A DNA stretch of 64,000 nt from a virus (IMGVR_UViG_3300023223_000669:64001-128000); one strand, 5' to 3'. Numbered from the stretch's first letter, positions 1-64,000 are shown. Notes: generated by a model from the letters alone, not told the origin. Numbers and translations: made by a program.

Positions 1-2
1 AT

Positions 3-143
3 TTAGCAGAGGAGCTTTCGCAGAAAAATGCACAAGCGGAAGTTGCAGACGAGATTGAACGTCTAGCGAAACTTAAAAATGATGAACTAAAGCGTTTGTT
101 GGACCTCGGCCATATTTATGGCGTTTTTGAGGAATATCAGTAA
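3..143 (+). CDS. 3' end of a hypothetical protein, truncated by the window edge
   Basis: Open frame LAEELSQK...GVFEEYQ* ends at TAA 141-143, overlapping the next ATG (TAATG). Confidence 0.6.
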   Translation, partial: LAEELSQKNAQAEVADEIERLAKLKNDELKRLLDLGHIYGVFEEYQ

Positions 144-1087
144 TGAAGATTGCTATGTTGTTTGCGAGTTGGGAGGACTACGGGGAACCTTGGAGTACGC
201 CCCAAGGCGTCAGAAATGAGTTTCTTGCTCGTGGACATGATGTGCAGGAATATAATTTGTACCATGATAATGGTAAGATAAATCCCATCAACAAGATGCA
301 CAATTATTCTAATCAAGGCATTAATCTTTTGATGAGTGATATACGTCTTGATATTTATAGACCGGATGTTATTTTTTGTATGGATTACGGACCGTGGGAT
401 GCCGTTCAATTTGACAAAAAATATTTTCCTGGTGTGATTTTAGTCAACGAGGCTGGTGATGAACCCCAGTCTCATCGTATGCAAATGCAAAAAGCCCCGA
501 GGGTACATATAATTTTGTCTCCAGACCGCCAATGCGTCGAACGTTATAAAGCGTATGGCTTTAATGCGGTTTACTGGACACACTTTGCGGACACCCGCAT
601 TTTTTATCCTCGTCCCGACGTAAACGTTGAATTCGATTGCGTGACCACATGCGGTTCGCGTGGCGGAGGTTTGACGGAGGAAATCAAAACTGCCCTCGGG
701 GAATCATTCAATAACGAACGTTACTTTCATGGCAACGAACACGCCCAACGTCTATGTATGGGCAAGATGGTGTTTCAGTGTTCTCAATTTAAAGAGGTCA
801 CTCGCCGTATCTTTGAGGGTATGGCCTGTGGCAAAATGGTGATTACTGATTGTCTTCCAGAGGAGACAGGTCTGTCAGAGGTGCTCATTGATGGCCAAGA
901 TGTCGTGTACTACAATGATGCTCAGGACGCCATCGAGAAGATTCGTTACTATGCTAGTCATGACGAGGAACGAGAAGCCATTGCCCTTAGTGGTTTGGAA
1001 AAAGTCTTAACTGAGCATTCGGTTGTTAAGAGAGTTGATGATTTTGAAGCGGCCATTGCTGCCGCAAAGGAAGCCTTATTAGTATGA
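143..1087 (+). CDS. Glycosyltransferase, GT-B fold, CgeB/Glyco_trans_1_2-like
   Basis: C-terminal RRIFEGMACGKMVITD...LIDGQDVVYY...KIRYYASHDEEREAIA...VLTEHS matches the CgeB-type motif. Confidence 0.8.
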   Translation: MKIAMLFASWEDYGEPWSTPQGVRNEFLARGHDVQEYNLYHDNGKINPINKMHNYSNQGINLLMSDIRLDIYRPDVIFCMDYGPWDAVQFDKKYFPGVILVNEAGDEPQSHRMQMQKAPRVHIILSPDRQCVERYKAYGFNAVYWTHFADTRIFYPRPDVNVEFDCVTTCGSRGGGLTEEIKTALGESFNNERYFHGNEHAQRLCMGKMVFQCSQFKEVTRRIFEGMACGKMVITDCLPEETGLSEVLIDGQDVVYYNDAQDAIEKIRYYASHDEEREAIALSGLEKVLTEHSVVKRVDDFEAAIAAAKEALLV

Positions 1088-1377
1088 AGTTTACCCCCAG
1101 ACATAATTATATCGTTTTACAGATGGACAAACCTGCCGAAGTATCAAAGCATGGTATTTTGCTACCTGAGTCTGTACGAGAAGATCGTTTGCCTGCGACC
1201 GTTTTGGCTGTTGGTCCTGGTGTACCTGCTGGCGACAAAAATGAGCTTGTTAAGATTGATGATCTCGATGTTGGTGATCGCGTTGTCTTCAATAAGTTTT
1301 CTGCGTTGGAGCTGGACGATACGGAACGTATTTATCTGATTCGTGATACGGATCTAGGATGTACTATCGATGACTAG
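1084..1377 (+). CDS. groES: Co-chaperonin GroES (Cpn10)
   Basis: FTPRHNYIVL, SKHGILLP mobile loop, VLAVGPG, VGDRVVF motifs; 97 aa. Confidence 0.9.
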   Translation: MKFTPRHNYIVLQMDKPAEVSKHGILLPESVREDRLPATVLAVGPGVPAGDKNELVKIDDLDVGDRVVFNKFSALELDDTERIYLIRDTDLGCTIDD

Positions 1378-2173
1378 TAGCGAACGACAACTTGAAGGGC
1401 AGCGATGGGATTTTAGTCGTGCTCAATATAAGGATACTGACGATGTATTCCTAGAGCCTGGATTGTTTTCTATCATTGTATTGGCCCATGGTCGCCCTAC
1501 CACTACTCGTCAGTCTATTCTGTCCACCCTTGATTCTCTTCGTATGTACGATGAAGAAATCGAATGGATCTTCATTGAAAATGGTGGGTCGGAAGCCAAT
1601 TACGTTTTCTTTCAAGGACTTAATCTTGAACGTAAGGTTATTGTGCGGCAAAAGAATTTTGGAATAAACGAGGCACTCAATCAGGGCTGGGCCCTCTCGC
1701 GTGGTGAGTATTGTTTCATTCATGAGAATGACTGGGTAGCAACGCGAGAAGCGAACTTCCTGCAATACGCCAAGGAGATTTTCGAGGAGAAACAGAACGT
1801 GGGTATCATTCAGTTGAGAGATCCTTTGGATCCCCACGAGAATCATGGTAGCGGAAAGCCTTTTTTCAATCCTTGGAGTTGTCGTTCTGAAGTATTAGAA
1901 CGTGCCAAAGTCAAAATCTGGAAGGAGACAACTAAGAGTGGTCATACTTATATGATCTCTGAGTTTCCTAATGGTTTCTGTAACAATCCGATGATCATGA
2001 GAAAGAGTGTATATCGTGAGTGCGGTCCTTATCCTGAAGCTGAATTAGGTTGCGATCCCCGGCACGGGGAGAGCCTTTATCAAGAACGTGTTGCAAAACT
2101 GGGGTGTGCCATTGCCCATATTGGCATGCCGCTGTATTGGCATATGGGCAGAGTACAAACACAAGTGGTCTAA
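1370..2173 (+). CDS. Glycosyltransferase family 2 (GT-A)
   Basis: FSIIVLAHGR, EWIFIENGG, NFGINEALNQG, SRGEYCFIHEND (DXD-like). Confidence 0.8.
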   Translation: MTSSERQLEGQRWDFSRAQYKDTDDVFLEPGLFSIIVLAHGRPTTTRQSILSTLDSLRMYDEEIEWIFIENGGSEANYVFFQGLNLERKVIVRQKNFGINEALNQGWALSRGEYCFIHENDWVATREANFLQYAKEIFEEKQNVGIIQLRDPLDPHENHGSGKPFFNPWSCRSEVLERAKVKIWKETTKSGHTYMISEFPNGFCNNPMIMRKSVYRECGPYPEAELGCDPRHGESLYQERVAKLGCAIAHIGMPLYWHMGRVQTQVV

Positions 2174-2183
2174 GGAGAATAAA

Positions 2184-2456
2184 ATGAATTATGTAGAAAC
2201 GATTGGTAATATACAACTGTTTGGTAACGAAGTTAACGGCAATTATTACGTGGGTGATCCTTTACCGGAGCAGCCTGCTAATAATTTTACTATTACGACT
2301 ACCCCCTGGACATATGGTTGTTGGCATGTAACAAAGTCTGCCCGCGAACAAGTCCAAGAAGAAATTCTCACCAAGATGGCAGAAGCTATCGAAGGTGATG
2401 ATTTGAAGAAAGCTCGCAAGCTGGTTAAGCTCGCGAAAGCCCTGAAGGAACTATAA
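2184..2456 (+). CDS. Hypothetical protein
   Basis: Start re-assigned to ATG 2184 behind AAGGAG RBS, in frame with ORF 2088..2456. Confidence 0.65.
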   Translation: MNYVETIGNIQLFGNEVNGNYYVGDPLPEQPANNFTITTTPWTYGCWHVTKSAREQVQEEILTKMAEAIEGDDLKKARKLVKLAKALKEL

Positions 2457-2457
2457 A

Positions 2458-2718
2458 ATGGTATTACAATCTGGTATTAGAGTAAGAGTGGATGGTCAAG
2501 AAGCCACTGTTGAACTGTCATGGGCCTCTGGTAAGCATACGCAAACTACGCTTAGTGACGGTCGTACAATTGTTGATCTCGAAAAGGCTATTGCTGATGG
2601 TGACGCACAAGTACTTGATGCTGCACCCGCACCCGAACCAAGTATTTGGCATCGTAGTCGTGTGACTGAGAAAGAGATCGAGCGTCTTCCTACGGAAGAC
2701 GAAGACCTGGAGGAATAG
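2458..2718 (+). CDS. Hypothetical acidic protein
   Basis: 86-aa ORF tightly packed between neighbours. Confidence 0.6.
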   Translation: MVLQSGIRVRVDGQEATVELSWASGKHTQTTLSDGRTIVDLEKAIADGDAQVLDAAPAPEPSIWHRSRVTEKEIERLPTEDEDLEE

Positions 2719-2720
2719 AT

Positions 2721-2888
2721 ATGGATTTTACTAAAGAAGAATTAAAGATTATTAGTGCCGCATTGCATTCTGTCATGGCCTCTTCTTGGGCATATGTCCC
2801 AGATAGAGATTTTATTGCACGAGTAGATCGTGTTCGTGTCAAAGCATATCAAATGGCCAATGAGGAACTTGTAGTATCTGAGGGCTAA
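2721..2888 (+). CDS. Small hypothetical protein (55 aa, absent from ORF track)
   Basis: GGAGGA RBS at 2709-2714, ATG 2721, MDFTKEELKIIS...VVSEG*; fills the gap. Confidence 0.6.
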   Translation: MDFTKEELKIISAALHSVMASSWAYVPDRDFIARVDRVRVKAYQMANEELVVSEG

Positions 2889-2890
2889 TT

Positions 2891-3409
2891 TTGGACACTA
2901 AACAATGTACTCGTTGTCGTGAGACAAAGACGCTATCTCATTTTAGCCATGACAATAGACGCAACAGGGCCGGCCTTAAAAGCTGGTGCAAACAGTGTTG
3001 TGCAGGTTATATAGCACAAAATAAAATGAGACATGCTGATTATACAAAGATAAGTAGGATGAAGTACAGGAGTGAATGGCTTGCGTTCTTTGAGTCTGTT
3101 TATGGAGAGGACCCTATATGTCAGGTATGTGGCACAGACTTAGCATGGTATTCTGATCACAGAGCAGATGGTAGATATGTAGTAAATTTTGACCATAGAC
3201 ATGGCGGTGAAGCATCTATCAAGGGACCTCCTGCTTCTTGGTGGGGCAGTCATGCATGTACGTTAGAAAATCAGAAGACTTGGTTAGAATGTGATTTTGG
3301 TATTCTATGTGGTAGATGTAATAGTTGTTTGCCTACCATGGGTCGTGGTGAGTGGCTACAAAAGGCATTGAGATATTATGGTTATTCCGAAACCAGTTCT
3401 TATAATTGA
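2891..3409 (+). CDS. Free-standing endonuclease VII/HNH-like homing endonuclease
   Basis: N-terminal CxxC..KxxxxF..CxxC zinc finger; VNFDHRHG...ILCGRCN core; TTG start uncertain. Confidence 0.75.
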   Translation: MDTKQCTRCRETKTLSHFSHDNRRNRAGLKSWCKQCCAGYIAQNKMRHADYTKISRMKYRSEWLAFFESVYGEDPICQVCGTDLAWYSDHRADGRYVVNFDHRHGGEASIKGPPASWWGSHACTLENQKTWLECDFGILCGRCNSCLPTMGRGEWLQKALRYYGYSETSSYN

Positions 3410-3866
3410 CACGAGGGAAAAGTATCCGTGGGATTTCGAAGGAGATCAAGCCTTCGAAGATGTCCGTTATGAGAAACTTGACGCGGGGGACTATAGTATA
3501 GAGGGTCTTGAGGATATTATCGTGATCGAGCGTAAGGCCACGGTAGATGAGTTGTTCGCGAATTTCACCAAAGACAAGAAGAGGATTATCGCTGAATTCG
3601 AACGCCTCAAGAATCATCGTTTCAAGATTATTGTCGTGGAGGAAACCTGTGACGATATCATGAATCCTAATAAGTACTACGTGAACAAGAAGAAAATCAA
3701 TCGCAAAAGTCCCAAGATGCCAGTAGCGGTTGTCACTTCTAACTTAACGAAGCTAATGCTAGAGCATGATGTTCACATCATCTATGGTGGCATGAGAGCC
3801 CAGGCGATGGCTAAAGGTATTCTGTTGCACGCATACGATTTACACCGGAAAGGGAAACTACTATGA
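3378..3866 (+). CDS. ERCC4 (XPF/Mus81)-domain structure-specific nuclease
   Basis: IIDTRE, LDAGDYSI, IVIERKA, IVVEE motifs. Confidence 0.85.
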   Translation: MVIPKPVLIIDTREKYPWDFEGDQAFEDVRYEKLDAGDYSIEGLEDIIVIERKATVDELFANFTKDKKRIIAEFERLKNHRFKIIVVEETCDDIMNPNKYYVNKKKINRKSPKMPVAVVTSNLTKLMLEHDVHIIYGGMRAQAMAKGILLHAYDLHRKGKLL

Positions 3867-5911
3867 GAGCAACAGAAGTAAAGAAGCTCCGTGGGTCTCC
3901 CTGGAAAACAGAGTGGGAAGTTGAAGACATTAAGCAAATCTTCCATGAGGCAGGACCGTTTGAAGGTCTCTATCACATGGCGTCTTTCAACATGGCGTGG
4001 TTTGTTGAAAAGGTCTTTAATAACCAACAAGGAAAGCCCTTGCGGTTGGAGTCTTTCCAACAAGTCATGTTCGATCTTCTATGGTACAAGAAATTCCCCA
4101 TGCTTCTGGCTGCCCGTGGTGCTGGCAAGACGTTCATCTTAGCCTTATATGCACTGGTGGTAGCTATACTAAAGCCTGGTTCCAAGATCGTGATTGTTGG
4201 CTCTGGTTTCCGTCAGGCTAAGCTTGTATTCAAGTATATCGAACAGCTATACGAGGCCAGTCCATTGGTCAAGGAAGCCATATCACACTGGGGCGGTCCC
4301 AAGTTTGGATCGGATGCAGCCACGTTACGTGTTGGCCTATCTATGATTCAAGCTATCCCTATTGGTGATGGTCAGAAGATTAGAGGTATGCGAGCAACCG
4401 TATTGATTGCTGACGAATTTGCGTCTATCCCCGAAGACATCTTCGATATCGTTATCGAACCTTTCACCGCCGTTCACATGAATCCTGCCGAGCGTGCAGC
4501 TCAAAAGAGATTTGTGAAACGACTGGAAGCACTTGGAGCGGACCCGGGGCTCATCAATATTATTGAGAGCACACAGGGATTTGGTAACCAAGTTATCCTC
4601 TCGGGGACTCCTAGCTATAAACATAACCATTTCTACAAGAGGTGGACTATTTACTTGGCGTTCATTAGGTCGAAAGGCGATCCACAAAAGCTCAAGCACG
4701 CTCTCGAAGAGAGACAACTGGCATCTACTGGTAAACTAGTAGACATCAGTGATGATGATGTAGCACACGCAGAGGTGTCGTGGCATCACTATGCTATCTA
4801 TCAACTTCCATACACGGCTTTGCCAGAAGGCTTTATGGAAGAAGATATCATTCGCAAGGCGAAAGCTACATATCCTGCTCACAGGTTCGACATGGAATAC
4901 ATGTCGTTGTTCCCAGATGACACCGATGGTTTCATCAGGCGTTCTTGGATCGATGAAGCGACACCTAAGGGGCCAGACCATATTCCTGTTGCGGTAGAGC
5001 TATACGGCAATCCTCGTGACACATACGTTATGGGTGTTGACCCGGCTCGTTTCAATGACAACTTGGGCGTGGTAGTTTTCAAGCTGACAGATCGTGGACG
5101 AGAGCTTGTCTATTGTCAAGCATGGGATCGTACAGAGTTCAGTGTTTCTGCTCGACGTATTAGAGAGATCGTGAATAGGTTTCATATCGAGTACATCGTC
5201 ATGGACAAAGGTGGCGGCGGAGAAGACATACGTGAGTGGCTATGTAAGAAGGTAGACGATATAGAACCTAAAGATTTCATCTGGGTCATCCCGGAGCAAA
5301 TGGAGAAGTTTACTGGATCCAAGGCTAACATGTCGGCTCCTGGTCGCAAGATTCTTGAAATGGTTGATTTCACGCCCGCCTGGATTTCGCAAGCAGCCCA
5401 CGGTGTTGAGTCTAACATCCAGCAATGCCACATCCTATTCCCTGATCGTGCAGACGACAATAGGATCTATGACCAATACGTGCGTCATTTTGGCTTAGAT
5501 ACTATCAAAGAAGGCGAGAAGGAAATGTTACAGCGAGACCTCTGGGGTTTGGACGAATGGGAGGCTGAGCAGATTGCTGACCAGACGGGCGAGAAGACTC
5601 AGCGTGCATTCGGTGTCATGCAAAACATCTTTGAATGCATGAACGAAACCTGTGCAATCATGAGAAACGTAAGTCCTAAGGGCACAGAGAGCTTTGAATT
5701 ACCCAAATTGGCAGAACAGCCCGAAGGACTTGACATGCGTCGTCGTGACCGTTGGTCAGCCCTGATGCTGGCTAATTTTGCGGCTAAAGTGCGTTTGGGC
5801 ACGGGTCACCAGCCTAAGCACAATCCTGGCGTGGTGCCCAACATGGGTGGTCGTCGCGGCGGCAGCTACACAAGTCGTGGTGCTCATCGCAAGGGATCTG
5901 TCGCGTACTAG
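3863..5911 (+). CDS. terL: Terminase large subunit
   Basis: Walker A ARGAGKT, Walker B LIADEF, IRGMRA, nuclease MGVDPAR and RRDRWSA; directly upstream of portal. Confidence 0.92.
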   Translation: MRATEVKKLRGSPWKTEWEVEDIKQIFHEAGPFEGLYHMASFNMAWFVEKVFNNQQGKPLRLESFQQVMFDLLWYKKFPMLLAARGAGKTFILALYALVVAILKPGSKIVIVGSGFRQAKLVFKYIEQLYEASPLVKEAISHWGGPKFGSDAATLRVGLSMIQAIPIGDGQKIRGMRATVLIADEFASIPEDIFDIVIEPFTAVHMNPAERAAQKRFVKRLEALGADPGLINIIESTQGFGNQVILSGTPSYKHNHFYKRWTIYLAFIRSKGDPQKLKHALEERQLASTGKLVDISDDDVAHAEVSWHHYAIYQLPYTALPEGFMEEDIIRKAKATYPAHRFDMEYMSLFPDDTDGFIRRSWIDEATPKGPDHIPVAVELYGNPRDTYVMGVDPARFNDNLGVVVFKLTDRGRELVYCQAWDRTEFSVSARRIREIVNRFHIEYIVMDKGGGGEDIREWLCKKVDDIEPKDFIWVIPEQMEKFTGSKANMSAPGRKILEMVDFTPAWISQAAHGVESNIQQCHILFPDRADDNRIYDQYVRHFGLDTIKEGEKEMLQRDLWGLDEWEAEQIADQTGEKTQRAFGVMQNIFECMNETCAIMRNVSPKGTESFELPKLAEQPEGLDMRRRDRWSALMLANFAAKVRLGTGHQPKHNPGVVPNMGGRRGGSYTSRGAHRKGSVAY

Positions 5912-5916
5912 GAATC

Positions 5917-5927
5917 TTAGTGTATTA
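5917..5927 (+). promoter_or_regulatory. Putative late promoter TTAGTGTATTA
   Basis: Repeated boundary motif (eight copies seen). Confidence 0.65.
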
Positions 5928-5970
5928 GATACCTGGAGCAATCAAGCCGCAATATAATCGCCCTGACGTT

Positions 5971-6372
5971 ATGAAAACCTGCATTCTCTGTCATACTAAG
6001 TTTAAACGATACGTCATGGTCGATGGCAAAAAGCTGGATTTAAGTAGTAGACGAAGATGTTTGATATGTAGTCCGTTTGATGGCAAGACAGGACCACGTA
6101 AATTGACTCCTGACGAAAAGAAGCTATCTATACGCAAATCAGATTTGAAGCGTCTTTATGGCATTACACTTGAAGATTTTGAGAACATGCAGGCTCGACA
6201 GAATAACAAGTGTGCCATCTGCGGAGTGGATCCTCCTGAGAGCAATAAGCGTCGTCTATCCATTGATCATTGCCATATCACTGGCGATATTCGTGGCCTT
6301 CTCTGTACTCGCTGTAATACCATGTTGGGATGGTTTGAGACTAATCGTGAAGCCGTAGAGAGTTATCTATAA
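5971..6372 (+). CDS. Free-standing endonuclease VII-like homing endonuclease
   Basis: LKRLYGITLEDF..M...Q...CAICG...LSIDHCHITGDIRGLLCTRCNTMLG. Confidence 0.85.
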   Translation: MKTCILCHTKFKRYVMVDGKKLDLSSRRRCLICSPFDGKTGPRKLTPDEKKLSIRKSDLKRLYGITLEDFENMQARQNNKCAICGVDPPESNKRRLSIDHCHITGDIRGLLCTRCNTMLGWFETNREAVESYL

Positions 6373-8807
6373 TGACACGAAATAAAGCGAACGCTGATAG
6401 ACAAGTACGTGAGGACGCTATTTCACGTACTGCCGGTGCTGATTCCATGCTGACAGCCACGTCTCGTGCGAATGATACAGCCCGCAGTAAAGCTTATTTT
6501 TACGGCAACCTTGGCGATAGTGTCGAACGCCGAATGGGTGGCGGCGATCATCTATTAGGCGGAGGCAACGATAGTTTCGATGGGGCGTTTGGTCCTAATT
6601 CCTCATGGCAAGCCCAGGGATTTGGTAACTATTTTGGTACCGGCCTAATTAACGGCTATGGCCGGATGAACTCTGGCATTCACAGCGGCGGCGGTGGTGG
6701 CTTTACCTACCTTCGCCGTTTTTCTTCTAACTCTGTTTTCAATCACCAGCTTATCTCTCAGTGTATGCTGGCGTATCTAGGTTATGGTGTAGTTAGAAAC
6801 ATCATCGACCTGTACTCGGACTTTGCCACCGAGGGCATCTCAATCGATCACCCCGACGAGAGTGTTCGGAATTTCTACAAGACGTGGGCCACAAAGGTTG
6901 ATCTGCGTGATCGTGTCCATAGTCTGTTCCTTAATTTGTTCGTGTCGGGCAATGTGTTTGTTCACCGTCGCTGGGCAACCCTCTCTACTCAAGAGAAGAG
7001 AGCGATGAAGTCCGCTCAGGGGGCTGAGAATATCAATGACATGCTCATCATTCGTGGCAACTCAAAAGACACAACTATCGAGGGCCGCGAGGGTGGTTTT
7101 ATTGATTGGTTTTTAGAGCAGAAAGAAATCCATCTAAGCGACGATGATAAGAATGGTAAGGCAATAGGCAAAGCCCCTGAGTCTCCTCAGGATGAGCAGA
7201 TGCCCAAGAACCCCAAGAAGAGAATCCCCTGGGGGTACACTTTCTTGAATCCGCTCCAGATGGAACTACGTGGCCGTAAGCTGCGTGGCGACCATTACTG
7301 GATTATGGCCATCGACAAGCGAGACACGCTTGATTTTGCTCGTGGCATCGGGTTCTACAGTAGCTACAATCAAGACCTAGGTACGACAGAGATGAACTTG
7401 CCTAAAGAGTTCCTTAATCGTATCCAGCGTTACTCGGGGCCGGGTGCAGGGTATTCCGCCGAAGTTAAGTTGAGTCGCGAGGAGCTGTCTGTATTACAAG
7501 CTCCCGGTAAGTGGGATTGGTTCGATTGGGCCGTCCCGTTCTGCTACCCGGCCCTGCGTGCGTTGTCCTTCAAGGACTGCATTCGCAATATGGAGATGAA
7601 GGCATGCCAGTCTGTTATCAACTCTATTTTCCTTTTCAAGCTAGGTAACATCGAGAAAGGTATGCCAGCCGAGGACGAGCATTTTGAACGTCTTGCGGAT
7701 ATGCTGCAAATGCCGGGCCAGGCCCTCAATATCCTTTGGAACGAAGCTATTGAAGCCGATGTGATTCAGGCTGACGTTAAAGGTATCTTTGACGATGGTA
7801 AGCATCAGTCTGCCGACAAGGACATCTTGACCGCCCTTGGTATCCCCGAAGTGCTTATCGGCGGCAAGGGTGGCAATTTCTCCAATTCGTTTATTGCGGT
7901 TTCAACCGTGCTTGAGCGTTTGGAGTCGTATCGTAATAAAGTTCATGCTTGGTTGATGAATGAGTTGAAGATCATCGCTGATTCGATGGGCTTCAAAAAG
8001 CTACCGACAGTTCGTTTCGGTCGTACGAGTTTGAAGGATGAGAAATCTCACCAAGCATTCATGACTGGACTGTATGACCGTGGTATCCTCTCTGCTGATA
8101 GTCTTCTGACCGAAGGTGGTACAACCGCCGAGATTGAAGCTTCCAAAATGAAGGAAGAGAAGAAGAAGTACAAGGAGAAGGATATCTTTGAGCCGAAAGG
8201 TCCGTTTGTCAAAGATCCTAAGCCAGTACCCGGCACGCCGGGTGCTAAGCCGCCGGGTGGTGCAACCAAACCGAAGCCCAAGACGCCAAATGGTCGTCCT
8301 ACCAATACGAGTACTGGGCCCACTGGTAAGCAAAGCAACCCGCGTGGTCCCAAGGGACAGAATGTTGCATTCATTCTTGAAACGCAAGAAATTCTGTTGC
8401 GTCGTGGGCGAGCCATGCTCGATCAATTAGAAACATTCATTAGTGACCGTGTGCTGTCTTCAAAGGCTCGCGAGAATCCAAATTTGAGACATGTCAAGAA
8501 TTTGCGTGCTCAAGAACGTGAGCGACTGGAATGGTTGATCTACAACGTGTTCAGTCATATGCCACCACCGCCGGATGAGGAAGTCAAACTCAAGGATGAC
8601 TTCATTGTGAATATGCTCCGCTCTGATGCCTGTGAAGATGTCAAAGTAGATGTGTTTAGCACCTACACGGACAAGGTGGTTGAGTACAGTAAGACATATG
8701 GGAAGTCGCCCACACGCGAGATGCGTAGACAGTTTATGGTATCCGCCTGGACTCAACAGGCGATCATGCAGCATGTTGCTGAAAAACCTGATATTCTTAG
8801 TCTATGA
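6372..8807 (+). CDS. Portal protein with N- and C-terminal extensions
   Basis: Position after TerL; VVRNIIDLYSDF, LGIPEVLIGG..GNFS, GILSADSLL resemble SPbeta-like portals; Pro/Lys GRP linker. Confidence 0.8.
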   Translation: MTRNKANADRQVREDAISRTAGADSMLTATSRANDTARSKAYFYGNLGDSVERRMGGGDHLLGGGNDSFDGAFGPNSSWQAQGFGNYFGTGLINGYGRMNSGIHSGGGGGFTYLRRFSSNSVFNHQLISQCMLAYLGYGVVRNIIDLYSDFATEGISIDHPDESVRNFYKTWATKVDLRDRVHSLFLNLFVSGNVFVHRRWATLSTQEKRAMKSAQGAENINDMLIIRGNSKDTTIEGREGGFIDWFLEQKEIHLSDDDKNGKAIGKAPESPQDEQMPKNPKKRIPWGYTFLNPLQMELRGRKLRGDHYWIMAIDKRDTLDFARGIGFYSSYNQDLGTTEMNLPKEFLNRIQRYSGPGAGYSAEVKLSREELSVLQAPGKWDWFDWAVPFCYPALRALSFKDCIRNMEMKACQSVINSIFLFKLGNIEKGMPAEDEHFERLADMLQMPGQALNILWNEAIEADVIQADVKGIFDDGKHQSADKDILTALGIPEVLIGGKGGNFSNSFIAVSTVLERLESYRNKVHAWLMNELKIIADSMGFKKLPTVRFGRTSLKDEKSHQAFMTGLYDRGILSADSLLTEGGTTAEIEASKMKEEKKKYKEKDIFEPKGPFVKDPKPVPGTPGAKPPGGATKPKPKTPNGRPTNTSTGPTGKQSNPRGPKGQNVAFILETQEILLRRGRAMLDQLETFISDRVLSSKARENPNLRHVKNLRAQERERLEWLIYNVFSHMPPPPDEEVKLKDDFIVNMLRSDACEDVKVDVFSTYTDKVVEYSKTYGKSPTREMRRQFMVSAWTQQAIMQHVAEKPDILSL

Positions 8808-9316
8808 ACAAACTCTGTAATGGATGTGACACCATTAAACCGGCAGATGAGTTTCGAAAAGACAGAAGAAACAAATCTGGTTTGGGTTCTCGGTGTTTAG
8901 AATGTTGTCGATCCTATGATCGCAGCGAAAAGGCAAAGGCAGCATTACGAACTTATCGTAAGACTCCTGAAGGCAAGTTAGCATCTAAGCGTTTTCGACA
9001 GTCGGATAACGGCCGTTTAGCACGTTTGCGGTGTCACTATCGTCGTAGAGATCGTCAATGCAATCTTAATACATATCTTTCAAGTGAAGATATAAAATAT
9101 ATTCGACTGCGTTTTGATAATCAATGCTTTAAATGTGGCGACAAAGATGATCTTACCATTGATCATCATCGTCCTCTGGGCCGTGGATATGGCCTGTCGG
9201 TGAATAATGCTGTTTTACTTTGTCGTTCGTGTAATAGCAGCAAAGGTATTCGCATGCCATGGGACTTCTACGCTCCTGAGGAACTAGAGTACCTAAGTAG
9301 CCTATCGTTAGTGTAA
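8804..9316 (+). CDS. Free-standing HNH endonuclease
   Basis: N-terminal zinc finger; CFKCG...LTIDHHRPL...NAVLLCRSCNSSKG. Confidence 0.85.
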   Translation: MNKLCNGCDTIKPADEFRKDRRNKSGLGSRCLECCRSYDRSEKAKAALRTYRKTPEGKLASKRFRQSDNGRLARLRCHYRRRDRQCNLNTYLSSEDIKYIRLRFDNQCFKCGDKDDLTIDHHRPLGRGYGLSVNNAVLLCRSCNSSKGIRMPWDFYAPEELEYLSSLSLV

Positions 9317-9318
9317 TA
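9308..9318 (+). promoter_or_regulatory. Putative late promoter TTAGTGTAATA, inside the last codons of the HNH gene
   Basis: One-base variant of the repeated motif; ATG follows at 9325. Confidence 0.55.
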
Positions 9319-9324
9319 TGAGTT

Positions 9325-10254
9325 ATGGAGCGTACCCACGCCAAAATTGTCAAACGTGGTAACCAGTGGTGTGTTGTCTCTGAAGACGGTACTAAGAACC
9401 TGGGCTGTTCGAACACTCGTGAGGGTGCCGAAAAACGGCTCAAGCAGGTTGAGTTTTTTAAGCACAAAGGGTCAGCAGATATGGATTATAAAGACGCATT
9501 CGGCAATCTTGGTAAGGCATTGAGCCAGGGGTTCACCCCCGATCATCTCGGCGGACCTGGTAGTCAACCTCCCAAGGTAGAGGTAGAATCCGAGACGCTG
9601 AGCGTGGCAGATAGTCTAAAGGAAGGAACTATTGCCGGCTTTGTTTGTGAGCGTCTTCTAGACACCAAGGATCACTTCCCTGTCATTACGCAGACCCAGG
9701 CTCAGTCGAGCATGGCACGCGTTATGCAACTGACCGAAATCCCTGGTTGGTATGCTGGTGACCTGTCGGAACTCCGCCAGGACGTATACGCTGGTATCAC
9801 AAAGCTACACCCGGACATTGAACTCAATGTGCGGGTGTCTGCCGAACAGGCGGTTGGTCTTGGTCTTTCTGATGGCGAGACGCCTGCTGCGACTTCGAAG
9901 ACCTCTGTGAAGGACCCCGAAGATGATCGTAAGCGAGATATGGTTCCTCAAGTTGCTCGTCCGACCCTGACGAGTGCCCAAGTGGAAGCAGCTCTTAATG
10001 ATGAAGAAACACGCAAGGCGGTTGCTGGCCGTCTTATGGAATTGCTTGATAAGCAAATCGAGCATATGAAGAGTGCTAAGAAAGTTGGTCAACGACTTTT
10101 GAAGGGCGGCATGAAGGCTGAGGAGTTTGATCAGCTCAGCACATATGTTCAAGAAGATATTCTTCGCGAGCTTATGTCGCGTGGCGTTAACGCTGCCCAG
10201 GCTACTGAAGATCGTCGCCGCGAATTGCTAAACCGCATGCAGAACAATGGCTAG
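9325..10254 (+). CDS. Head-module hypothetical protein
   Basis: 309 aa; N-terminal IVKRGNQWCVVSEDGTKNLGC..TREGAEKRLKQVEFFK domain recurrent in large phages. Confidence 0.7.
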   Translation: MERTHAKIVKRGNQWCVVSEDGTKNLGCSNTREGAEKRLKQVEFFKHKGSADMDYKDAFGNLGKALSQGFTPDHLGGPGSQPPKVEVESETLSVADSLKEGTIAGFVCERLLDTKDHFPVITQTQAQSSMARVMQLTEIPGWYAGDLSELRQDVYAGITKLHPDIELNVRVSAEQAVGLGLSDGETPAATSKTSVKDPEDDRKRDMVPQVARPTLTSAQVEAALNDEETRKAVAGRLMELLDKQIEHMKSAKKVGQRLLKGGMKAEEFDQLSTYVQEDILRELMSRGVNAAQATEDRRRELLNRMQNNG

Positions 10255-10435
10255 TCGTCAGTTTAGACCTGAAGCGTTTTGGCTTATTGCTCGTCAACGC
10301 CAATTTGATAGAGATGGTCAGCCGTTTGAGTTATTGATTGGCGAGATCAATCCTTTTAACCAACCTCAGAAACCAACTGATGGTGGTAAAAAGAAGAAGA
10401 AGAAAAAGAAAAAGACAACGGTACGGCCGTATTAA
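10247..10435 (+). CDS. Small protein with nine-Lys tract
   Basis: ATG overlaps end of upstream gene; GGKKKKKKKKKTTVRPY; stop precedes RBS of next gene. Confidence 0.6.
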   Translation: MASRQFRPEAFWLIARQRQFDRDGQPFELLIGEINPFNQPQKPTDGGKKKKKKKKKTTVRPY

Positions 10436-10447
10436 GGGGGACTCATT

Positions 10448-10759
10448 ATGGCTACTGCATTAAATTCTGGTTTCACCAACAACATCAATACGATTCAACT
10501 TCGTGTGAATGGTGCTCATTCGCATCGTGTGACGGATCGTCCTATTGATGTGACTGGTGATGGTATCGAAGAACAAGTGACTGTCGCCCATGTTTCCGGT
10601 CATGCGGTTGGCGTTCCCAGTGCTCCGGGTGGTGTAACACGCAGTACGGTAACCATTCCTGCTGGTTCTGCACGCACCATTATTGCTCAAGTTACTGAGA
10701 CTGATGGTGGCGTTCACACGGATAATGATGTACTTGAAAACACCGAAGGAGTTAGCTAA
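10448..10759 (+). CDS. Small beta-rich probable virion protein
   Basis: AAGGGGGA RBS; Thr/Val/Gly-rich; head module. Confidence 0.65.
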   Translation: MATALNSGFTNNINTIQLRVNGAHSHRVTDRPIDVTGDGIEEQVTVAHVSGHAVGVPSAPGGVTRSTVTIPAGSARTIIAQVTETDGGVHTDNDVLENTEGVS

Positions 10760-11256
10760 TGGCTCGTGAAGACTATATCGACGAATGCCTTGATCCCCGC
10801 AAGCGACCCATAGACCGCAATCGTGGCCTACAGGCCGATGGGTTTGCAGAGGCATTACAGAGGGCAGCCGGTAAACCTTATGATGAGGTTCCCGACGAGT
10901 TGGGAGAAGGCGGCGTTCGCTCCACGCCCGGCACCGATATTGCTGACCCATATGGCTCACAAATCCAGCCGAAGGGGGTTCCGGTGTGGGACCATCCCCC
11001 TTTGACTCCTAAGGAAGAAGCGGTATATTATGGTGTCCATATCCATAGCGAGTCAAATCCATTGGGTTTGCATTCGCACGTCCCCGGTGGGACATCTGGT
11101 GGAGGCCACAGCCACGGCCCCCAAAACCGCTTTGGCTCACATCATCACAAGACGGAGAAGCCGTTATACGGTATTACCCTTGATGGTGTTCACGTTCACG
11201 ACGGAAACAACTATCCCGATGGGTCACATAACCATTGCCCAGAGAATTTTGGGTAG
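10759..11256 (+). CDS. Protein with six G-x-H-x-H repeats (fibre/needle-type metal sites)
   Basis: GVHIH, GLHSH, GGHSH, GSHHH, GVHVH, GSHNH in the C-terminal 75 aa. Confidence 0.65.
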   Translation: MAREDYIDECLDPRKRPIDRNRGLQADGFAEALQRAAGKPYDEVPDELGEGGVRSTPGTDIADPYGSQIQPKGVPVWDHPPLTPKEEAVYYGVHIHSESNPLGLHSHVPGGTSGGGHSHGPQNRFGSHHHKTEKPLYGITLDGVHVHDGNNYPDGSHNHCPENFG

Positions 11257-11268
11257 TAGTTTTGCCGT

Positions 11269-11279
11269 TTAGTTTATTA
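11269..11279 (+). promoter_or_regulatory. Putative late promoter TTAGTTTATTA
   Basis: Variant of the repeated motif immediately before the protease gene. Confidence 0.55.
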
Positions 11280-11283
11280 GTCG

Positions 11284-13176
11284 ATGGGCATGAAATATCG
11301 TACAACAGTAATTGCTAGAGCAGACGTGGTAAAGCCTAACTCTGATGAGTTTAAGGCTATGGCCGCATCTCTCAAGGATCGCTATGGTTTCGATCTGAAA
11401 CCACAGATGGACTTGATGTATGTACGTTCGTGTCTAGTTTCTGCTGGAGCCGGTGTTGGTGTAAATGATAATGACGACATCTTCACTCGTGATGAAGCCT
11501 GGGCGGCTCGCCATACGCCCGTCTTGAAGCCATTTAACTGGCAGCATGAAGACAAAGATATCATTGGCGTAATGTATACGGTGCAGGCTCGTGCTGTTGA
11601 TAATGGTGACATTCTTGACATCAATGATGACACCACGCCTGACCGAGATTTTGACCTGTATGTAGAAGCAGCCATTTTTAGCTTAGTACACGAAGATCGT
11701 GCCGCCGAGATCGCAACTAGATCAAAGGGCGGTAATCTTTATGTGTCTATGGAAGCATGGTTTGATGATTACAACTACGGGCTATATGATAGCGAGACTG
11801 GTACTTTAGACCGTACCGTAGCTCGCAATGAGAAAACCAGTTTCCTTGACAAGCATTTGCGTGCGAACAGTGGGACTGGTATTTATCGTGATCCTGAATC
11901 CGATCAGGATATGCGGATCGGTCGCGTCCTAAGGTCCATTACCTTCGGAGGCTGTGGTTTTGTTGATCATCCCGCCAACAAGCGTTCTGTTATTGAGGCT
12001 GTTGAGCCTATGACTTCGTTTGGGGAGCGAGATACCGAATTGCAAATTGAAAGACTACTTGAAAGAGTAAAGGTTTTGGAATCTCAAGGAGAAGTTATCG
12101 AGGAGGTAACTCTAATGAATACTCAAGCTAGTAACCCGGGGACAAAGCCCGAGGAACTTACTGCGGCGGTCGATACTGCTCTCGATAAGAGAGACAAGGT
12201 TGCTGCGGAAAGACAGGCAAAGGCTTCTCTTGAAGCTCGTGCCTCTGAAGCTGAAGAGAAGGCTGGAAAGCTAGAAACTCAGGTTCAAGAACTGACAGAA
12301 GCTAAGGAAGCTAAGGAAGCCGAAGTACAGGCACTCCAAACTCAGATGGAAGAATACGGTCAAGCCGTTGATAGTCTGGTTCAGGAGCATACTGCTGCTG
12401 GTGCAACTAGCGATACTCCTGCTGAAATCGCTGCTATCGATGCAACGACTGATGGCGATGGTGCCTGGAAGGCCAAGCTTGCTTGGCTTGAAAAGTCAAC
12501 TGCTAAGCTAGCCACTCGTGCCGCTCGTGCTGATGAGCTGGAAACCCAGCTTGCTGAAGCCGAAGCAGTAGTTCGTGAGCAGGAAATTCGTAGTTTGCTC
12601 GGTGAGACCTTCTCCGAAGAAACTGTTGAAGTCATGATTACTCGTGCCGCTGATCTTGATGAGGAAGCTTATCAAGCATGGCGTGACGAAAAAGAACTCA
12701 TGGTTATCGAAATGGTTGCTGCTGCGAAGCATGCTAACGATAAGAAGCTTCCGCCGTTTATGCAGAAGAAGAAGAACGGCGAGGACAAGAATGGTAAGGA
12801 AGCTAAGGCGGAGAACCCGTTTAAAGCTCTCCTAGAGCAACGTCGTGTGGAAAGTGGATCGGCTTCGCCCGATACGCCGCCGATGTTGTCGGACAGAATT
12901 AATCCTCCTGGAGACGATGGCGTCAAGAGTGGCGTTACTCCCGCTTCTCCAGGTTTAAGTACACCGCGTCACAAGATTGCTGGCTCTGCCGGGGACGACC
13001 TTGCTGGACAGCTTGACAATGTTCAAGCTGATGGCGACGTTTCACTTGCCGGATCTCAAGCTGGTGATGATGGTGAAGGAGTTAATGCGTTTCGCGTTCT
13101 CGCGAGCGTCGTAGCTCCCGTAGAAGAAGAAGATGAAGGCTCGGACTCACGTCCGGACTTCGATCCCACTAAGTAA
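11284..13176 (+). CDS. Prohead protease-scaffold fusion
   Basis: KPFNWQH (His), LYVSMEAWF (Ser), ITFGGCGFVDHPAN; coiled-coil acidic C-half; upstream of decoration and capsid genes. Confidence 0.8.
   Translation: MGMKYRTTVIARADVVKPNSDEFKAMAASLKDRYGFDLKPQMDLMYVRSCLVSAGAGVGVNDNDDIFTRDEAWAARHTPVLKPFNWQHEDKDIIGVMYTVQARAVDNGDILDINDDTTPDRDFDLYVEAAIFSLVHEDRAAEIATRSKGGNLYVSMEAWFDDYNYGLYDSETGTLDRTVARNEKTSFLDKHLRANSGTGIYRDPESDQDMRIGRVLRSITFGGCGFVDHPANKRSVIEAVEPMTSFGERDTELQIERLLERVKVLESQGEVIEEVTLMNTQASNPGTKPEELTAAVDTALDKRDKVAAERQAKASLEARASEAEEKAGKLETQVQELTEAKEAKEAEVQALQTQMEEYGQAVDSLVQEHTAAGATSDTPAEIAAIDATTDGDGAWKAKLAWLEKSTAKLATRAARADELETQLAEAEAVVREQEIRSLLGETFSEETVEVMITRAADLDEEAYQAWRDEKELMVIEMVAAAKHANDKKLPPFMQKKKNGEDKNGKEAKAENPFKALLEQRRVESGSASPDTPPMLSDRINPPGDDGVKSGVTPASPGLSTPRHKIAGSAGDDLAGQLDNVQADGDVSLAGSQAGDDGEGVNAFRVLASVVAPVEEEDEGSDSRPDFDPTK
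12115..13176 (+). CDS. Nested scaffolding protein from an internal in-frame start
   Basis: GAGGAGGT at 12100-12107 then in-frame ATG 12115 at the protease/coiled-coil boundary. Confidence 0.6.
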   Translation: MNTQASNPGTKPEELTAAVDTALDKRDKVAAERQAKASLEARASEAEEKAGKLETQVQELTEAKEAKEAEVQALQTQMEEYGQAVDSLVQEHTAAGATSDTPAEIAAIDATTDGDGAWKAKLAWLEKSTAKLATRAARADELETQLAEAEAVVREQEIRSLLGETFSEETVEVMITRAADLDEEAYQAWRDEKELMVIEMVAAAKHANDKKLPPFMQKKKNGEDKNGKEAKAENPFKALLEQRRVESGSASPDTPPMLSDRINPPGDDGVKSGVTPASPGLSTPRHKIAGSAGDDLAGQLDNVQADGDVSLAGSQAGDDGEGVNAFRVLASVVAPVEEEDEGSDSRPDFDPTK

Positions 13177-13188
13177 AGGAGGCTAGAA

Positions 13189-13656
13189 ATGGCTTTATTG
13201 CAATCTCGACAGACGCAGCATACTAATATTGACTGCTCTGTTTCTGGTGTTGCTGAACGTGGTGGTATTCTATCTTTCGTTCCCGGTGTTGCTGGTCTCT
13301 GTGAATATGCGGATGCTACCGCTGTTTCGGGGGCATTATCCAACCCTGCTGGTCTATTGCTTGATGATGTAGAAGCTCTTAACTACTACAACCATCCTGA
13401 GTACCGTCAGCGTAACGTTGTTCCGCAAGGAAGCGTGGTTGGTATTGCTACCGAAGGTGAGTTCCTCACTGACATGGTTGAGACAGCAACGGCCGATGGA
13501 GCGTCTGTAGGTACCTATGTTCCTGGCGACGACTTGTTTTTGGCGGATGATGGCAACGTAAGTCGCCAGCAGATCGCTGCCTTGCGTCCTTCCGTTGGTA
13601 AAGCCCTTGCGGCCATTACTGCTGACGGCTTCCTCAAGATCCGCGTGGAACTATAA
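13189..13656 (+). CDS. Capsid decoration/cement protein
   Basis: 155 aa between scaffold and MCP with AAGGAGG RBS; GDDLFLADDG...VGKAL...GFLKIRVEL. Confidence 0.7.
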   Translation: MALLQSRQTQHTNIDCSVSGVAERGGILSFVPGVAGLCEYADATAVSGALSNPAGLLLDDVEALNYYNHPEYRQRNVVPQGSVVGIATEGEFLTDMVETATADGASVGTYVPGDDLFLADDGNVSRQQIAALRPSVGKALAAITADGFLKIRVEL

Positions 13657-13667
13657 GGAGACCTCAA

Positions 13668-14693
13668 ATGAATTATCAACGTTATCCGCAAGAAGCAATT
13701 GACGCCCTGCGTGCAACTGCTGCACCGGACTCTGATGTCCGTGCTCGTGCTCAAAAGGCTTTTGCCGCTGAGCTAAATTCGCCCCTTCGTCAAGGGGTTT
13801 TTGATCGTGACAACCTAGGTGGCATTTACGAGAAGCAAGTCCTTGCTCCTGGTGCTCAAGCCAACTACCCGCTCGACTTCGTAAAGCCGGGTGAAGAAGA
13901 TGAATTCATCGCCTTCACTTTGCCGAAGCAGGGTCGTGTGCCGGAACGTCACGTCGAAGGCGACGAGTTGTGGGTGCCGACATTCCAGATCGGCAACGCA
14001 ATCGACTGGTCGCTTAAGTATGCTAAGGAAGCTCGTTTCGACGTTATTATGCGTGCGATTCGTGTTTACGAGGCTGGTTTTGTTCGTAAGATTAACTCTG
14101 ATGGTTGGCGTACCCTGCTTGGTGCTGCTGATGGTCGTGGCCTCACGGTTTCGGCTACCGGTGCTGCTCCGTTCACGGGTTCCACGCTCGCCCCGACTCC
14201 TGCTGCTGGTCAGTTCACCAAAGAACTTATTAGCCGTATGAAGACCGCGATGACTCGTGGTGCGGGCGGTAATGGTAACGCTGGGCGTCTGACTGATGTT
14301 TACCTTAGCCTTGAGGCGATGGAAGACATTCGTGCGTGGGATGTAGACGAAATTGACGAGTTCACTCGTCGTGAAATCTTCGTTTCGCGTGAGTATGGTC
14401 TTGCCCAAATTTACGGCGTTGTTCTTCATGAGATGACCGAGCTTGGCGAAGGTCAGGAGTACGAGGAATTCCTCGAAGTTACTCTTGCCCGTGCCCACAC
14501 TGGTTCGCTCTTGGAGTACTGCATCGGTCTTGACCTGTCCACAATGGACAGCATGGTCATGCCGATCCGTGAAGAACTCCAGACTTTCGAAGACCCGGCT
14601 CTCTACAGAGAGCAACGTGCGGGCATCTTCGGCTGGATGGAGCACGGTTTCGCCGTACTTGATCCGCGTCGTATCCTGATTGGCGAATTCTAA
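13668..14693 (+). CDS. Major capsid protein
   Basis: 341 aa, AAGGAG RBS, biased codons, followed by terminator; VPTFQIG..IDWSLKYAKEARFD and GIFGWMEHGFAVLDPRRIL. Confidence 0.85.
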   Translation: MNYQRYPQEAIDALRATAAPDSDVRARAQKAFAAELNSPLRQGVFDRDNLGGIYEKQVLAPGAQANYPLDFVKPGEEDEFIAFTLPKQGRVPERHVEGDELWVPTFQIGNAIDWSLKYAKEARFDVIMRAIRVYEAGFVRKINSDGWRTLLGAADGRGLTVSATGAAPFTGSTLAPTPAAGQFTKELISRMKTAMTRGAGGNGNAGRLTDVYLSLEAMEDIRAWDVDEIDEFTRREIFVSREYGLAQIYGVVLHEMTELGEGQEYEEFLEVTLARAHTGSLLEYCIGLDLSTMDSMVMPIREELQTFEDPALYREQRAGIFGWMEHGFAVLDPRRILIGEF

Positions 14694-14717
14694 GCCGAAC
14701 AGCGACAGCTAGATCCT

Positions 14718-14755
14718 AAGGGGGCGGTAGGGTGTGAATCCTACTGCCCCCTTTG
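14718..14755 (+). terminator. Intrinsic terminator after MCP
   Basis: AAGGGGGCGGTAGG / CCTACTGCCCCCTT 14-bp stem (one G-U), short T run. Confidence 0.8.
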
Positions 14756-14756
14756 C

Positions 14757-14767
14757 TTAGTGTATTC
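14757..14767 (+). promoter_or_regulatory. Putative late promoter TTAGTGTATTC
   Basis: Motif abuts the terminator and would restart transcription for neck genes. Confidence 0.65.
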
Positions 14768-14810
14768 TTTAGTAGGTCTCACGCACAGGCACTTTAAACA
14801 GTAAATCATC

Positions 14811-15683
14811 ATGGCTGGCGAAACAAAAGTATTAACAGTGGGTCAGGCAGCTTCGGCACTTGATATCTTTTTGTCTGCTAACGGAACGGCCGTGAGTGGA
14901 CAAAATGTTGGCTTCGAGTTGTTTGATGCAGCGAACGTATCTGCCGCCAGTGGTGTTGCATTGAATCCAGCCTTGGGAACATACCAAGCTGCGGGATCTA
15001 TTCCCGCCGGATTCCAGATTGGCACATGGCGTGTGGAGTGGAATATCATTACAGCGGCCTTGGAGCTTGTGACAGCTACCGAGCCCTTCTGTGTGCAAGC
15101 CATTCAAGTTACTATTGGCTTTGTGCCAACAACCGATAAGACTAGTACGATCTATGAGGCCGTACGTTTAGATATTGGCGACCCTGACGGACAGGTATTC
15201 AATGATGATTTCCTCAAAAGGAATCTCACGAAAGCCGTGCGTAGACTTAACCACCGTCTCGGATTGTCACCCACCGCACGACCTAAAGGTATTCCTGGTG
15301 GTTTCGGTGGGCCTCGTTTGAAAGTTTCCCCCATTGTTGCCGATGTAGAAGCTGGCACAATCACGCCTTGTAATGATGAAATACAAGATTTGATGATTTT
15401 ACAGATGGAATATATCATTATTTCAAGTGAACTCACTGCACTTAAACGTTTGGCTGCTACCTCTAGCTCTGGTCCTTATGCTGGTTTAGTTGGTTCTGCT
15501 AGTCAGGATGGTATCTCGGTAACCAACGCGGACGGCATAAAAGTTTCGATTTCTCCCGGTCGTTTAAATGTCAGGGCTGACTTGCATAAATTTGATGTCA
15601 AGCGTCGTGGCGAAGAACTAGAAGCAGCCATAAGAGCATTTTTGAATAGAATGACTGCTAATTTTGGCAAGCTAATCTATTAA
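14811..15683 (+). CDS. Putative head-tail adaptor with N-terminal Ig-like domain
   Basis: First gene after MCP; beta-rich N-part (GTWRVEWNI), helical C-part (IYEAVRLDIGD...FLKRNLTKAVRRLN). Confidence 0.55.
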   Translation: MAGETKVLTVGQAASALDIFLSANGTAVSGQNVGFELFDAANVSAASGVALNPALGTYQAAGSIPAGFQIGTWRVEWNIITAALELVTATEPFCVQAIQVTIGFVPTTDKTSTIYEAVRLDIGDPDGQVFNDDFLKRNLTKAVRRLNHRLGLSPTARPKGIPGGFGGPRLKVSPIVADVEAGTITPCNDEIQDLMILQMEYIIISSELTALKRLAATSSSGPYAGLVGSASQDGISVTNADGIKVSISPGRLNVRADLHKFDVKRRGEELEAAIRAFLNRMTANFGKLIY

Positions 15684-16288
15684 TGTTTAATAAAACTTGT
15701 AAACATTGTGACGGGGATTTTGTTGCACAGAACGTGCGATTATTGTATTGTTCTGTCAAGTGCAAAAACAAACTCAAGTCTGAGAAGATCATGGCTAAAC
15801 GTTGTAGTAATAAAGATGCCTACAATGCTTATCAAAGACAATGGCGTTCAAAAAATTCAAATCATTGTAGCCAATGGGAGAAAGATAGATATGCCACTAA
15901 CGAGCGTGTACGTGAACAAAAAATAAAAGCTGCTAAAAAATGGCACAGGAACAATCTTGAACGCAGCCGTGAAAACAACAGGCGGTATTATTTGGCCAAC
16001 TACGAAAGATTCGCTGCTGCCAATCTGGCCCGCCATTCACGTCAACCCATGGACAAAGAACTTGTCTTGCAGATTTTTGAAGAAGACAACTATACATGTG
16101 TTTATTGTAGTGTTCGTGGAGGCAAGCTGACCATTGATCACAAGATCCCCGTATCGTGCGGCGGTACTAATGATCGTAACAATCTGTGTACGGCATGTCA
16201 CCGATGCAACTGTTCCAAGGGTGCAAAGACTGTTCAAGAATTTGAACAATATATGTTAGAGGTATTGTATAGTGCTTGTGTTTTGTAA
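15683..16288 (+). CDS. Free-standing HNH endonuclease
   Basis: EEDNYTCVYC...LTIDHKIPVSCGGTNDRNNLCTACHRCNCSKG. Confidence 0.88.
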   Translation: MFNKTCKHCDGDFVAQNVRLLYCSVKCKNKLKSEKIMAKRCSNKDAYNAYQRQWRSKNSNHCSQWEKDRYATNERVREQKIKAAKKWHRNNLERSRENNRRYYLANYERFAAANLARHSRQPMDKELVLQIFEEDNYTCVYCSVRGGKLTIDHKIPVSCGGTNDRNNLCTACHRCNCSKGAKTVQEFEQYMLEVLYSACVL

Positions 16289-16616
16289 AAACCCCCGTGG
16301 TATTCTGCATCTACATAGTTTTAGAATCCATGGACGCGAGACCAAGTACAAACCCTGTGACATTCCATTCGATCTTTACAACGCAAACAAAGACGCATTG
16401 GTCGATGGCACCTATCGAGAGATCACTCTTCGTGGTCTATTCGGTGTTACATTTCCTGAAATTGCTTTCACATATAACGAAATTCGTTGGCTTCCAGAAA
16501 GAACATTAGATACAATAGGCCCTCTCATGGTCGATCAGTATGATTCAACATGGTCTCATAAGAAAAAAACTGATCAAATCAAGGTAGCACTTCGCAATGT
16601 CTCTCCGTCCTCTTAG
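16272..16616 (+). CDS. Hypothetical protein, neck region
   Basis: GAGGT RBS 16259-16263, GTG start. Confidence 0.6.
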   Translation: MLVFCKNPRGILHLHSFRIHGRETKYKPCDIPFDLYNANKDALVDGTYREITLRGLFGVTFPEIAFTYNEIRWLPERTLDTIGPLMVDQYDSTWSHKKKTDQIKVALRNVSPSS

Positions 16617-17172
16617 ACAGACCGAACAGGTCAACATCGATTTCATCACTCCTCATACACAGGAAAGGGGTGGATGTCTAAGCTTTGTACTATCTTCTGG
16701 TCTGTTTATTGTAGAGTATGCGGCAAATCCCAGCGGACTAAAGACACTAGGTATTCAGCTCAATGATATTGAGAACATGAACCTATCCCGACAATACCAT
16801 CGGACATATTCTCATCCGGCCGCTACAACCGACGTGCCTTGCGGTATTGTCGGGGTAGCAATCCAAGGAGATTTCATTACTGATTGGTTGGAATTAGTGG
16901 GCACCGTATTTCCGGGCGATGCCGCCTTTGCTGGTCCTAGCGGTACCTTCACCAATGTTGCTACGGGCGGTGGGCAGAGAATTGGTAAATTCATTGGTGT
17001 GCTAGATCCTGATCCACACACGGTAACGTGGCGTGGTCTTGGGTTTAGCCGACTGTTTGTAGACCCTTGTGATAAAAAGCAGAAATGGGAAAACAATCCT
17101 GCTGATGCTATACATATTGTTTCGCCGGGGTATATTAAGATTCGTGTAGATTTTGGTGCGAGTAATAGATAA
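16597..17172 (+). CDS. Second, diverged capsid-decoration paralogue
   Basis: Aligns by eye with 13189..13656: RQT..NID, ERGG.LSFV, G.VG.A..G.F.TD, G..KIRV. Confidence 0.7.
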   Translation: MSLRPLRQTEQVNIDFITPHTQERGGCLSFVLSSGLFIVEYAANPSGLKTLGIQLNDIENMNLSRQYHRTYSHPAATTDVPCGIVGVAIQGDFITDWLELVGTVFPGDAAFAGPSGTFTNVATGGGQRIGKFIGVLDPDPHTVTWRGLGFSRLFVDPCDKKQKWENNPADAIHIVSPGYIKIRVDFGASNR

Positions 17173-17711
17173 TGGTTCTTTTACCCAACAATGAGAATTT
17201 TGCTGCTGCGAGTGGCATTATCGATTCTGATTTCTTGGAGTCTATTTATCATTCCTTGATGGACGAGACGTACGTTGATTTGGGCCGTACTGTGATATTG
17301 CATCTTGATCCGGCGGTTGAGCAGGATGTAGTGACGCAAGCTCAGGCAGCCCCCCAGATGTACAATCCGTTTTTTGGGCGTACGCCTGTGCCACAGATAA
17401 ATACACGTAATCCTGGTGTCAAAATCACGCACCGTGATGTGCAGTACGAAGCACAAATTCGCATTGGTCCTATCAAGGCAGATGAGGACACTCAGGGCAT
17501 TGGCGACCTTGCCGAAAATGAAGCCATGATCACGCTGGTTATCGAATCACTACCCCATCTGAAACAGACACAGACCATTAGTATTGAAGGACGACGTTAC
17601 AAGCTTGACAATACTCGTCCTATTGGGTTCATTCAGAGACGCTATATCATGGTGAAACTGACCGAGACCCAAGAGAGGGAACCTCCCACACCCACTAACA
17701 CGATTGGTTAA
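17172..17711 (+). CDS. Putative head-closure/stopper protein
   Basis: Neck position; beta-barrel-like ending TISIEGRRYKLDNTRPIG..RRYIMVKL. Confidence 0.5.
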   Translation: MVLLPNNENFAAASGIIDSDFLESIYHSLMDETYVDLGRTVILHLDPAVEQDVVTQAQAAPQMYNPFFGRTPVPQINTRNPGVKITHRDVQYEAQIRIGPIKADEDTQGIGDLAENEAMITLVIESLPHLKQTQTISIEGRRYKLDNTRPIGFIQRRYIMVKLTETQEREPPTPTNTIG

Positions 17712-17713
17712 CC

Positions 17714-18739
17714 ATGGGCCTGGAATATAAATTACGCAGCTTGCTCAAGCTCAACTATAAACTCTTCGCGGACATGCACATGCTTCGTGAGGGGGCGTTT
17801 ACTAGTATTGCAAGTGGTGACACGTTCTATGATGGTCGTCCATTGAGTTTGTTGTTACCAGATACAACGTCAGACGATTTATTTGTCGCCATAGGCGACG
17901 GCCAAGTCTGGCAGTCTCCTTATCGTCAGTGGGTGTATGAATCTGGTGTACCTCTTGATGGTACCAATGTTCCAGCTCCTCCTGTTGTTGCTTCTGGTGT
18001 CTTCATTGAAGGTGCTTTCCGTGGAGTAGAAGATCCGACGTTCGGGCATACCATTGATTATACCAATGGCCGTATCATCTTTAATACGCCGCAGTCTTTG
18101 GACTTAGAGGTTCATGCGGATTTCTCTGCACGAGATGTGCGTATTACTTTCGAGCACCAATTCAATCAACAGTTTATCAATGGTGTACTAGAGACACAAT
18201 ACTTTACCAACCCACTCACGTCGATGCAGTTGGTGTATCCGTCTGGTAGAATTCAGAATTTTCCAGCGGTCTTTATAGAAGTAGACAGACGAACACTTGA
18301 AGGATATGAGCTTGGCAATCGTAGTGCGATCATTACGGACGAAGTGAAGTTTCATATCTGGGCTTTGGATGACATGCAGCGTGATAACATCGTAGACATC
18401 TTGACTGGTCAGTGGCGTAAGTCTCTGCCCATGATTGATTTTAACATTGCACCTCTGCCACTGTCTGGGATTTTCAACACCCTATCTCCTGAATATGTAC
18501 CATATCAAGAAATGCTACGCAATAGGGAATTGATTACGACGATTGGGTCTGGTGTACCTATCAAATATATGTCTTATATCGATGAAGTGGACAGTATGAA
18601 TCTACCACCAGCCGAAGAGTACGAAAGAGCCCTCGTGACGTATCATGTTAAGGTTTTCCTGAATGCTCCGACAACGCCGCTGGGACATCTGTTTGGGCCT
18701 ATCACAACCCTCCCCACCATACAGGATCCAGGCATCTAG
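17714..18739 (+). CDS. Putative tail terminator/completion protein
   Basis: Immediately upstream of tail tube unit; FPAVFIEV...EVKFHIWALDDMQRDNIVDIL. Confidence 0.5.
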   Translation: MGLEYKLRSLLKLNYKLFADMHMLREGAFTSIASGDTFYDGRPLSLLLPDTTSDDLFVAIGDGQVWQSPYRQWVYESGVPLDGTNVPAPPVVASGVFIEGAFRGVEDPTFGHTIDYTNGRIIFNTPQSLDLEVHADFSARDVRITFEHQFNQQFINGVLETQYFTNPLTSMQLVYPSGRIQNFPAVFIEVDRRTLEGYELGNRSAIITDEVKFHIWALDDMQRDNIVDILTGQWRKSLPMIDFNIAPLPLSGIFNTLSPEYVPYQEMLRNRELITTIGSGVPIKYMSYIDEVDSMNLPPAEEYERALVTYHVKVFLNAPTTPLGHLFGPITTLPTIQDPGI

Positions 18740-18750
18740 ACGCCTTATAT

Positions 18751-18761
18751 TTAGTGTATTA
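18751..18761 (+). promoter_or_regulatory. Putative late promoter TTAGTGTATTA
   Basis: Exact copy of motif upstream of the HNH and tail tube genes. Confidence 0.65.
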
Positions 18762-19210
18762 TGAAAGTGATGGGAACTCACATTTGCGAATGGGGTCTTT
18801 GTGGCCGACTCGTGCAGGAGACCAACAAACGCACAGGGAAATCTTACATTTACTGTAAGCCCCATAGGGATGGTCGTAAGGGTACTAAGCACGCTTATTA
18901 TTTAAAGAACAAGAAGAAGTGTAACGAGAGATCTAGAGCCGACTGGCGAGATGCTCGCCGTCGCTTCTTCGAAATGTATGGAAACCATTGTATGTGTTGT
19001 GGCGTTGAGGGCGAAATTTTTCTAGCACTTGACCACATCAATGGTAATGGAAAAGAACACAGAGCAAAGAGAAGTAAAATTGGGGTTTATAAGGACGCCT
19101 TAGCTAAGCATCAACCTGACGAATACCAAGTGCTCTGTCATAATTGCAATTTTGCCAAATATCAAATGGGGAAGTGCCCCCACAGTGAGTATGCTTGCCT
19201 AGGGAGGTAA
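18761..19210 (+). CDS. Free-standing HNH endonuclease (true start possibly ATG 18770)
   Basis: MYGNHCMCCG...LALDHINGNG...YQVLCHNCNFAK. Confidence 0.8.
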   Translation: MKVMGTHICEWGLCGRLVQETNKRTGKSYIYCKPHRDGRKGTKHAYYLKNKKKCNERSRADWRDARRRFFEMYGNHCMCCGVEGEIFLALDHINGNGKEHRAKRSKIGVYKDALAKHQPDEYQVLCHNCNFAKYQMGKCPHSEYACLGR

Positions 19211-19216
19211 CTGACC

Positions 19217-20632
19217 ATGGCCATTAATAATAGAGTTTTCTGGGCGATCGAGCAAGTCGCCATTAAAGATAACGCTGCTCCGCCGACTGGGGCCGTCGCT
19301 CCTGTTAACTCTCGCGAGTATATTACAGGACCGCTTGCTTCTGGTGTCGATGAGGTAGCTGGACTATGGGAAGTTCCCCGTGGTCTTCAAAGTATTGGTA
19401 TTAGCACGACTTTCAACCTAGAACAAGTTTTCCAGCTTGGTCAGGTTGAGTTGTACGAGTACTCGGAACGTCAACCGGACATTGAGGTTACGCTGTCGAA
19501 AGCTATCGACGGTACGAAGCCTTTGTACTTCATGGTGACGGACCCGGCCTCGGCCAACGACATTGTTGCTCGTACCGCAAACTATCGTACAGACATCGCC
19601 CTACAAATTTATCCTGATACTCAGTTCCGTGCTACGGGTCAACCGCAAGCCATCGTAACTGCATCGGGTTGTTATGTTTCCAACCTGTCTTACACTTTCC
19701 CGATTGATGGGTTTGTGTCAGAAGACGTAACGCTGGTTGGTAACGACAAGATTTGGGGTGCGATGGTTGCTGTCTCTGGTCAGACGGCTGGGCATGACGG
19801 TGGACAAGGTGCTGGAGAGCCTCTTGTTCTCTTCCCGTCTGAAGACGATGGTGAAAACCCCAATGCTCCTGAGGGTACGCCCTCTGGTGTCTTCGGTCAT
19901 GATGGTAACACTTCTGCTCTGCTAGAGGGTGGTGCTGCTGAATTGGCCGGTGGTGCTGACCGCTTTGGCGTGATCATCGTTGGTTCTGGTGTTCAGCGTC
20001 GTGAAGAGGTTGATATTGCTCGCTCGATCCTGCCGATGGATGTTCCGGGTATTCTTACTCCGGTACAGTCGGGTATTGATGGTGCGTTCGTCAATGGTGG
20101 TTTTGGTGCTCAAGGGCCGGGAACGGCACTTAATACTGACCAGCTTGTTGCCGACGCTAATACGGACTTTGTTGCCGAGCACATCCAGACCATTACGGTT
20201 TCGTTCTCGGTGGCCCGTGAGGACATTTTCGAGCTTGGCTCGAAGCGTCCATTCGTCAAGACGCCTGACTTCCCGCTGGAAGCTACGTGCTCTATCGAAG
20301 TAATCACGGCTCAAGGTGACCTTGTTGATGCGACATCGGATCAAGATTGTGGACCGGACAATACGTCTGAATCCAATACAATCATCCTCCGTACTTGCGA
20401 CGGTCTACAAGTTGACCTTGGTGATGCTAACCGTCTGACGGGTGTTGAAATGGGTGGTGGTGAAGCTGGTGGCGACAATATGACTGTCACCTACAACTAC
20501 AGCTCCTTCAACGTCTTCAATGTTTCGCACGACTTCTACCAGCCGAACCACCGTATCCTGGTGTTCCAGACTGGTCTGAGTCGTTTCAACGTGGGTTCTG
20601 TAAGCTTCCTGCGTACTGATCTGGGTATCTAA
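19217..20632 (+). CDS. Major tail (tube) protein
   Basis: GGAGGT RBS, biased codons, own terminator; EQVFQLGQVELYE and REDIFELGSKRPF motifs; precedes chaperones and tape measure. Confidence 0.75.
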   Translation: MAINNRVFWAIEQVAIKDNAAPPTGAVAPVNSREYITGPLASGVDEVAGLWEVPRGLQSIGISTTFNLEQVFQLGQVELYEYSERQPDIEVTLSKAIDGTKPLYFMVTDPASANDIVARTANYRTDIALQIYPDTQFRATGQPQAIVTASGCYVSNLSYTFPIDGFVSEDVTLVGNDKIWGAMVAVSGQTAGHDGGQGAGEPLVLFPSEDDGENPNAPEGTPSGVFGHDGNTSALLEGGAAELAGGADRFGVIIVGSGVQRREEVDIARSILPMDVPGILTPVQSGIDGAFVNGGFGAQGPGTALNTDQLVADANTDFVAEHIQTITVSFSVAREDIFELGSKRPFVKTPDFPLEATCSIEVITAQGDLVDATSDQDCGPDNTSESNTIILRTCDGLQVDLGDANRLTGVEMGGGEAGGDNMTVTYNYSSFNVFNVSHDFYQPNHRILVFQTGLSRFNVGSVSFLRTDLGI

Positions 20633-20648
20633 TCTAAGATATCCTTTG

Positions 20649-20688
20649 GGCGGCGGAGTGCCGGGGGGTCACTCCGCCGCCGTCTTTT
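20649..20688 (+). terminator. Intrinsic terminator after tail tube gene
   Basis: GGCGGCGGAGTG / CACTCCGCCGCC perfect 12-bp stem then TCTTTT. Confidence 0.85.
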
Positions 20689-20719
20689 CTACCCCCGGTG
20701 CTAGGTACAATACGACTCC

Positions 20720-20788
20720 GCGTGATTATGCACGCTTGGGCAACCTATATGGTTGTCTGTCCTAGCACCGCTAACGCGGTGCTTTTTT
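20720..20788 (+). ncRNA. Candidate structured RNA or leader: three consecutive hairpins ending in a U-tract
   Basis: GCGTG/CACGC; GGCAACC/GGTTGTC; AGCACCGC/GCGGTGCT followed by TTTTT. Confidence 0.4.
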
Positions 20789-20791
20789 ATT

Positions 20792-21979
20792 ATGTCTGTC
20801 CAAGAGAACATCAATAGGTTATTGTGGGATAGGAGACTCGTGCTATTTCCACAAGAACTGGAAGTACCCGATGGTCTAGAGTATGTCGTGCTCAAAGACC
20901 TCTCTCTGGACGACCGTAACTACTATCTCTTCATTCGCGATCTAGAAGAAGCCAAGGCCCGCAAGGAGGGCGTCCCTACAGAGGGCGAACTCATGGAGAA
21001 AGCTCGTGCGGCGGGCTATTGGACTAAGGACGATGATGACATTCAGGAGAGGGCAGACGAGCATATCGCGTTCCTGGAGGCCGAGTTTGTTGCGAGAGCC
21101 AAATTCAAGTCGCGGCAAAATATCATTAAGCTCCAGTTAGAGGACGCTCATGCGAAGAAGGAATATGTTATTCGCAAGCGGAATGAGCTACGTCAGCGGA
21201 GTGCCGAGTACCTCGCCCACGAAATCGCGAGCTTCATGATGCTGAGGCGAGTCGCCCTCAGACCAAACAGCGAATTGCTTCTACCGGATGATTATACATA
21301 TCTGCATTTCAAGGAAGAATACATAGTATTTATGTTTTTCTTGATTCAAGAGATGATGTCAGAGGGGGCACTAGATATCGTTGATATCAGAGAGATGGCT
21401 CGTTCTACAGAGTGGCGTTTAACGTGGTCTCTCAGTCGGGAGAATCTTCCCGCCTTGTTTAATAGAACTATCGGTGATCTTAATATCAATCATAAGATGC
21501 TGATCTATTGGAGCAGAGTATATGACTCTGCTTTTGAAAGCACAGAAACCCCGGATGATGAAGTGATCAATGATGATATGAGATTTGATGAATGGTTAGC
21601 CAATCGTGACCTCGGAAGACGAGAAGACCATTCTGATTCCAAAACAGCACAGTGTCAGGAACATGGCCAGGTGCTTGACGGTGAGTATGTTGAGAAATGT
21701 GTTTGTGGTGCTAAGGCGTATAACCATGGGAAGGGACTTGGCGAACGTCGGATACATGCTGATCATTGTTTGTATGGCACGTTCCAGAGATACACACAAC
21801 AAGAGAAGGAAGCTACGGCCCGTAGAGTCTATGGTCGTAACTCAAAGAATATCCGCAAACTGATTGATACTGAGCAGCAACGCGTGTTACAGAAAGGCGA
21901 GATTGAAGAACAACATCTTCGCGGCAAGAAAACACGAGCCATGCTTGGTATGCCAACTAAGGTAATTAAAATCAAATGA
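20792..21979 (+). CDS. Putative tail assembly chaperone (long paralogue)
   Basis: Between tube and tape measure; shares EGV...GxWTxDDD and SAE motifs with 22990..23769; start may be 20753 or 20792. Confidence 0.5.
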   Translation: MSVQENINRLLWDRRLVLFPQELEVPDGLEYVVLKDLSLDDRNYYLFIRDLEEAKARKEGVPTEGELMEKARAAGYWTKDDDDIQERADEHIAFLEAEFVARAKFKSRQNIIKLQLEDAHAKKEYVIRKRNELRQRSAEYLAHEIASFMMLRRVALRPNSELLLPDDYTYLHFKEEYIVFMFFLIQEMMSEGALDIVDIREMARSTEWRLTWSLSRENLPALFNRTIGDLNINHKMLIYWSRVYDSAFESTETPDDEVINDDMRFDEWLANRDLGRREDHSDSKTAQCQEHGQVLDGEYVEKCVCGAKAYNHGKGLGERRIHADHCLYGTFQRYTQQEKEATARRVYGRNSKNIRKLIDTEQQRVLQKGEIEEQHLRGKKTRAMLGMPTKVIKIK

Positions 21980-22527
21980 AGCACCCCTCAAGAGACCAGC
22001 TTATCAAGAGCATGGATCGTAGAGTGAAACATCTCATGATCCGTGTGCTGGAAAAATTCGAAGACAGATTCCCGGATCTAGATGAAACCCGGGAAGGACA
22101 GATTTTCAAGGGCGACCTCCGTAATGCATTCAACGATGTCATTCGTGCTCAACGTGATGAGATCCGAGACTACGAGGTTGACTATAGACCATTGAAACTG
22201 ACAGACGACAATATTCTCGCCATGACACAGACGTTCATGAGTGCTGTACAGAAGGTAGAATTTAGTTTTACTGATAATGGTCAACCATATATCATGTTTT
22301 ATGCTGATGAAAGTAACATTAAGGTTCTGGACGCCTTACGTGCTGAGCTTGAAGCTGGTGTGGTAACGCGTAGCGATAACGATGCCGTTTTCTCTATTGT
22401 TGGAGTCAAAGCTTGTATCGATAGTGTACTACCCTGTATGGACAAATACAGACTCCACGCTAAAGTTCATGCGGAGTATGTAGTTTGGCGTCAGGAAGTA
22501 GTACGTATGTATTTTCATGAACAATAA
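21976..22527 (+). CDS. Hypothetical protein
   Basis: 183 aa, ATGA overlap with upstream gene. Confidence 0.65.
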   Translation: MKHPSRDQLIKSMDRRVKHLMIRVLEKFEDRFPDLDETREGQIFKGDLRNAFNDVIRAQRDEIRDYEVDYRPLKLTDDNILAMTQTFMSAVQKVEFSFTDNGQPYIMFYADESNIKVLDALRAELEAGVVTRSDNDAVFSIVGVKACIDSVLPCMDKYRLHAKVHAEYVVWRQEVVRMYFHEQ

Positions 22528-22987
22528 AATTAAACAGCGATTTTGGGCGAAAGTTGATAAGGCGTCCAGCACCGATGGCTGTTGGTGTTGGATTGGTTCT
22601 AAGACCGTTCAGGGATATGGTCAGATGAGGATTTGTGGTAAGCAGATTTATGCTCATCGTCTCATTTTTGATATACTTGGTCTGTCCTTAGATCCTGAAC
22701 TTTGTGTACTACATAAGTGTGACAATCGTTCTTGTGTGAATCCTGAGCATCTCTTTCAGGGTACACGTTCTGATAATGCACGCGATATGAAACTTAAAGG
22801 CCGGGCTCGTGGAGCTGATGGTTCTAAAAACTATAACGCGAAGCTATCAGAAGCGAACGTCATTACCATTAGAGTTTTATTGGAGCAAGGAATGACACAT
22901 CAAGCGATTGCTGATCGCTTCGATGTTAGTCGTACGACAGTGACAAATATCAGTAATAACCGCATTTGGCGGTGTGTGAGGAGCTAG
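22517..22987 (+). CDS. Free-standing HNH endonuclease (HNH_3 type with C-terminal HTH)
   Basis: RFWAKVDK..GCWCW, YAHRL, VLHKCDNRSCVNPEHLFQGTRSDN, NAKLSEANVITIR. Confidence 0.9.
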   Translation: MNNKIKQRFWAKVDKASSTDGCWCWIGSKTVQGYGQMRICGKQIYAHRLIFDILGLSLDPELCVLHKCDNRSCVNPEHLFQGTRSDNARDMKLKGRARGADGSKNYNAKLSEANVITIRVLLEQGMTHQAIADRFDVSRTTVTNISNNRIWRCVRS

Positions 22988-22989
22988 GT

Positions 22990-23769
22990 ATGGTAGAACG
23001 AGAATTCAAGGCAATCGATCGACACGGAAATCCGGTCGATTTCGAGCTAAAACGGCCCGAAGTGAACGAGGAGCATGAAGGCGAACGTCAGTATCGGATC
23101 GCTTACAGTAAGGCCCTTGTGGAAGGTGTTTTCCCTAGGGAAAAACTCAGGGAAATCATGCGAGAACACGGGATGTGGACTGAGGACGATGACTCTGAAC
23201 TTAAGAAAACTGTAGGGAAAATCGCACTATCTCAGATCGATCTCAAGAACGCAGAGGCCGCAGGGGACGACAAGGGATGCATGAAGGCCGCCACGACTAT
23301 TTCTGAGGCACGTCTTCGCATGTGGGAGCTGTTCTTAGTGCAGCAGAGTGTCTATATGAACTCTGCCGAGGGTGTAGCTGAGATGGTCAAGACAGAAGCC
23401 ATCATGGCTTCTTGCACCCTTTTAAAAGTTACTGGTCAACGCTATTGGGAGAACTATAGTGACTATGTGCGTGAGCGTGACTTAAATACTAAGTCTACAG
23501 TGTACGCTCATGTTATTGAAAAACAAGCGAAGATCCTAGATGACGCCCGCAAGGGTTTGATGTCTGATTATCCAGAGTATCAGTATCTCAAGACTACTGA
23601 GGATCGTATGTTAGATCGTGAACTACAGGAGGAGGTTGCGAAGGAACTATATGGTCGTGCCGAAGCGGCGATTGAAGCTGATAAGGCAAAGAAGCCCGTG
23701 AGAAAGAAGCGTAAGAAGGTGGGGAAGAAACGTGGTAATAGGGTGGAAACTAATACTAAAAAGTCCTAG
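22990..23769 (+). CDS. Putative tail assembly chaperone (short paralogue)
   Basis: GAGGAG RBS 22978-22983, ATG 22990; similarity to 20792..21979. Confidence 0.5.
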   Translation: MVEREFKAIDRHGNPVDFELKRPEVNEEHEGERQYRIAYSKALVEGVFPREKLREIMREHGMWTEDDDSELKKTVGKIALSQIDLKNAEAAGDDKGCMKAATTISEARLRMWELFLVQQSVYMNSAEGVAEMVKTEAIMASCTLLKVTGQRYWENYSDYVRERDLNTKSTVYAHVIEKQAKILDDARKGLMSDYPEYQYLKTTEDRMLDRELQEEVAKELYGRAEAAIEADKAKKPVRKKRKKVGKKRGNRVETNTKKS

Positions 23770-24382
23770 AAAGGGCATTACAGGTAGACTGAATCGAGCG
23801 GTTAACTTTGTTTTAGTCGATCTTGATAAATGGATTAAGACAACATTCGTCAAGGCTCTTGTACATGGGGGCCTTGGTATTGAGGGTATCAGGGAGACTC
23901 CTTTCTACAAGTTTATCTCCAGTCCGGAGGGCCTAAGCCAGCTTGGCATTGAGCCTACGGAGCCGCCCAAGCTTTTGAAGGCGTACGAGCGTACTATTAA
24001 AGTATCTCGTAAAGGTCGTCAACTTATATTAAGATTCGGTGACGTAGCTTTGTTGAAGTTGGCAACTCCGCATCCGGCAAGGGGTACGGGCAACCTACAG
24101 GTTCAATCGTGGTTAGAGTGGATTGTTGACGACGTGAACGTTGGACGCGGTTTTGTTCCGCGTGAGCGTATACCTTCGGGGGCGGATAAAGCTATACGTC
24201 TTGGCCAACCTCTTGGTGGTTTGATGCTTCCTCGGGGAGCGTTGGGTAGTTCTGGCCTATGGCGATTTCCAGTCCAATTACAAGATTATGAACGTGCATG
24301 GTTGAAAGGCAATGTAAAGAGTATTGAACAAGCACTTCTAGCGAAGATGGTCGAATTACTAGTGAAGAGAGCCAATGGCTAA
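23732..24382 (+). CDS. Hypothetical tail-region protein
   Basis: 216-aa ORF overlapping both neighbours. Confidence 0.6.
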   Translation: MVIGWKLILKSPRKGITGRLNRAVNFVLVDLDKWIKTTFVKALVHGGLGIEGIRETPFYKFISSPEGLSQLGIEPTEPPKLLKAYERTIKVSRKGRQLILRFGDVALLKLATPHPARGTGNLQVQSWLEWIVDDVNVGRGFVPRERIPSGADKAIRLGQPLGGLMLPRGALGSSGLWRFPVQLQDYERAWLKGNVKSIEQALLAKMVELLVKRANG

Positions 24383-27300
24383 GATCCAACTAGAAGCTAT
24401 TCTAAAGCTGGTTGACGTACAGATCAATCCTGCTGTGTTCCGCAAAATCAGCCAGGCTGTTGCGGGCATGCCTGCTTCATTGGGTAAGACCAACGTGCAG
24501 CTTAGGAAAGCTAGCACGAGTACTAAGGCTCTAAATCGTAACCTTCAGAAAACAAAGCAAACACTTTCGAATAACGAACGTGCGGCCCGTCTGTTCTTGC
24601 AGCGTATGGCCCAGTTTGCAATTCTGCTTCCAACGTTCGCCACTCTTAACCGTGCCATTCAGGGTAGTGTTAAATTCCTGTTTGAGTTCGATAGTGCTCT
24701 GCGAGATATTATCCGAATTGATATCTCTGGTTTGTCAGACCGCATGGAAGAGGTTGGTGATGCAGCCCTACGAACTGCGGTTAATTTTGGAGTAACCGCT
24801 ACTGAAGTTCTAGGCGTTACTCGTATTTTCAAGCAAGCTGGCTTTACGATTGAAGAATCTCAGGCCAAGGCTGAAGCGGCTATTTTAGCGACTCAAATTT
24901 CGACGCTTTCGTCTGCCCAAGCGGTTGAGGTTTTCATTGCGGCCGCCAAGCAGTTCGGTGCTGAAGGCGAGAATGCGGTTGAAGTGCTGGATCGTCTAGC
25001 GAGGGTTGAAGACCTTGCTGCCGTCAATGCCTCTGATGTGGCCGACGCCTTTAGAACCGGTGGTAACGCTCTTGCTGAATTCTCTGGTAGTATTGATGAT
25101 TCGATTGGTCTGATCGCCGCCTTGAGAGAGCAAAGTCGTAAGTCTGGTAGAGAAATTGGTACGTTCTTCAAGACTATTCAAACGCGTGTGTTTGCCGTTG
25201 GTGAAGCTCGTTCTGCTGTTGAAGCTCTTGGTATTCAAATTGAAAATCTTAATGGTACATTGCGTCCAACCTTGGATGTCTTCAATGATTTGAAGAAACG
25301 ATTTGATGGTTTGACTCAAGCACAGCGGACTAACGCCGCTAAAGGGATTGCTGGTATCCGTCAGTTTGAATCTCTCTTGGCCGTTTTGAATTCGCTTGAT
25401 AGGGCAAATGAACTGGCTGCGGCATCGTCTAAGGCCGCTGGTACCGCCGAAGAGAAGCGTTTGATTACGGACGCTAAACTTGAGCGTCAGCTTGGTAAGT
25501 TGATTGCCCAAGGTCAGGCTCTTGCGGAAGCCCTTGGTGATGCTGGTTTGGAAGATAGTCTTGCTGGCGTTTTGAAAATTGCTACGGGTCTCCTCTTTAT
25601 ATTCACGAGGCTGGTAGATGTTATTGGTGATATTGGCGGTAGCCTTGTTCCCCTATTGGCTCTTGGCGGTATCACGCTTGGTCGTAGTGTCTTTGGTTTG
25701 GCTGCGGCCGGTGCGGGCAAATTGGGAGGTAAAGTTGGTGGAACCGCTGGTACTACGCCGGTAGGTGGCGGTGCTCAACCTGGCCGGGTGGATCCGTTCA
25801 CCGGGGTACTCGCACGATCAATCACTAAAACTGCAAGCAAGGTAGAGAGTTTTGGCAAAACGATGACCCGTGTCAAGGATATTACAATAGCGGGTGCGAA
25901 AGCGACACAAGCACAAGTTACGAAGACGATTGCGGCCGGTCGAATTCAAGGCACGGGGTTTGTTGCTGCTATCGCTGCACGACGACAAAATACTAATGCG
26001 GTCAGAGAGAACATTGCTGCGTTAAAGGCTTCTAATGCGGCTCGCCTTGCAGAGAGGAAAGGCAAAGGTTTATTTGGCGGCGGTGTTGGTGGTACTGTTG
26101 CTTTGACCCTGCTTGGTACCGCCCTCCCGGCAGCCCTTACTGGTGTTGTCGCACAATTGCGTAAGGTTGATGGCCTTCTTGCTCAGACCAGTGCTAGTAT
26201 TCTTGATGTCAGTAAGAATGGTCTTGGACTTGCTGCTCAATTTGCCATTCTTGGCGGTAAAGCTTCTGCTGTTGCTGGAGCGTTTGGTATTGTACAATCG
26301 GCTGCGATAATTCTTATTGATTCTTTCAAGGATGAGGCGGCGGCCCGCGATGAACTGCGTGAGGGTATTAAAAATCAAAATAAAGAGATAGAGGCTCGTG
26401 CTAAGTTAGCTTCTAAAACTGATGTAGGCGAAGATTTTACAGCAAATCTTTTTGATGTTATTGCCCGTGGTGTTCGTGGTCGTGAAACTGGAGCTGAGAT
26501 GGTTGCTGGCCAGCAACAAATTTTTGCAGAACTTGGTAGGCAGATTGGAGCGACGGGAGAGCAAGCTGCTAAGATTTTCTTGGAGAAAGCAACTGCCGAA
26601 ATTAGTAAAGCAGATTTGAGTCCTGAGAAGTTGGGATTTGGTGGTCTTGTTAAACTTGCTGTTGAACTTCAAAGCGGCAATTTCTCTGGTCTTGCTGACC
26701 AGACTGTATCATCTACTCGTGGTCTTAGCAAACTTGTTGGTGAACTTAAAAAAGGCGAAGCTGGTTTTGTTGCCAATGTCAGGGCTCAGAAAGATCTACT
26801 GAGGGCTCGTGCTGAAGAAAATGGCACGTTAATAGAAGCGGAACAACTTATTGCTCGGGTTGAGGCAGGTACTATTTCTGGTCTTGGAGCTTTCTCCGCT
26901 CTTAAATCGATTTTAGATGATACGACTCGTGCTACGAATGCCGCCACTGGGGCTTTTGAGATCGTTGAAATATCCTTTAAACAATTTGAAAAGGTACAAA
27001 AAATTCGTGGTTTTGCAGATAGTATTCGTACATTAGGATTCGAATTGGAGTTGGCTAAACTTGGTCCTGATGCATTGTCTGATTCTCTTGTTCGTCTGAC
27101 ACAAAAGTTCTTGTTGACTGAACGTGAATCTACAAACGCTATCGATCGTCTGACAGACGAGATGAATGTTCTATTCCAGAATTTAGGAAGTGAGTTTACA
27201 GTGGGCCTCAATCCCGCTGGCGTATCTGCGGCTGAATTCTTTCAAGTTATCAAGGATGGTGTTGCAGGTATTGACGTTGACAAAGTGAAGAAATTTGAAG

Positions 27301-29813
27301 ATCTTATTTTTAATCCGGATCCAACAGCATTTTCAAAACTTGAAAAAGCACAACAGGCAGGTGCTCTTAAGATTCTGAGAAATCTTAAAGCACGAATGCA
27401 GGAAGAACTTAAGATCACGGATGCAGGAAACGCACTTCAGAAAGAGCAGAGTTCTCAACGTAAAACTTTGCTGGAATCAGAAGCTAGGTCTGCTCAGGAT
27501 GCTTTTGCTGCTACTGCAATGTTCAATGCGGAATTGGTCAAGTTTGGTAATACTGTCAATACTCAGGTTTTGGCTGCCTTCCAAAATATTGGTTTGGCTG
27601 ACGTAGAGACCGTATTGGCTGGTGGTGAGTCTGAGCTTAGTGAGGCGGTGCAGAATTTGATCCGTAATGCGTTTGCTGATCCTGTGGCGAAAGCTCAGGT
27701 GGAACTACAAGCCGTGACAGCTAGTACCGAAGCTGAGTTACGTATTTTGGCTAGAGAGCTAGCTATGGTGGAAGAGAGCTTGGCAAGTGAAGCCGTTGCT
27801 GCCCAGAGAACTACTTTAGCGTCTCAGAAGCGTGCTATTGAATTGAAAATCGAAACGACTAAACAGGAAGGTGCGATTAGTGCCACCGATGCTAAGATTA
27901 AAGTTTTGGAGTCTGAACAAGAAGCAGCGGAAGACGCTATTGAAGCAGAAAAGAAACATGCTGATCTGCTAGAGAAATTAGCTGATGCCTCTCGTGCTTT
28001 TGCTCAAGAGCTTAAAGATGTCGAGCGTGCTTTCCAGGAGTTCTCTGAGGAAAAGATTGCTGATCTATTAGGCGACGAAACCGATGCTCGTAATGATCTC
28101 AAAGAAGCTCAACAAGGGGTTTTGGAATCAACGGCCGCCGTTGCTGATGCATATGACAATCTCATTAGAGCCCAACTAGAATTCAATGGTGCCATGGCTG
28201 AGGCTCAAATCAAGAGCAATCAGTTAGCACGCGATATTGCTATTCTGACAGGGGAAATCTTCACGTTTGATGGCCGACTTGCGTCTCTTGGTAATGCGTT
28301 TAGAGATGTGCTCAGTAAGTCGAACATCACGCTAGAGAAACGTATTGATCTGGAGCGTCAGCTTGCAGAGGAAACGCTATCCTTCTTGCAGCAGGCCAAG
28401 GAAGAGATCATTGGTGCTGGCTTGGGTATCTTTGGCCAGACAGGTGCAGAGAATCAAGCTCTTGGTCAGGGTATCGCTGGCCTACAGCTAGTAGCAGACA
28501 CATTGGGCGGATCGTTTGAAGCATTCTTGAACCTAACCCAAGGTGAACTATCTAGTGTCACAGAGAATCTACTAGCCCTTCCTGCTGAGTTCAGACAGCA
28601 GATTCTTGCTGCTCTGTCATTCTTGCCTAGTACAGTCAGTGTCGGTGGCTTCAGTCCTGAGCAATTGCGAGAGGCTATTGGCCAAGTTGGTGCTGGTGTG
28701 GCTCCTGAAGAGGGTCTACCGTCTATCGAAGAACTCAATAGTCAACAGGTTGAGCAACTGACTAAACTACAAGAGCTTGCGATTCAGGATGCTCAATTAC
28801 AGTTTGCTCAGGTACTTGCTGCCCAAGCACAACTGGCTGCGGCAGAAGAAGCAGCCGAAGCCGCAAAGCTACTAGAAGAACGTGCGACAGAAAATCTGGT
28901 GGCTGTGCGTGATGCTGTTCTTGAAGAGAAAGTCATTCTGGATCTTGCTAATCAACAGCGTGTTGAATTATTGAATGCGGTCATTGCGGCAGACGATAAG
29001 AACACGTTGCTTCAAATCGAAAGAGAGGCTCAATTGTTCGCAGAACAAAATGCTACATTCAGGGATATTGGTGATAACATTGTGCGTGGTATCGCTTCTG
29101 CCATCTCTGGGCGTCTTGCCGTTATCGAAGCTGCGGCCAATGTGAACAATGCATTTGCAGGACATATTCCTAATTTGTCTGGTGGCAGTTTGACGCCCAG
29201 AGAAGCCGCGTCTCTACTACGTGCTGGTGCTCGTGAAAAGCGAGCTATGCCTGGTGGAGCCGGTTTGGCCGTGGCCAACACCAGCGAAGCCATCATCCCG
29301 ATGCGGGCTGGGGGTTTCATGCCTAATTTCCAGGAGGGCACCAGTGAAATCTCTGCTGGCATCTCTGCTGTTAAGAATATCAATGAAACAGTGGTTGCTG
29401 CCATTGCTCGCTCTGTGACTGCGGCTTTGGCTGATCTACAAACCGGTGGTGCTGACACGGCAGAACTTTTGACAGAAGTTATAGCACAGCTCAGCTCTTT
29501 GAACAATACTAATGAGGACATCAAAGCCAGCAATGATACTGTAGCATCTAATACACAATCTGTGGATGCTGGTGGTACCGGTGGTGCAACAGGCGGTGCC
29601 CAAAGAGTGGAGATCACATTGCAGACCAACCAGAACAACCGTGTCAGTGTAACGGGCCTAGAGAACCTGAGAGCAGAACTAGAGGCGGCCGTGATGGAAA
29701 CAACAGCTCGCCAGGTGGATGATCAAGTATCTGCACTTTTCCAGCAGCTCGAAGACGTGGTACTCTCGCTTCAAGAGCGTGGCATGCTAACATCATTCGG
29801 TCAAACGAGGTAA
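24375..29813 (+). CDS. Tape measure protein, TP901-type core
   Basis: 1812 aa, Ala/Gly/Leu helical; FDSALRDI...FKQAGF...AILATQISTLS..AV...GREIGTFFKTI. Confidence 0.9.
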   Translation: MAKIQLEAILKLVDVQINPAVFRKISQAVAGMPASLGKTNVQLRKASTSTKALNRNLQKTKQTLSNNERAARLFLQRMAQFAILLPTFATLNRAIQGSVKFLFEFDSALRDIIRIDISGLSDRMEEVGDAALRTAVNFGVTATEVLGVTRIFKQAGFTIEESQAKAEAAILATQISTLSSAQAVEVFIAAAKQFGAEGENAVEVLDRLARVEDLAAVNASDVADAFRTGGNALAEFSGSIDDSIGLIAALREQSRKSGREIGTFFKTIQTRVFAVGEARSAVEALGIQIENLNGTLRPTLDVFNDLKKRFDGLTQAQRTNAAKGIAGIRQFESLLAVLNSLDRANELAAASSKAAGTAEEKRLITDAKLERQLGKLIAQGQALAEALGDAGLEDSLAGVLKIATGLLFIFTRLVDVIGDIGGSLVPLLALGGITLGRSVFGLAAAGAGKLGGKVGGTAGTTPVGGGAQPGRVDPFTGVLARSITKTASKVESFGKTMTRVKDITIAGAKATQAQVTKTIAAGRIQGTGFVAAIAARRQNTNAVRENIAALKASNAARLAERKGKGLFGGGVGGTVALTLLGTALPAALTGVVAQLRKVDGLLAQTSASILDVSKNGLGLAAQFAILGGKASAVAGAFGIVQSAAIILIDSFKDEAAARDELREGIKNQNKEIEARAKLASKTDVGEDFTANLFDVIARGVRGRETGAEMVAGQQQIFAELGRQIGATGEQAAKIFLEKATAEISKADLSPEKLGFGGLVKLAVELQSGNFSGLADQTVSSTRGLSKLVGELKKGEAGFVANVRAQKDLLRARAEENGTLIEAEQLIARVEAGTISGLGAFSALKSILDDTTRATNAATGAFEIVEISFKQFEKVQKIRGFADSIRTLGFELELAKLGPDALSDSLVRLTQKFLLTERESTNAIDRLTDEMNVLFQNLGSEFTVGLNPAGVSAAEFFQVIKDGVAGIDVDKVKKFEDLIFNPDPTAFSKLEKAQQAGALKILRNLKARMQEELKITDAGNALQKEQSSQRKTLLESEARSAQDAFAATAMFNAELVKFGNTVNTQVLAAFQNIGLADVETVLAGGESELSEAVQNLIRNAFADPVAKAQVELQAVTASTEAELRILARELAMVEESLASEAVAAQRTTLASQKRAIELKIETTKQEGAISATDAKIKVLESEQEAAEDAIEAEKKHADLLEKLADASRAFAQELKDVERAFQEFSEEKIADLLGDETDARNDLKEAQQGVLESTAAVADAYDNLIRAQLEFNGAMAEAQIKSNQLARDIAILTGEIFTFDGRLASLGNAFRDVLSKSNITLEKRIDLERQLAEETLSFLQQAKEEIIGAGLGIFGQTGAENQALGQGIAGLQLVADTLGGSFEAFLNLTQGELSSVTENLLALPAEFRQQILAALSFLPSTVSVGGFSPEQLREAIGQVGAGVAPEEGLPSIEELNSQQVEQLTKLQELAIQDAQLQFAQVLAAQAQLAAAEEAAEAAKLLEERATENLVAVRDAVLEEKVILDLANQQRVELLNAVIAADDKNTLLQIEREAQLFAEQNATFRDIGDNIVRGIASAISGRLAVIEAAANVNNAFAGHIPNLSGGSLTPREAASLLRAGAREKRAMPGGAGLAVANTSEAIIPMRAGGFMPNFQEGTSEISAGISAVKNINETVVAAIARSVTAALADLQTGGADTAELLTEVIAQLSSLNNTNEDIKASNDTVASNTQSVDAGGTGGATGGAQRVEITLQTNQNNRVSVTGLENLRAELEAAVMETTARQVDDQVSALFQQLEDVVLSLQERGMLTSFGQTR

Positions 29814-29816
29814 GCC

Positions 29817-31319
29817 ATGAACGTACTATCTGAAGTCCCGAGACCGCCCTTGGCAGCAGTTGTTGTTCAATACAACGGCTGTGTGCTAACGCCCGCACCG
29901 CTGATTGATTGGACAGTAGAGCCCCAGTTTAGTGGTAGTGGTACGCGTCTTGCGGATCTCAACCGTCTGACGCTGACGGGTACGATTCTTGTATCACCCT
30001 CGGGTAGTTATGAGCAGATGTATGTTAAGCAGGAAGAACTGCGTACCGCATTCTCTGTTGACGAAAAAGACTTTGTTATTCTGGCTGGTCCTGCCAATAA
30101 GAGCCTAGCCGAAGGGACTGTTATCTGTTCTGGTTTGAAACCAAAGGTCACCAGTCTCAATATTCCGGCAGACACTCAGTTCATTCGTATTGACTACACG
30201 ATTGAGCTGGAAGACCTAGTTGCTGCCTCTGGTGTCACGAACGTTACATCTAGCCTAACTGATCAATGGTCGTTCACGGAAGATCCTGATTCCTGCACAG
30301 TCAATGTTTCCCACCAAGTTAGTGCTGAAGGTGTCGATGGAGAAACGGATAAGTTTGAACAGGCCCGACGTGCCGTTAAATCCCGTCTTGGCATTGACAA
30401 GCTTCCACTCAGTATCCCATGCTTTGTGGAGCCGAACGCATCGGGCCTATTCGGATTTACTCATCCAGCAGTAGCCGGTGGCGGGCCCATTTTCGAAGTA
30501 TCGGTTCAACGTGAAGAAGTAGCTGATGTTGTCAATGGTACCTATTCTGCTACTGAAATATTCACTATTGTTAGTGGTGTACCATTCTTCTTCACACAAC
30601 GCACGGAAGCATTTGAAGAAGGTGAGGATGGTGTAGCTAACGTTACGATTGCCGGGACGGTACAGGGGCTTGGTCGTACGGTACCCGATTTTCCACTTGG
30701 GGGAGTTGGTTTTGAACGTGCTTGTTCTGGGTTCGTCAATACTGTGCGTCCACAGTTACAGTGGGACGCCTCTGGTGTATATGAAAAATACAAACAGGGT
30801 GTTTCTATTAGTGGTTTGGCCCTGTCGAAACCTACGGCATTCTCTACTACACAAAACGTATGTCGTGGCACAATAGATTTTTCTATTACATTTACTGATG
30901 ACCTAACAGCTCATTTACCCAGTGGTATTGTAAACAGATCATGTAGTGTTGCAACCATAGAGGGTATCCGACTGTTTGCAAGCCACGCAATTCCATTCAG
31001 ACGACTTGGTAATATTGTTCAAGATATTAAGACATCAACAGAGGGCTCTATTTCCATTGTGTGTCAGGCACAGGCTAGAAGTACTGGCGACAACGCAGCA
31101 GACACCAATCGTGCTATCCAGTTTGTTCAAGATGAAATCAATAGGCTCAAGAATCAACATGCTAATCCCGCTGATTTTGTGACTTTGCGTATTGCCAATC
31201 TGAACCAACAGTTTAGTGATACTGATCTTACTAGTGCGGTTACACTTGATTTTGCCTTTACAGTCGATCTGGCAGCCGTGCCGAACGAGACTTCTGATAT
31301 TTCCCTGAGGACACTATAA
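29817..31319 (+). CDS. Tail tip (distal-tail-like) protein
   Basis: First gene after tape measure; beta-rich. Confidence 0.55.
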   Translation: MNVLSEVPRPPLAAVVVQYNGCVLTPAPLIDWTVEPQFSGSGTRLADLNRLTLTGTILVSPSGSYEQMYVKQEELRTAFSVDEKDFVILAGPANKSLAEGTVICSGLKPKVTSLNIPADTQFIRIDYTIELEDLVAASGVTNVTSSLTDQWSFTEDPDSCTVNVSHQVSAEGVDGETDKFEQARRAVKSRLGIDKLPLSIPCFVEPNASGLFGFTHPAVAGGGPIFEVSVQREEVADVVNGTYSATEIFTIVSGVPFFFTQRTEAFEEGEDGVANVTIAGTVQGLGRTVPDFPLGGVGFERACSGFVNTVRPQLQWDASGVYEKYKQGVSISGLALSKPTAFSTTQNVCRGTIDFSITFTDDLTAHLPSGIVNRSCSVATIEGIRLFASHAIPFRRLGNIVQDIKTSTEGSISIVCQAQARSTGDNAADTNRAIQFVQDEINRLKNQHANPADFVTLRIANLNQQFSDTDLTSAVTLDFAFTVDLAAVPNETSDISLRTL

Positions 31320-31873
31320 TGGTTGACTTTCCCGATGTCGAATGGATACAACAGGATCCTGCTGTGGACCCTTCTGGATTCCGTGATGCCAAAACCGTAG
31401 GGTTCCTCAAGAATATTGATACATCTGCCGGTGGTGTATTAGATTATGGCCAGTTGAATACTACGGGCTCTGGTGCTATCACAGAAACAAATCTGGCCTA
31501 TGCCCGAGTGAATACTTTTGGTGATGCCAGTGGCGTATTCAACATGCGTGTATTTTTGACGAATGTTACTTCATGGGGAGCAGGTACATTCCGATTTTTG
31601 GAGCGTAAAGAATTACATTTCGTGCCTAGTCTAGTATTAGATTCATCTGCTGAAAACACACCAACGGTCGTACCAACAGCCGCGAATTTTCTTGGTACAA
31701 TCACGGAGCCTGAATTCCCATTGGGCAAAACATTGATGAGTGGTGTTTTAGATAATGATGCGAGTCAATATTTGCATGTGGCCGTTGAGGTAGGAGTTGA
31801 TGTTCCTATTGGTACGTATGGTGGTGCTGGTGCTGGTACATTCCGCTATAGACTTCTTTATGACTTCTCATAA
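31319..31873 (+). CDS. Tail structural protein (paralogue of 32046..32708)
   Basis: C-terminal SQYLHVAVEVGVDVPIGTYGG.G.GTFRYRLLYDF. Confidence 0.6.
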   Translation: MVDFPDVEWIQQDPAVDPSGFRDAKTVGFLKNIDTSAGGVLDYGQLNTTGSGAITETNLAYARVNTFGDASGVFNMRVFLTNVTSWGAGTFRFLERKELHFVPSLVLDSSAENTPTVVPTAANFLGTITEPEFPLGKTLMSGVLDNDASQYLHVAVEVGVDVPIGTYGGAGAGTFRYRLLYDFS

Positions 31874-32049
31874 TGTCTGATGATATCGAATTACGTAAGG
31901 TTGGCGAAGTAGACATAGACTCTCTGCCTCGCGGCGTGAAAGCTATCATCTTTGCAGACAAGATAGTTTTTGCCCGTCGTACGGCTGGTCGCTTTGTACC
32001 GTTGTCAGACGAAGAACAAGAACGCCTTAGAAAGAAACATGTGAAATGA
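31873..32049 (+). CDS. Small hypothetical protein (58 aa, absent from ORF track)
   Basis: TAATG overlap at start and ATGA overlap at end; MSDDIELRKVGEV...RKKHVK*. Confidence 0.6.
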   Translation: MSDDIELRKVGEVDIDSLPRGVKAIIFADKIVFARRTAGRFVPLSDEEQERLRKKHVK

Positions 32050-32708
32050 GTGCTGGAGACTTCCCCGTAATTCGTGTCTTTGAATGGGACACGGCTGAAG
32101 TGGCAAGCCCCGTGGGGACACGGAACTTGCCAGGGGGGAGCTTTGCATTCAAACAGATCGTGTCTTCCGGTTGTGCTACCGTAGATCCCAGTAATCCGGG
32201 CACAACCTCTGGTACTCTCGTGTTTCAAGATACCAAGTTTGATCTTAGCAATCTACCCCTGCCGTCACATCTAGCATCGAAGGTCACGGCCATTACGTTT
32301 AACCTCGCCGCCAGTGGTACGGCCATTTCAGACCTTAAACTTTTTGTGGTAGATGATAGTGCTTTTCAAGGAAGTGCCGACGAAGGATTAGACAGAGCTT
32401 TTATACAGGCTTCTCCTAGTGGCGGTAATTGGCTACCACTCGTAGAGATGCCTTCGGGGTCCGTGAGCCGTCTTCCATTGATAGTTCCTACAGTCCCAAA
32501 CGTACTCCGTCAGGATGGCGGCAATGCCCTTGTAGGCGAGGATGACCAGAATTCATCTGAATTTGTGTACTTAAATATTGTGATCCCGCTCGGTACACCC
32601 CTGGGCACTTTTGGCGTCTGTGGCTCTGGTATTCTGAGGCTAGCATTAGTTTTTAACTACTGGTCCAATGACTTCATTCTGGAGTTTGGCGATCCTACAG
32701 TGGGTTAG
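32046..32708 (+). CDS. Tail structural protein (paralogue of 31319..31873)
   Basis: C-terminal SEFVYLNIVIPLGTPLGTFGVCGSGILRLALVFNY. Confidence 0.6.
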   Translation: MSAGDFPVIRVFEWDTAEVASPVGTRNLPGGSFAFKQIVSSGCATVDPSNPGTTSGTLVFQDTKFDLSNLPLPSHLASKVTAITFNLAASGTAISDLKLFVVDDSAFQGSADEGLDRAFIQASPSGGNWLPLVEMPSGSVSRLPLIVPTVPNVLRQDGGNALVGEDDQNSSEFVYLNIVIPLGTPLGTFGVCGSGILRLALVFNYWSNDFILEFGDPTVG

Positions 32709-32715
32709 TGTATTA
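32705..32715 (+). promoter_or_regulatory. Putative late promoter TTAGTGTATTA
   Basis: Exact motif overlapping the upstream TAG stop. Confidence 0.65.
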
Positions 32716-32767
32716 TACAGTGAGGTCATATCGACCTATCGAACGTTCGTTTTAATGGAGGTAAGCT

Positions 32768-32953
32768 ATGGCTACTTTTAACGCAACTAGTAGCACCAAT
32801 AACGCTAACCAAGTCCTCTGGGGCTGGAGCACGAAGCTCGTGCTGCACACTGACCGTGCGGTCACTGGCACCGCTCGCGGTGACCAAGTGCAGGCTGTAG
32901 AGAATCTGGGCGTGGGTGTTGCGGCGGGAGATCCATTCACATTACTGACGTAA
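32768..32953 (+). CDS. 61-aa protein with its own promoter, strong RBS and terminator
   Basis: GGAGGT RBS 32758-32763; Thr/Ala/Gly-rich. Confidence 0.7.
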   Translation: MATFNATSSTNNANQVLWGWSTKLVLHTDRAVTGTARGDQVQAVENLGVGVAAGDPFTLLT

Positions 32954-32977
32954 TCTGACGGATTTTTGCTAAAAACA

Positions 32978-33009
32978 GGGCCGCTGTTCGTTCGCGAACA
33001 GCGGCTCTT
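32978..33009 (+). terminator. Intrinsic terminator-like hairpin
   Basis: GGGCCGCTGTTCG-TTCG-CGAACAGCGGCTC, 13-bp stem with UUCG loop; short T run. Confidence 0.75.
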
Positions 33010-33018
33010 AGTTTATTA
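33008..33018 (+). promoter_or_regulatory. Putative late promoter TTAGTTTATTA
   Basis: Abuts the hairpin; identical to the copy at 11269. Confidence 0.6.
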
Positions 33019-33060
33019 TCATATGGACGTAGCTCGAAGCTTAGTTCACGGAGAAAGGAA

Positions 33061-33609
33061 ATGGTTAAAACATGTAGCAGATGTGGCCTTGAAAAAGACC
33101 TGACGGACTTTTATAGGGATCGTCGTCACAGGGATGGTTATCGCTCTGATTGTAAGGCGTGTCACACGCCAGTAGTCCGTAAATACCAAGCTACCAAAAA
33201 CGGCAAGGCCGTTGCCAGGCTTTCTGATAAGCGACGAATTGGCACCGTAAAGCGTAAAGCGTCTCACAATCGAGCTACTGCTCGTTATAAGAAAACACCA
33301 CATGGCCGTCTTGTAGAGAACGCCTGTAGCCATCGTCGCCGAGAGCGTCAAATAGGTTTAGATTCCACATGGAGCAAAGAAGACATTCTAGAGGTCTATG
33401 CTCGTTTCGGGGATAAGTGTTTTGTGTGTGATACGTCCCATGATCTTTCGATTGATCATCACCGCCCCCTATCTGAAGGGCATAGTCTTTGTCTTGAAAA
33501 CGCTGTACTCCTTTGTGTTTCATGCAACGCATCTAAGAGCACAAAAGATCCACAAGACTTCTATGCTCAAGAGCAAATGGAGGTTCTCAATGGTCTCGGC
33601 ATCATTTGA
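33061..33609 (+). CDS. Free-standing HNH endonuclease (paralogue of 8804..9316)
   Basis: N-terminal zinc finger; CFVCD...LSIDHHRPLSEG...NAVLLCVSCNASKS. Confidence 0.85.
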   Translation: MVKTCSRCGLEKDLTDFYRDRRHRDGYRSDCKACHTPVVRKYQATKNGKAVARLSDKRRIGTVKRKASHNRATARYKKTPHGRLVENACSHRRRERQIGLDSTWSKEDILEVYARFGDKCFVCDTSHDLSIDHHRPLSEGHSLCLENAVLLCVSCNASKSTKDPQDFYAQEQMEVLNGLGII

Positions 33610-34060
33610 GCACGAGGGTAATAGTGGCCTCCTGAAGTTGACAACTCACTTCGGTTGCGAAGTGGAGATCGTATGCGATAAGCTGAACGACGAGACGTTC
33701 AAGCTAGGCGGGACCGCAGTAAACGCGGTGGTCGTATACGAGGGGCTCGTTCTACAGCTTCCTGCTTGCCCATCCTTTGTTCGTTTTAGAGCCTTTCGTT
33801 CGGAAGAGGTTTACTTTGAGGACGAAGGCGTGATGTCCCACGAGGAGTGGGACGTGGCCGATCGCCATTGTTATGTGACTGAGTATTACAGTCTAGACAT
33901 GGAAGGTAAACCACCGGGCTGGTTTATCAGCAAAAGGCCAATCCAAGACGCCAACCACCTGTTCGTTAATCTTGATGTCTTAGATGGTGGTGGTAACGTT
34001 GTGAAGAGATACAGGGTCTCTCCATTTACAGGTGAACATGTTATTCGAGAGGGACTCTAA
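33590..34060 (+). CDS. Hypothetical protein
   Basis: Start re-assigned to ATG 33590 behind GGAGGT (33579-33584), in frame with ORF 33398..34060. Confidence 0.6.
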   Translation: MVSASFEHEGNSGLLKLTTHFGCEVEIVCDKLNDETFKLGGTAVNAVVVYEGLVLQLPACPSFVRFRAFRSEEVYFEDEGVMSHEEWDVADRHCYVTEYYSLDMEGKPPGWFISKRPIQDANHLFVNLDVLDGGGNVVKRYRVSPFTGEHVIREGL

Positions 34061-37000
34061 ATGGTCGATCTTGTCACTGACAATCACTTGATTGGTTTCT
34101 GGCCAATGGATGAACCCAGCGGGACTCCAACGTTCAAGAACTATTCTCCTTCGTATGCCGGTAAGCCCAGTGGCATTTCGTTTGATTTACATCAACAACA
34201 AGCTACTGTTGGTGCCGTTGGTGCTATCAGTGAATGGCTTGGCAATACTGAAGTGACGGAATCTGGTGCGTTCACATATCGTGGCGTACAATTACATGGC
34301 AACTATCAATCTGTACAGACTGTTGCTAGTAGACATGTTAAATATCTGACTATTGGTCATGGTGGTTTTGGTCCTAGACACAAAACATTGACAGCACCTA
34401 CTGCCCAGAGTGGTTTCACATTTGGTCTTTGGGTGTTACCGCAGTCTGATGGCTATGATGGATTTGTTGATGGTGCAGATAATAGTCAGAAACAACACGG
34501 CCTAGGCAATGCTTTGTTTTTCCGTGGTGATGATGATCATGGTATCATGATTGGTGTGTCTGGGCAACTTATCGGAGGTTCCCAGTTTAGTGCTTTAGAA
34601 TTTGGTGGCCCACATCGTCTAACAGGATATGTATATGTTACTGGTGGTGATACTGCTAATCCGAGTACAGATGCTCGTGCCGAGATTCTAGAGACGCCTC
34701 TTGAGTCTGGCCAATTTGTGCATTTGACATGTTCATATCGCTATATTGATGGCACAGTCAATGAAGTTGTCCTTTATAAAAACGGAAGAGTGACAGCTAG
34801 TGGCACGACGGACGCTGGTTTACATGCTGCTGCTACACCTGCAGCGAATAACTTTGATGATGTGAAGTGGGCCATTGGTGCATCTGTTGACGATGGAGAC
34901 GGTAATCCAGCAGGAGTATATGACTTGACAACAGGATGGAACCATCTTGTTTCTGGTGCGTATTATTTTGCTCGTGTTTTGCACGAGGGCGAAGTTCAAG
35001 AAATGCATGAGAGAGGTGGTTTACAGAGAACCACTGGTAATATTGGTCCTGCGACAGCGGCGGTTAGCATTGATGATACTAGGCTACTGGCTTACTATTC
35101 ATTTGCTGCTGTTGGATATGCTGATGCATCTCGTCATCACCGTCCCTTGATTGCTGGCGTTGATGAGGGTGACCGTAGTACTCTTGCCGCATTTGCTGGC
35201 CCCTTTGGTCGTGGTGGTCTTTACAAAACGTCTCCAGCCGATACTTTGATAGCTTCTAGTGGTCTTACGTTTGCTTTTGCTGAATCTACTGCTGGATTCA
35301 CTATTGGTATTCGTTACGCACAGCAACTCAGTCCTACGTTTCCTAATAACGTTTTATTCAGTTTTGGTACTTGTGGCACGACATTCAATCCTACGGTTGT
35401 TAATTCCACTATGGGGCTCAGAGTATCCCGCGACACGACTCTCGACAGGGTATTTGCTCAAGTATTTCCAATTGGAGATGAAAATACTGTAGTGACTCTT
35501 ACCAGTAGTGATTTTGATCAAGCTGACCGGGTTATGGCCCATATGGCTTTTGCGTATTCTGTTGCCGATGATGGTTTTGCCCTGTATATTGATGGTGAAT
35601 TACATGCTAGTGGTACAGCACAAAACCCATTGATGCCTCACATGTTAAACTTGGCTGCTAGTGGTTTCCCTCTAGCATTTATTGGCGGCATTGCAGCGGA
35701 CAATCCCTTTGTTCTAGCTTCGGTTTCTGATGAAACCACGATTTGTGATATCTCAATTTTCGATTCTCCGTTAGGACAGGATGAAATTAGAGCCATCGCT
35801 CAGAGTGGTATCGATATTGTGCCATTGATGCGTACTCCGCACGATCCTCGTCTAGCTGGTTACTGGCCATGCACAGATTTTGATGGTGATGATGTTTTAA
35901 TTGAGGACCGTGCTAAGGTATGGCAGAACGAAGCGTCAGCACCGCTACGTTACTCTTTGAGTGATGAAGTCTGGGATGAGCTTGAGCTTTTAGACAATGA
36001 GGGTCCATGGATTCGTAGAGATGAATTTGTAGCCAAGACTCTTCCTCCAGAGCTTGCGAGCTTCGGTAACCTGGGTATTACTAGTGGTGCTTTCACGGTT
36101 AACACACAGGGCTCTAGACCGCTTGGCGAGAACGTCGATTCTAAATCTTCGGTTGCGAACTTCCCAACTAGATGGCGTGCCAATCCAGAAGATAACGATT
36201 TAGTAGCTACTCATCCATTTGGTGAATACATCATTATGTTTGATGTGACGCCTAGTGGCACCGTGCCGCCCGCACTAGAGTTTGCCACTAATATGGATTT
36301 TAATTCCGTTGTTTTTACGCTGACCGATAACAACGACGAGTTCATGGCATACCTGACCTCTGTAAATGCCGCCCAAGGTTCTGGTATTAGTCTTTGTTTC
36401 ATGGGGCGTGAAGTTAGTGCTGGTCAATCTCATGTTTCTGGTGAGGTACCCTATGGAGTTCCTACTCATGTCATGTATCACATGAAGTGGGACGATCCAA
36501 ATAATACTTCTTCGACTGCCCTGATTAGTTATTTAACTGCTCGTCTATATATTGCTGGTGTACCTATCATGCATCGTCGTATGTTAGGTCCAGATTCTAG
36601 ATTATGGCCAGATCAACAGGGTGGTGCTAGCCTTGACGAATGGATGTTAAACATTGGTGGTGAAGCTATTGATGAAGCCGAGACAGGACATGCTACTATC
36701 GCGGAAGTTGGTCTTGGTGGTAATTATGTACGCAACTTCACAATTATGCGTGGCACTTTCTCGCCTGATGATATCAGAAACTTTGCTGTATCTGGTATTG
36801 AAGATAAAGCACCTTTGACGGGGTTCAATGATGGTGCTTTACCCACAACCCAAGTGACTACTGCTGATGCTGCTCTTGAGGGCTATTGGCGTTTCAGTGG
36901 TCAGCCATCTGGAGAAACCGATCTCGGTCCTGCTGGTAATGATCTAGTTTCCCTGGCGAAACAAGCGATTGAAGACGGCGTTTTTACTCCTGGTGCGAAC

Positions 37001-38929
37001 GTAGAGTCAGCATATAATATTCGCTTTTTGCCTGGACCATTGCTTAATTCTGATCTCGGTGTGAAATCTAGTGGCATTAGCTATCTTGGTGATAATCCAT
37101 CTCTCAATCCCATTTCCCCATATGTAGCGTCTGGAGTTGCTTTCCAAGATCCTGGTGCTGGTTTTTCTATTGGGTTGTGGCTCGTCAAACGATCTCCCGT
37201 AGTTAGTAGTGATGCCGATGTTTTGATTGCGTATGGTGTTATTGATACAGGCATTGGTCAAACAGCCGTACAAGATAATGCTGGTTGGGCCATCTTTGTA
37301 GATGAAGATGATAGTGTACGTATGGTATTGTCAAGTGCTGGTAACATGCACCTTGATGACGTTCCCAACGCGGCAAACTCTGGCCTTGTGACCGCTGGTA
37401 CGAGTGCTGTTCTCGTACAATCTAATATCTCAGCTTTTGAAGCATATAAAAAGAGTGCTTACCATGTAGGCTCACTTGATAGTTGGCAACACTACATGTG
37501 GACATATGATGCTACGACCGAAGTTCTGAAATGTTATCAATCTGCTGTTTTGGTAGATGAGCGTGTAGCACCAACTCGTGCTAACCTACATGGTCCTGTA
37601 CATAACCCAATTGATCCATCAGCTCGTCTGATAACTTTCTTGCAACACCAAGAGGACGCTTCGGCGGAAAGCGTGCCATGGGTGTTTGGCAATACACGTT
37701 CTGCTGACGATCAATACATTACAGACGTGTGTTACTTTAGTCGTGCCTTAGACGCACAAGAAGTTGCTTACATTGCCTATAATGGCATCGATCAAGCGGA
37801 AGGTGTTGTTAGTAGCGGTATCGTTGGTGGCTTTATTCACGGTCAAGAGACTGCTTCTGGTATTATTGCTGGTTATTTTCAAGGCCTTGATACCGGGTCT
37901 GGTTTAATTGGTGGCTTTATACCAGGTGGTAATATTGGTAGTGGCCTTCTTGGTGGTTTTGTTTCTGGTGTTGTTTTTGGTGATGGCACCATTGGTGGTT
38001 TCGTTCAGGGTCTTGATATTGTATCCGGCATCATAGCTGGTTATATCCAAGGTGTTGATATTGGCTCTGGCATGATTGCTGGTTTCATTCACGGTCAAGA
38101 TATTGGTTCTGGTATCCTTGGTGGTTTGATTCTTGCCGGTGATCTTGCTAGCGGTATTCTTGGTGGTTATATCCAAGCCGCTGGTGTTGCTAGTGGCATT
38201 CTTGGCGGGTTTATGCTTGGTGGTCTTCAGGGGAACTTTGAATTCGATGCTGGATTTACGGTTGAAGTATTGGCCGCAGAAGACTTTGATGCCCAGCTTG
38301 AAATTGCCAAGACGGTTGCTTCTGACTTTGATGCTAAGCTTATTATTTTCCAGGACGAACTACCACCGTTGGTTGAAGTACTTATCCCAGGCCAAACCGT
38401 TACTGGCCAAGCACCACCATTCAATCAGTATTTCATTGGTAAGGCGTCTGGTCAACAAGGAAAGACCATCACACAGACCAAATGGACATTTGGAGACTTA
38501 ACCCCAACGCAAAGCGTTGCAGAGAGTGGTGCAGGCTGCTATCCAATCCAGCATTTCTATGCAACCAGTGGTTTCTATGTTGCTAAGTTTGAGGCTATTG
38601 ATTCTGACGGCATGCACAATTCTGCAACACGTATTATCAATGCAGCATCCGGTATTGATCCTGTTCTTATTACTCTATCTGGTGTACCGCGTTCTGGCGA
38701 TGCAGTATTACTAGTTGATTTTACAACAACAATTGATATCCTACCGCCGGGCGTTAGCGTTTCAACGCAGCTATTGAATTTTGATGACGGACAGACTACC
38801 ATCTCTTTCGATCCAACACATGCATATTCGGAGCCAGGCACTTATAAGCCAGTTTGGTGTATACGAGATTCGCGTGGATTCTTCTGGTGTGATAGCCTTG
38901 AGGCAGGAAGTGACATCGAAGAGGCGTAA
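34061..38929 (+). CDS. Large tail fibre/adhesin: four LamG-like lectin domains, 14-aa Gly repeats, two PKD-like domains
   Basis: LIGFWPMDE, LLAYYSF, LAGYWPC, LEGYWRF domain starts; LYKNG and LYIDG strands; TKWTFGD..HFYATSGFY and NFDDG..HAYSEPGTY. Confidence 0.75.
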   Translation: MVDLVTDNHLIGFWPMDEPSGTPTFKNYSPSYAGKPSGISFDLHQQQATVGAVGAISEWLGNTEVTESGAFTYRGVQLHGNYQSVQTVASRHVKYLTIGHGGFGPRHKTLTAPTAQSGFTFGLWVLPQSDGYDGFVDGADNSQKQHGLGNALFFRGDDDHGIMIGVSGQLIGGSQFSALEFGGPHRLTGYVYVTGGDTANPSTDARAEILETPLESGQFVHLTCSYRYIDGTVNEVVLYKNGRVTASGTTDAGLHAAATPAANNFDDVKWAIGASVDDGDGNPAGVYDLTTGWNHLVSGAYYFARVLHEGEVQEMHERGGLQRTTGNIGPATAAVSIDDTRLLAYYSFAAVGYADASRHHRPLIAGVDEGDRSTLAAFAGPFGRGGLYKTSPADTLIASSGLTFAFAESTAGFTIGIRYAQQLSPTFPNNVLFSFGTCGTTFNPTVVNSTMGLRVSRDTTLDRVFAQVFPIGDENTVVTLTSSDFDQADRVMAHMAFAYSVADDGFALYIDGELHASGTAQNPLMPHMLNLAASGFPLAFIGGIAADNPFVLASVSDETTICDISIFDSPLGQDEIRAIAQSGIDIVPLMRTPHDPRLAGYWPCTDFDGDDVLIEDRAKVWQNEASAPLRYSLSDEVWDELELLDNEGPWIRRDEFVAKTLPPELASFGNLGITSGAFTVNTQGSRPLGENVDSKSSVANFPTRWRANPEDNDLVATHPFGEYIIMFDVTPSGTVPPALEFATNMDFNSVVFTLTDNNDEFMAYLTSVNAAQGSGISLCFMGREVSAGQSHVSGEVPYGVPTHVMYHMKWDDPNNTSSTALISYLTARLYIAGVPIMHRRMLGPDSRLWPDQQGGASLDEWMLNIGGEAIDEAETGHATIAEVGLGGNYVRNFTIMRGTFSPDDIRNFAVSGIEDKAPLTGFNDGALPTTQVTTADAALEGYWRFSGQPSGETDLGPAGNDLVSLAKQAIEDGVFTPGANVESAYNIRFLPGPLLNSDLGVKSSGISYLGDNPSLNPISPYVASGVAFQDPGAGFSIGLWLVKRSPVVSSDADVLIAYGVIDTGIGQTAVQDNAGWAIFVDEDDSVRMVLSSAGNMHLDDVPNAANSGLVTAGTSAVLVQSNISAFEAYKKSAYHVGSLDSWQHYMWTYDATTEVLKCYQSAVLVDERVAPTRANLHGPVHNPIDPSARLITFLQHQEDASAESVPWVFGNTRSADDQYITDVCYFSRALDAQEVAYIAYNGIDQAEGVVSSGIVGGFIHGQETASGIIAGYFQGLDTGSGLIGGFIPGGNIGSGLLGGFVSGVVFGDGTIGGFVQGLDIVSGIIAGYIQGVDIGSGMIAGFIHGQDIGSGILGGLILAGDLASGILGGYIQAAGVASGILGGFMLGGLQGNFEFDAGFTVEVLAAEDFDAQLEIAKTVASDFDAKLIIFQDELPPLVEVLIPGQTVTGQAPPFNQYFIGKASGQQGKTITQTKWTFGDLTPTQSVAESGAGCYPIQHFYATSGFYVAKFEAIDSDGMHNSATRIINAASGIDPVLITLSGVPRSGDAVLLVDFTTTIDILPPGVSVSTQLLNFDDGQTTISFDPTHAYSEPGTYKPVWCIRDSRGFFWCDSLEAGSDIEEA
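37814..38224 (+). repeat. Ten tandem degenerate 42-nt (14-aa) coding repeats, consensus SGI(I/L)GG(F/Y)IxGxDx(G/A)
   Basis: First unit at 37814, tenth at 38192 (9 x 42 nt later). Confidence 0.85.
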
Positions 38930-38932
38930 GAT

Positions 38933-41900
38933 ATGAATATTATTATTTCAAATGCTATTGTTGTTAGCGGTGTTGGCGTACCGCTTAATGGCATTGAGTG
39001 GCCATCTGGTCAATTTGGTGCTGGAGAACCGGGTTCTCAGTTGTGTGCATTCTTATCTTCTATCAACGCCTCTTTTGGTTTCAATCTCACCCCACACTCA
39101 TTCCAAACTGAATGGATACCTTGTGGTGATCCATGTGCATTCCACGGGGCATCAGGACAGCTAGCTGATATTGGTCATTCACTAGAACTGTTTGTGGGTG
39201 ATTTCTTTTTCCGTGGCAAGGTGACTCACTCTGATTTTACATCTACCGCCGGGGGCACGATTGTAAGTGTCACAATTGAAGACGATAGACGCAACCTACG
39301 TAGTGTCAAACTCCATACGGAAGACTTAGGCGAAGACGCACCAAGCGGCGTTGTGTCTATTGCTCGTGGTTTCCGTGTCCTCAATGGACTGGAGGATGTT
39401 AATGGTAATCCAAACGATCCAAACATTAGAGAGTATAGACGGATCTTGCAGTTTGGAGGTACCTATAGTCAAATCATTCAAGCGATTGATCTACACTTTA
39501 ATGAAGGTACGTGTTCCGTTCCTATCTCTGATCTACCCACTGTAGAGCAACTTGAAAAGAACACTGGTGGTACGATTGAGGCTATCCGATTCCAGTTTAA
39601 CTTGGCACATCTTGATGAGGTGTTGTCGCGTGTCCTACTTGATACCGGATACGATTGGTACTGGAATATGGATGCTCAACGTGTCAACCTCATCAACAAG
39701 AAGGCCGTCTTTGATATCAGCGAGAATGACATTCTCGATTTGGTTTCTGAGTTCGGTAGTACCAGCGGCCTCAATGAGACTAAGCAGCTTGGCTTTGGTA
39801 AAGACGTTGTACCTGATCCCACTCGTTTCCGCGTGATTGGTGGTCATCAAGAAGGATTCATCAACTCCCATTTGTTGAGCCCGCTTGATGGTATTGACAC
39901 CTTCGGTATAGATGGTCATGTGAGTAGCACCGTTAAGGACCCTAACGTCAACCTCGTCTTCGAACCAGCATGGACAAGACTCACGATTGGTTTCTATGAT
40001 AATGATGGCTTCTACCGTACATATATGCCACTAGAGAAAGAACTACAACTTGCTCTGGCTGGCATTGAACAGTGGACATATTTCAAGATTTATCAAAACA
40101 CGTCGCCATCTAGTGATCCTGCTGGATATGGTTTACCGTCTGATGCTGGTTCTATTGCCGCTCAAAATCCAACATTCCAAAGTAGAATGGATCCAGTGAT
40201 GCCACTTGCTGCTGTTGGAACCGGCAACTCGGCGTCTGGTCTTCGACTGATTAGTAACCGTCGTGACGCGACACAGAACTGGGTATTGGATTTTTATGCC
40301 CGTGTCCGTGATCACGCCGCCAGACACTACGGGCGTTCGTATGTTGTAGAGGGACTGTTGTTTAATGAAGCATCTGGTCTATTCCGATTAATAGGTTCTG
40401 CGTGGGGTAACGTTGATAACCAAGTTGAAGGTTTCGCTTTATCGTCGTCCGGTGTTGTCACCCTGGGTGGCGGTAGCGGTGTTTTTGTGGAAGACTATGA
40501 GATCAACCGTGACCTCGGGCCAGTAAGTCCATTTATAGCAGACGACTTCCGAGTGCGAGCACACTGTCGTCTGCCCGCAGATACCATCTACGGCCCACAA
40601 GGCGATGCTAATCCAGCCAGCTTTGGCAACTGGACCGAAGATGCTCCACCATTCAACCCAACGGGCGATGGTAGTCATTACATTCCAGTCGAGTTGTCCC
40701 TGGTGGGGAATCGGGTGATCGACCCACGCAGTAGTGAACTTTACTCTTTTGAAGATTATCCTGAGGGTACTTTATGGTGTCAGCTACCGATCAATGCTGG
40801 GCCGTCTGGTGGACTCGTTGAGGATAATACTATTTCTACGCTTGCCACGTTGCTTACAATCAATACTAAGCTCACTGGCTCTGGTCTGCGTGACCTCATT
40901 AATCCAGCTATTATCCTGAATGTTTATGATTCTCTCTCGGGTGTTGTTATACCTGTAGAATCTCGCAGTCGCTATGGTCAGACATATCCTAGTCAGTGGG
41001 TTCTTGGAGAATTTCATTACGAGAGGGATGAAGATGTCCAGCTTGATGATCAGTTTGTACCATGGGCTTTCTCGCCAGCGGGTAACGAGACTTCTCTACA
41101 GATTATGACGGATAGAGCCGTGCGTCGTGCTGAGGGCAAGATCGTTCCTAGAAGTTCGTCTCGCTATGCCGATTTCCAACAGATTGGTCTGCCGCTGCTA
41201 TCGTTTGACGCTTTTGCTGAGCAGAGTATTGGACCATCGGGCTTGTTTGGTGAGATCAGCCACGGTGTCAGTGAGGTCAACATCACATTTGGTCTGGATG
41301 GTTTCCTTACACGCTACAAGATTCAATCATACTTCCCGAAATTTGGTCGCGAGGCCCCCTTGGGTGAACGTGTGCGTGCTCAGTTGAATGGTATCCTCAA
41401 TCCTATTGATTTTACCGACCTCAGCTTGTTGGATCCTGGACCGCCTGCACCCATCGATCCTCTATTGCCAGATGACCCTTTTGTACCTCCGGTATTTTTT
41501 GAACGCGAAGAACGGGCTGTACGTGTTACTATTATTGAGGTTAACAATATCTTCACGCTGTCTAGTAGTGCTGGCACAGAAAGAGATGAGCGTTATCGTG
41601 GCCGAGATCAAAATCAATACACAAAGCCGCCTAGAGGCAATAGTTCTTCTAATCTTGATCTCAAAGAAGGAGCTATTTGTATCGATGGTTTCTTGAACAT
41701 TAGTGACGAAGCCTTGTATCATACGGACGAGTTTGAGCTTCCTGGTGGCAATACTGTATTGCGTTACTTCACCCAAGGGCGTCCGTTTGGTAACGGTACT
41801 ATTGTTACGGTAGCACGGGTTAATCCTGTTGAAGCAACTAAGTTTGATGTTACTATTGTTGATCCTACAACACTAGCAACTCTTGGTGAGGAACGTGCTA

Positions 41901-42313
41901 TTTTTGCTGTGGAAGTTCTCAATGGCAGCGTAACTCTTGATGACAAGACAACTCTGGCGGTACAAGGCGATGGTCCAGTTTCTCCCGGTGCTAGCAACGG
42001 TACTATTTTCATTAATGGCACAGCACAAGATGTTACTGGAATAACTCCTGTAGAAATCGTGTCTGTGACTCAACAAGGATCCGAGTTTGCCTTAACCGTC
42101 TGTAAAGAGTTGGGTTTGGATGCTAATGGAGAATACTCTATTGCTTCGGGAGAGATGTTTACTAATGTAGTGCCTATTCCTTTCAGACAAATGGCGTCCT
42201 CTGGTGATCGTGGTTTTTTGATTACGCCTTTGGCTTCGCCTAGTGGTGGATTTGGTCGGACTAGTGCCGTTAGCTACATTGAGATCGTGAAGCCTGCGTT
42301 CTTCAAAATCTAG
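38933..42313 (+). CDS. Large tail tip/hub-like protein
   Basis: 1126 aa, in tail-tip operon; no catalytic motif recognised. Confidence 0.55.
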   Translation: MNIIISNAIVVSGVGVPLNGIEWPSGQFGAGEPGSQLCAFLSSINASFGFNLTPHSFQTEWIPCGDPCAFHGASGQLADIGHSLELFVGDFFFRGKVTHSDFTSTAGGTIVSVTIEDDRRNLRSVKLHTEDLGEDAPSGVVSIARGFRVLNGLEDVNGNPNDPNIREYRRILQFGGTYSQIIQAIDLHFNEGTCSVPISDLPTVEQLEKNTGGTIEAIRFQFNLAHLDEVLSRVLLDTGYDWYWNMDAQRVNLINKKAVFDISENDILDLVSEFGSTSGLNETKQLGFGKDVVPDPTRFRVIGGHQEGFINSHLLSPLDGIDTFGIDGHVSSTVKDPNVNLVFEPAWTRLTIGFYDNDGFYRTYMPLEKELQLALAGIEQWTYFKIYQNTSPSSDPAGYGLPSDAGSIAAQNPTFQSRMDPVMPLAAVGTGNSASGLRLISNRRDATQNWVLDFYARVRDHAARHYGRSYVVEGLLFNEASGLFRLIGSAWGNVDNQVEGFALSSSGVVTLGGGSGVFVEDYEINRDLGPVSPFIADDFRVRAHCRLPADTIYGPQGDANPASFGNWTEDAPPFNPTGDGSHYIPVELSLVGNRVIDPRSSELYSFEDYPEGTLWCQLPINAGPSGGLVEDNTISTLATLLTINTKLTGSGLRDLINPAIILNVYDSLSGVVIPVESRSRYGQTYPSQWVLGEFHYERDEDVQLDDQFVPWAFSPAGNETSLQIMTDRAVRRAEGKIVPRSSSRYADFQQIGLPLLSFDAFAEQSIGPSGLFGEISHGVSEVNITFGLDGFLTRYKIQSYFPKFGREAPLGERVRAQLNGILNPIDFTDLSLLDPGPPAPIDPLLPDDPFVPPVFFEREERAVRVTIIEVNNIFTLSSSAGTERDERYRGRDQNQYTKPPRGNSSSNLDLKEGAICIDGFLNISDEALYHTDEFELPGGNTVLRYFTQGRPFGNGTIVTVARVNPVEATKFDVTIVDPTTLATLGEERAIFAVEVLNGSVTLDDKTTLAVQGDGPVSPGASNGTIFINGTAQDVTGITPVEIVSVTQQGSEFALTVCKELGLDANGEYSIASGEMFTNVVPIPFRQMASSGDRGFLITPLASPSGGFGRTSAVSYIEIVKPAFFKI

Positions 42314-42315
42314 TC

Positions 42316-44424
42316 ATGGTTTTTGAATCTGGCGATCCTCCGTATGATTATGATGGTCCTCGGGGACCATTGCGGGGTAATGCACGTCCATCTTTGGAGC
42401 GGGGTTTACAGGGTCCTAGCGGCATTAATTTGGAACAAGGTCAATTCGTTATTACGGCAGAAAGACGTAAGTTCAATGTAAACGCCGTTGGTGGATCCCA
42501 TATTTTGCCAACGTTCATGGTATATGTACATGAAGATATCCCTCCAACAACTCAGTACGAACCCAAAGGAGATGGCTCTACTTTAGCTAATATTGCTAGT
42601 GTGTGGATCATCAATCATATTCTTGAAAGTCGTATAGCATTAGATGATTTATTTGATGACTACTCTCTCGATGGTGAGTTTTCAGCACTTGACATGAAAC
42701 GAGACTGGTTGCACCAACTTGATCCAATGGGGCCGCCGCCATCTGGTTATCGTAGACCTGATCCTAACCAGTTGGGTGTTGCTGATGGTTTGTTGGACAC
42801 CACGAACGTAAGTGTTTTGGGCGGTTCTGGTATCTTGTTTGGATTGGACTTTGGCGAAGTCATGTTCAATCCATATCCATATTTCTCTAACAACAATTTT
42901 GGTGATCTACATAATTTTGGTAATTTTAGGTCTGTACTATTATCTCCCGTTTGGCCAGCGTTCCAAAGAACAAACGGATCACTGATCACTTTGAATGGTC
43001 GTGAACCTGATGATCTGCTAAATGCTGATGAGTATGATGTTACGGAGATTGCTAATGGCAGGGTTCGTTTAGACGGTTATTGTTTTTTGTCACAATCACA
43101 ATATTTGATTGGCGAAGGCAATGGCTACGCTTTCAACGGTGAGGTAGGCTTCACTTTTGTTTCAGCCTCTACTCGGCCAACCATTTTCCCAGACGCATCG
43201 AATCTTGCAACGACGCGGGTGATTGTAGATCCAACACCGCAGCCATGCGGCATCTATAAAATTGTCGTACGTAATCTGTTAGGAGAAGACGCCGTTCCAC
43301 AGTCAACTATTCCATCTGGTCTTGTTAGTCAGTGGCCTGTATCGGGTCAAACACATCCAGAGAGAGATGGTCACATTTTTGATATCAATATTCCATATAA
43401 CCTTCATGGTAAATGGTATAACAACACTGAGTTTGAAATGGGATATCAAGTATATGATGATGCCATGTGGATTACTGATGTGGGCTCTGCTGGAGAGGAC
43501 CCATCTGGCCTAGTTGTTACATCTCCATTCACCGGTCATGCTCAATGGTTGCGTTATGCCGAGCAAACCCCCAGTACTGGCTCTGGAGCACTTGGAGGTT
43601 CTAGTATGAGTGCTGAACCATGGGGAGATCATGTTGGACTCGATAGAGTTGGTAGTATTATTCACCGTGTTCAAACAGCAGTAGCCAACGGTAGTACATC
43701 TGCTGCTGGTACATTACTCATTCAACAGTATAATGATGCTCTAGATTATTTGGGACAAATTGAAACGGATGAAAACCCAGGACAGGGTGCCAGTCCATTC
43801 GCTAGAGATTTGGCTTTTGTTCCAGCCTCTAGTTCAGAATGGTGGGCCGTTATCGGCACGACTCCAGGTAATTTCATTTGGCGTTTTGATGGAACATTTA
43901 CTTTTATTGCGGCTGCTGGTATTGTCAATATTGGTACGGGAGAGCTTGCCACCGGGGGTGCGTCACCGCGAGTTGCTGATTTGGGTGGTACTGTTAGATT
44001 TGGTAATGTTCATGTGAGTCCTGGAAATGCCACATTTTCTCATAGAGGTAGTGGTATTTGGGATGCCGACATCAGTAACCTGAGTACAAGTGGTGTTGTT
44101 ACTGAAAATTGTCGCTTAATTGATCTTGCCCCCGTCCTAGAAGACGGCGGCGACGAACAAGCTTTCTGTACCGTTTATGACATGCAAGACGTTAGCGGTT
44201 CCGCACATCTTATTGATGGATTCTACTTTTTGGCTTCTTGGCAAGAATCTACATCGCCGTTCCCGAATCGCCTGTTTTTGATTCGTGCGGTACCACGAGA
44301 TGATTCGAGTGCCCCAGCCTTTTGTGTTGGTTTCTGGGACATCTTAGGCATCTATGATTTAGGCACCATCCCAAGCTCGGCCACAAGGTTGGATTTTGCT
44401 ATGATACTGAAGAACATTGATTAG
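42316..44424 (+). CDS. Tail tip or receptor-binding-like protein
   Basis: 702 aa, beta-rich C-terminal half with propeller-like spacing. Confidence 0.5.
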   Translation: MVFESGDPPYDYDGPRGPLRGNARPSLERGLQGPSGINLEQGQFVITAERRKFNVNAVGGSHILPTFMVYVHEDIPPTTQYEPKGDGSTLANIASVWIINHILESRIALDDLFDDYSLDGEFSALDMKRDWLHQLDPMGPPPSGYRRPDPNQLGVADGLLDTTNVSVLGGSGILFGLDFGEVMFNPYPYFSNNNFGDLHNFGNFRSVLLSPVWPAFQRTNGSLITLNGREPDDLLNADEYDVTEIANGRVRLDGYCFLSQSQYLIGEGNGYAFNGEVGFTFVSASTRPTIFPDASNLATTRVIVDPTPQPCGIYKIVVRNLLGEDAVPQSTIPSGLVSQWPVSGQTHPERDGHIFDINIPYNLHGKWYNNTEFEMGYQVYDDAMWITDVGSAGEDPSGLVVTSPFTGHAQWLRYAEQTPSTGSGALGGSSMSAEPWGDHVGLDRVGSIIHRVQTAVANGSTSAAGTLLIQQYNDALDYLGQIETDENPGQGASPFARDLAFVPASSSEWWAVIGTTPGNFIWRFDGTFTFIAAAGIVNIGTGELATGGASPRVADLGGTVRFGNVHVSPGNATFSHRGSGIWDADISNLSTSGVVTENCRLIDLAPVLEDGGDEQAFCTVYDMQDVSGSAHLIDGFYFLASWQESTSPFPNRLFLIRAVPRDDSSAPAFCVGFWDILGIYDLGTIPSSATRLDFAMILKNID

Positions 44425-44431
44425 TGTATTT
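44421..44431 (+). promoter_or_regulatory. Putative late promoter TTAGTGTATTT
   Basis: Motif overlapping the TAG stop, followed by a long non-coding leader. Confidence 0.6.
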
Positions 44432-44518
44432 TCTAGATAGGCATTGGTGTGACCATAGCTAGTCTCGATGGTGGTGTTCCTGTAAAGGATAACAACCTTC
44501 TCGACCGAGGAAAGAACA

Positions 44519-45235
44519 ATGGTATCAGGTATTAGATTTTTTGCGTGCTCTGGAGCTATGGGCATGTTTGGGAACAAGGGCGAGAAGTCCATTGCCCAAG
44601 TTTACACCGAGACCGGCAGGGCCGATCCTCTGCTGGAGGTCTTTAATTTAGAGGCGGGAGCCGATGGTAGTCCCAACCGTATGGGCTTCTTCGGCCTATT
44701 GGGTGCTCCAAATAGTGCGGTTATTGTTGGTCAATATCCAGACACAACTTTCCGTACGGACGCCCTTGGTGCTCAGCTTGGCGAGATGATTAATGCGAAG
44801 TTCCTTGGAGCTTCTACTGTAGAGCTGTCTGGTACACTTGGTACTGGCCCCATGTTTGGTGCTTCTTTCGCCGTTGGTTCTGTTCCGAACCTATCAGGCA
44901 CGCTCCTGTGTCGTTTCACGGAACCTAATGGTACGAATGTTATTACTCAGCAGGCCACATTCCGTGCAGTAGACTTAACGGCTGCTTCTGGTCTACCTGA
45001 TATCAGTGACCTAGCAACGGGCATCACCGTGCAAGCGGCCCAGCTTCAAGATACTGCTGGCAATGCTGCTGATTCTTCATGGTCTGATGTTTCTGATAGT
45101 GGTGCTGCTTTAAGTTTGGCTGATCAATCAACCGAACAAGTCACCCATGACTTCCATCTACTTGTGAGTGGCTCGCCTGACGTGGCTGGTCGCAAGATAG
45201 ACTTTGGTTATTACATTCAGTTAGAGTTCCTGTAA
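44519..45235 (+). CDS. Probable virion structural protein
   Basis: GAGGAAAG RBS; Ala/Gly/Ser/Thr beta-rich; last structural gene before terminator. Confidence 0.6.
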   Translation: MVSGIRFFACSGAMGMFGNKGEKSIAQVYTETGRADPLLEVFNLEAGADGSPNRMGFFGLLGAPNSAVIVGQYPDTTFRTDALGAQLGEMINAKFLGASTVELSGTLGTGPMFGASFAVGSVPNLSGTLLCRFTEPNGTNVITQQATFRAVDLTAASGLPDISDLATGITVQAAQLQDTAGNAADSSWSDVSDSGAALSLADQSTEQVTHDFHLLVSGSPDVAGRKIDFGYYIQLEFL

Positions 45236-45236
45236 G

Positions 45237-45587
45237 ATGGAACGTAAGTGCTATGCCTGTCAAGACAGAAAGCCGCTTGAGGCTTTCGAAAAAGACAGTG
45301 CCAAGAAAGACGGTAGACGCTATCTCTGTAAAGAGTGTGGGAAAATTCGTGCTAGAGAACGACATCTTCGTATAAGTTACAATCTCTCTGAAGAAGATGT
45401 GCAAGAAATAAAACACACTCAGGGCGGCCGTTGTAAATTATGTAATCGGAAACGGAAATTGTGCATCGATCACGACCATGAGTCTGGTCGGGTGCGTGGA
45501 CTTTTGTGTTATCGGTGTAATCGTTCTTTAGGATGTTTGGGGATACCGAAAAGAGCTACAGCGTGTAGTATTCTATTTACAAGGTAG
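45237..45587 (+). CDS. Free-standing endonuclease VII-like homing endonuclease
   Basis: Zinc finger; SYNLSEED..Q.GRCKLC..LCIDHDHESGRVRGLLCYRCNRSLG. Confidence 0.85.
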   Translation: MERKCYACQDRKPLEAFEKDSAKKDGRRYLCKECGKIRARERHLRISYNLSEEDVQEIKHTQGGRCKLCNRKRKLCIDHDHESGRVRGLLCYRCNRSLGCLGIPKRATACSILFTR

Positions 45588-45613
45588 CCTTTAGATTAAA
45601 CTTGTCCATATTG

Positions 45614-45648
45614 GGGCGGGAAGTTGAATTTAACTTCCCGCCCTTTTT
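45614..45648 (+). terminator. Intrinsic terminator ending the structural region
   Basis: GGGCGGGAAGTT / AACTTCCCGCCC perfect 12-bp stem plus TTTTT. Confidence 0.88.
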
Positions 45649-45650
45649 CG

Positions 45651-45679
45651 TAGACACTTATCTCTTCCTCTGTCATAAT
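45651..45679 (+). promoter_or_regulatory. Sigma70-like promoter for the replication module
   Basis: TAGACA-N17-CATAAT with extended -10 TG, directly after the terminator. Confidence 0.65.
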
Positions 45680-45730
45680 GACAGTACCATCCGTCGTGTT
45701 GATCATCATGCGAGGTTTTGGAAGAGACAC

Positions 45731-46189
45731 ATGAATCTAGCTTTTAGTTCGAAACACCCCTTCGTCCCAAATCCCAAGAAAGACCAGCAGGCTAGTCGCT
45801 GGATTGCTTCTCTTTCTGATGGCACGACCGTTTTTGAGGACGTGACGCCCGGGGAAAAATCTTCCTGGTCGCGTCTACACGATTACGTGGAGTTTCACAA
45901 GCTTACGATCACGAATCTACGCTTGGAGGCTTATGGTCGTACCATCCACCTTGTCCCGTATCGAGACGACGAGGGTAGGGCACAGCTTAATGGCTATTGG
46001 CACAGCAAGCAGATGAATGCCCTCCTCAGTAGTGCGGGGGTGTTGGAGGTTCAATGTCGAGGCATCGGCATTTTGAAGGCTAAACAGATTTGGATTACGT
46101 GGGTAGACCAACACGGTATTCTCCGCCAAGAGATTAGAGCGTACAAGCCCGGTGACAAGGCCGTCATCGTAAACGATCCACCGGCATGA
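45731..46189 (+). CDS. Hypothetical protein
   Basis: Start re-assigned to ATG 45731 (GGAAGAG upstream) because the ORF-track TTG start spans the terminator and promoter. Confidence 0.65.
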   Translation: MNLAFSSKHPFVPNPKKDQQASRWIASLSDGTTVFEDVTPGEKSSWSRLHDYVEFHKLTITNLRLEAYGRTIHLVPYRDDEGRAQLNGYWHSKQMNALLSSAGVLEVQCRGIGILKAKQIWITWVDQHGILRQEIRAYKPGDKAVIVNDPPA

Positions 46190-46620
46190 AGCACCCTTCT
46201 ATCACAACGCCGGATATCGAGCACGATCCAGCCAACATGCTCGCGGAGTTCATGTGGCTAAATAAGGACATTCGCTCAGACAGTTACCCGTGGCGAGGTC
46301 ATAATGGTAAGGAGTGGGGCAAGTTGGTTGCCTCACTTAAGAAACTAATGGGCGACTCATATGGCCTATCACCAGGACAGCTTGCATTCTACATTTGGAA
46401 GTGCAAGCCCACATTCATTGATCCGAAACAATTCGCCACGATGGCGGTGGTTGCTCGGCGTCTCTTTGAGAACTATGATCTCGAACAGGTGTCACGTTTC
46501 TATGAACGCTGGCGACAGGAACTTGCATCGTCTGGATTGGAAAAGGCAAAGTATAAAACTGAGAAGCCGAAGACTCTTCTCACGTTCCTAAGGGAGTTGG
46601 AAAGTGGCAAAACGACGTAA
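46186..46620 (+). CDS. Hypothetical protein
   Basis: 144 aa, overlapping neighbours. Confidence 0.65.
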   Translation: MKHPSITTPDIEHDPANMLAEFMWLNKDIRSDSYPWRGHNGKEWGKLVASLKKLMGDSYGLSPGQLAFYIWKCKPTFIDPKQFATMAVVARRLFENYDLEQVSRFYERWRQELASSGLEKAKYKTEKPKTLLTFLRELESGKTT

Positions 46621-47776
46621 AATAACCAGAGAGGAGTTTGTGGAGAAGGCAGCAGAGATTACCTTTGGTTTTTTCAAGCAAGAGGTAGAGCAAGAGGGCG
46701 TTCGTGCGATGACCGCCGAAGAGGTTGGTGATCCGGAGCCTAATCGTAGTGGATCTTACAATCTAGACTATGATCTAGCCGTCCCCTTCCCGGAGGGACG
46801 TATCATCGAAGTCTTTGGAGAAGAGGGTACCTGTAAGACGACGCTGACTCTTGAGGTTGCAGGCAGAGCTATCCAGGAGGGCAAGACTGTGTTATATGTC
46901 AACATGGAAAAGAACCTAAATCTCTCCCTGCTGAGAACAGTACGTACGCTGCGTCCTCACATCGATGCGGCGGTTGCTCAGATGAAGAGTGGTAAGAATA
47001 GCAATTGTCCGCTTTGGATTGTTAACGCATCGAATGGCGAACAAGCTATGGAGTCCATGCGTAAGTTTGCTTCGATGGTTCCTGGTGGTGTAGCCATTCT
47101 GGATTCTATTGATGCCGCACAACCCTCGGCTGTTTTGTCAGGTGAGATTGGTGAACTCAAGGTTGGTAACTTGGCGAAACTTATGTCTGATGCTATGCGT
47201 AAGCTTATCGGTGTCTCTGAGGAGAACAGGGTAGCATTGATTTTCGTGAATCAGATCAGGGATAAGATTACGCTGTATGGAGATCCTACTGCTACGCCGG
47301 GTGGCAGGGCTCTCAAGTTTTATGCATCGCAGCGTATTCGTTTGTTTAGACCACGCAAGATTGATTGGATTTTGGATGGTGATAAGGAACGTATTGGTAG
47401 CGTGATTCGCTATCAGGTAATCAAGAACAAGGTGGCTCCTGATGGAAACGAAGGGGCCTTTCCGATCCTTTTCAAGAACGGTATATTCCGTGAACAAGAA
47501 CTAATCACTCAATGTTGTAACTTTGGTATCCTACGCATGGGTGGCAAAGGCGGCAAGCAGGTATTCTTACCCAAGCTTGATCGCGACACTGGTGAGTTTG
47601 TCGAACAAGATGGAGAACGTGTGGAAAGCTGTATGAGTCAATTCAACGCTGCCCGGCGTCTCCTGATGGATAGTGCCCTCGTAGATAAGCTTGATACAGA
47701 AGTACAAGCAGTCTTTACGCCGGGCGGACATGATCCGATCGAAGACCTCGTAGATGAAATTCCGAACCCTGAGTAA
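46604..47776 (+). CDS. recA: RecA/UvsX-like recombinase
   Basis: SGSYNLD..GRIIEVFGEEGTCKTT, AILDSI, MSDAMRKL, LIFVNQIRDKI, TPGGRALKFYASQRI, KNKVAP. Confidence 0.92.
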   Translation: MAKRRKITREEFVEKAAEITFGFFKQEVEQEGVRAMTAEEVGDPEPNRSGSYNLDYDLAVPFPEGRIIEVFGEEGTCKTTLTLEVAGRAIQEGKTVLYVNMEKNLNLSLLRTVRTLRPHIDAAVAQMKSGKNSNCPLWIVNASNGEQAMESMRKFASMVPGGVAILDSIDAAQPSAVLSGEIGELKVGNLAKLMSDAMRKLIGVSEENRVALIFVNQIRDKITLYGDPTATPGGRALKFYASQRIRLFRPRKIDWILDGDKERIGSVIRYQVIKNKVAPDGNEGAFPILFKNGIFREQELITQCCNFGILRMGGKGGKQVFLPKLDRDTGEFVEQDGERVESCMSQFNAARRLLMDSALVDKLDTEVQAVFTPGGHDPIEDLVDEIPNPE

Positions 47777-48170
47777 TCGCGAAGTGCGTATGGATATTCT
47801 ACCAGAACGATATCCTGTGCGGAGTCGCGAGCAATGCAAGTCGGCTGGGCAATACATGCTTGGCCGTTTATTGCGTCGTATTTATGGGTTTCATGCACTT
47901 CTCCTGGAGGAGTTTCGTCTACCTGATGAACGTTTATACTTAGATTTTTTTATGCCACATCACAAACTTGGGCTTGAATACCAAGGTAGGCAACATGACG
48001 AGTTTGTCAAGCTCTTTCATATTGACAAGAAAGGTTTTGAAAAATCCAAACGACGCGACGAACGTAAGCGTCTATGGTGCGAGATTAACGAACTAACATT
48101 GGTAGAGGTACGAGGTACTCCTACTGTCGAAGAACTACAACAACTGATCGCAGAAGCACGGGATGTATAA
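47754..48170 (+). CDS. DUF559/Vsr-like PD-(D/E)XK endonuclease
   Basis: LYLDFFMP..KLGLEYQGRQH...RDERKRLWCEINELTLVEV. Confidence 0.7.
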   Translation: MKFRTLSNREVRMDILPERYPVRSREQCKSAGQYMLGRLLRRIYGFHALLLEEFRLPDERLYLDFFMPHHKLGLEYQGRQHDEFVKLFHIDKKGFEKSKRRDERKRLWCEINELTLVEVRGTPTVEELQQLIAEARDV

Positions 48171-48384
48171 TAGACATTTACCATTGTCCTATCGCGATCG
48201 TTATGGCGAAAGTTTTAAATATAATCAAGGTAATTATGCCCCTACCGCTCGACAGTTTTCTGTTGGTTTTGTTTGTCCTGTATGTAATGTTGATCGTGGC
48301 ATGATATGTACGGGCGTGAAATATCCTCATTCAGCACGCGTTAAGTTAGCTCGTGCTAAAATGACGGGAAATTTCAATGGCTAA
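48163..48384 (+). CDS. Small zinc-finger protein
   Basis: CPVC..RGMIC...HSAR. Confidence 0.55.
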   Translation: MYNRHLPLSYRDRYGESFKYNQGNYAPTARQFSVGFVCPVCNVDRGMICTGVKYPHSARVKLARAKMTGNFNG

Positions 48385-49834
48385 TATTGCCGCTGAAAAA
48401 GTGTTCTTGGCTGGGGTGGTTAAGTATCCGAGCAAACTATTTGAGTTTGTCGAATATCTTGATGCAGATGACTTTCAGCATGCAGTCACACGGATGACAT
48501 TTGAAGCGGCTCGTTCTTTGGTTGTAGATAAGGAAACAGAGAAGCTTACGAAAGCCAAACTGGTTGCTGAGGCAAAGGCTCTTGGGCATCACAATTATCT
48601 ATCTGCTACACGAAATGGGCAATGGATAGATGAGCTATTTGCCGAGGAAATGGCCGAACATGAGTTAGACGCACATTTCATGGAGGTCAAACGGCAATCA
48701 CTCAAAGATCACTATACCGAATCCTTTATCGAGCTTCGTAACTATTTGTCGTCTACTAGTGATCCTCTCTCTGTACTCATTAGTAAGGTTGAGAATGCGA
48801 TCATTAGTAAGGTTAATATGATCGACAAGGGGGAGCACGCTATCGTTGATATGCGTGATGGCTTCTGGGAGTTTATTGATAGTGTCGCTGACGATCCAGG
48901 TCACATGGGTCTCGATCTTGGATATCCTCTGTGGCAAGAGAGAATCGGTCAGGTTCGCAATGGAGCGATTACCTTTTTGGTGGCAACCACCAAGGCGGGC
49001 AAAAGTCAATTCGGCTACCGTGCAGCTATCACGGCTGCTCGCAAGGGGCTACCCGTGCTGTATCTGGATAGTGAACTTAAAAAGCATGACCAATGGATTA
49101 GACAGGCGGCAATGTTGACCAAAGTGCCGACTCAGTATATTGAGACTGGTTTCTGGGATATGTCTGACAGCGAGCTAATTGATCAAGGTGTTACTGATCC
49201 CGAACAACGAGCAGAGATCATGATGTACGGTAAACGTCTTCGTGATCCACGCGTGCGTGCAGTAGTACAACACATGCCAATTTCCTATCAGAATATCAGT
49301 GGTCTTAGTGTTTCAGATGTGATTCCTCATATGCGTAGGTGGTTACTCACACACGTCAAGCCTGATCGTGAGACCCGTACGCCTCAGTGTTTGATTATCT
49401 ACGACTACATTAAACTGACCATGACAGACGAAGTGAGACGTGGCGTCTTGCAGGAGTATCAGCAGCACGGGCTCCATGTGGCTCAGTTACATGATTTCGC
49501 CAACAAGTATAATGTGCCGATGATGGCATTTGGCCAAACCAATAACGAGATCGATGACAACCTCCGATGCGTAGCGGGAGCGAAACGCATCAGTGAGAAC
49601 GTTGATTCTATTAGTTTGATGAAACGCAAAGGAGATAGAGATTTAGCGAGTGATGGCATTGGCACGCACATGATGCGTATTTTTGCTTCACGATATGGTA
49701 AATCATTGCACGGTGGTTACATTAATTTTGATGTTGACCTTAGCTGTGGTAATTTCCAGGAGCTAGACATTGGTAACGTGAGACCGCCGCAGGAAGACAA
49801 TAATGACGACGACGATGACCAGATTGACGACTGA
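48377..49834 (+). CDS. dnaB: Replicative DNA helicase, DnaB family
   Basis: Walker A ATTKAGKS, VLYLDSEL, IIYDYIKL, FGQTN, ISENVD, SRYG. Confidence 0.85.
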   Translation: MANIAAEKVFLAGVVKYPSKLFEFVEYLDADDFQHAVTRMTFEAARSLVVDKETEKLTKAKLVAEAKALGHHNYLSATRNGQWIDELFAEEMAEHELDAHFMEVKRQSLKDHYTESFIELRNYLSSTSDPLSVLISKVENAIISKVNMIDKGEHAIVDMRDGFWEFIDSVADDPGHMGLDLGYPLWQERIGQVRNGAITFLVATTKAGKSQFGYRAAITAARKGLPVLYLDSELKKHDQWIRQAAMLTKVPTQYIETGFWDMSDSELIDQGVTDPEQRAEIMMYGKRLRDPRVRAVVQHMPISYQNISGLSVSDVIPHMRRWLLTHVKPDRETRTPQCLIIYDYIKLTMTDEVRRGVLQEYQQHGLHVAQLHDFANKYNVPMMAFGQTNNEIDDNLRCVAGAKRISENVDSISLMKRKGDRDLASDGIGTHMMRIFASRYGKSLHGGYINFDVDLSCGNFQELDIGNVRPPQEDNNDDDDDQIDD

Positions 49835-50891
49835 TAAGAAACGCATGCTTCGCAATCATGCGAACCGCAACATCGCTTATCTTCTAGACAAGCTAGAGGT
49901 AGAGTTTGATGATCGTGGTGATGGTCTCATTCAAGCCGTGTGTCCATGTAAACAACATGGAGGAGACCGTAGTAACCACACGGCCTGGAGTTGGCGTGTT
50001 GATTTGGGTAAGTGGGTTTGTTGGTCTCACCATTGCGAGGAAACACGCGGCAATGATATCTTTGGTATCGTGAGTAGCGTTCGTGGCATCAACTTTATTG
50101 AGACGGTCAAATGGATTACCGCCACGTTAGAGGCTCGCGACATCAACCTAGAAGACGAGGTTGCTGATCCCGAGAACCTGTATCGTGGTACTAAGTTACA
50201 TCTTCATGAACCACTAGCAGAAGACAACCTCAAATTCTTGGTGCCTGATCCTCAATATCTTTTGAATAGGGAGTTTGATCTTGATACCCTGAGGGACTAT
50301 GAGGTTGGCCTGTGGCAGCGAGTGGGTACATTTATGCATGATCGCGTCGTGTTCCCCGTCCGCGATCATGATGGCCATTTGGTTGGGTACACTGGTCGCA
50401 CGGTCCATCCGGAATCCCATTTCGAAGCTCGTAATCTCAAGTATATGAAATGGGTACACGGTCGTCACTTTATCAGATGGACGAAGCGTGGTGATTTTTT
50501 TACTAGCTCTATCCTCTTCAATCTGAATAGAGCCAAGCGTTACTTGGAACTTAACAGACGTTTGATCCTAGTTGAAGGACCGCTCGATGGCATGAAGCTG
50601 GCGGAAGCTGGTATTCATAATTGGATTGCTACATTGGGCACGAACTTTTGTCATGCCCACCGCACATTACTAGTACAACATGGCGTTGCAGACCTATATG
50701 TCGCTTACGACGCAGACGATCCGTCTCAGTATAAAGACGATAAGTCGCCGGGCGAGAAAGGCTGGGAGAGAATGCAACGCATTGTCGGTGACCTCTTGAG
50801 GCTACACCGCGTAGAGCTGCCGCTTGGGAAAGATTGCGGCGATCTACAAATAGAACAACTACAAAAAATCTTTAAGGCAATTAGATGCTAA
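49803..50891 (+). CDS. dnaG: DNA primase, DnaG-type
   Basis: Zinc domain CPC..H..WVCWSHHC; RVVFPVRD..G.LVGYTGR; TOPRIM LVEGPLD, ATLGT, AYDADD, KDCGD. Confidence 0.88.
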   Translation: MTTTMTRLTTDKKRMLRNHANRNIAYLLDKLEVEFDDRGDGLIQAVCPCKQHGGDRSNHTAWSWRVDLGKWVCWSHHCEETRGNDIFGIVSSVRGINFIETVKWITATLEARDINLEDEVADPENLYRGTKLHLHEPLAEDNLKFLVPDPQYLLNREFDLDTLRDYEVGLWQRVGTFMHDRVVFPVRDHDGHLVGYTGRTVHPESHFEARNLKYMKWVHGRHFIRWTKRGDFFTSSILFNLNRAKRYLELNRRLILVEGPLDGMKLAEAGIHNWIATLGTNFCHAHRTLLVQHGVADLYVAYDADDPSQYKDDKSPGEKGWERMQRIVGDLLRLHRVELPLGKDCGDLQIEQLQKIFKAIRC

Positions 50892-51868
50892 AACTAAAAT
50901 CGATTTCTCCTAGCCGTATCAAGACTTTTGATATGTGCAAATATAAGTATTGGCTTACATATTGTACTGATGCAGTACTCAAGTCAAATTGGGGAGCCGC
51001 CCATGGTTCTTTGATTCATGATATCCTGGAGTTCTATTCTACTGGAGATGATCCCGATTGGACCGCCCGTCTCTATCGTGGCTATGGTGGCATTCTAGAC
51101 ACGTTGGATCGTTTCCAGAAACCAGCGATTATGGAAAGCCCGCTTGTGTGGGCTAAGCCCGAAGAGTTTGCTGAGAAAAAGCCATACTGTGATACCTGCC
51201 CGTATGCGAATAAGGAAGCCAACCAGTGTGATATTTCACTTGATAAATTGGATAATCTTTTAGGCTGTCCCAAGACGCTGTTTGATGGATCTATCTCTAT
51301 GATAGAACAAACCATCGGTAGGTATGAAGCCACTTGGGATAATTTGTTGCGTGATACTAACGGCGTACCCACTGGCGTTGAATATGGTTTTAGGATTCCT
51401 TTGGCCGCTCGTCCTGATGTTCCTATTCATGGGTACATGGATCTTGTGGTTGAAGAGGATTCTGAGACGATCCATGTTTATGATTATAAGGCCGGTAAAC
51501 ACACACAGAACTACAAAGAATGCCACGACGATATTCAATCGAGGATGTATTCGCTGGCCTGTCGCAAAGAGTTCATTGAGGATGTTAATAACAAGGGTTA
51601 CAAATATAAGCATGTCATGTTGACATTTGATTACTTTAGAAACAGGCCCATCACGTTAGCATTCACGGCAGAAGAGGATCAGGCAACAGAGCAATTTGTT
51701 ATTGATAAGATCCACGAAATTGAATCTACCAGGTGGATTGATCGTATCGTTCGTAATGATGAGGAATTGGAAACCAAGACTCGTTATGGTCAAGTAGCAT
51801 TCGTTTGCAAATATCTATGCGACAGCAAGGTATGTAAAAGTCGATGGGAAGGAAGGTTTGAAGCATGA
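50885..51868 (+). CDS. PD-(D/E)XK (RecB/Cas4-like) exonuclease
   Basis: SPSRIKTFDMCKYKY, GSLIHDILE, HGYMDLV, VYDYKAG, C-terminal CKYLCDSKVC. Confidence 0.82.
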   Translation: MLKLKSISPSRIKTFDMCKYKYWLTYCTDAVLKSNWGAAHGSLIHDILEFYSTGDDPDWTARLYRGYGGILDTLDRFQKPAIMESPLVWAKPEEFAEKKPYCDTCPYANKEANQCDISLDKLDNLLGCPKTLFDGSISMIEQTIGRYEATWDNLLRDTNGVPTGVEYGFRIPLAARPDVPIHGYMDLVVEEDSETIHVYDYKAGKHTQNYKECHDDIQSRMYSLACRKEFIEDVNNKGYKYKHVMLTFDYFRNRPITLAFTAEEDQATEQFVIDKIHEIESTRWIDRIVRNDEELETKTRYGQVAFVCKYLCDSKVCKSRWEGRFEA

Positions 51869-52476
51869 GCAGAATTAGTAAAGACTGGGTAGAAGCCTAT
51901 TTTGAATATGGCGTTGATGTTAAGAACCGCAAGGTGTTTTTGTTTGATGGTGTAGATGAAGATACTATTGGTTACGTTATCAAAGGTCTATACCTCATGG
52001 AAACAGAAAACACCAAAGAACAAATTAAAAATGAGACAGTGAAACCCATTGAATTGTTCATCGGTTCTTTTGGCGGTAGTGAGTATGAAATGTGGGCTCT
52101 CTATGATGTCATTCGTACTCTCCAATCGCCCATTCATACTGTTGCTATTGGTAAATGTATGAGTGCCGCCCCTCTATTGGTTGCGTGTGGCGAACCCGGA
52201 CATCGTTATGCTACTCCTAATACTTGGTTCATGGTTCATCAATCATGGGAAGAATGGGGATCCGTGGATAAAGATGTTCTTAAGAAAGACATTAAGCATT
52301 TTGATGCTATGGAGAAACGCTGGTACGATCTCATGGCACTTCATTCCAACAAGCCTGCCACGTTCTGGAAAGCAAAGTGTACCAAACAGAAGGGCGACGA
52401 CTATTTTGATGCTTACACAGCACAAGAGTATGGTCTGATTGATCATGTTTGGGATGAAAAAGACGGAGTGCTATAA
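51865..52476 (+). CDS. clpP: ClpP-family serine protease
   Basis: RKVFLFDGVD, IGSFGGS, AIGKCMSAA (Ser), FMVHQ (His), YFDAYTAQEYGLIDHV. Confidence 0.88.
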   Translation: MSRISKDWVEAYFEYGVDVKNRKVFLFDGVDEDTIGYVIKGLYLMETENTKEQIKNETVKPIELFIGSFGGSEYEMWALYDVIRTLQSPIHTVAIGKCMSAAPLLVACGEPGHRYATPNTWFMVHQSWEEWGSVDKDVLKKDIKHFDAMEKRWYDLMALHSNKPATFWKAKCTKQKGDDYFDAYTAQEYGLIDHVWDEKDGVL

Positions 52477-53168
52477 TGGCTAACGCGAGAGTGGTTATAT
52501 GCTGCTGGCTCAAAGGACACGAGACCGAGCTAGTGATGACCAAACGACAAGAGGAGAAGCTTAGTGTCAAGCTTAAAACTCTCAAGGCGGTATGTCCTAC
52601 ATGCCGTGCCGAAGAATTGGGCAATCAAGCCATCTTCATCAAGGAAGGACAGACGCTTTTCAACCCAAGCAAGGCGTTCAAGTGTCGCCACGGTCACGTC
52701 TCAACCATCGGTGCGTTCAACAGCGATATGTTACACGTTAAGCATGGCGGGGGCTACGAGTCGTTCGTCAACATCGAAGGTACGCCAGAAGAAGTGCAGG
52801 AACTTATTGACAGTAAGGAGATTTCATGTCATCATATAAAGGAGAACGGTCGTGTCTGCGGCTGTAAACTCAAAACTGTTGATGATTTTGAACTCACTAA
52901 ACCACAAGGTACGGCCTTTAGAACAAAAACACGCCTCGGAGATATATGGGATAAAGCAGGGGCCGATCCGGTTCGTGCTGGAACCTACGATAAGGGCGGT
53001 CGCTATCATGGCAGTCGGACACAAGAGGCAAACCGTGCCCGTTTGAAGCGTTCGCGTAAACGTAATACGCCCGCAAAGAGACATCCCGGTAAGAGAATCG
53101 ACAAAGCAACCAAGAGGGATTACGGCTATCGTTCAAAAGATGAAGTTAACCCAGAAAGACTTAAATGA
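52476..53168 (+). CDS. Cys/His-rich protein with basic C-terminal tail
   Basis: CPTC, CRHGH, CHH..CGC; Arg/Lys-rich last 60 aa. Confidence 0.6.
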   Translation: MANARVVICCWLKGHETELVMTKRQEEKLSVKLKTLKAVCPTCRAEELGNQAIFIKEGQTLFNPSKAFKCRHGHVSTIGAFNSDMLHVKHGGGYESFVNIEGTPEEVQELIDSKEISCHHIKENGRVCGCKLKTVDDFELTKPQGTAFRTKTRLGDIWDKAGADPVRAGTYDKGGRYHGSRTQEANRARLKRSRKRNTPAKRHPGKRIDKATKRDYGYRSKDEVNPERLK

Positions 53169-56100
53169 ATTTCGCACACCTGAACGTACACTCTAAAGCG
53201 TCTATGCTGTATGGGTCGGCAGACATCAAGAAGATCGTCGCACGAGCCAAGGAGCTAGGACAGTCTGCGGTAGCCCTTACCGACTATTCGAACGTCTATA
53301 ACGCGGTCAATTTTTATCGTGAGGCGACCAAGGCTGGAGTCAAGCCCATTCTGGGTGTTGACTTGTATTTCTGTGAGGATGCAGAGCAGCTACGCATTCA
53401 GAAGGTACGTCAGGTGTCGCACATCGTCCTGCTGGCCGAGACCGAAGAGGGCTGGCAGAATATCACAAGAATCGTATCAGGGGCCAACACGCCTGAGTAC
53501 TTCTACTACAACCCTCGTGTCGATTTCAAGCTCCTCGAACAATACAGCGAGGGTGTTATCTGTCTGAGTGGTAGCAGCCTCGATGGTATAATCGCCCGCC
53601 AATTGTATGACAAAGTTGGCGATGATGGCGAAGTGGTGGAGCCCGCCGCCCTGTTCAAAGCCGAAGGTTTAGTACGCCGTTTCTTGAAGATTTACGACAC
53701 TGATCACTTCTGCCTTGAGATTCAAGACACTGGTGTAGCAGAACAAGACACGATTAACACTCGTCTGAGAGGTATTGCCACGAAGTATAGTCTCAAGATT
53801 GTGGCCACGAATAACGTACACTACGTTGAACAACATGATGCCGAGGCTCACAAGACCCTGTTAGAGATGAGCACTAATAAGTACAACCGTGCTACCTATA
53901 CTGATTTTGGTCCAGAGGAGTACTACCTCAAGAGCCGCGAGGAACTTGATGAAACCAATCTTTTGGCCGAGGAACTTAACGCGGCTCTTGAGATTGCCGA
54001 GCGTTGTAACGTAGAGCTTGATTTGAAGAAACGTCGTTTGCCCAAGTACCAGTTTGTGCCCGAGGGCAAGACTTCGATGGAGTATCTTCGGGAGTTGTGT
54101 GATAAGGGTTATGATCGTCTTATGCTTGGGCAATGGGCAACTCCCGAAGGGCGTGAGAGTTATACCGCACGTCTTGAACGTGAACTTGTTGACATCGAAG
54201 ACATGGGGTTTGCGGACTACTTCCTCATCGTCCATGATGTCATTTCTTGGGTACGAGAACAAGATATTCTGGTTGGTCGTGGACGCGGTAGTGCAGGCGG
54301 CAGTCTTGTTAGCTATACTCTTGGCATTACTGAGATTGATCCTCTTGAGTATGGTCTCATTTGGGAACGCTTCCTCAATAAAGGCCGTGGTGGCCTTCCT
54401 GATATTGATACTGACCTTCCCCGCTCAAAACGACAGAAGGTACTTGGGTATATCAGGGAGCGTTTCGGAGAAGGTAACGTCGCACAGTTAGTAACTCTTG
54501 GTGGCTTGCAAGCTAAAGCCATTGTTAAAGAGGTATTCAAGGTCTATGGTGTATCCTTTGATGAGGTTAATAAGATTACCGCACTCATTCCTGCCAAGAA
54601 CGAGGATCATGTGGCCATTTCTTTACAAGAGGCTATCGACGCTGTACCTGAATTAAAGGAATACTACGAACGCTACACGCCTTGGTTCAAGGTGGCTTTA
54701 GCTCTAGAGGGATGCTACAAGACCACAGGTATCCACGCTGCTGCCGTTGTGATTTCCGATGTGCCGTTTGATGAAAGTCCTTATCCGCTGACGCGAGCAA
54801 AGGATGGCAGCATGTTGTTTGGCTGGGACATGAACACAGTCGATTCTTTGAGTCTGCTCAAGCTCGATATTCTCGGTTTGACAACCCTAGACGACATCCA
54901 AGTGACTATGGATCTTGTCAAACATCGTCATGACATCGAGCTTTCGCGAGTGGCGATGCCGTTAGATGATTCGGCTACCTATGCCATGATTGGCCGGGGA
55001 TTCACCATTGGTGTTTTCCAAATCGAGAAACAACTTGGTCGCACCTGGAGCAAGAACCTCAAGCCGGAAAACATCGAAGAATTGAGTGACCTTGTGTCCC
55101 TTATCCGTCCTGGTCCGATGGAGTCTAATATGCATACGGCATATCGTAGCGTGAAGAACAAGGGTGAAGCTCCGGAGTATATCCACCCCAAGCTTGAGCC
55201 GATCATGGGGCCGACTTTCTCTGCCTTGTTGTATCAAGAACAGGTGATCTATATTTGTCAGCAATTAGCTGGCATGAACTCCGTGGACGCCGATATGGTT
55301 CGCAAGGCGATGGGCAAGAAGAAGCCCGAGGACATGCAGAAATGGCAAGATGTATTTGTTGACGGCTGTACTGCTAATGATATTGATCCTGTCACCGCTG
55401 AGGAAATTTGGGGTTACATCGAGAAGTTCGCTGGGTATGGTTTCAACAAGTCCCACGGTGTAGGCTACGCCCTTCTGGCGTACGAGACAGCTTATCTCAA
55501 GGCCAACTATACCGTGGAGTTCCTGTGTGCTAAATTGCGTCACTCAGATAGTCACCCCGACAAGTTTGCTCAGATGTCTGCTCTGGTTTACGATGGCAAC
55601 CTATTTAACATTGAGGTTGTGCCGCCTCGTGTGTCGCAACGCAATAAAGATTTTGCCGTGATTGACGACACGCATATTGCTTTTGGGCTTACAGCTCTTA
55701 AGGGCGTGGGCGTGACAGCAGTCAACGATTTAATCAAGATTAGCCGCAAGCATGATACCTTTGAGGGTATACTATGGCATATCATGACCACTAAGACAAA
55801 AGTCAATACGGGGGTTTTGATAGCACTCATTCGTGGTGGTGCCTTTGATGATCTTGTTGAACATCGTGTAGAAGCACAAGCACGATTTAAACTTTTGGAC
55901 ACCCTTACTGCTAAAGAGCGTGAGACTGTGCAAGAGCTTATACCACATCAGGAAGGTGACGCTGATTGGGTACGTATCATAAGTGCGATTGCCAGTGAAA
56001 AGAAAGCCCCGCTGGTTAAAGAGAAGTTTGGTGTCAAGATTCCGAATGCTCGTCGTCGTCCCAAGCTTCGTGAGGCTCTTGGTGAGTTTCATAGGCGAGA

Positions 56101-56473
56101 ATTGTTTGACAGCAAAGCACAGCGTATCGCGTGGGAACAACACTACCTAGGGATTTCCCTCAGTGGTAGCGAAGCCGACATTTACAAAGCAGAACACACC
56201 TGTATCGATTTGATCCGCAACAGCTTCCCCGATATGCGTTTTGAGATTGCTGTTTGTGTGGATGCCGTTCGTGAGATTGTGACTCGCAAGGGAGACCCAA
56301 TGGCCTTTGTGACAGCACGCGATAAAACCTATGTTATGGATAACATCGTTGTCTTCCCTAAGACATTCAGTTACTCCAAGAGACTACTGGAAGAAGGCAA
56401 CGTTTTGAAGATTAGGGGGCGGGTTGATGACCGTGGCTCCTTGATTGCTGACCGTGTAGAGAGAATACGATGA
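53165..56473 (+). CDS. dnaE: DNA polymerase III alpha subunit (family C)
   Basis: PHP domain, GRGSAGGSLVSY, LPDIDTD, GIHAAAVV, LLKLDILGL, YQEQV, YGFNKSH, C-terminal OB fold. Confidence 0.96.
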   Translation: MNFAHLNVHSKASMLYGSADIKKIVARAKELGQSAVALTDYSNVYNAVNFYREATKAGVKPILGVDLYFCEDAEQLRIQKVRQVSHIVLLAETEEGWQNITRIVSGANTPEYFYYNPRVDFKLLEQYSEGVICLSGSSLDGIIARQLYDKVGDDGEVVEPAALFKAEGLVRRFLKIYDTDHFCLEIQDTGVAEQDTINTRLRGIATKYSLKIVATNNVHYVEQHDAEAHKTLLEMSTNKYNRATYTDFGPEEYYLKSREELDETNLLAEELNAALEIAERCNVELDLKKRRLPKYQFVPEGKTSMEYLRELCDKGYDRLMLGQWATPEGRESYTARLERELVDIEDMGFADYFLIVHDVISWVREQDILVGRGRGSAGGSLVSYTLGITEIDPLEYGLIWERFLNKGRGGLPDIDTDLPRSKRQKVLGYIRERFGEGNVAQLVTLGGLQAKAIVKEVFKVYGVSFDEVNKITALIPAKNEDHVAISLQEAIDAVPELKEYYERYTPWFKVALALEGCYKTTGIHAAAVVISDVPFDESPYPLTRAKDGSMLFGWDMNTVDSLSLLKLDILGLTTLDDIQVTMDLVKHRHDIELSRVAMPLDDSATYAMIGRGFTIGVFQIEKQLGRTWSKNLKPENIEELSDLVSLIRPGPMESNMHTAYRSVKNKGEAPEYIHPKLEPIMGPTFSALLYQEQVIYICQQLAGMNSVDADMVRKAMGKKKPEDMQKWQDVFVDGCTANDIDPVTAEEIWGYIEKFAGYGFNKSHGVGYALLAYETAYLKANYTVEFLCAKLRHSDSHPDKFAQMSALVYDGNLFNIEVVPPRVSQRNKDFAVIDDTHIAFGLTALKGVGVTAVNDLIKISRKHDTFEGILWHIMTTKTKVNTGVLIALIRGGAFDDLVEHRVEAQARFKLLDTLTAKERETVQELIPHQEGDADWVRIISAIASEKKAPLVKEKFGVKIPNARRRPKLREALGEFHRRELFDSKAQRIAWEQHYLGISLSGSEADIYKAEHTCIDLIRNSFPDMRFEIAVCVDAVREIVTRKGDPMAFVTARDKTYVMDNIVVFPKTFSYSKRLLEEGNVLKIRGRVDDRGSLIADRVERIR

Positions 56474-56715
56474 AATACGAATATGATGTTGTAACGTTAG
56501 AGCTTACTGAAGAACAACAACAGGTTATTCAGATGGGGCTTGGCGATATCGAACAGATCAATGCAATGATCTGCGATATCATTAATAAACGTGCTGCGGA
56601 CGGCTGGGAGCCGCTTTACCCGTTTTCTGTGCCGCAAGTGTGGTTTCGTAAAGAGATCAAAGCACGTAGACGCAAAAAAATTACAAAAAAGACACGACAG
56701 TCTGCTAAAAAATGA
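56470..56715 (+). CDS. Small protein, DUF4177-like
   Basis: MKYEYDVV...IINKRAADGWE; basic tail. Confidence 0.5.
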   Translation: MKYEYDVVTLELTEEQQQVIQMGLGDIEQINAMICDIINKRAADGWEPLYPFSVPQVWFRKEIKARRRKKITKKTRQSAKK

Positions 56716-56723
56716 TATAATGT

Positions 56724-57446
56724 ATGATTACGCAGAAGATGATGAAGCACAATATCGTATGGCTAGAAGAGTCCAGCATAATGGTTGATGAGATCTCTGA
56801 GGAAGAGGTTGAGTCTCTCCTGGATGAATATCGTCCTATCGTTACTCGCATTGCTCGATCGGCTTTCTATTCCTCAGCAGCTATTGATGTCAACGACCTT
56901 ATCCGCGTTGGTGAGTTTGCCGTCCTACAAGCTGTCAAAGCCTATGACCCCACCTGTGGTACAACCATTCGCTCTTTTGTGTCTAGAGTTGTACGAAACG
57001 AAATTTTCCATGAAGCCGCCCGCTTCTTGGGAGTGTTTACAGTAGACCACCGAGTCACCAGCCTAGCTGCCAAGGTTAATAAATTACACGCTAAGGGGCA
57101 GAGTGACACGGAGATTGCCGAGGTGCTCAATGCATCCGGCAGTCGCAATTTTGATGCGGACCATGTTCGCGATTTACGTATTGCCTATAGTCGCCGTCAG
57201 CATTCAGCTTTGACAGACGACGATGCTCTCGAAGAGTATTCTGCCGAGGAAAACACAATCCAAGAACTATTGCGGGGAGTTGTGCAAAACCCAATAGAGC
57301 AGACTATTTTAGACGAAAGGATCCTAGGCGATAAATCAGTAAAGGACGTGGCTTGTATCTTATGCCTATCGCAACGTCAAGTATACGATCTGGAAAACCA
57401 ACTCAAAGATCGTATCCGGAAAGCCATTGAAGATGTAACGGAATGA
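56724..57446 (+). CDS. RNA polymerase sigma factor (sigma70 family, FliA/SigF-like)
   Basis: Region 2 DLIRVGEFAVLQAVKAYDPTCG...FVSRVVRNEI; region 4 KSVKDVACILCLSQRQVYDL; TGATATAAT at 56713 upstream. Confidence 0.85.
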   Translation: MITQKMMKHNIVWLEESSIMVDEISEEEVESLLDEYRPIVTRIARSAFYSSAAIDVNDLIRVGEFAVLQAVKAYDPTCGTTIRSFVSRVVRNEIFHEAARFLGVFTVDHRVTSLAAKVNKLHAKGQSDTEIAEVLNASGSRNFDADHVRDLRIAYSRRQHSALTDDDALEEYSAEENTIQELLRGVVQNPIEQTILDERILGDKSVKDVACILCLSQRQVYDLENQLKDRIRKAIEDVTE

Positions 57447-59248
57447 ATGAGAAAAAGCGTGTATTGTTTATAGGTGAAGCCAGCAATTTGAGTACTGGCT
57501 TCTCGACCATTTATCGAGAACTATTACCTCGACTGGCAGCTACGGGTAAGTATGAAATCGCAGAGTTCGGATCATATGTTCGCCAAGATGATCCCAAGGT
57601 CCAAGAGTTTATTCAAGGACGCTGGAAGTTCTACGGTGTCATGCCCCTCACCCAGCAAGAAGGACAGGTTTTCAATCAGCCCAGCCCACACCCTAGGGCA
57701 AAGGGACTGAATACCAACCAGTTTGGCGAGTACAAGTTCAATCATGTTGTTGCCGATTTCAAGCCTGATATTGTCATCGATATTCGTGATTGGTGGATGT
57801 TAGAGTATCAAGAGCGAAGCGTGTTTCGTCCATTCTATAAATGGATTGTTATGCCTACTGTTGATGCTGAACCCCAGGCAGAGGAATGGATTCAAACCTA
57901 CGAAAATGCAGAAATGGTTTTGGCCTATTCTGACTATGGTGTTCATGCTCTGCGTCGTCAGAGTCAGTTGACTACCGGGGGACGCCGTAAGATGCGTGTG
58001 TTCCCGAAGGCCATGCGTCCTGGAGTTGATTTGGCTACATTTAAACCAATGGACAAGGCAGAGATTCGTGAACATTGGAATCTCTCTAAAGACAATCCGG
58101 TTATTGGCACGGTTATGCGTAATCAAAGCCGTAAGTTGTACCCTGATTTGATCGATGGTTTCGCTCGCATGCGAGAGAAGTATAAGGGCAATGAAGCGGT
58201 AGACAAGGCTGTTCTTTTGATTCATTCTTCGTGGCCAGATAATCAACATTCATTTGATTATCCGAGACACATTATGCGTCTTGAGTCTTATCCATGGATG
58301 CAGCATGCACAAAAAGGTATTCGAGGCAGCATTCTCCAGACGATCCACTGTCATACATGCAATGAGCCCTCTGTTGCGTTTGCCATGAGCCTGTGGGGTA
58401 AGCCTATCGAAGAAGGTAGAGTCAAGTTGCCATGTCCTCACTGTGGTAAGGTTGATGCTTCACCGCCGAATACTGCCATGGGTTTTTCACGCGAAGATCT
58501 TGCTAAACTGTATAACCTGATGGATCTCTATGTGCAATGTTCCATCTGTGAGGGTGACGGCATGCCCATTCAAGAGGCGAAAGCCTGTGGAGTGCCGACG
58601 CTAGCTACAGACTACACGGCCATGCGTGAGAAAGGAAGATTCCCCGACTACTCGCACTTTGAGGAGCTTGGTTATACTTCTCAGACGTACACTTGTCATA
58701 AGGGCGGCGAAGTGATTGATGTTGGTCGTTATTACTATGAGCCAGAGACCAGTTGTATGCGTGCTCACCCTGATATTGAAGACTTAGCCGACAAGATGTT
58801 TGCCATGATTAGCAATCAGGAGAAGCTGGATAGTCTTGGTGTAGAGGCCCGTACATGTGCCGAAGACAACTATGATTGGAATGTGCTTTGGAAACAATGG
58901 GAGTATGTTCTAGATAACGTTAAAATAAAGGATCGTTTGCAGACGTGGGATAGTCCCATCGCTGAGCACGAAGATATTGCTGCTGTGCCCGTGCCTGCTG
59001 CACTCAGCGATGAGCAATATGTTGAATGGCTCTATCTCAATGTTCTCAAATATCCCTCAGTTGATCCCGAGGGGGCAAAGGTTTGGGTACAGCATCTTGG
59101 ACTTGGTGTAACTCGCGAACAGATCATGCAACAGTTTGTAGCAATTGGTAATCAACAGTCCGATGGTAGCAAGATGCGTGATCAGATTCGTCAACAGGTG
59201 GCTGGTCTTACTATAAATCTACCGAAGCCCAAGCAGGAGTTCGTATAA
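57443..59248 (+). CDS. GT4 glycosyltransferase with zinc-ribbon insert and C-terminal DUF4214-like domain
   Basis: STGFSTIYRELL, IGTVMRNQSRK, LYNLMDLYVQCSICEGDGMPIQEAKACGVP; CHTC..CPHC; YVEWLYLNVL..DPEG..W..GVTREQIMQQF. Confidence 0.82.
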   Translation: MNEKKRVLFIGEASNLSTGFSTIYRELLPRLAATGKYEIAEFGSYVRQDDPKVQEFIQGRWKFYGVMPLTQQEGQVFNQPSPHPRAKGLNTNQFGEYKFNHVVADFKPDIVIDIRDWWMLEYQERSVFRPFYKWIVMPTVDAEPQAEEWIQTYENAEMVLAYSDYGVHALRRQSQLTTGGRRKMRVFPKAMRPGVDLATFKPMDKAEIREHWNLSKDNPVIGTVMRNQSRKLYPDLIDGFARMREKYKGNEAVDKAVLLIHSSWPDNQHSFDYPRHIMRLESYPWMQHAQKGIRGSILQTIHCHTCNEPSVAFAMSLWGKPIEEGRVKLPCPHCGKVDASPPNTAMGFSREDLAKLYNLMDLYVQCSICEGDGMPIQEAKACGVPTLATDYTAMREKGRFPDYSHFEELGYTSQTYTCHKGGEVIDVGRYYYEPETSCMRAHPDIEDLADKMFAMISNQEKLDSLGVEARTCAEDNYDWNVLWKQWEYVLDNVKIKDRLQTWDSPIAEHEDIAAVPVPAALSDEQYVEWLYLNVLKYPSVDPEGAKVWVQHLGLGVTREQIMQQFVAIGNQQSDGSKMRDQIRQQVAGLTINLPKPKQEFV

Positions 59249-60498
59249 TGAAATTACTTTTTGTTGGTCCTCTTTTGGATTTTTCCGGCTTTGCTACGGC
59301 TTCACGTCGCTTCTTACAAGCACTCAACGAGAGCGACCTTGACTTGACGGCCCGTCCTCTACGGTATGATAAGTTGGATGATGGACAAGAGTTCACTCCG
59401 CCGGAATGGCTCGCCTCCCTTTTGAAGAATGATCTTCAAGGGGTTGATATGGCCCTTCAAATGACGACATCGAATACCGAGGCCGTCCCCGTGCCTGGTA
59501 TTTTGAATGGTCTGTATACCTTCTTTGAGACTGATCGTCTGCAACCTTTGTGGGCACAGAAGGCGAACGAGTTTGACTTCATCATTGTACCCTCGCGAAG
59601 CAATGGTGAGACGTTGCTCCGTTCGGGAGTGAATAAGCCTATTTTGTGTGCTGGCCCCCCTTGTGACATAGATGATTTCCAACGTGAACGTCAGCCGTTC
59701 GTCATTGAGCAGGCTGGTGACAGAACGATCTTCTATAATATTTGTCAGTTGAGTGCCAAGAAAGGGATTGATGTTTTGCTACGTGCTTACTATGCCGCAT
59801 TTGTCGGGGCACCCGATGAAGTGTTGCTTGTTCTCAAGACATATGTCAATATGGAGAACCGTCAGCAAGATGAAGAGATTGTTAAGCAGTATATCCAGAA
59901 TATCAAGCAACGTTGTCGTATTCCGGTTCCCCAACATCCTCCCGTGTTGCCATTAGTATATACCATGACGGACGATGAGATCCACGGTTTACATGTTGCT
60001 GGCCATGCGTACGTTTGCTCTAGTCGAGCAGAAGGATGGGGACTTCCCGTGTTTGATGCTTTGGCTCACGGTAAGACGGTCATCACCCACAATGCTGGTG
60101 GCTTGGCAGACTTCGTAACCCCAGAGAATTCGCTGCTCTATCAAGGCATGCCAACGTTCTTCTTTGATATGCCGCATCCTGATCCTGGTCTTTTTACTGG
60201 TGTTGAACAGTGCTTCGAGCCTTCGCCAGCACACTTAGCCCTCAATATGCGTAGGTTCCATCTACTCAGACGTGGTGCTGATGCTGGCGAGCTTGACGAA
60301 ACAATGCAGGCCGAATGGGCATCTGTACTGACGCGTCGTGAAAATGCTAAGCTTGTTGGCCAGAAGTTTGATTACCGTGCTATTGGTAAGCGTATTGTTG
60401 GTCAGCTAGAATCACTATTCGCCTCATGGAAAGAAACTGGTACAGCTATCTACACTCCGACAAATGATGAGAAACCTTCTCTGGAGGATTCGCTATGA
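59248..60498 (+). CDS. GT4 glycosyltransferase
   Basis: SGFATASRR, KKGIDVLLRAY, EVLLVLKT, YVCSSRAEGWGLPVFDALAHGK. Confidence 0.88.
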   Translation: MKLLFVGPLLDFSGFATASRRFLQALNESDLDLTARPLRYDKLDDGQEFTPPEWLASLLKNDLQGVDMALQMTTSNTEAVPVPGILNGLYTFFETDRLQPLWAQKANEFDFIIVPSRSNGETLLRSGVNKPILCAGPPCDIDDFQRERQPFVIEQAGDRTIFYNICQLSAKKGIDVLLRAYYAAFVGAPDEVLLVLKTYVNMENRQQDEEIVKQYIQNIKQRCRIPVPQHPPVLPLVYTMTDDEIHGLHVAGHAYVCSSRAEGWGLPVFDALAHGKTVITHNAGGLADFVTPENSLLYQGMPTFFFDMPHPDPGLFTGVEQCFEPSPAHLALNMRRFHLLRRGADAGELDETMQAEWASVLTRRENAKLVGQKFDYRAIGKRIVGQLESLFASWKETGTAIYTPTNDEKPSLEDSL

Positions 60499-61634
60499 AC
60501 CAACAGCAAATCTATTACGAGCCGCAGATGCAATCGATTGCGGAGCGTGTCAATCAGCCGCCGCGTATTGTACAATGTATCCAAATGCACAACGAGGAGC
60601 AATTTGCCCCGTTGGTGCTGGCATCTATCTATGATGAGGTAGATCGTATTATTGTGATCGAGGGTGCCGTTGAGAACCGTCCGAACGCAACACAAGATGG
60701 ACACTCCACCGACAATACGTTGTCGGTGATTAAGAAATTCAAAGAAGAAAATGATCCAGACAATAAGATCCTGCTGGTCTCTATCCCCAAGTTTTGGAAA
60801 AACCTGGAGGAAATGAAACAGGTATTCCTTGATATGAGTATTCCGGGCGACTGGATCTTGATCAATGATGCAGACGAATTTTATAAGCCGTCTGATATCA
60901 GACGACTTAGGAAAGCTATTGAGCTTGAGCCGCACGCCTGCGAGTTTGTTCCGAACTTCCTGCACTTCTATCGTGACTGCTGGCATGTGGCCGTTCCTGG
61001 TCCCGAGTGGCAACCACAACATCAGCGGGTATTCAAATATGTACGCGGCATGATATACAATAGTCATCCGGTCGTTACTGACCCTGCGGGACATTGCACA
61101 TATTTCTCACCACATTATCAACAGCGTAGGGTAATGCTTAATGATTTCTTTATTTACCACTATGGTTATGCCCGTTCCAATATGGACGAAATCATGAGGG
61201 CGAAACAAGAATATTACAAGGGTGAGCTTGCGAAGCACGATGGGGCCGACAAGAAGTTTGATCAGAAAGTCAAGGACTGGTTTGATGGTACGGAACCACT
61301 ACTGAGGTTCGATGGAGAACATCCTCAAATCATTCAGGATCATTATCATGTGGCAAATAAGGTTGTGCCCAGAAATGTTCCTACCCTATGGCGGGACGAT
61401 CCTTTTTATAGTAAGGTGCTCAGGAATGAGCCCTATGGAAATATTTATTTGTGTATGACGCAGCAAGCAACGCCGCACATGCAACTGTATCACAACGGTA
61501 TGACTATTGAAAATGGTCTTGAAACAGAAGGCGATGTTCCTGTGGTACAGATGTCGATGGAAGAATATAAACAGGCCCTACAGTCTGGTGGCCTAGAAGG
61601 TTTTGGCTGTGGTAACCCCGCAGTCTCATGTTAG
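60495..61634 (+). CDS. GT2 glycosyltransferase, beta-1,4-glucosyltransferase-like
   Basis: MHNEEQF, DRIIVIEG, DWILINDADEFY, IYHYGY. Confidence 0.82.
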   Translation: MNQQQIYYEPQMQSIAERVNQPPRIVQCIQMHNEEQFAPLVLASIYDEVDRIIVIEGAVENRPNATQDGHSTDNTLSVIKKFKEENDPDNKILLVSIPKFWKNLEEMKQVFLDMSIPGDWILINDADEFYKPSDIRRLRKAIELEPHACEFVPNFLHFYRDCWHVAVPGPEWQPQHQRVFKYVRGMIYNSHPVVTDPAGHCTYFSPHYQQRRVMLNDFFIYHYGYARSNMDEIMRAKQEYYKGELAKHDGADKKFDQKVKDWFDGTEPLLRFDGEHPQIIQDHYHVANKVVPRNVPTLWRDDPFYSKVLRNEPYGNIYLCMTQQATPHMQLYHNGMTIENGLETEGDVPVVQMSMEEYKQALQSGGLEGFGCGNPAVSC

Positions 61635-61644
61635 GAGAAAAATT

Positions 61645-62019
61645 ATGAGTTTTGCAACAGATTATATAACAGCGTATAGATTACTACGTCATGGCGACGT
61701 TCCCGACGATATTGGCAGAGCCTTAGGCTATGAAGACAAAGATATTCTGCTTCGTCTACGTGCCCGCTTTGGTCGTGTGAGTCTTCGTGAGGCGGTTGAT
61801 AAAAGTCGAGTTCGAATTTTTGGTCGCATTAAAGCTGCTATTTATGCTGTTAAGATGGTCAAAGAAATGAGACGACAAAAAGTTCTGATTACCAATATGC
61901 TTGGTCTTGAACAAGAGCCTGATGGCATTAGAGAGATTCATAAAAAATCCATCAATTTATTCCCTATTACGGTGCATCGCACAGTAGTTCAAATGCGTGA
62001 ACCCAAGGAAGATGCCTAG
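61645..62019 (+). CDS. Hypothetical protein
   Basis: AGGAG RBS, ATG 61645 in frame with ORF 61603..62019. Confidence 0.6.
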   Translation: MSFATDYITAYRLLRHGDVPDDIGRALGYEDKDILLRLRARFGRVSLREAVDKSRVRIFGRIKAAIYAVKMVKEMRRQKVLITNMLGLEQEPDGIREIHKKSINLFPITVHRTVVQMREPKEDA

Positions 62020-62872
62020 ACTCAGTTACTTGGTTTCAACTTATGATTCTGGCCAATTTCTAGACGGTCACATTGCCGATCTCATTGACCATCAAACAGA
62101 TGGAGACTTTGAGATCGTAATAGTTAACCCGGCTTCGCCGGGCATTGATGGCCTCATTGCTGAGAAGTGGGCTCACGCGGATCCCCGCGTGAAGTATATC
62201 TACCATCACGAGAGAGAACCGTATGGAACCTCCTGGCTGCGAGCATGGCGAGCAGCCAGGGCTCCACTCGTGATGAACTCTAACACCGACGATTTCCATG
62301 AGCCCCGTACGACTGAATTAGTCCATAAGCACATGCGTCTGGCAACCAGCCCGATGCATACAGGTTCTAAGATCGGCTTTGGCTATGGTGGTATCACTGT
62401 GACAGACGCGAAGGTTCGTGCGACAGGAAGAGGCTTAAAACCTCCATTCAATTTTGAGGTCATGTCGTATGAGTGTCACGCTGGCCCGCAGGTTATCTGG
62501 CGAAACGACAAGCAATTCATTGATGATCTTGACTGGAATCTGATGCAAGAGCGTAGTGAGAGCTACAAGTCGGCATTTGACTACTGGCTTTGGCTGTACT
62601 TCATGAGTAAGGGGTATCGTGGCTATGTGATTCCTGAGTATCTTACGATTTACCGGCAACGTCCCGATTCTATTGAGAATCGAAATAAATGGGCTAATAA
62701 TTGGGAAACTTATGCTGCCATCAGTGAGTTTTTCGGTCATAATTTCGATGGCAAATTGACACATGCACAGGAGTTTAGGGATTTCGACGCTCTACCTCCG
62801 CGAGACGCATGGGTTGCTACAATGCAAGCAGGCGAACAATGGGAAAAATCAGAGATAGATGGTATAGGTTAG
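61997..62872 (+). CDS. GT2 glycosyltransferase
   Basis: LSYLVSTYDSGQFL, FEIVIVN, DPRVKYI, MNSNTDD, AFDYWLWL. Confidence 0.85.
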   Translation: MNPRKMPRLSYLVSTYDSGQFLDGHIADLIDHQTDGDFEIVIVNPASPGIDGLIAEKWAHADPRVKYIYHHEREPYGTSWLRAWRAARAPLVMNSNTDDFHEPRTTELVHKHMRLATSPMHTGSKIGFGYGGITVTDAKVRATGRGLKPPFNFEVMSYECHAGPQVIWRNDKQFIDDLDWNLMQERSESYKSAFDYWLWLYFMSKGYRGYVIPEYLTIYRQRPDSIENRNKWANNWETYAAISEFFGHNFDGKLTHAQEFRDFDALPPRDAWVATMQAGEQWEKSEIDGIG

Positions 62873-63300
62873 TTGCTGGCGGTCTTTTGCAGGCCAAGAA
62901 GCGTTTAGCTACTAAATTAGCTAGACAGATTGAGATTACAGCAGAACATGCAGCCCAATGGAGGATTGTCCAGAGACAATTCATCGCCCTGAAAGATGAT
63001 ATGAAAAAGATCCTTGCAGACAGAGACGATCAAATCGTTATTCTGAAAGAACATGTTAAGGCTGCCAAAGAGGGTCGAACAGATGACGTTGAGACAGCCA
63101 AGGACATTATCCGTGAACGCATGGGTATGGATCCAGACGCTCCTGGTAAGATGGACATATTACGAAAGCAGCTTCGCCAAGAGTGTGCCTATGTGATGTA
63201 TCTAGAAGACAATCTTGAGGATGGATTGACAGAGTTTAATGACATACCGAAAGAAGAACGTAAAGTCTATTTTGAGCGTGTAGATGAGCGGGCACGATGA
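62809..63300 (+). CDS. Hypothetical coiled-coil protein (start uncertain)
   Basis: Fills the gap; ATGA overlap with the next gene. Confidence 0.55.
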   Translation: MGCYNASRRTMGKIRDRWYRLVAGGLLQAKKRLATKLARQIEITAEHAAQWRIVQRQFIALKDDMKKILADRDDQIVILKEHVKAAKEGRTDDVETAKDIIRERMGMDPDAPGKMDILRKQLRQECAYVMYLEDNLEDGLTEFNDIPKEERKVYFERVDERAR

Positions 63301-63665
63301 GCAAACAACGTATTGTGTCGCAGTCTTGGGGACGTGAGCGAGTCTTAGAAGAGAATGACAAGTATGTCCTTAAGATATTGGAAGTCGATCCTGGTCATCG
63401 ACTGAGCCTGCAATTCCATGACCGTCAAAGACTTACATTGTATTGTCTTTACGGTCATGGGACGCTCTTTTTGACCAACGACCAACACGATAGCGAAAGA
63501 TCCCTGCTGCCGGGGCGTTACGAAACAATCGAACCCGGCACCATCCACAGTCTTGAATCATCAGGAACGGCCCCCTGTATTGTGATGCAGATTTCGTGTG
63601 CAACAGCAAACGACACCACCATCTTAGACGTTGGCAGGTTCCTCGACCCCTTTAGCAATGATTAA
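63297..63665 (+). CDS. Cupin, mannose-6-phosphate-isomerase-like
   Basis: SWG..RVL..KILEVDPGHRLSLQFH...IEPGTIHSL. Confidence 0.75.
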   Translation: MSKQRIVSQSWGRERVLEENDKYVLKILEVDPGHRLSLQFHDRQRLTLYCLYGHGTLFLTNDQHDSERSLLPGRYETIEPGTIHSLESSGTAPCIVMQISCATANDTTILDVGRFLDPFSND

Positions 63666-64000
63666 AATATTACATTATCTCCGTAACCTCGGATTAGGTG
63701 GTACGGAAAAGACTTGCCAGTTGTTTTTTGAGCACGCGAGCAGTGATTTTGAAGTTACGGTTATACATGAAGAAAGTGGTGACTATACACGTATAGAGGA
63801 ATTTAATAAAGCCGCCAGGGTTAGTAAAGGATTGGTGCATGCTATTGATTCCTATGGGAGCAACCCACGACTGAAAGGTGACCCTGATCCAGCCCCTCTA
63901 CAAGAGGTTATCGACACTTTAAAGCCCGATATTTTACATGTCTATCGTAGCGGTTATAGCGAATTTCCGGCCAATTGCGTATATGTACCGCATACTGTTG
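63658..64000 (+). CDS. GT4-like glycosyltransferase, N-terminal part truncated by the window edge
   Basis: ATG 63658; MIKILHYLRNLGLGGTEKT...LKPDILHV; frame stays open to the edge. Confidence 0.7.
   Translation, partial: MIKILHYLRNLGLGGTEKTCQLFFEHASSDFEVTVIHEESGDYTRIEEFNKAARVSKGLVHAIDSYGSNPRLKGDPDPAPLQEVIDTLKPDILHVYRSGYSEFPANCVYVPHTV

Follow-up and report, generated by a model that had tools for sequence, protein, structure and literature searches.

A serine-glycine motif in the tail and fibre proteins of an uncultured phage rich in glycosyltransferases

Structural genes and glycosyltransferases in the window

The stretch of DNA analysed here (the window, 64,000 nucleotides) is part of the complete 183 kb genome of an uncultured phage (G000). 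It encodes a major capsid protein (MCP), neck and tail proteins, a tape measure-like protein, a distal-tail (Dit)-like protein, several fibre proteins and a set of glycosyltransferases (GTs) (Table 1). Two GT genes, at 143 and 1370, are on the same strand as the terminase/structural block and directly upstream of it, and the main GT island is located after DnaE. An AF2 model of the Dit-like protein (pLDDT 86) gave weak Foldseek matches (E 0.007-0.03) to SPP1 Dit, the T5 tail tip and tube folds, and 538 homologues of the protein were found. The 341-aa neck or tail protein matched nothing in Pfam or PHROG. PHROGs likewise returned nothing for ten tail proteins, PDB sequence searches gave no informative homologue, and the searches brought up no cultured relatives of the fibre, tube, Dit-like or core GT proteins.

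Table 1. Features of the window (positions counted from its first nucleotide; S-G, observed versus expected serine-glycine pairs)
Feature	Coordinates	Strand	Evidence and remarks
CgeB-like glycosyltransferase	143..1087	+	PF13524 Glyco_trans_1_2, E 7e-24, 84.8 bits; just upstream of packaging/structural block
GT2 glycosyltransferase	1370..2173	+	PF00535, E 3.5e-8
Major capsid protein, 341 aa	13668..14693	+	28% identity to Bacillus phage G major head protein, 45-47% to relatives; S-G 0 vs 1.1
Conserved neck or tail protein, 341 aa	17714..18739	+	S-G 6 vs 1.3
Putative tail tube protein (name from the first-pass annotation), 471 aa	19217..20632	+	S-G 6 vs 3.5
Tape measure-like protein, 1812 aa, internal control	24375..29813	+	S-G 8 vs 8.9; hydrophobic segments
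Distal-tail (Dit)-like protein, 500 aa, tube-fold beta domains	29817..31319	+	S-G 11 vs 3.1
Two small tail-tip proteins, 184 and 220 aa	31319..32708	+	S-G 4 vs 1.2 and 6 vs 2.4
Fibre protein, 1622 aa: LamG-like domains, 14-aa repeat array, PKD domain	34061..38929	+	Pfam Laminin_G_3, PKD; S-G 38 vs 14.8; 9 G-S
Ten Gly-rich 14-aa repeat units, nine starting S-G	37814..38233	+	Translation; TRF period 42, 37824-38205
Other fibre or tail proteins (three), 1126, 702 and 238 aa	38933..45235	+	S-G 16 vs 9.1, 11 vs 6.2 and 7 vs 2.6; 238-aa protein at 44519..45235
GT4 with C-terminal DUF4214, 601 aa, core gene of phage group	57443..59248	+	PF00534, PF13946
GT4, 416 aa, second core glycosyltransferase	59248..60498	+	PF00534
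Two GT2 glycosyltransferases, 379 and 291 aa, 138-aa ORF between	60495..62872	+	PF00535, E 6e-5 and 1.5e-11
Mannose-6-phosphate-isomerase-like cupin	63297..63665	+	PF01050, E 2e-9
GT4, 376 aa, 5' part in window	63631..64000	+	Full ORF matches PF00534, PF13692

The first-pass annotation had counted at least seven GTs and a sugar-isomerase-like cupin in the window. Six of the seven it listed have a Pfam match above cut-off and the seventh (63631) covers the 5' end of a GT4 gene that continues past the window. The cupin matches the C-terminal domain of mannose-6-phosphate isomerase. The complete genome encodes 12-13 GTs, about four of them CgeB-like, together with sugar-nucleotide enzymes and methyltransferases. 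The island extends for ~19 kb past the window, adding more GTs, methyltransferases, a kinase, an aldolase, a double nucleotidyltransferase and an epimerase. Elsewhere in G000, PF13524 matches at 135056-136030 (104.3 bits) and 133063-133974 (42.6 bits), and below cut-off at 143235-144155. Orthologues of the 601-aa GT4, 34-36% identical, occur in all four distant genomes compared; the 416-aa GT4 has full-length adjacent orthologues in two of these (G025 and G018, 24-25% identity) and only partial, non-adjacent matches in G023 and G014.

No ORF at G000 121443-147336 or 64143-66173 contains a 19-residue hydrophobic segment. The island encodes no membrane-type initiating transferase, flippase or polymerase (Wzx/Wzy or ABC export), components for which those of the host could substitute. 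A base-modification enzyme had been reported absent from the window, and this extends to the complete genome, where PF00303 and PF00145 (hydroxymethylase and C5-methylase) are unmatched; PF12851 (TET) is unmatched there as well, a weak result given that its positive control matched nowhere either. In NCBIfam we obtained generic GT matches only, with no GT matching a known protein O-GT at equivalog level. Judged from gene content, the apparatus is wholly soluble and bears no sign of a DNA or exported-polysaccharide target.

Serine before glycine in tail and fibre proteins

A recount of the S-G dipeptide reproduced the earlier hand counts exactly, both for the neck, tail and fibre proteins of Table 1 and for the controls, DnaE (3 in 1102 aa), DnaB (1 in 485), TerL (2 in 682), the tape measure-like protein and the MCP. 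Together, 13 tail and neck proteins (6284 aa) contain 114 S-G pairs where 48.8 are expected (O/E 2.34, z 9.3). S-G is the sole outlier of the 400 dipeptides, the runner-up having a z of 3.6; T-G, N-G, D-G, A-G and G-S show no enrichment in these proteins. Within-protein shuffling (5000 rounds) gave a mean of 48.7 (sd 6.4) and a maximum of 70. S-G has an O/E of 0.86 in the remaining proteins of the window. Ordinary Ser and Gly codons are used and no hexamer dominates, ruling out a DNA-level cause of the excess.

The excess takes the form of a four-residue motif, [A/P/G/V]-S-G-[I/V/L]. A context of small residue, S-G and hydrophobic residue had been noted at the outset and is borne out: A, P, G or V precedes 68% of S-G pairs compared with 29% of other x-G pairs, and I, V or L follows 54% compared with 18% (Fisher p 8e-14). 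The first-pass description of the repeat array, with nine of ten units beginning S-G, agrees with the translation. The motif is present in tail and fibre proteins and absent from the MCP, portal, TerL, DnaE and GTs.

The serines of these pairs are strongly conserved. Among 94 orthologues of the 1622-aa fibre protein (44% identity), S-G serines are 91% conserved, compared with 71% for Trp and 30% for other serines, and 13 S-G sites are invariant. The Ser codon changes between the TCN and AGY families at 9 of 31 near-invariant sites. S-G sites of the two small tail-tip proteins are 92-100% conserved, the putative tube protein keeps all six of its sites in three close relatives (family-wide orthologues are 31-35% identical), and the 341-aa neck or tail protein is enriched in most of 16 relatives. 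Tape measure-like proteins of relatives contain 2-5 S-G pairs against 8-10.5 expected.

Total [S/T/N/D]-Gly is in similar excess (O/E 1.28-1.31) in the window's tail proteins, the 94 orthologues, cellular LamG_3 proteins and T4-like fibres. Ser, however, makes up 52-55% of these pairs in the clade and 25-30% in controls. T-G is the most depleted pair (O/E 0.58-0.73 in the clade versus 1.02-1.15 in controls), and N-G (0.82-1.07 versus 1.27-1.36) and D-G (0.98-1.08 versus 1.46-1.70) are also lower. Tail and fibre proteins of the clade have thus gained Ser at the cost of Thr, Asn and Asp before Gly. Given that the total excess is equal and the shift to Ser is confined to the clade, the pattern points to Ser-specific selection, and plain beta-turn bias can be ruled out as its whole cause.

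Two further sources were considered and rejected. A general property of phage tails is ruled out by an S-G O/E of 1.05 in T4 tail proteins and a mean of 1.29 (maximum 1.70) in 32 T4-like fibre loci. LamG domain content accounts for a baseline of ~1.3x only: in 32 cellular LamG_3 (PF13385) segments S-G has an O/E of 1.31 and D-G of 1.70, S-G is followed by T, L, S or N rather than I, V or L, and these segments have no excess of like size or context. Motifs of the form D-E-G-S-G-T and S-G-N-G-N in cellular LamG_3 proteins resemble the start of the fibre.

S-G richness and glycosyltransferase content among relatives

Of 48 related contigs, 45 have GT4 genes; the completeness of the remaining three is 32-55%. 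Since every reasonably complete relative encodes GTs, there is no GT-free control. Among 1634 gene families in 17 near-complete genomes, no family, GT or other, tracks the S-G index. The best p value in this phylogenetic profiling (0.003) belongs to a mobile endonuclease VII family and is not meaningful, and total GT count is not significantly correlated with the index (rho 0.30, p 0.24). One genome (G018) has eight GTs and no S-G excess, while another (G023) has three GT4 genes and no GT2, yet encodes two very S-G-rich giant proteins. The island is mostly clade-specific, and S-G-rich fibres are also found outside the clade.

Possible roles of the serine: glycan acceptor or structural cap

We tentatively favour, by a narrow lead, O-glycosylation at S-G by the soluble GTs of the phage. 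Polar-residue-Gly turns and caps are present in ordinary numbers in the clade's tail and fibre proteins, and selection has occupied them with Ser. On this reading the Ser hydroxyl would be put to chemical use, accepting O-linked sugars that the phage's soluble GTs attach in the cytoplasm, and the clade-specific island of ~26 kb would extend and methylate the glycan. This reading is made plausible by the Ser-specific excess, the high conservation, the codon-family switches and the recurrence of the motif across folds, together with the CgeB-like GTs, an island devoid of hydrophobic segments and the absence of DNA-glycosylation enzymes. The first-pass annotation had proposed phage glycans on S-G sites of exposed tail, neck and decoration proteins. 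Its motif and its GT apparatus hold up, and the causal link between them remains a hypothesis; since the MCP lacks S-G, the link to decoration proteins is unsupported. The clade-specific island, set against S-G-rich fibres beyond the clade, and the lack of an equivalog-level protein O-GT also count against glycosylation. So does the S-G-free MCP, in contrast to the proven mycobacteriophage case, where the capsid carries glycans.

Further objections to glycosylation at the same time fit a second reading, possible in its own right, which we rank next. The pair may be an unmodified Ser cap or ST-turn with a left-handed Gly, before a beta-strand or at a helix end, fixed in the tail modules of the lineage, with the island serving another acceptor (a host envelope glycan, via host lipid carriers and exporters, or other virion sites). 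Most S-G sites in the two AF2 models fall within hairpin loops, immediately ahead of strands or at the ends of helices. Where relatives have lost S-G, the replacement is more often N-G, A-G or D-G than T-G, and D-G, G-G or N-G occupies the corresponding columns of distant homologues; all these substitutes (Asn, Asp, Ala and Gly) are turn formers. Site-by-site invariance suits a fold requirement and is unusual for a decorative glycan, and covariation with GTs is lacking. Fibres and LamG proteins generally share the ~1.3x S-G baseline, and cellular LamG_3 proteins have motifs like those at the fibre start. A structural cap, however, gives no reason for the replacement of Thr, Asn and Asp by Ser in this clade alone at an equal polar-Gly total. 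It also leaves unexplained a cap residue conserved above Trp, and the recurrence of one linear motif in different folds and secondary-structure settings.

N-G deamidation and D-G isomerisation are quick, and Ser might have replaced Asn and Asp before Gly as a stable polar turn for long-lived virions. We consider this improbable: it would account for N-G and D-G falling below controls and for the restriction of the shift to extracellular virion parts, but depletion is strongest for the chemically stable T-G, D-G shows no absolute deficit, and the exposed MCP has no such shift. Least probable is another modification of the serines (phosphorylation, acylation or a cross-link) by an enzyme of the host or by a phage enzyme not recognised as such, with the GTs unrelated, which draws on Ser-specificity and strong conservation only; no candidate enzyme was seen, profiling found no S-G-linked family, and this reading provides no acceptor for the abundant GTs.

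Known systems offer partial parallels to O-glycosylation at S-G. The islands of giant viruses (chlorovirus capsid, mimivirus fibrils) encode soluble, host-independent pathways with sugar-nucleotide synthesis and sugar methyltransferases, a gene content like that of the phage island when descriptions are set side by side; these viruses have eukaryotic hosts, and their glycans are N-linked at unusual sequons or have undefined sites. Animal proteoglycan xylosylation also uses a Ser followed by Gly. Its sequon has acidic flanks, unlike the A/P/G/V and I/V/L found here, and PF02485 (GT14/Branch) is absent from the genome. Bacterial TibC adds heptose in the cytoplasm to Ser and not Thr, including at an N-S-G-G site (PMC4358343). 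TibC/AAH acting on TibA/AIDA-I resembles our proposal as cytoplasmic, Ser-specific hyperglycosylation of a repetitive beta-rich surface protein; it differs in its sugar pathway and in its enzyme, a GT9-type iron-binding dodecamer, and PF01075 (GT9-type heptosyltransferase) is unmatched in the complete genome, the control matching in four genomes. CgeB is soluble; modelling and a weak in vitro assay have led to the proposal that it glycosylates a Thr on an exposed loop of a protein in the assembled spore-surface shell (PMC13577073). About four phage GTs share PF13524 with this CgeB/CgeA system of the Bacillus subtilis spore crust, a family-level match without an equivalog; the CgeA site is a Thr outside any S-G motif.

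In mycobacteriophages of the Che8, Corndog and Myrna type, GTs encoded by the phage are believed to modify its own virion proteins (Freeman et al. 2023, cited in PMC12619734); the glycans, as outlined there, are carried by the C-terminal tails of capsid and tail-tube subunits, and few GTs take part (PMC12619734). Some GT genes here likewise adjoin the structural block. The differences from it are the 12-13 GTs with sugar-nucleotide synthesis and the >100 internal candidate motifs in tail tip and fibres. Of the equivalents of the mycobacteriophage acceptors, the MCP has no S-G and the putative tube protein has six.

To our knowledge, a few mycobacteriophages are so far the only phages known to glycosylate their virions, and no acceptor motif has been defined. 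A wider scheme, which we regard as unlikely, is that in an uncultured group of 120-230 kb phages tail tip and fibres are hyperglycosylated on a Ser-specific small-S-G-hydrophobic sequon, with the family-wide GT4 pair (601-aa GT4-DUF4214 and 416-aa GT4) starting the chain and lineage-specific islands elaborating it. If true, phages would have their first protein glycosylation system defined by a sequon, with >100 sites in each virion protein set. Were S-G serines the acceptors, a sequence would be enough to predict the sites, and the many unexplained GT genes of large environmental phages would gain a function. The proportion of Ser among [STND]-Gly pairs is easily calculated and lends itself to virome-wide screening. 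If present on receptor-binding fibres, a glycan coat could influence host range, stability and recognition by defence or immune systems. Even if the serines are unmodified, a Ser conserved above Trp and a clade-wide exchange of Thr, Asn and Asp for Ser are unexplained by current knowledge and bear on how fibres fold.

Ser-Gly pairs in the tail and neck proteins

The Ser-Gly (S-G) dipeptides counted by hand in the first-pass annotation were all exact on recount. Thirteen tail and neck proteins hold 114 S-G pairs against 48.8 expected (observed/expected, O/E, 2.34; z 9.3), the runner-up dipeptide reaches z 3.6, and T-G (0.73), N-G (0.82), D-G (1.08), A-G (1.05) and G-S are not enriched. S-G never exceeded 70 in 5000 rounds of within-protein shuffling, and its O/E for the remaining window proteins is 0.86. 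Codon use at S-G is ordinary, indicating that the signal sits at the protein level. The motif is four residues long, and its proposed small-S-G-hydrophobic context holds: the residue before S-G is A, P, G or V in 68% of cases, vs 29% for other x-G, and the residue after it is I, V or L in 54%, vs 18% for other x-G (p 8e-14). The ten 14-aa units described in the fibre are confirmed, S-G opening nine of them; their copy number differs among 94 fibre orthologues, with some units gapped in 10-30 sequences. Two further fibre-like proteins outside the window are also S-G-rich (7 vs 1.9 and 14 vs 6.8 expected). The tape measures of four close relatives (among loci L001-L005) are S-G-depleted (2-5 vs 8-10.5 expected).

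Coordinates of features (window positions unless a locus, L, or the complete genome, G000, is named)
Feature	Coordinates	Remarks
CgeB-like glycosyltransferase (GT)	143	Pfam
GT2	1370	Pfam
Tape measure	24375-29813	S-G neutral, 8 vs 8.9 expected
Dit-like protein, 500 aa	29817-31319 (+)	
Fibre, 1622 aa	34061-38929 (+)	LamG-like domains
14-aa repeat	37814-38233	Gly-rich, hydrophobic; S-G-I-x-G-G-F-I-x-G-x-D-x-G type
Endonuclease VII gene	45237-45587	After tail module; family scattered among relatives
Core GT4 pair	57443-60498	
GT4 + DUF4214, 601 aa	57443	Pfam; adjoins DnaE, not tail genes
GT4, 416 aa	59248	Pfam
GT2	60495	Pfam
GT2	61997	Pfam
GT4	63631	Pfam
HNH_3 endonuclease genes	L135:5644-6075; L135:7628-8059	Inserted within glycosylation island
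Ribonucleotide reductase	L136:6199-8091 (G000 153199-155091)	
Two fibre-like proteins	L136:13771-16357 (G000 160771-163357)	Common N-terminal motif; second has weak BclA_C-like C-terminal end
FG-GAP repeat protein of relative G023, 4411 aa	L117:944-14179	97 S-G vs 37 expected

Conservation and setting of the serines

Close relatives retain S-G in 89.5% of cells, vs 43% for other serines. Across 94 full-length fibre orthologues (mean identity 44%), Ser is conserved at 91% and Gly at 96% in S-G, compared with 30% for other Ser, 60% for other Gly and 71% for Trp. Thirteen of the 38 S-G sites are invariant, and S-G accounts for 31 of 42 near-invariant serines. At nine of these 31 sites the codon family has switched between TCN and AGY, which argues that Ser itself is under selection. 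When lost, S-G gives way to N-G, A-G or D-G more often than to T-G. In distant homologues of the 500-aa protein, the columns of its S-G sites are mostly D-G, G-G, T-G or N-G, with S-G widespread at two sites only.

The 500-aa protein, modelled with AF2 (pLDDT 86), is made up of beta domains that weakly resemble SPP1 Dit, the T5 tail tip and tube folds in Foldseek; of its 11 S-G sites, 7-8 are in hairpin loops or directly before strands, two are in a helix and one is within a disordered loop. For fibre residues 1-620, modelled at pLDDT 70, S-G falls at hairpin loops, strand ends and helix caps, and LamG-type domain starts are visible in the fibre consensus.

Plain beta-turn bias, which the first-pass annotation had named as counting against its idea, is excluded as the whole cause by comparing four protein sets: T4-like fibre and cellular LamG_3 controls have the same polar-Gly excess and no Ser shift. 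S-G O/E is 1.05 in T4 tail proteins, averages 1.29 in T4-like long-fibre loci (n=32; maximum 1.70), and is 1.31 in cellular LamG_3 segments (n=32), where D-G is the top pair (1.70). As [S/T/N/D]-Gly O/E is equal in the controls but the Ser share is raised only in the clade sets, this clade fills its turns with Ser; the number of polar-Gly turns is ordinary, but Ser is put in place of Thr, Asn or Asp. The tail regions of some distant sub-lineages (L056, L060, L063, L070-L075, L080, L082, L096) are enriched in both S-G (1.5-1.8) and T-G (1.2-1.9), unlike the window clade, where Ser alone is favored.

Polar-Gly pairs in four protein sets
Set	[S/T/N/D]-Gly O/E	Ser share	T-G O/E
Window tail proteins	1.31	52% (29% expected)	0.73
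94 fibre orthologues	1.28	55% (32% expected)	0.58
Cellular LamG_3 proteins	1.30	30% (as expected)	1.02
T4-like fibre loci	1.28	25% (as expected)	1.15

Glycosyltransferases and relatives of the phage

Pfam bears out all seven proposed window GTs and places the sugar-isomerase-like cupin as PMI-like. Past the window end, the island adds one further GT4, two clear and one weaker CgeB-like GTs, additional GT2s, three methyltransferases (one TylF-like), a PRK-family kinase, a class II aldolase, a double nucleotidyltransferase and an epimerase/dehydratase; hydrophobic segments of the membrane type are absent from all island ORFs. The claimed lack of a base-modification route extends to the whole genome, where neither thymidylate-synthase-type hydroxymethylases nor C5 DNA methylases were found; TET/JBP (a weak null), GT9 and GT14 likewise had no match there. 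Judged from sequence, the glycosylation apparatus is real and apparently soluble, with no predicted DNA or export route. The founding member of PF13524 is CgeB, a putative soluble enzyme; its proposed target is an exposed-loop Thr in CgeA, a spore-crust protein, which it would glycosylate (PMC13577073).

The 601-aa GT4 belongs to the core gene set of a broad group of uncultured phages (120-230 kb), some members of which have it as part of a fusion protein of 935-966 aa. Four of four distant genomes compared (G014, G018, G023, G025) have its orthologue and two have a full-length orthologue of the adjoining 416-aa GT4; the rest of the island is mostly clade-specific.

The phage genome is complete (183,100 bp, direct terminal repeats, 47% GC); the window corresponds to G000:C1:64001-128000, and the + strand carries every window gene. 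Database matches suggest almost no cultured relatives: the sole cultured match of the major capsid protein (MCP) is Bacillus phage G (28% identity), TerL matches Bacillus siphoviruses and Microcystis phage MaeS (~24%), and the fibre, tube, Dit-like protein and core GT have few or no cultured matches. In IMG/VR there are 22 close relatives, with 57-80% identity over the 500-aa protein, and at least 74 more distant contigs with that protein, from 120-230 kb phages. A 44% identical fibre orthologue (P0167) lies on a 157,945-bp NCBI contig labelled Hydrogenophaga MAG, which may either hint at the host or result from mis-binning. The nearest cellular relatives of the ribonucleotide reductase (33-38% identity) are Nitrososphaerales, Micrarchaeota, Bipolaricaulota and Elusimicrobia MAGs.

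Possible roles of the Ser-Gly serines

GTs occur in 45 of 48 related contigs, the three exceptions being only 32-55% complete; every sufficiently complete relative has them, and thus no GT-free control exists. Of 17 near-complete genomes compared, nine have S-G as their highest-ranking dipeptide genome-wide. In most genomes a mild S-G richness is seen in the tube, neck and Dit-like proteins, but not in MCP, portal, TerL, DnaE or GTs. GT count correlates weakly with the S-G index (rho 0.30, p 0.24), and none of 1634 gene families tracks it. G025 and G018 keep the core GT4 pair with almost no S-G excess, G018 having eight GTs. Despite having three GT4 genes and no GT2, G023 encodes, besides its FG-GAP protein, one with 59 S-G vs 27 expected.

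We tentatively favor O-glycosylation of the S-G serines, at a probability short of even. Ranking only just below it, the pairs could quite possibly be unmodified structural caps. Another modification of the serines is less probable than either. Chemical stability shares that smaller remainder, together with causes beyond those weighed here, and as a sole explanation is weakened because T-G, also stable, is not enriched in window tail proteins or fibre orthologues.

For O-glycosylation, TibC/AAH offers a precedent of cytoplasmic hyperglycosylation specific for Ser and not Thr, with N-S-G-G among its sites (PMC4358343), although the phage lacks that enzyme family. The first-pass proposal was that phage GTs put O-linked sugars on S-G serines of exposed virion proteins. 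The step joining GTs to serines is one we infer; the GT apparatus stands, as does the S-G observation, now sharpened to a substitution, specific to Ser, in the polar-Gly pairs of tail proteins.
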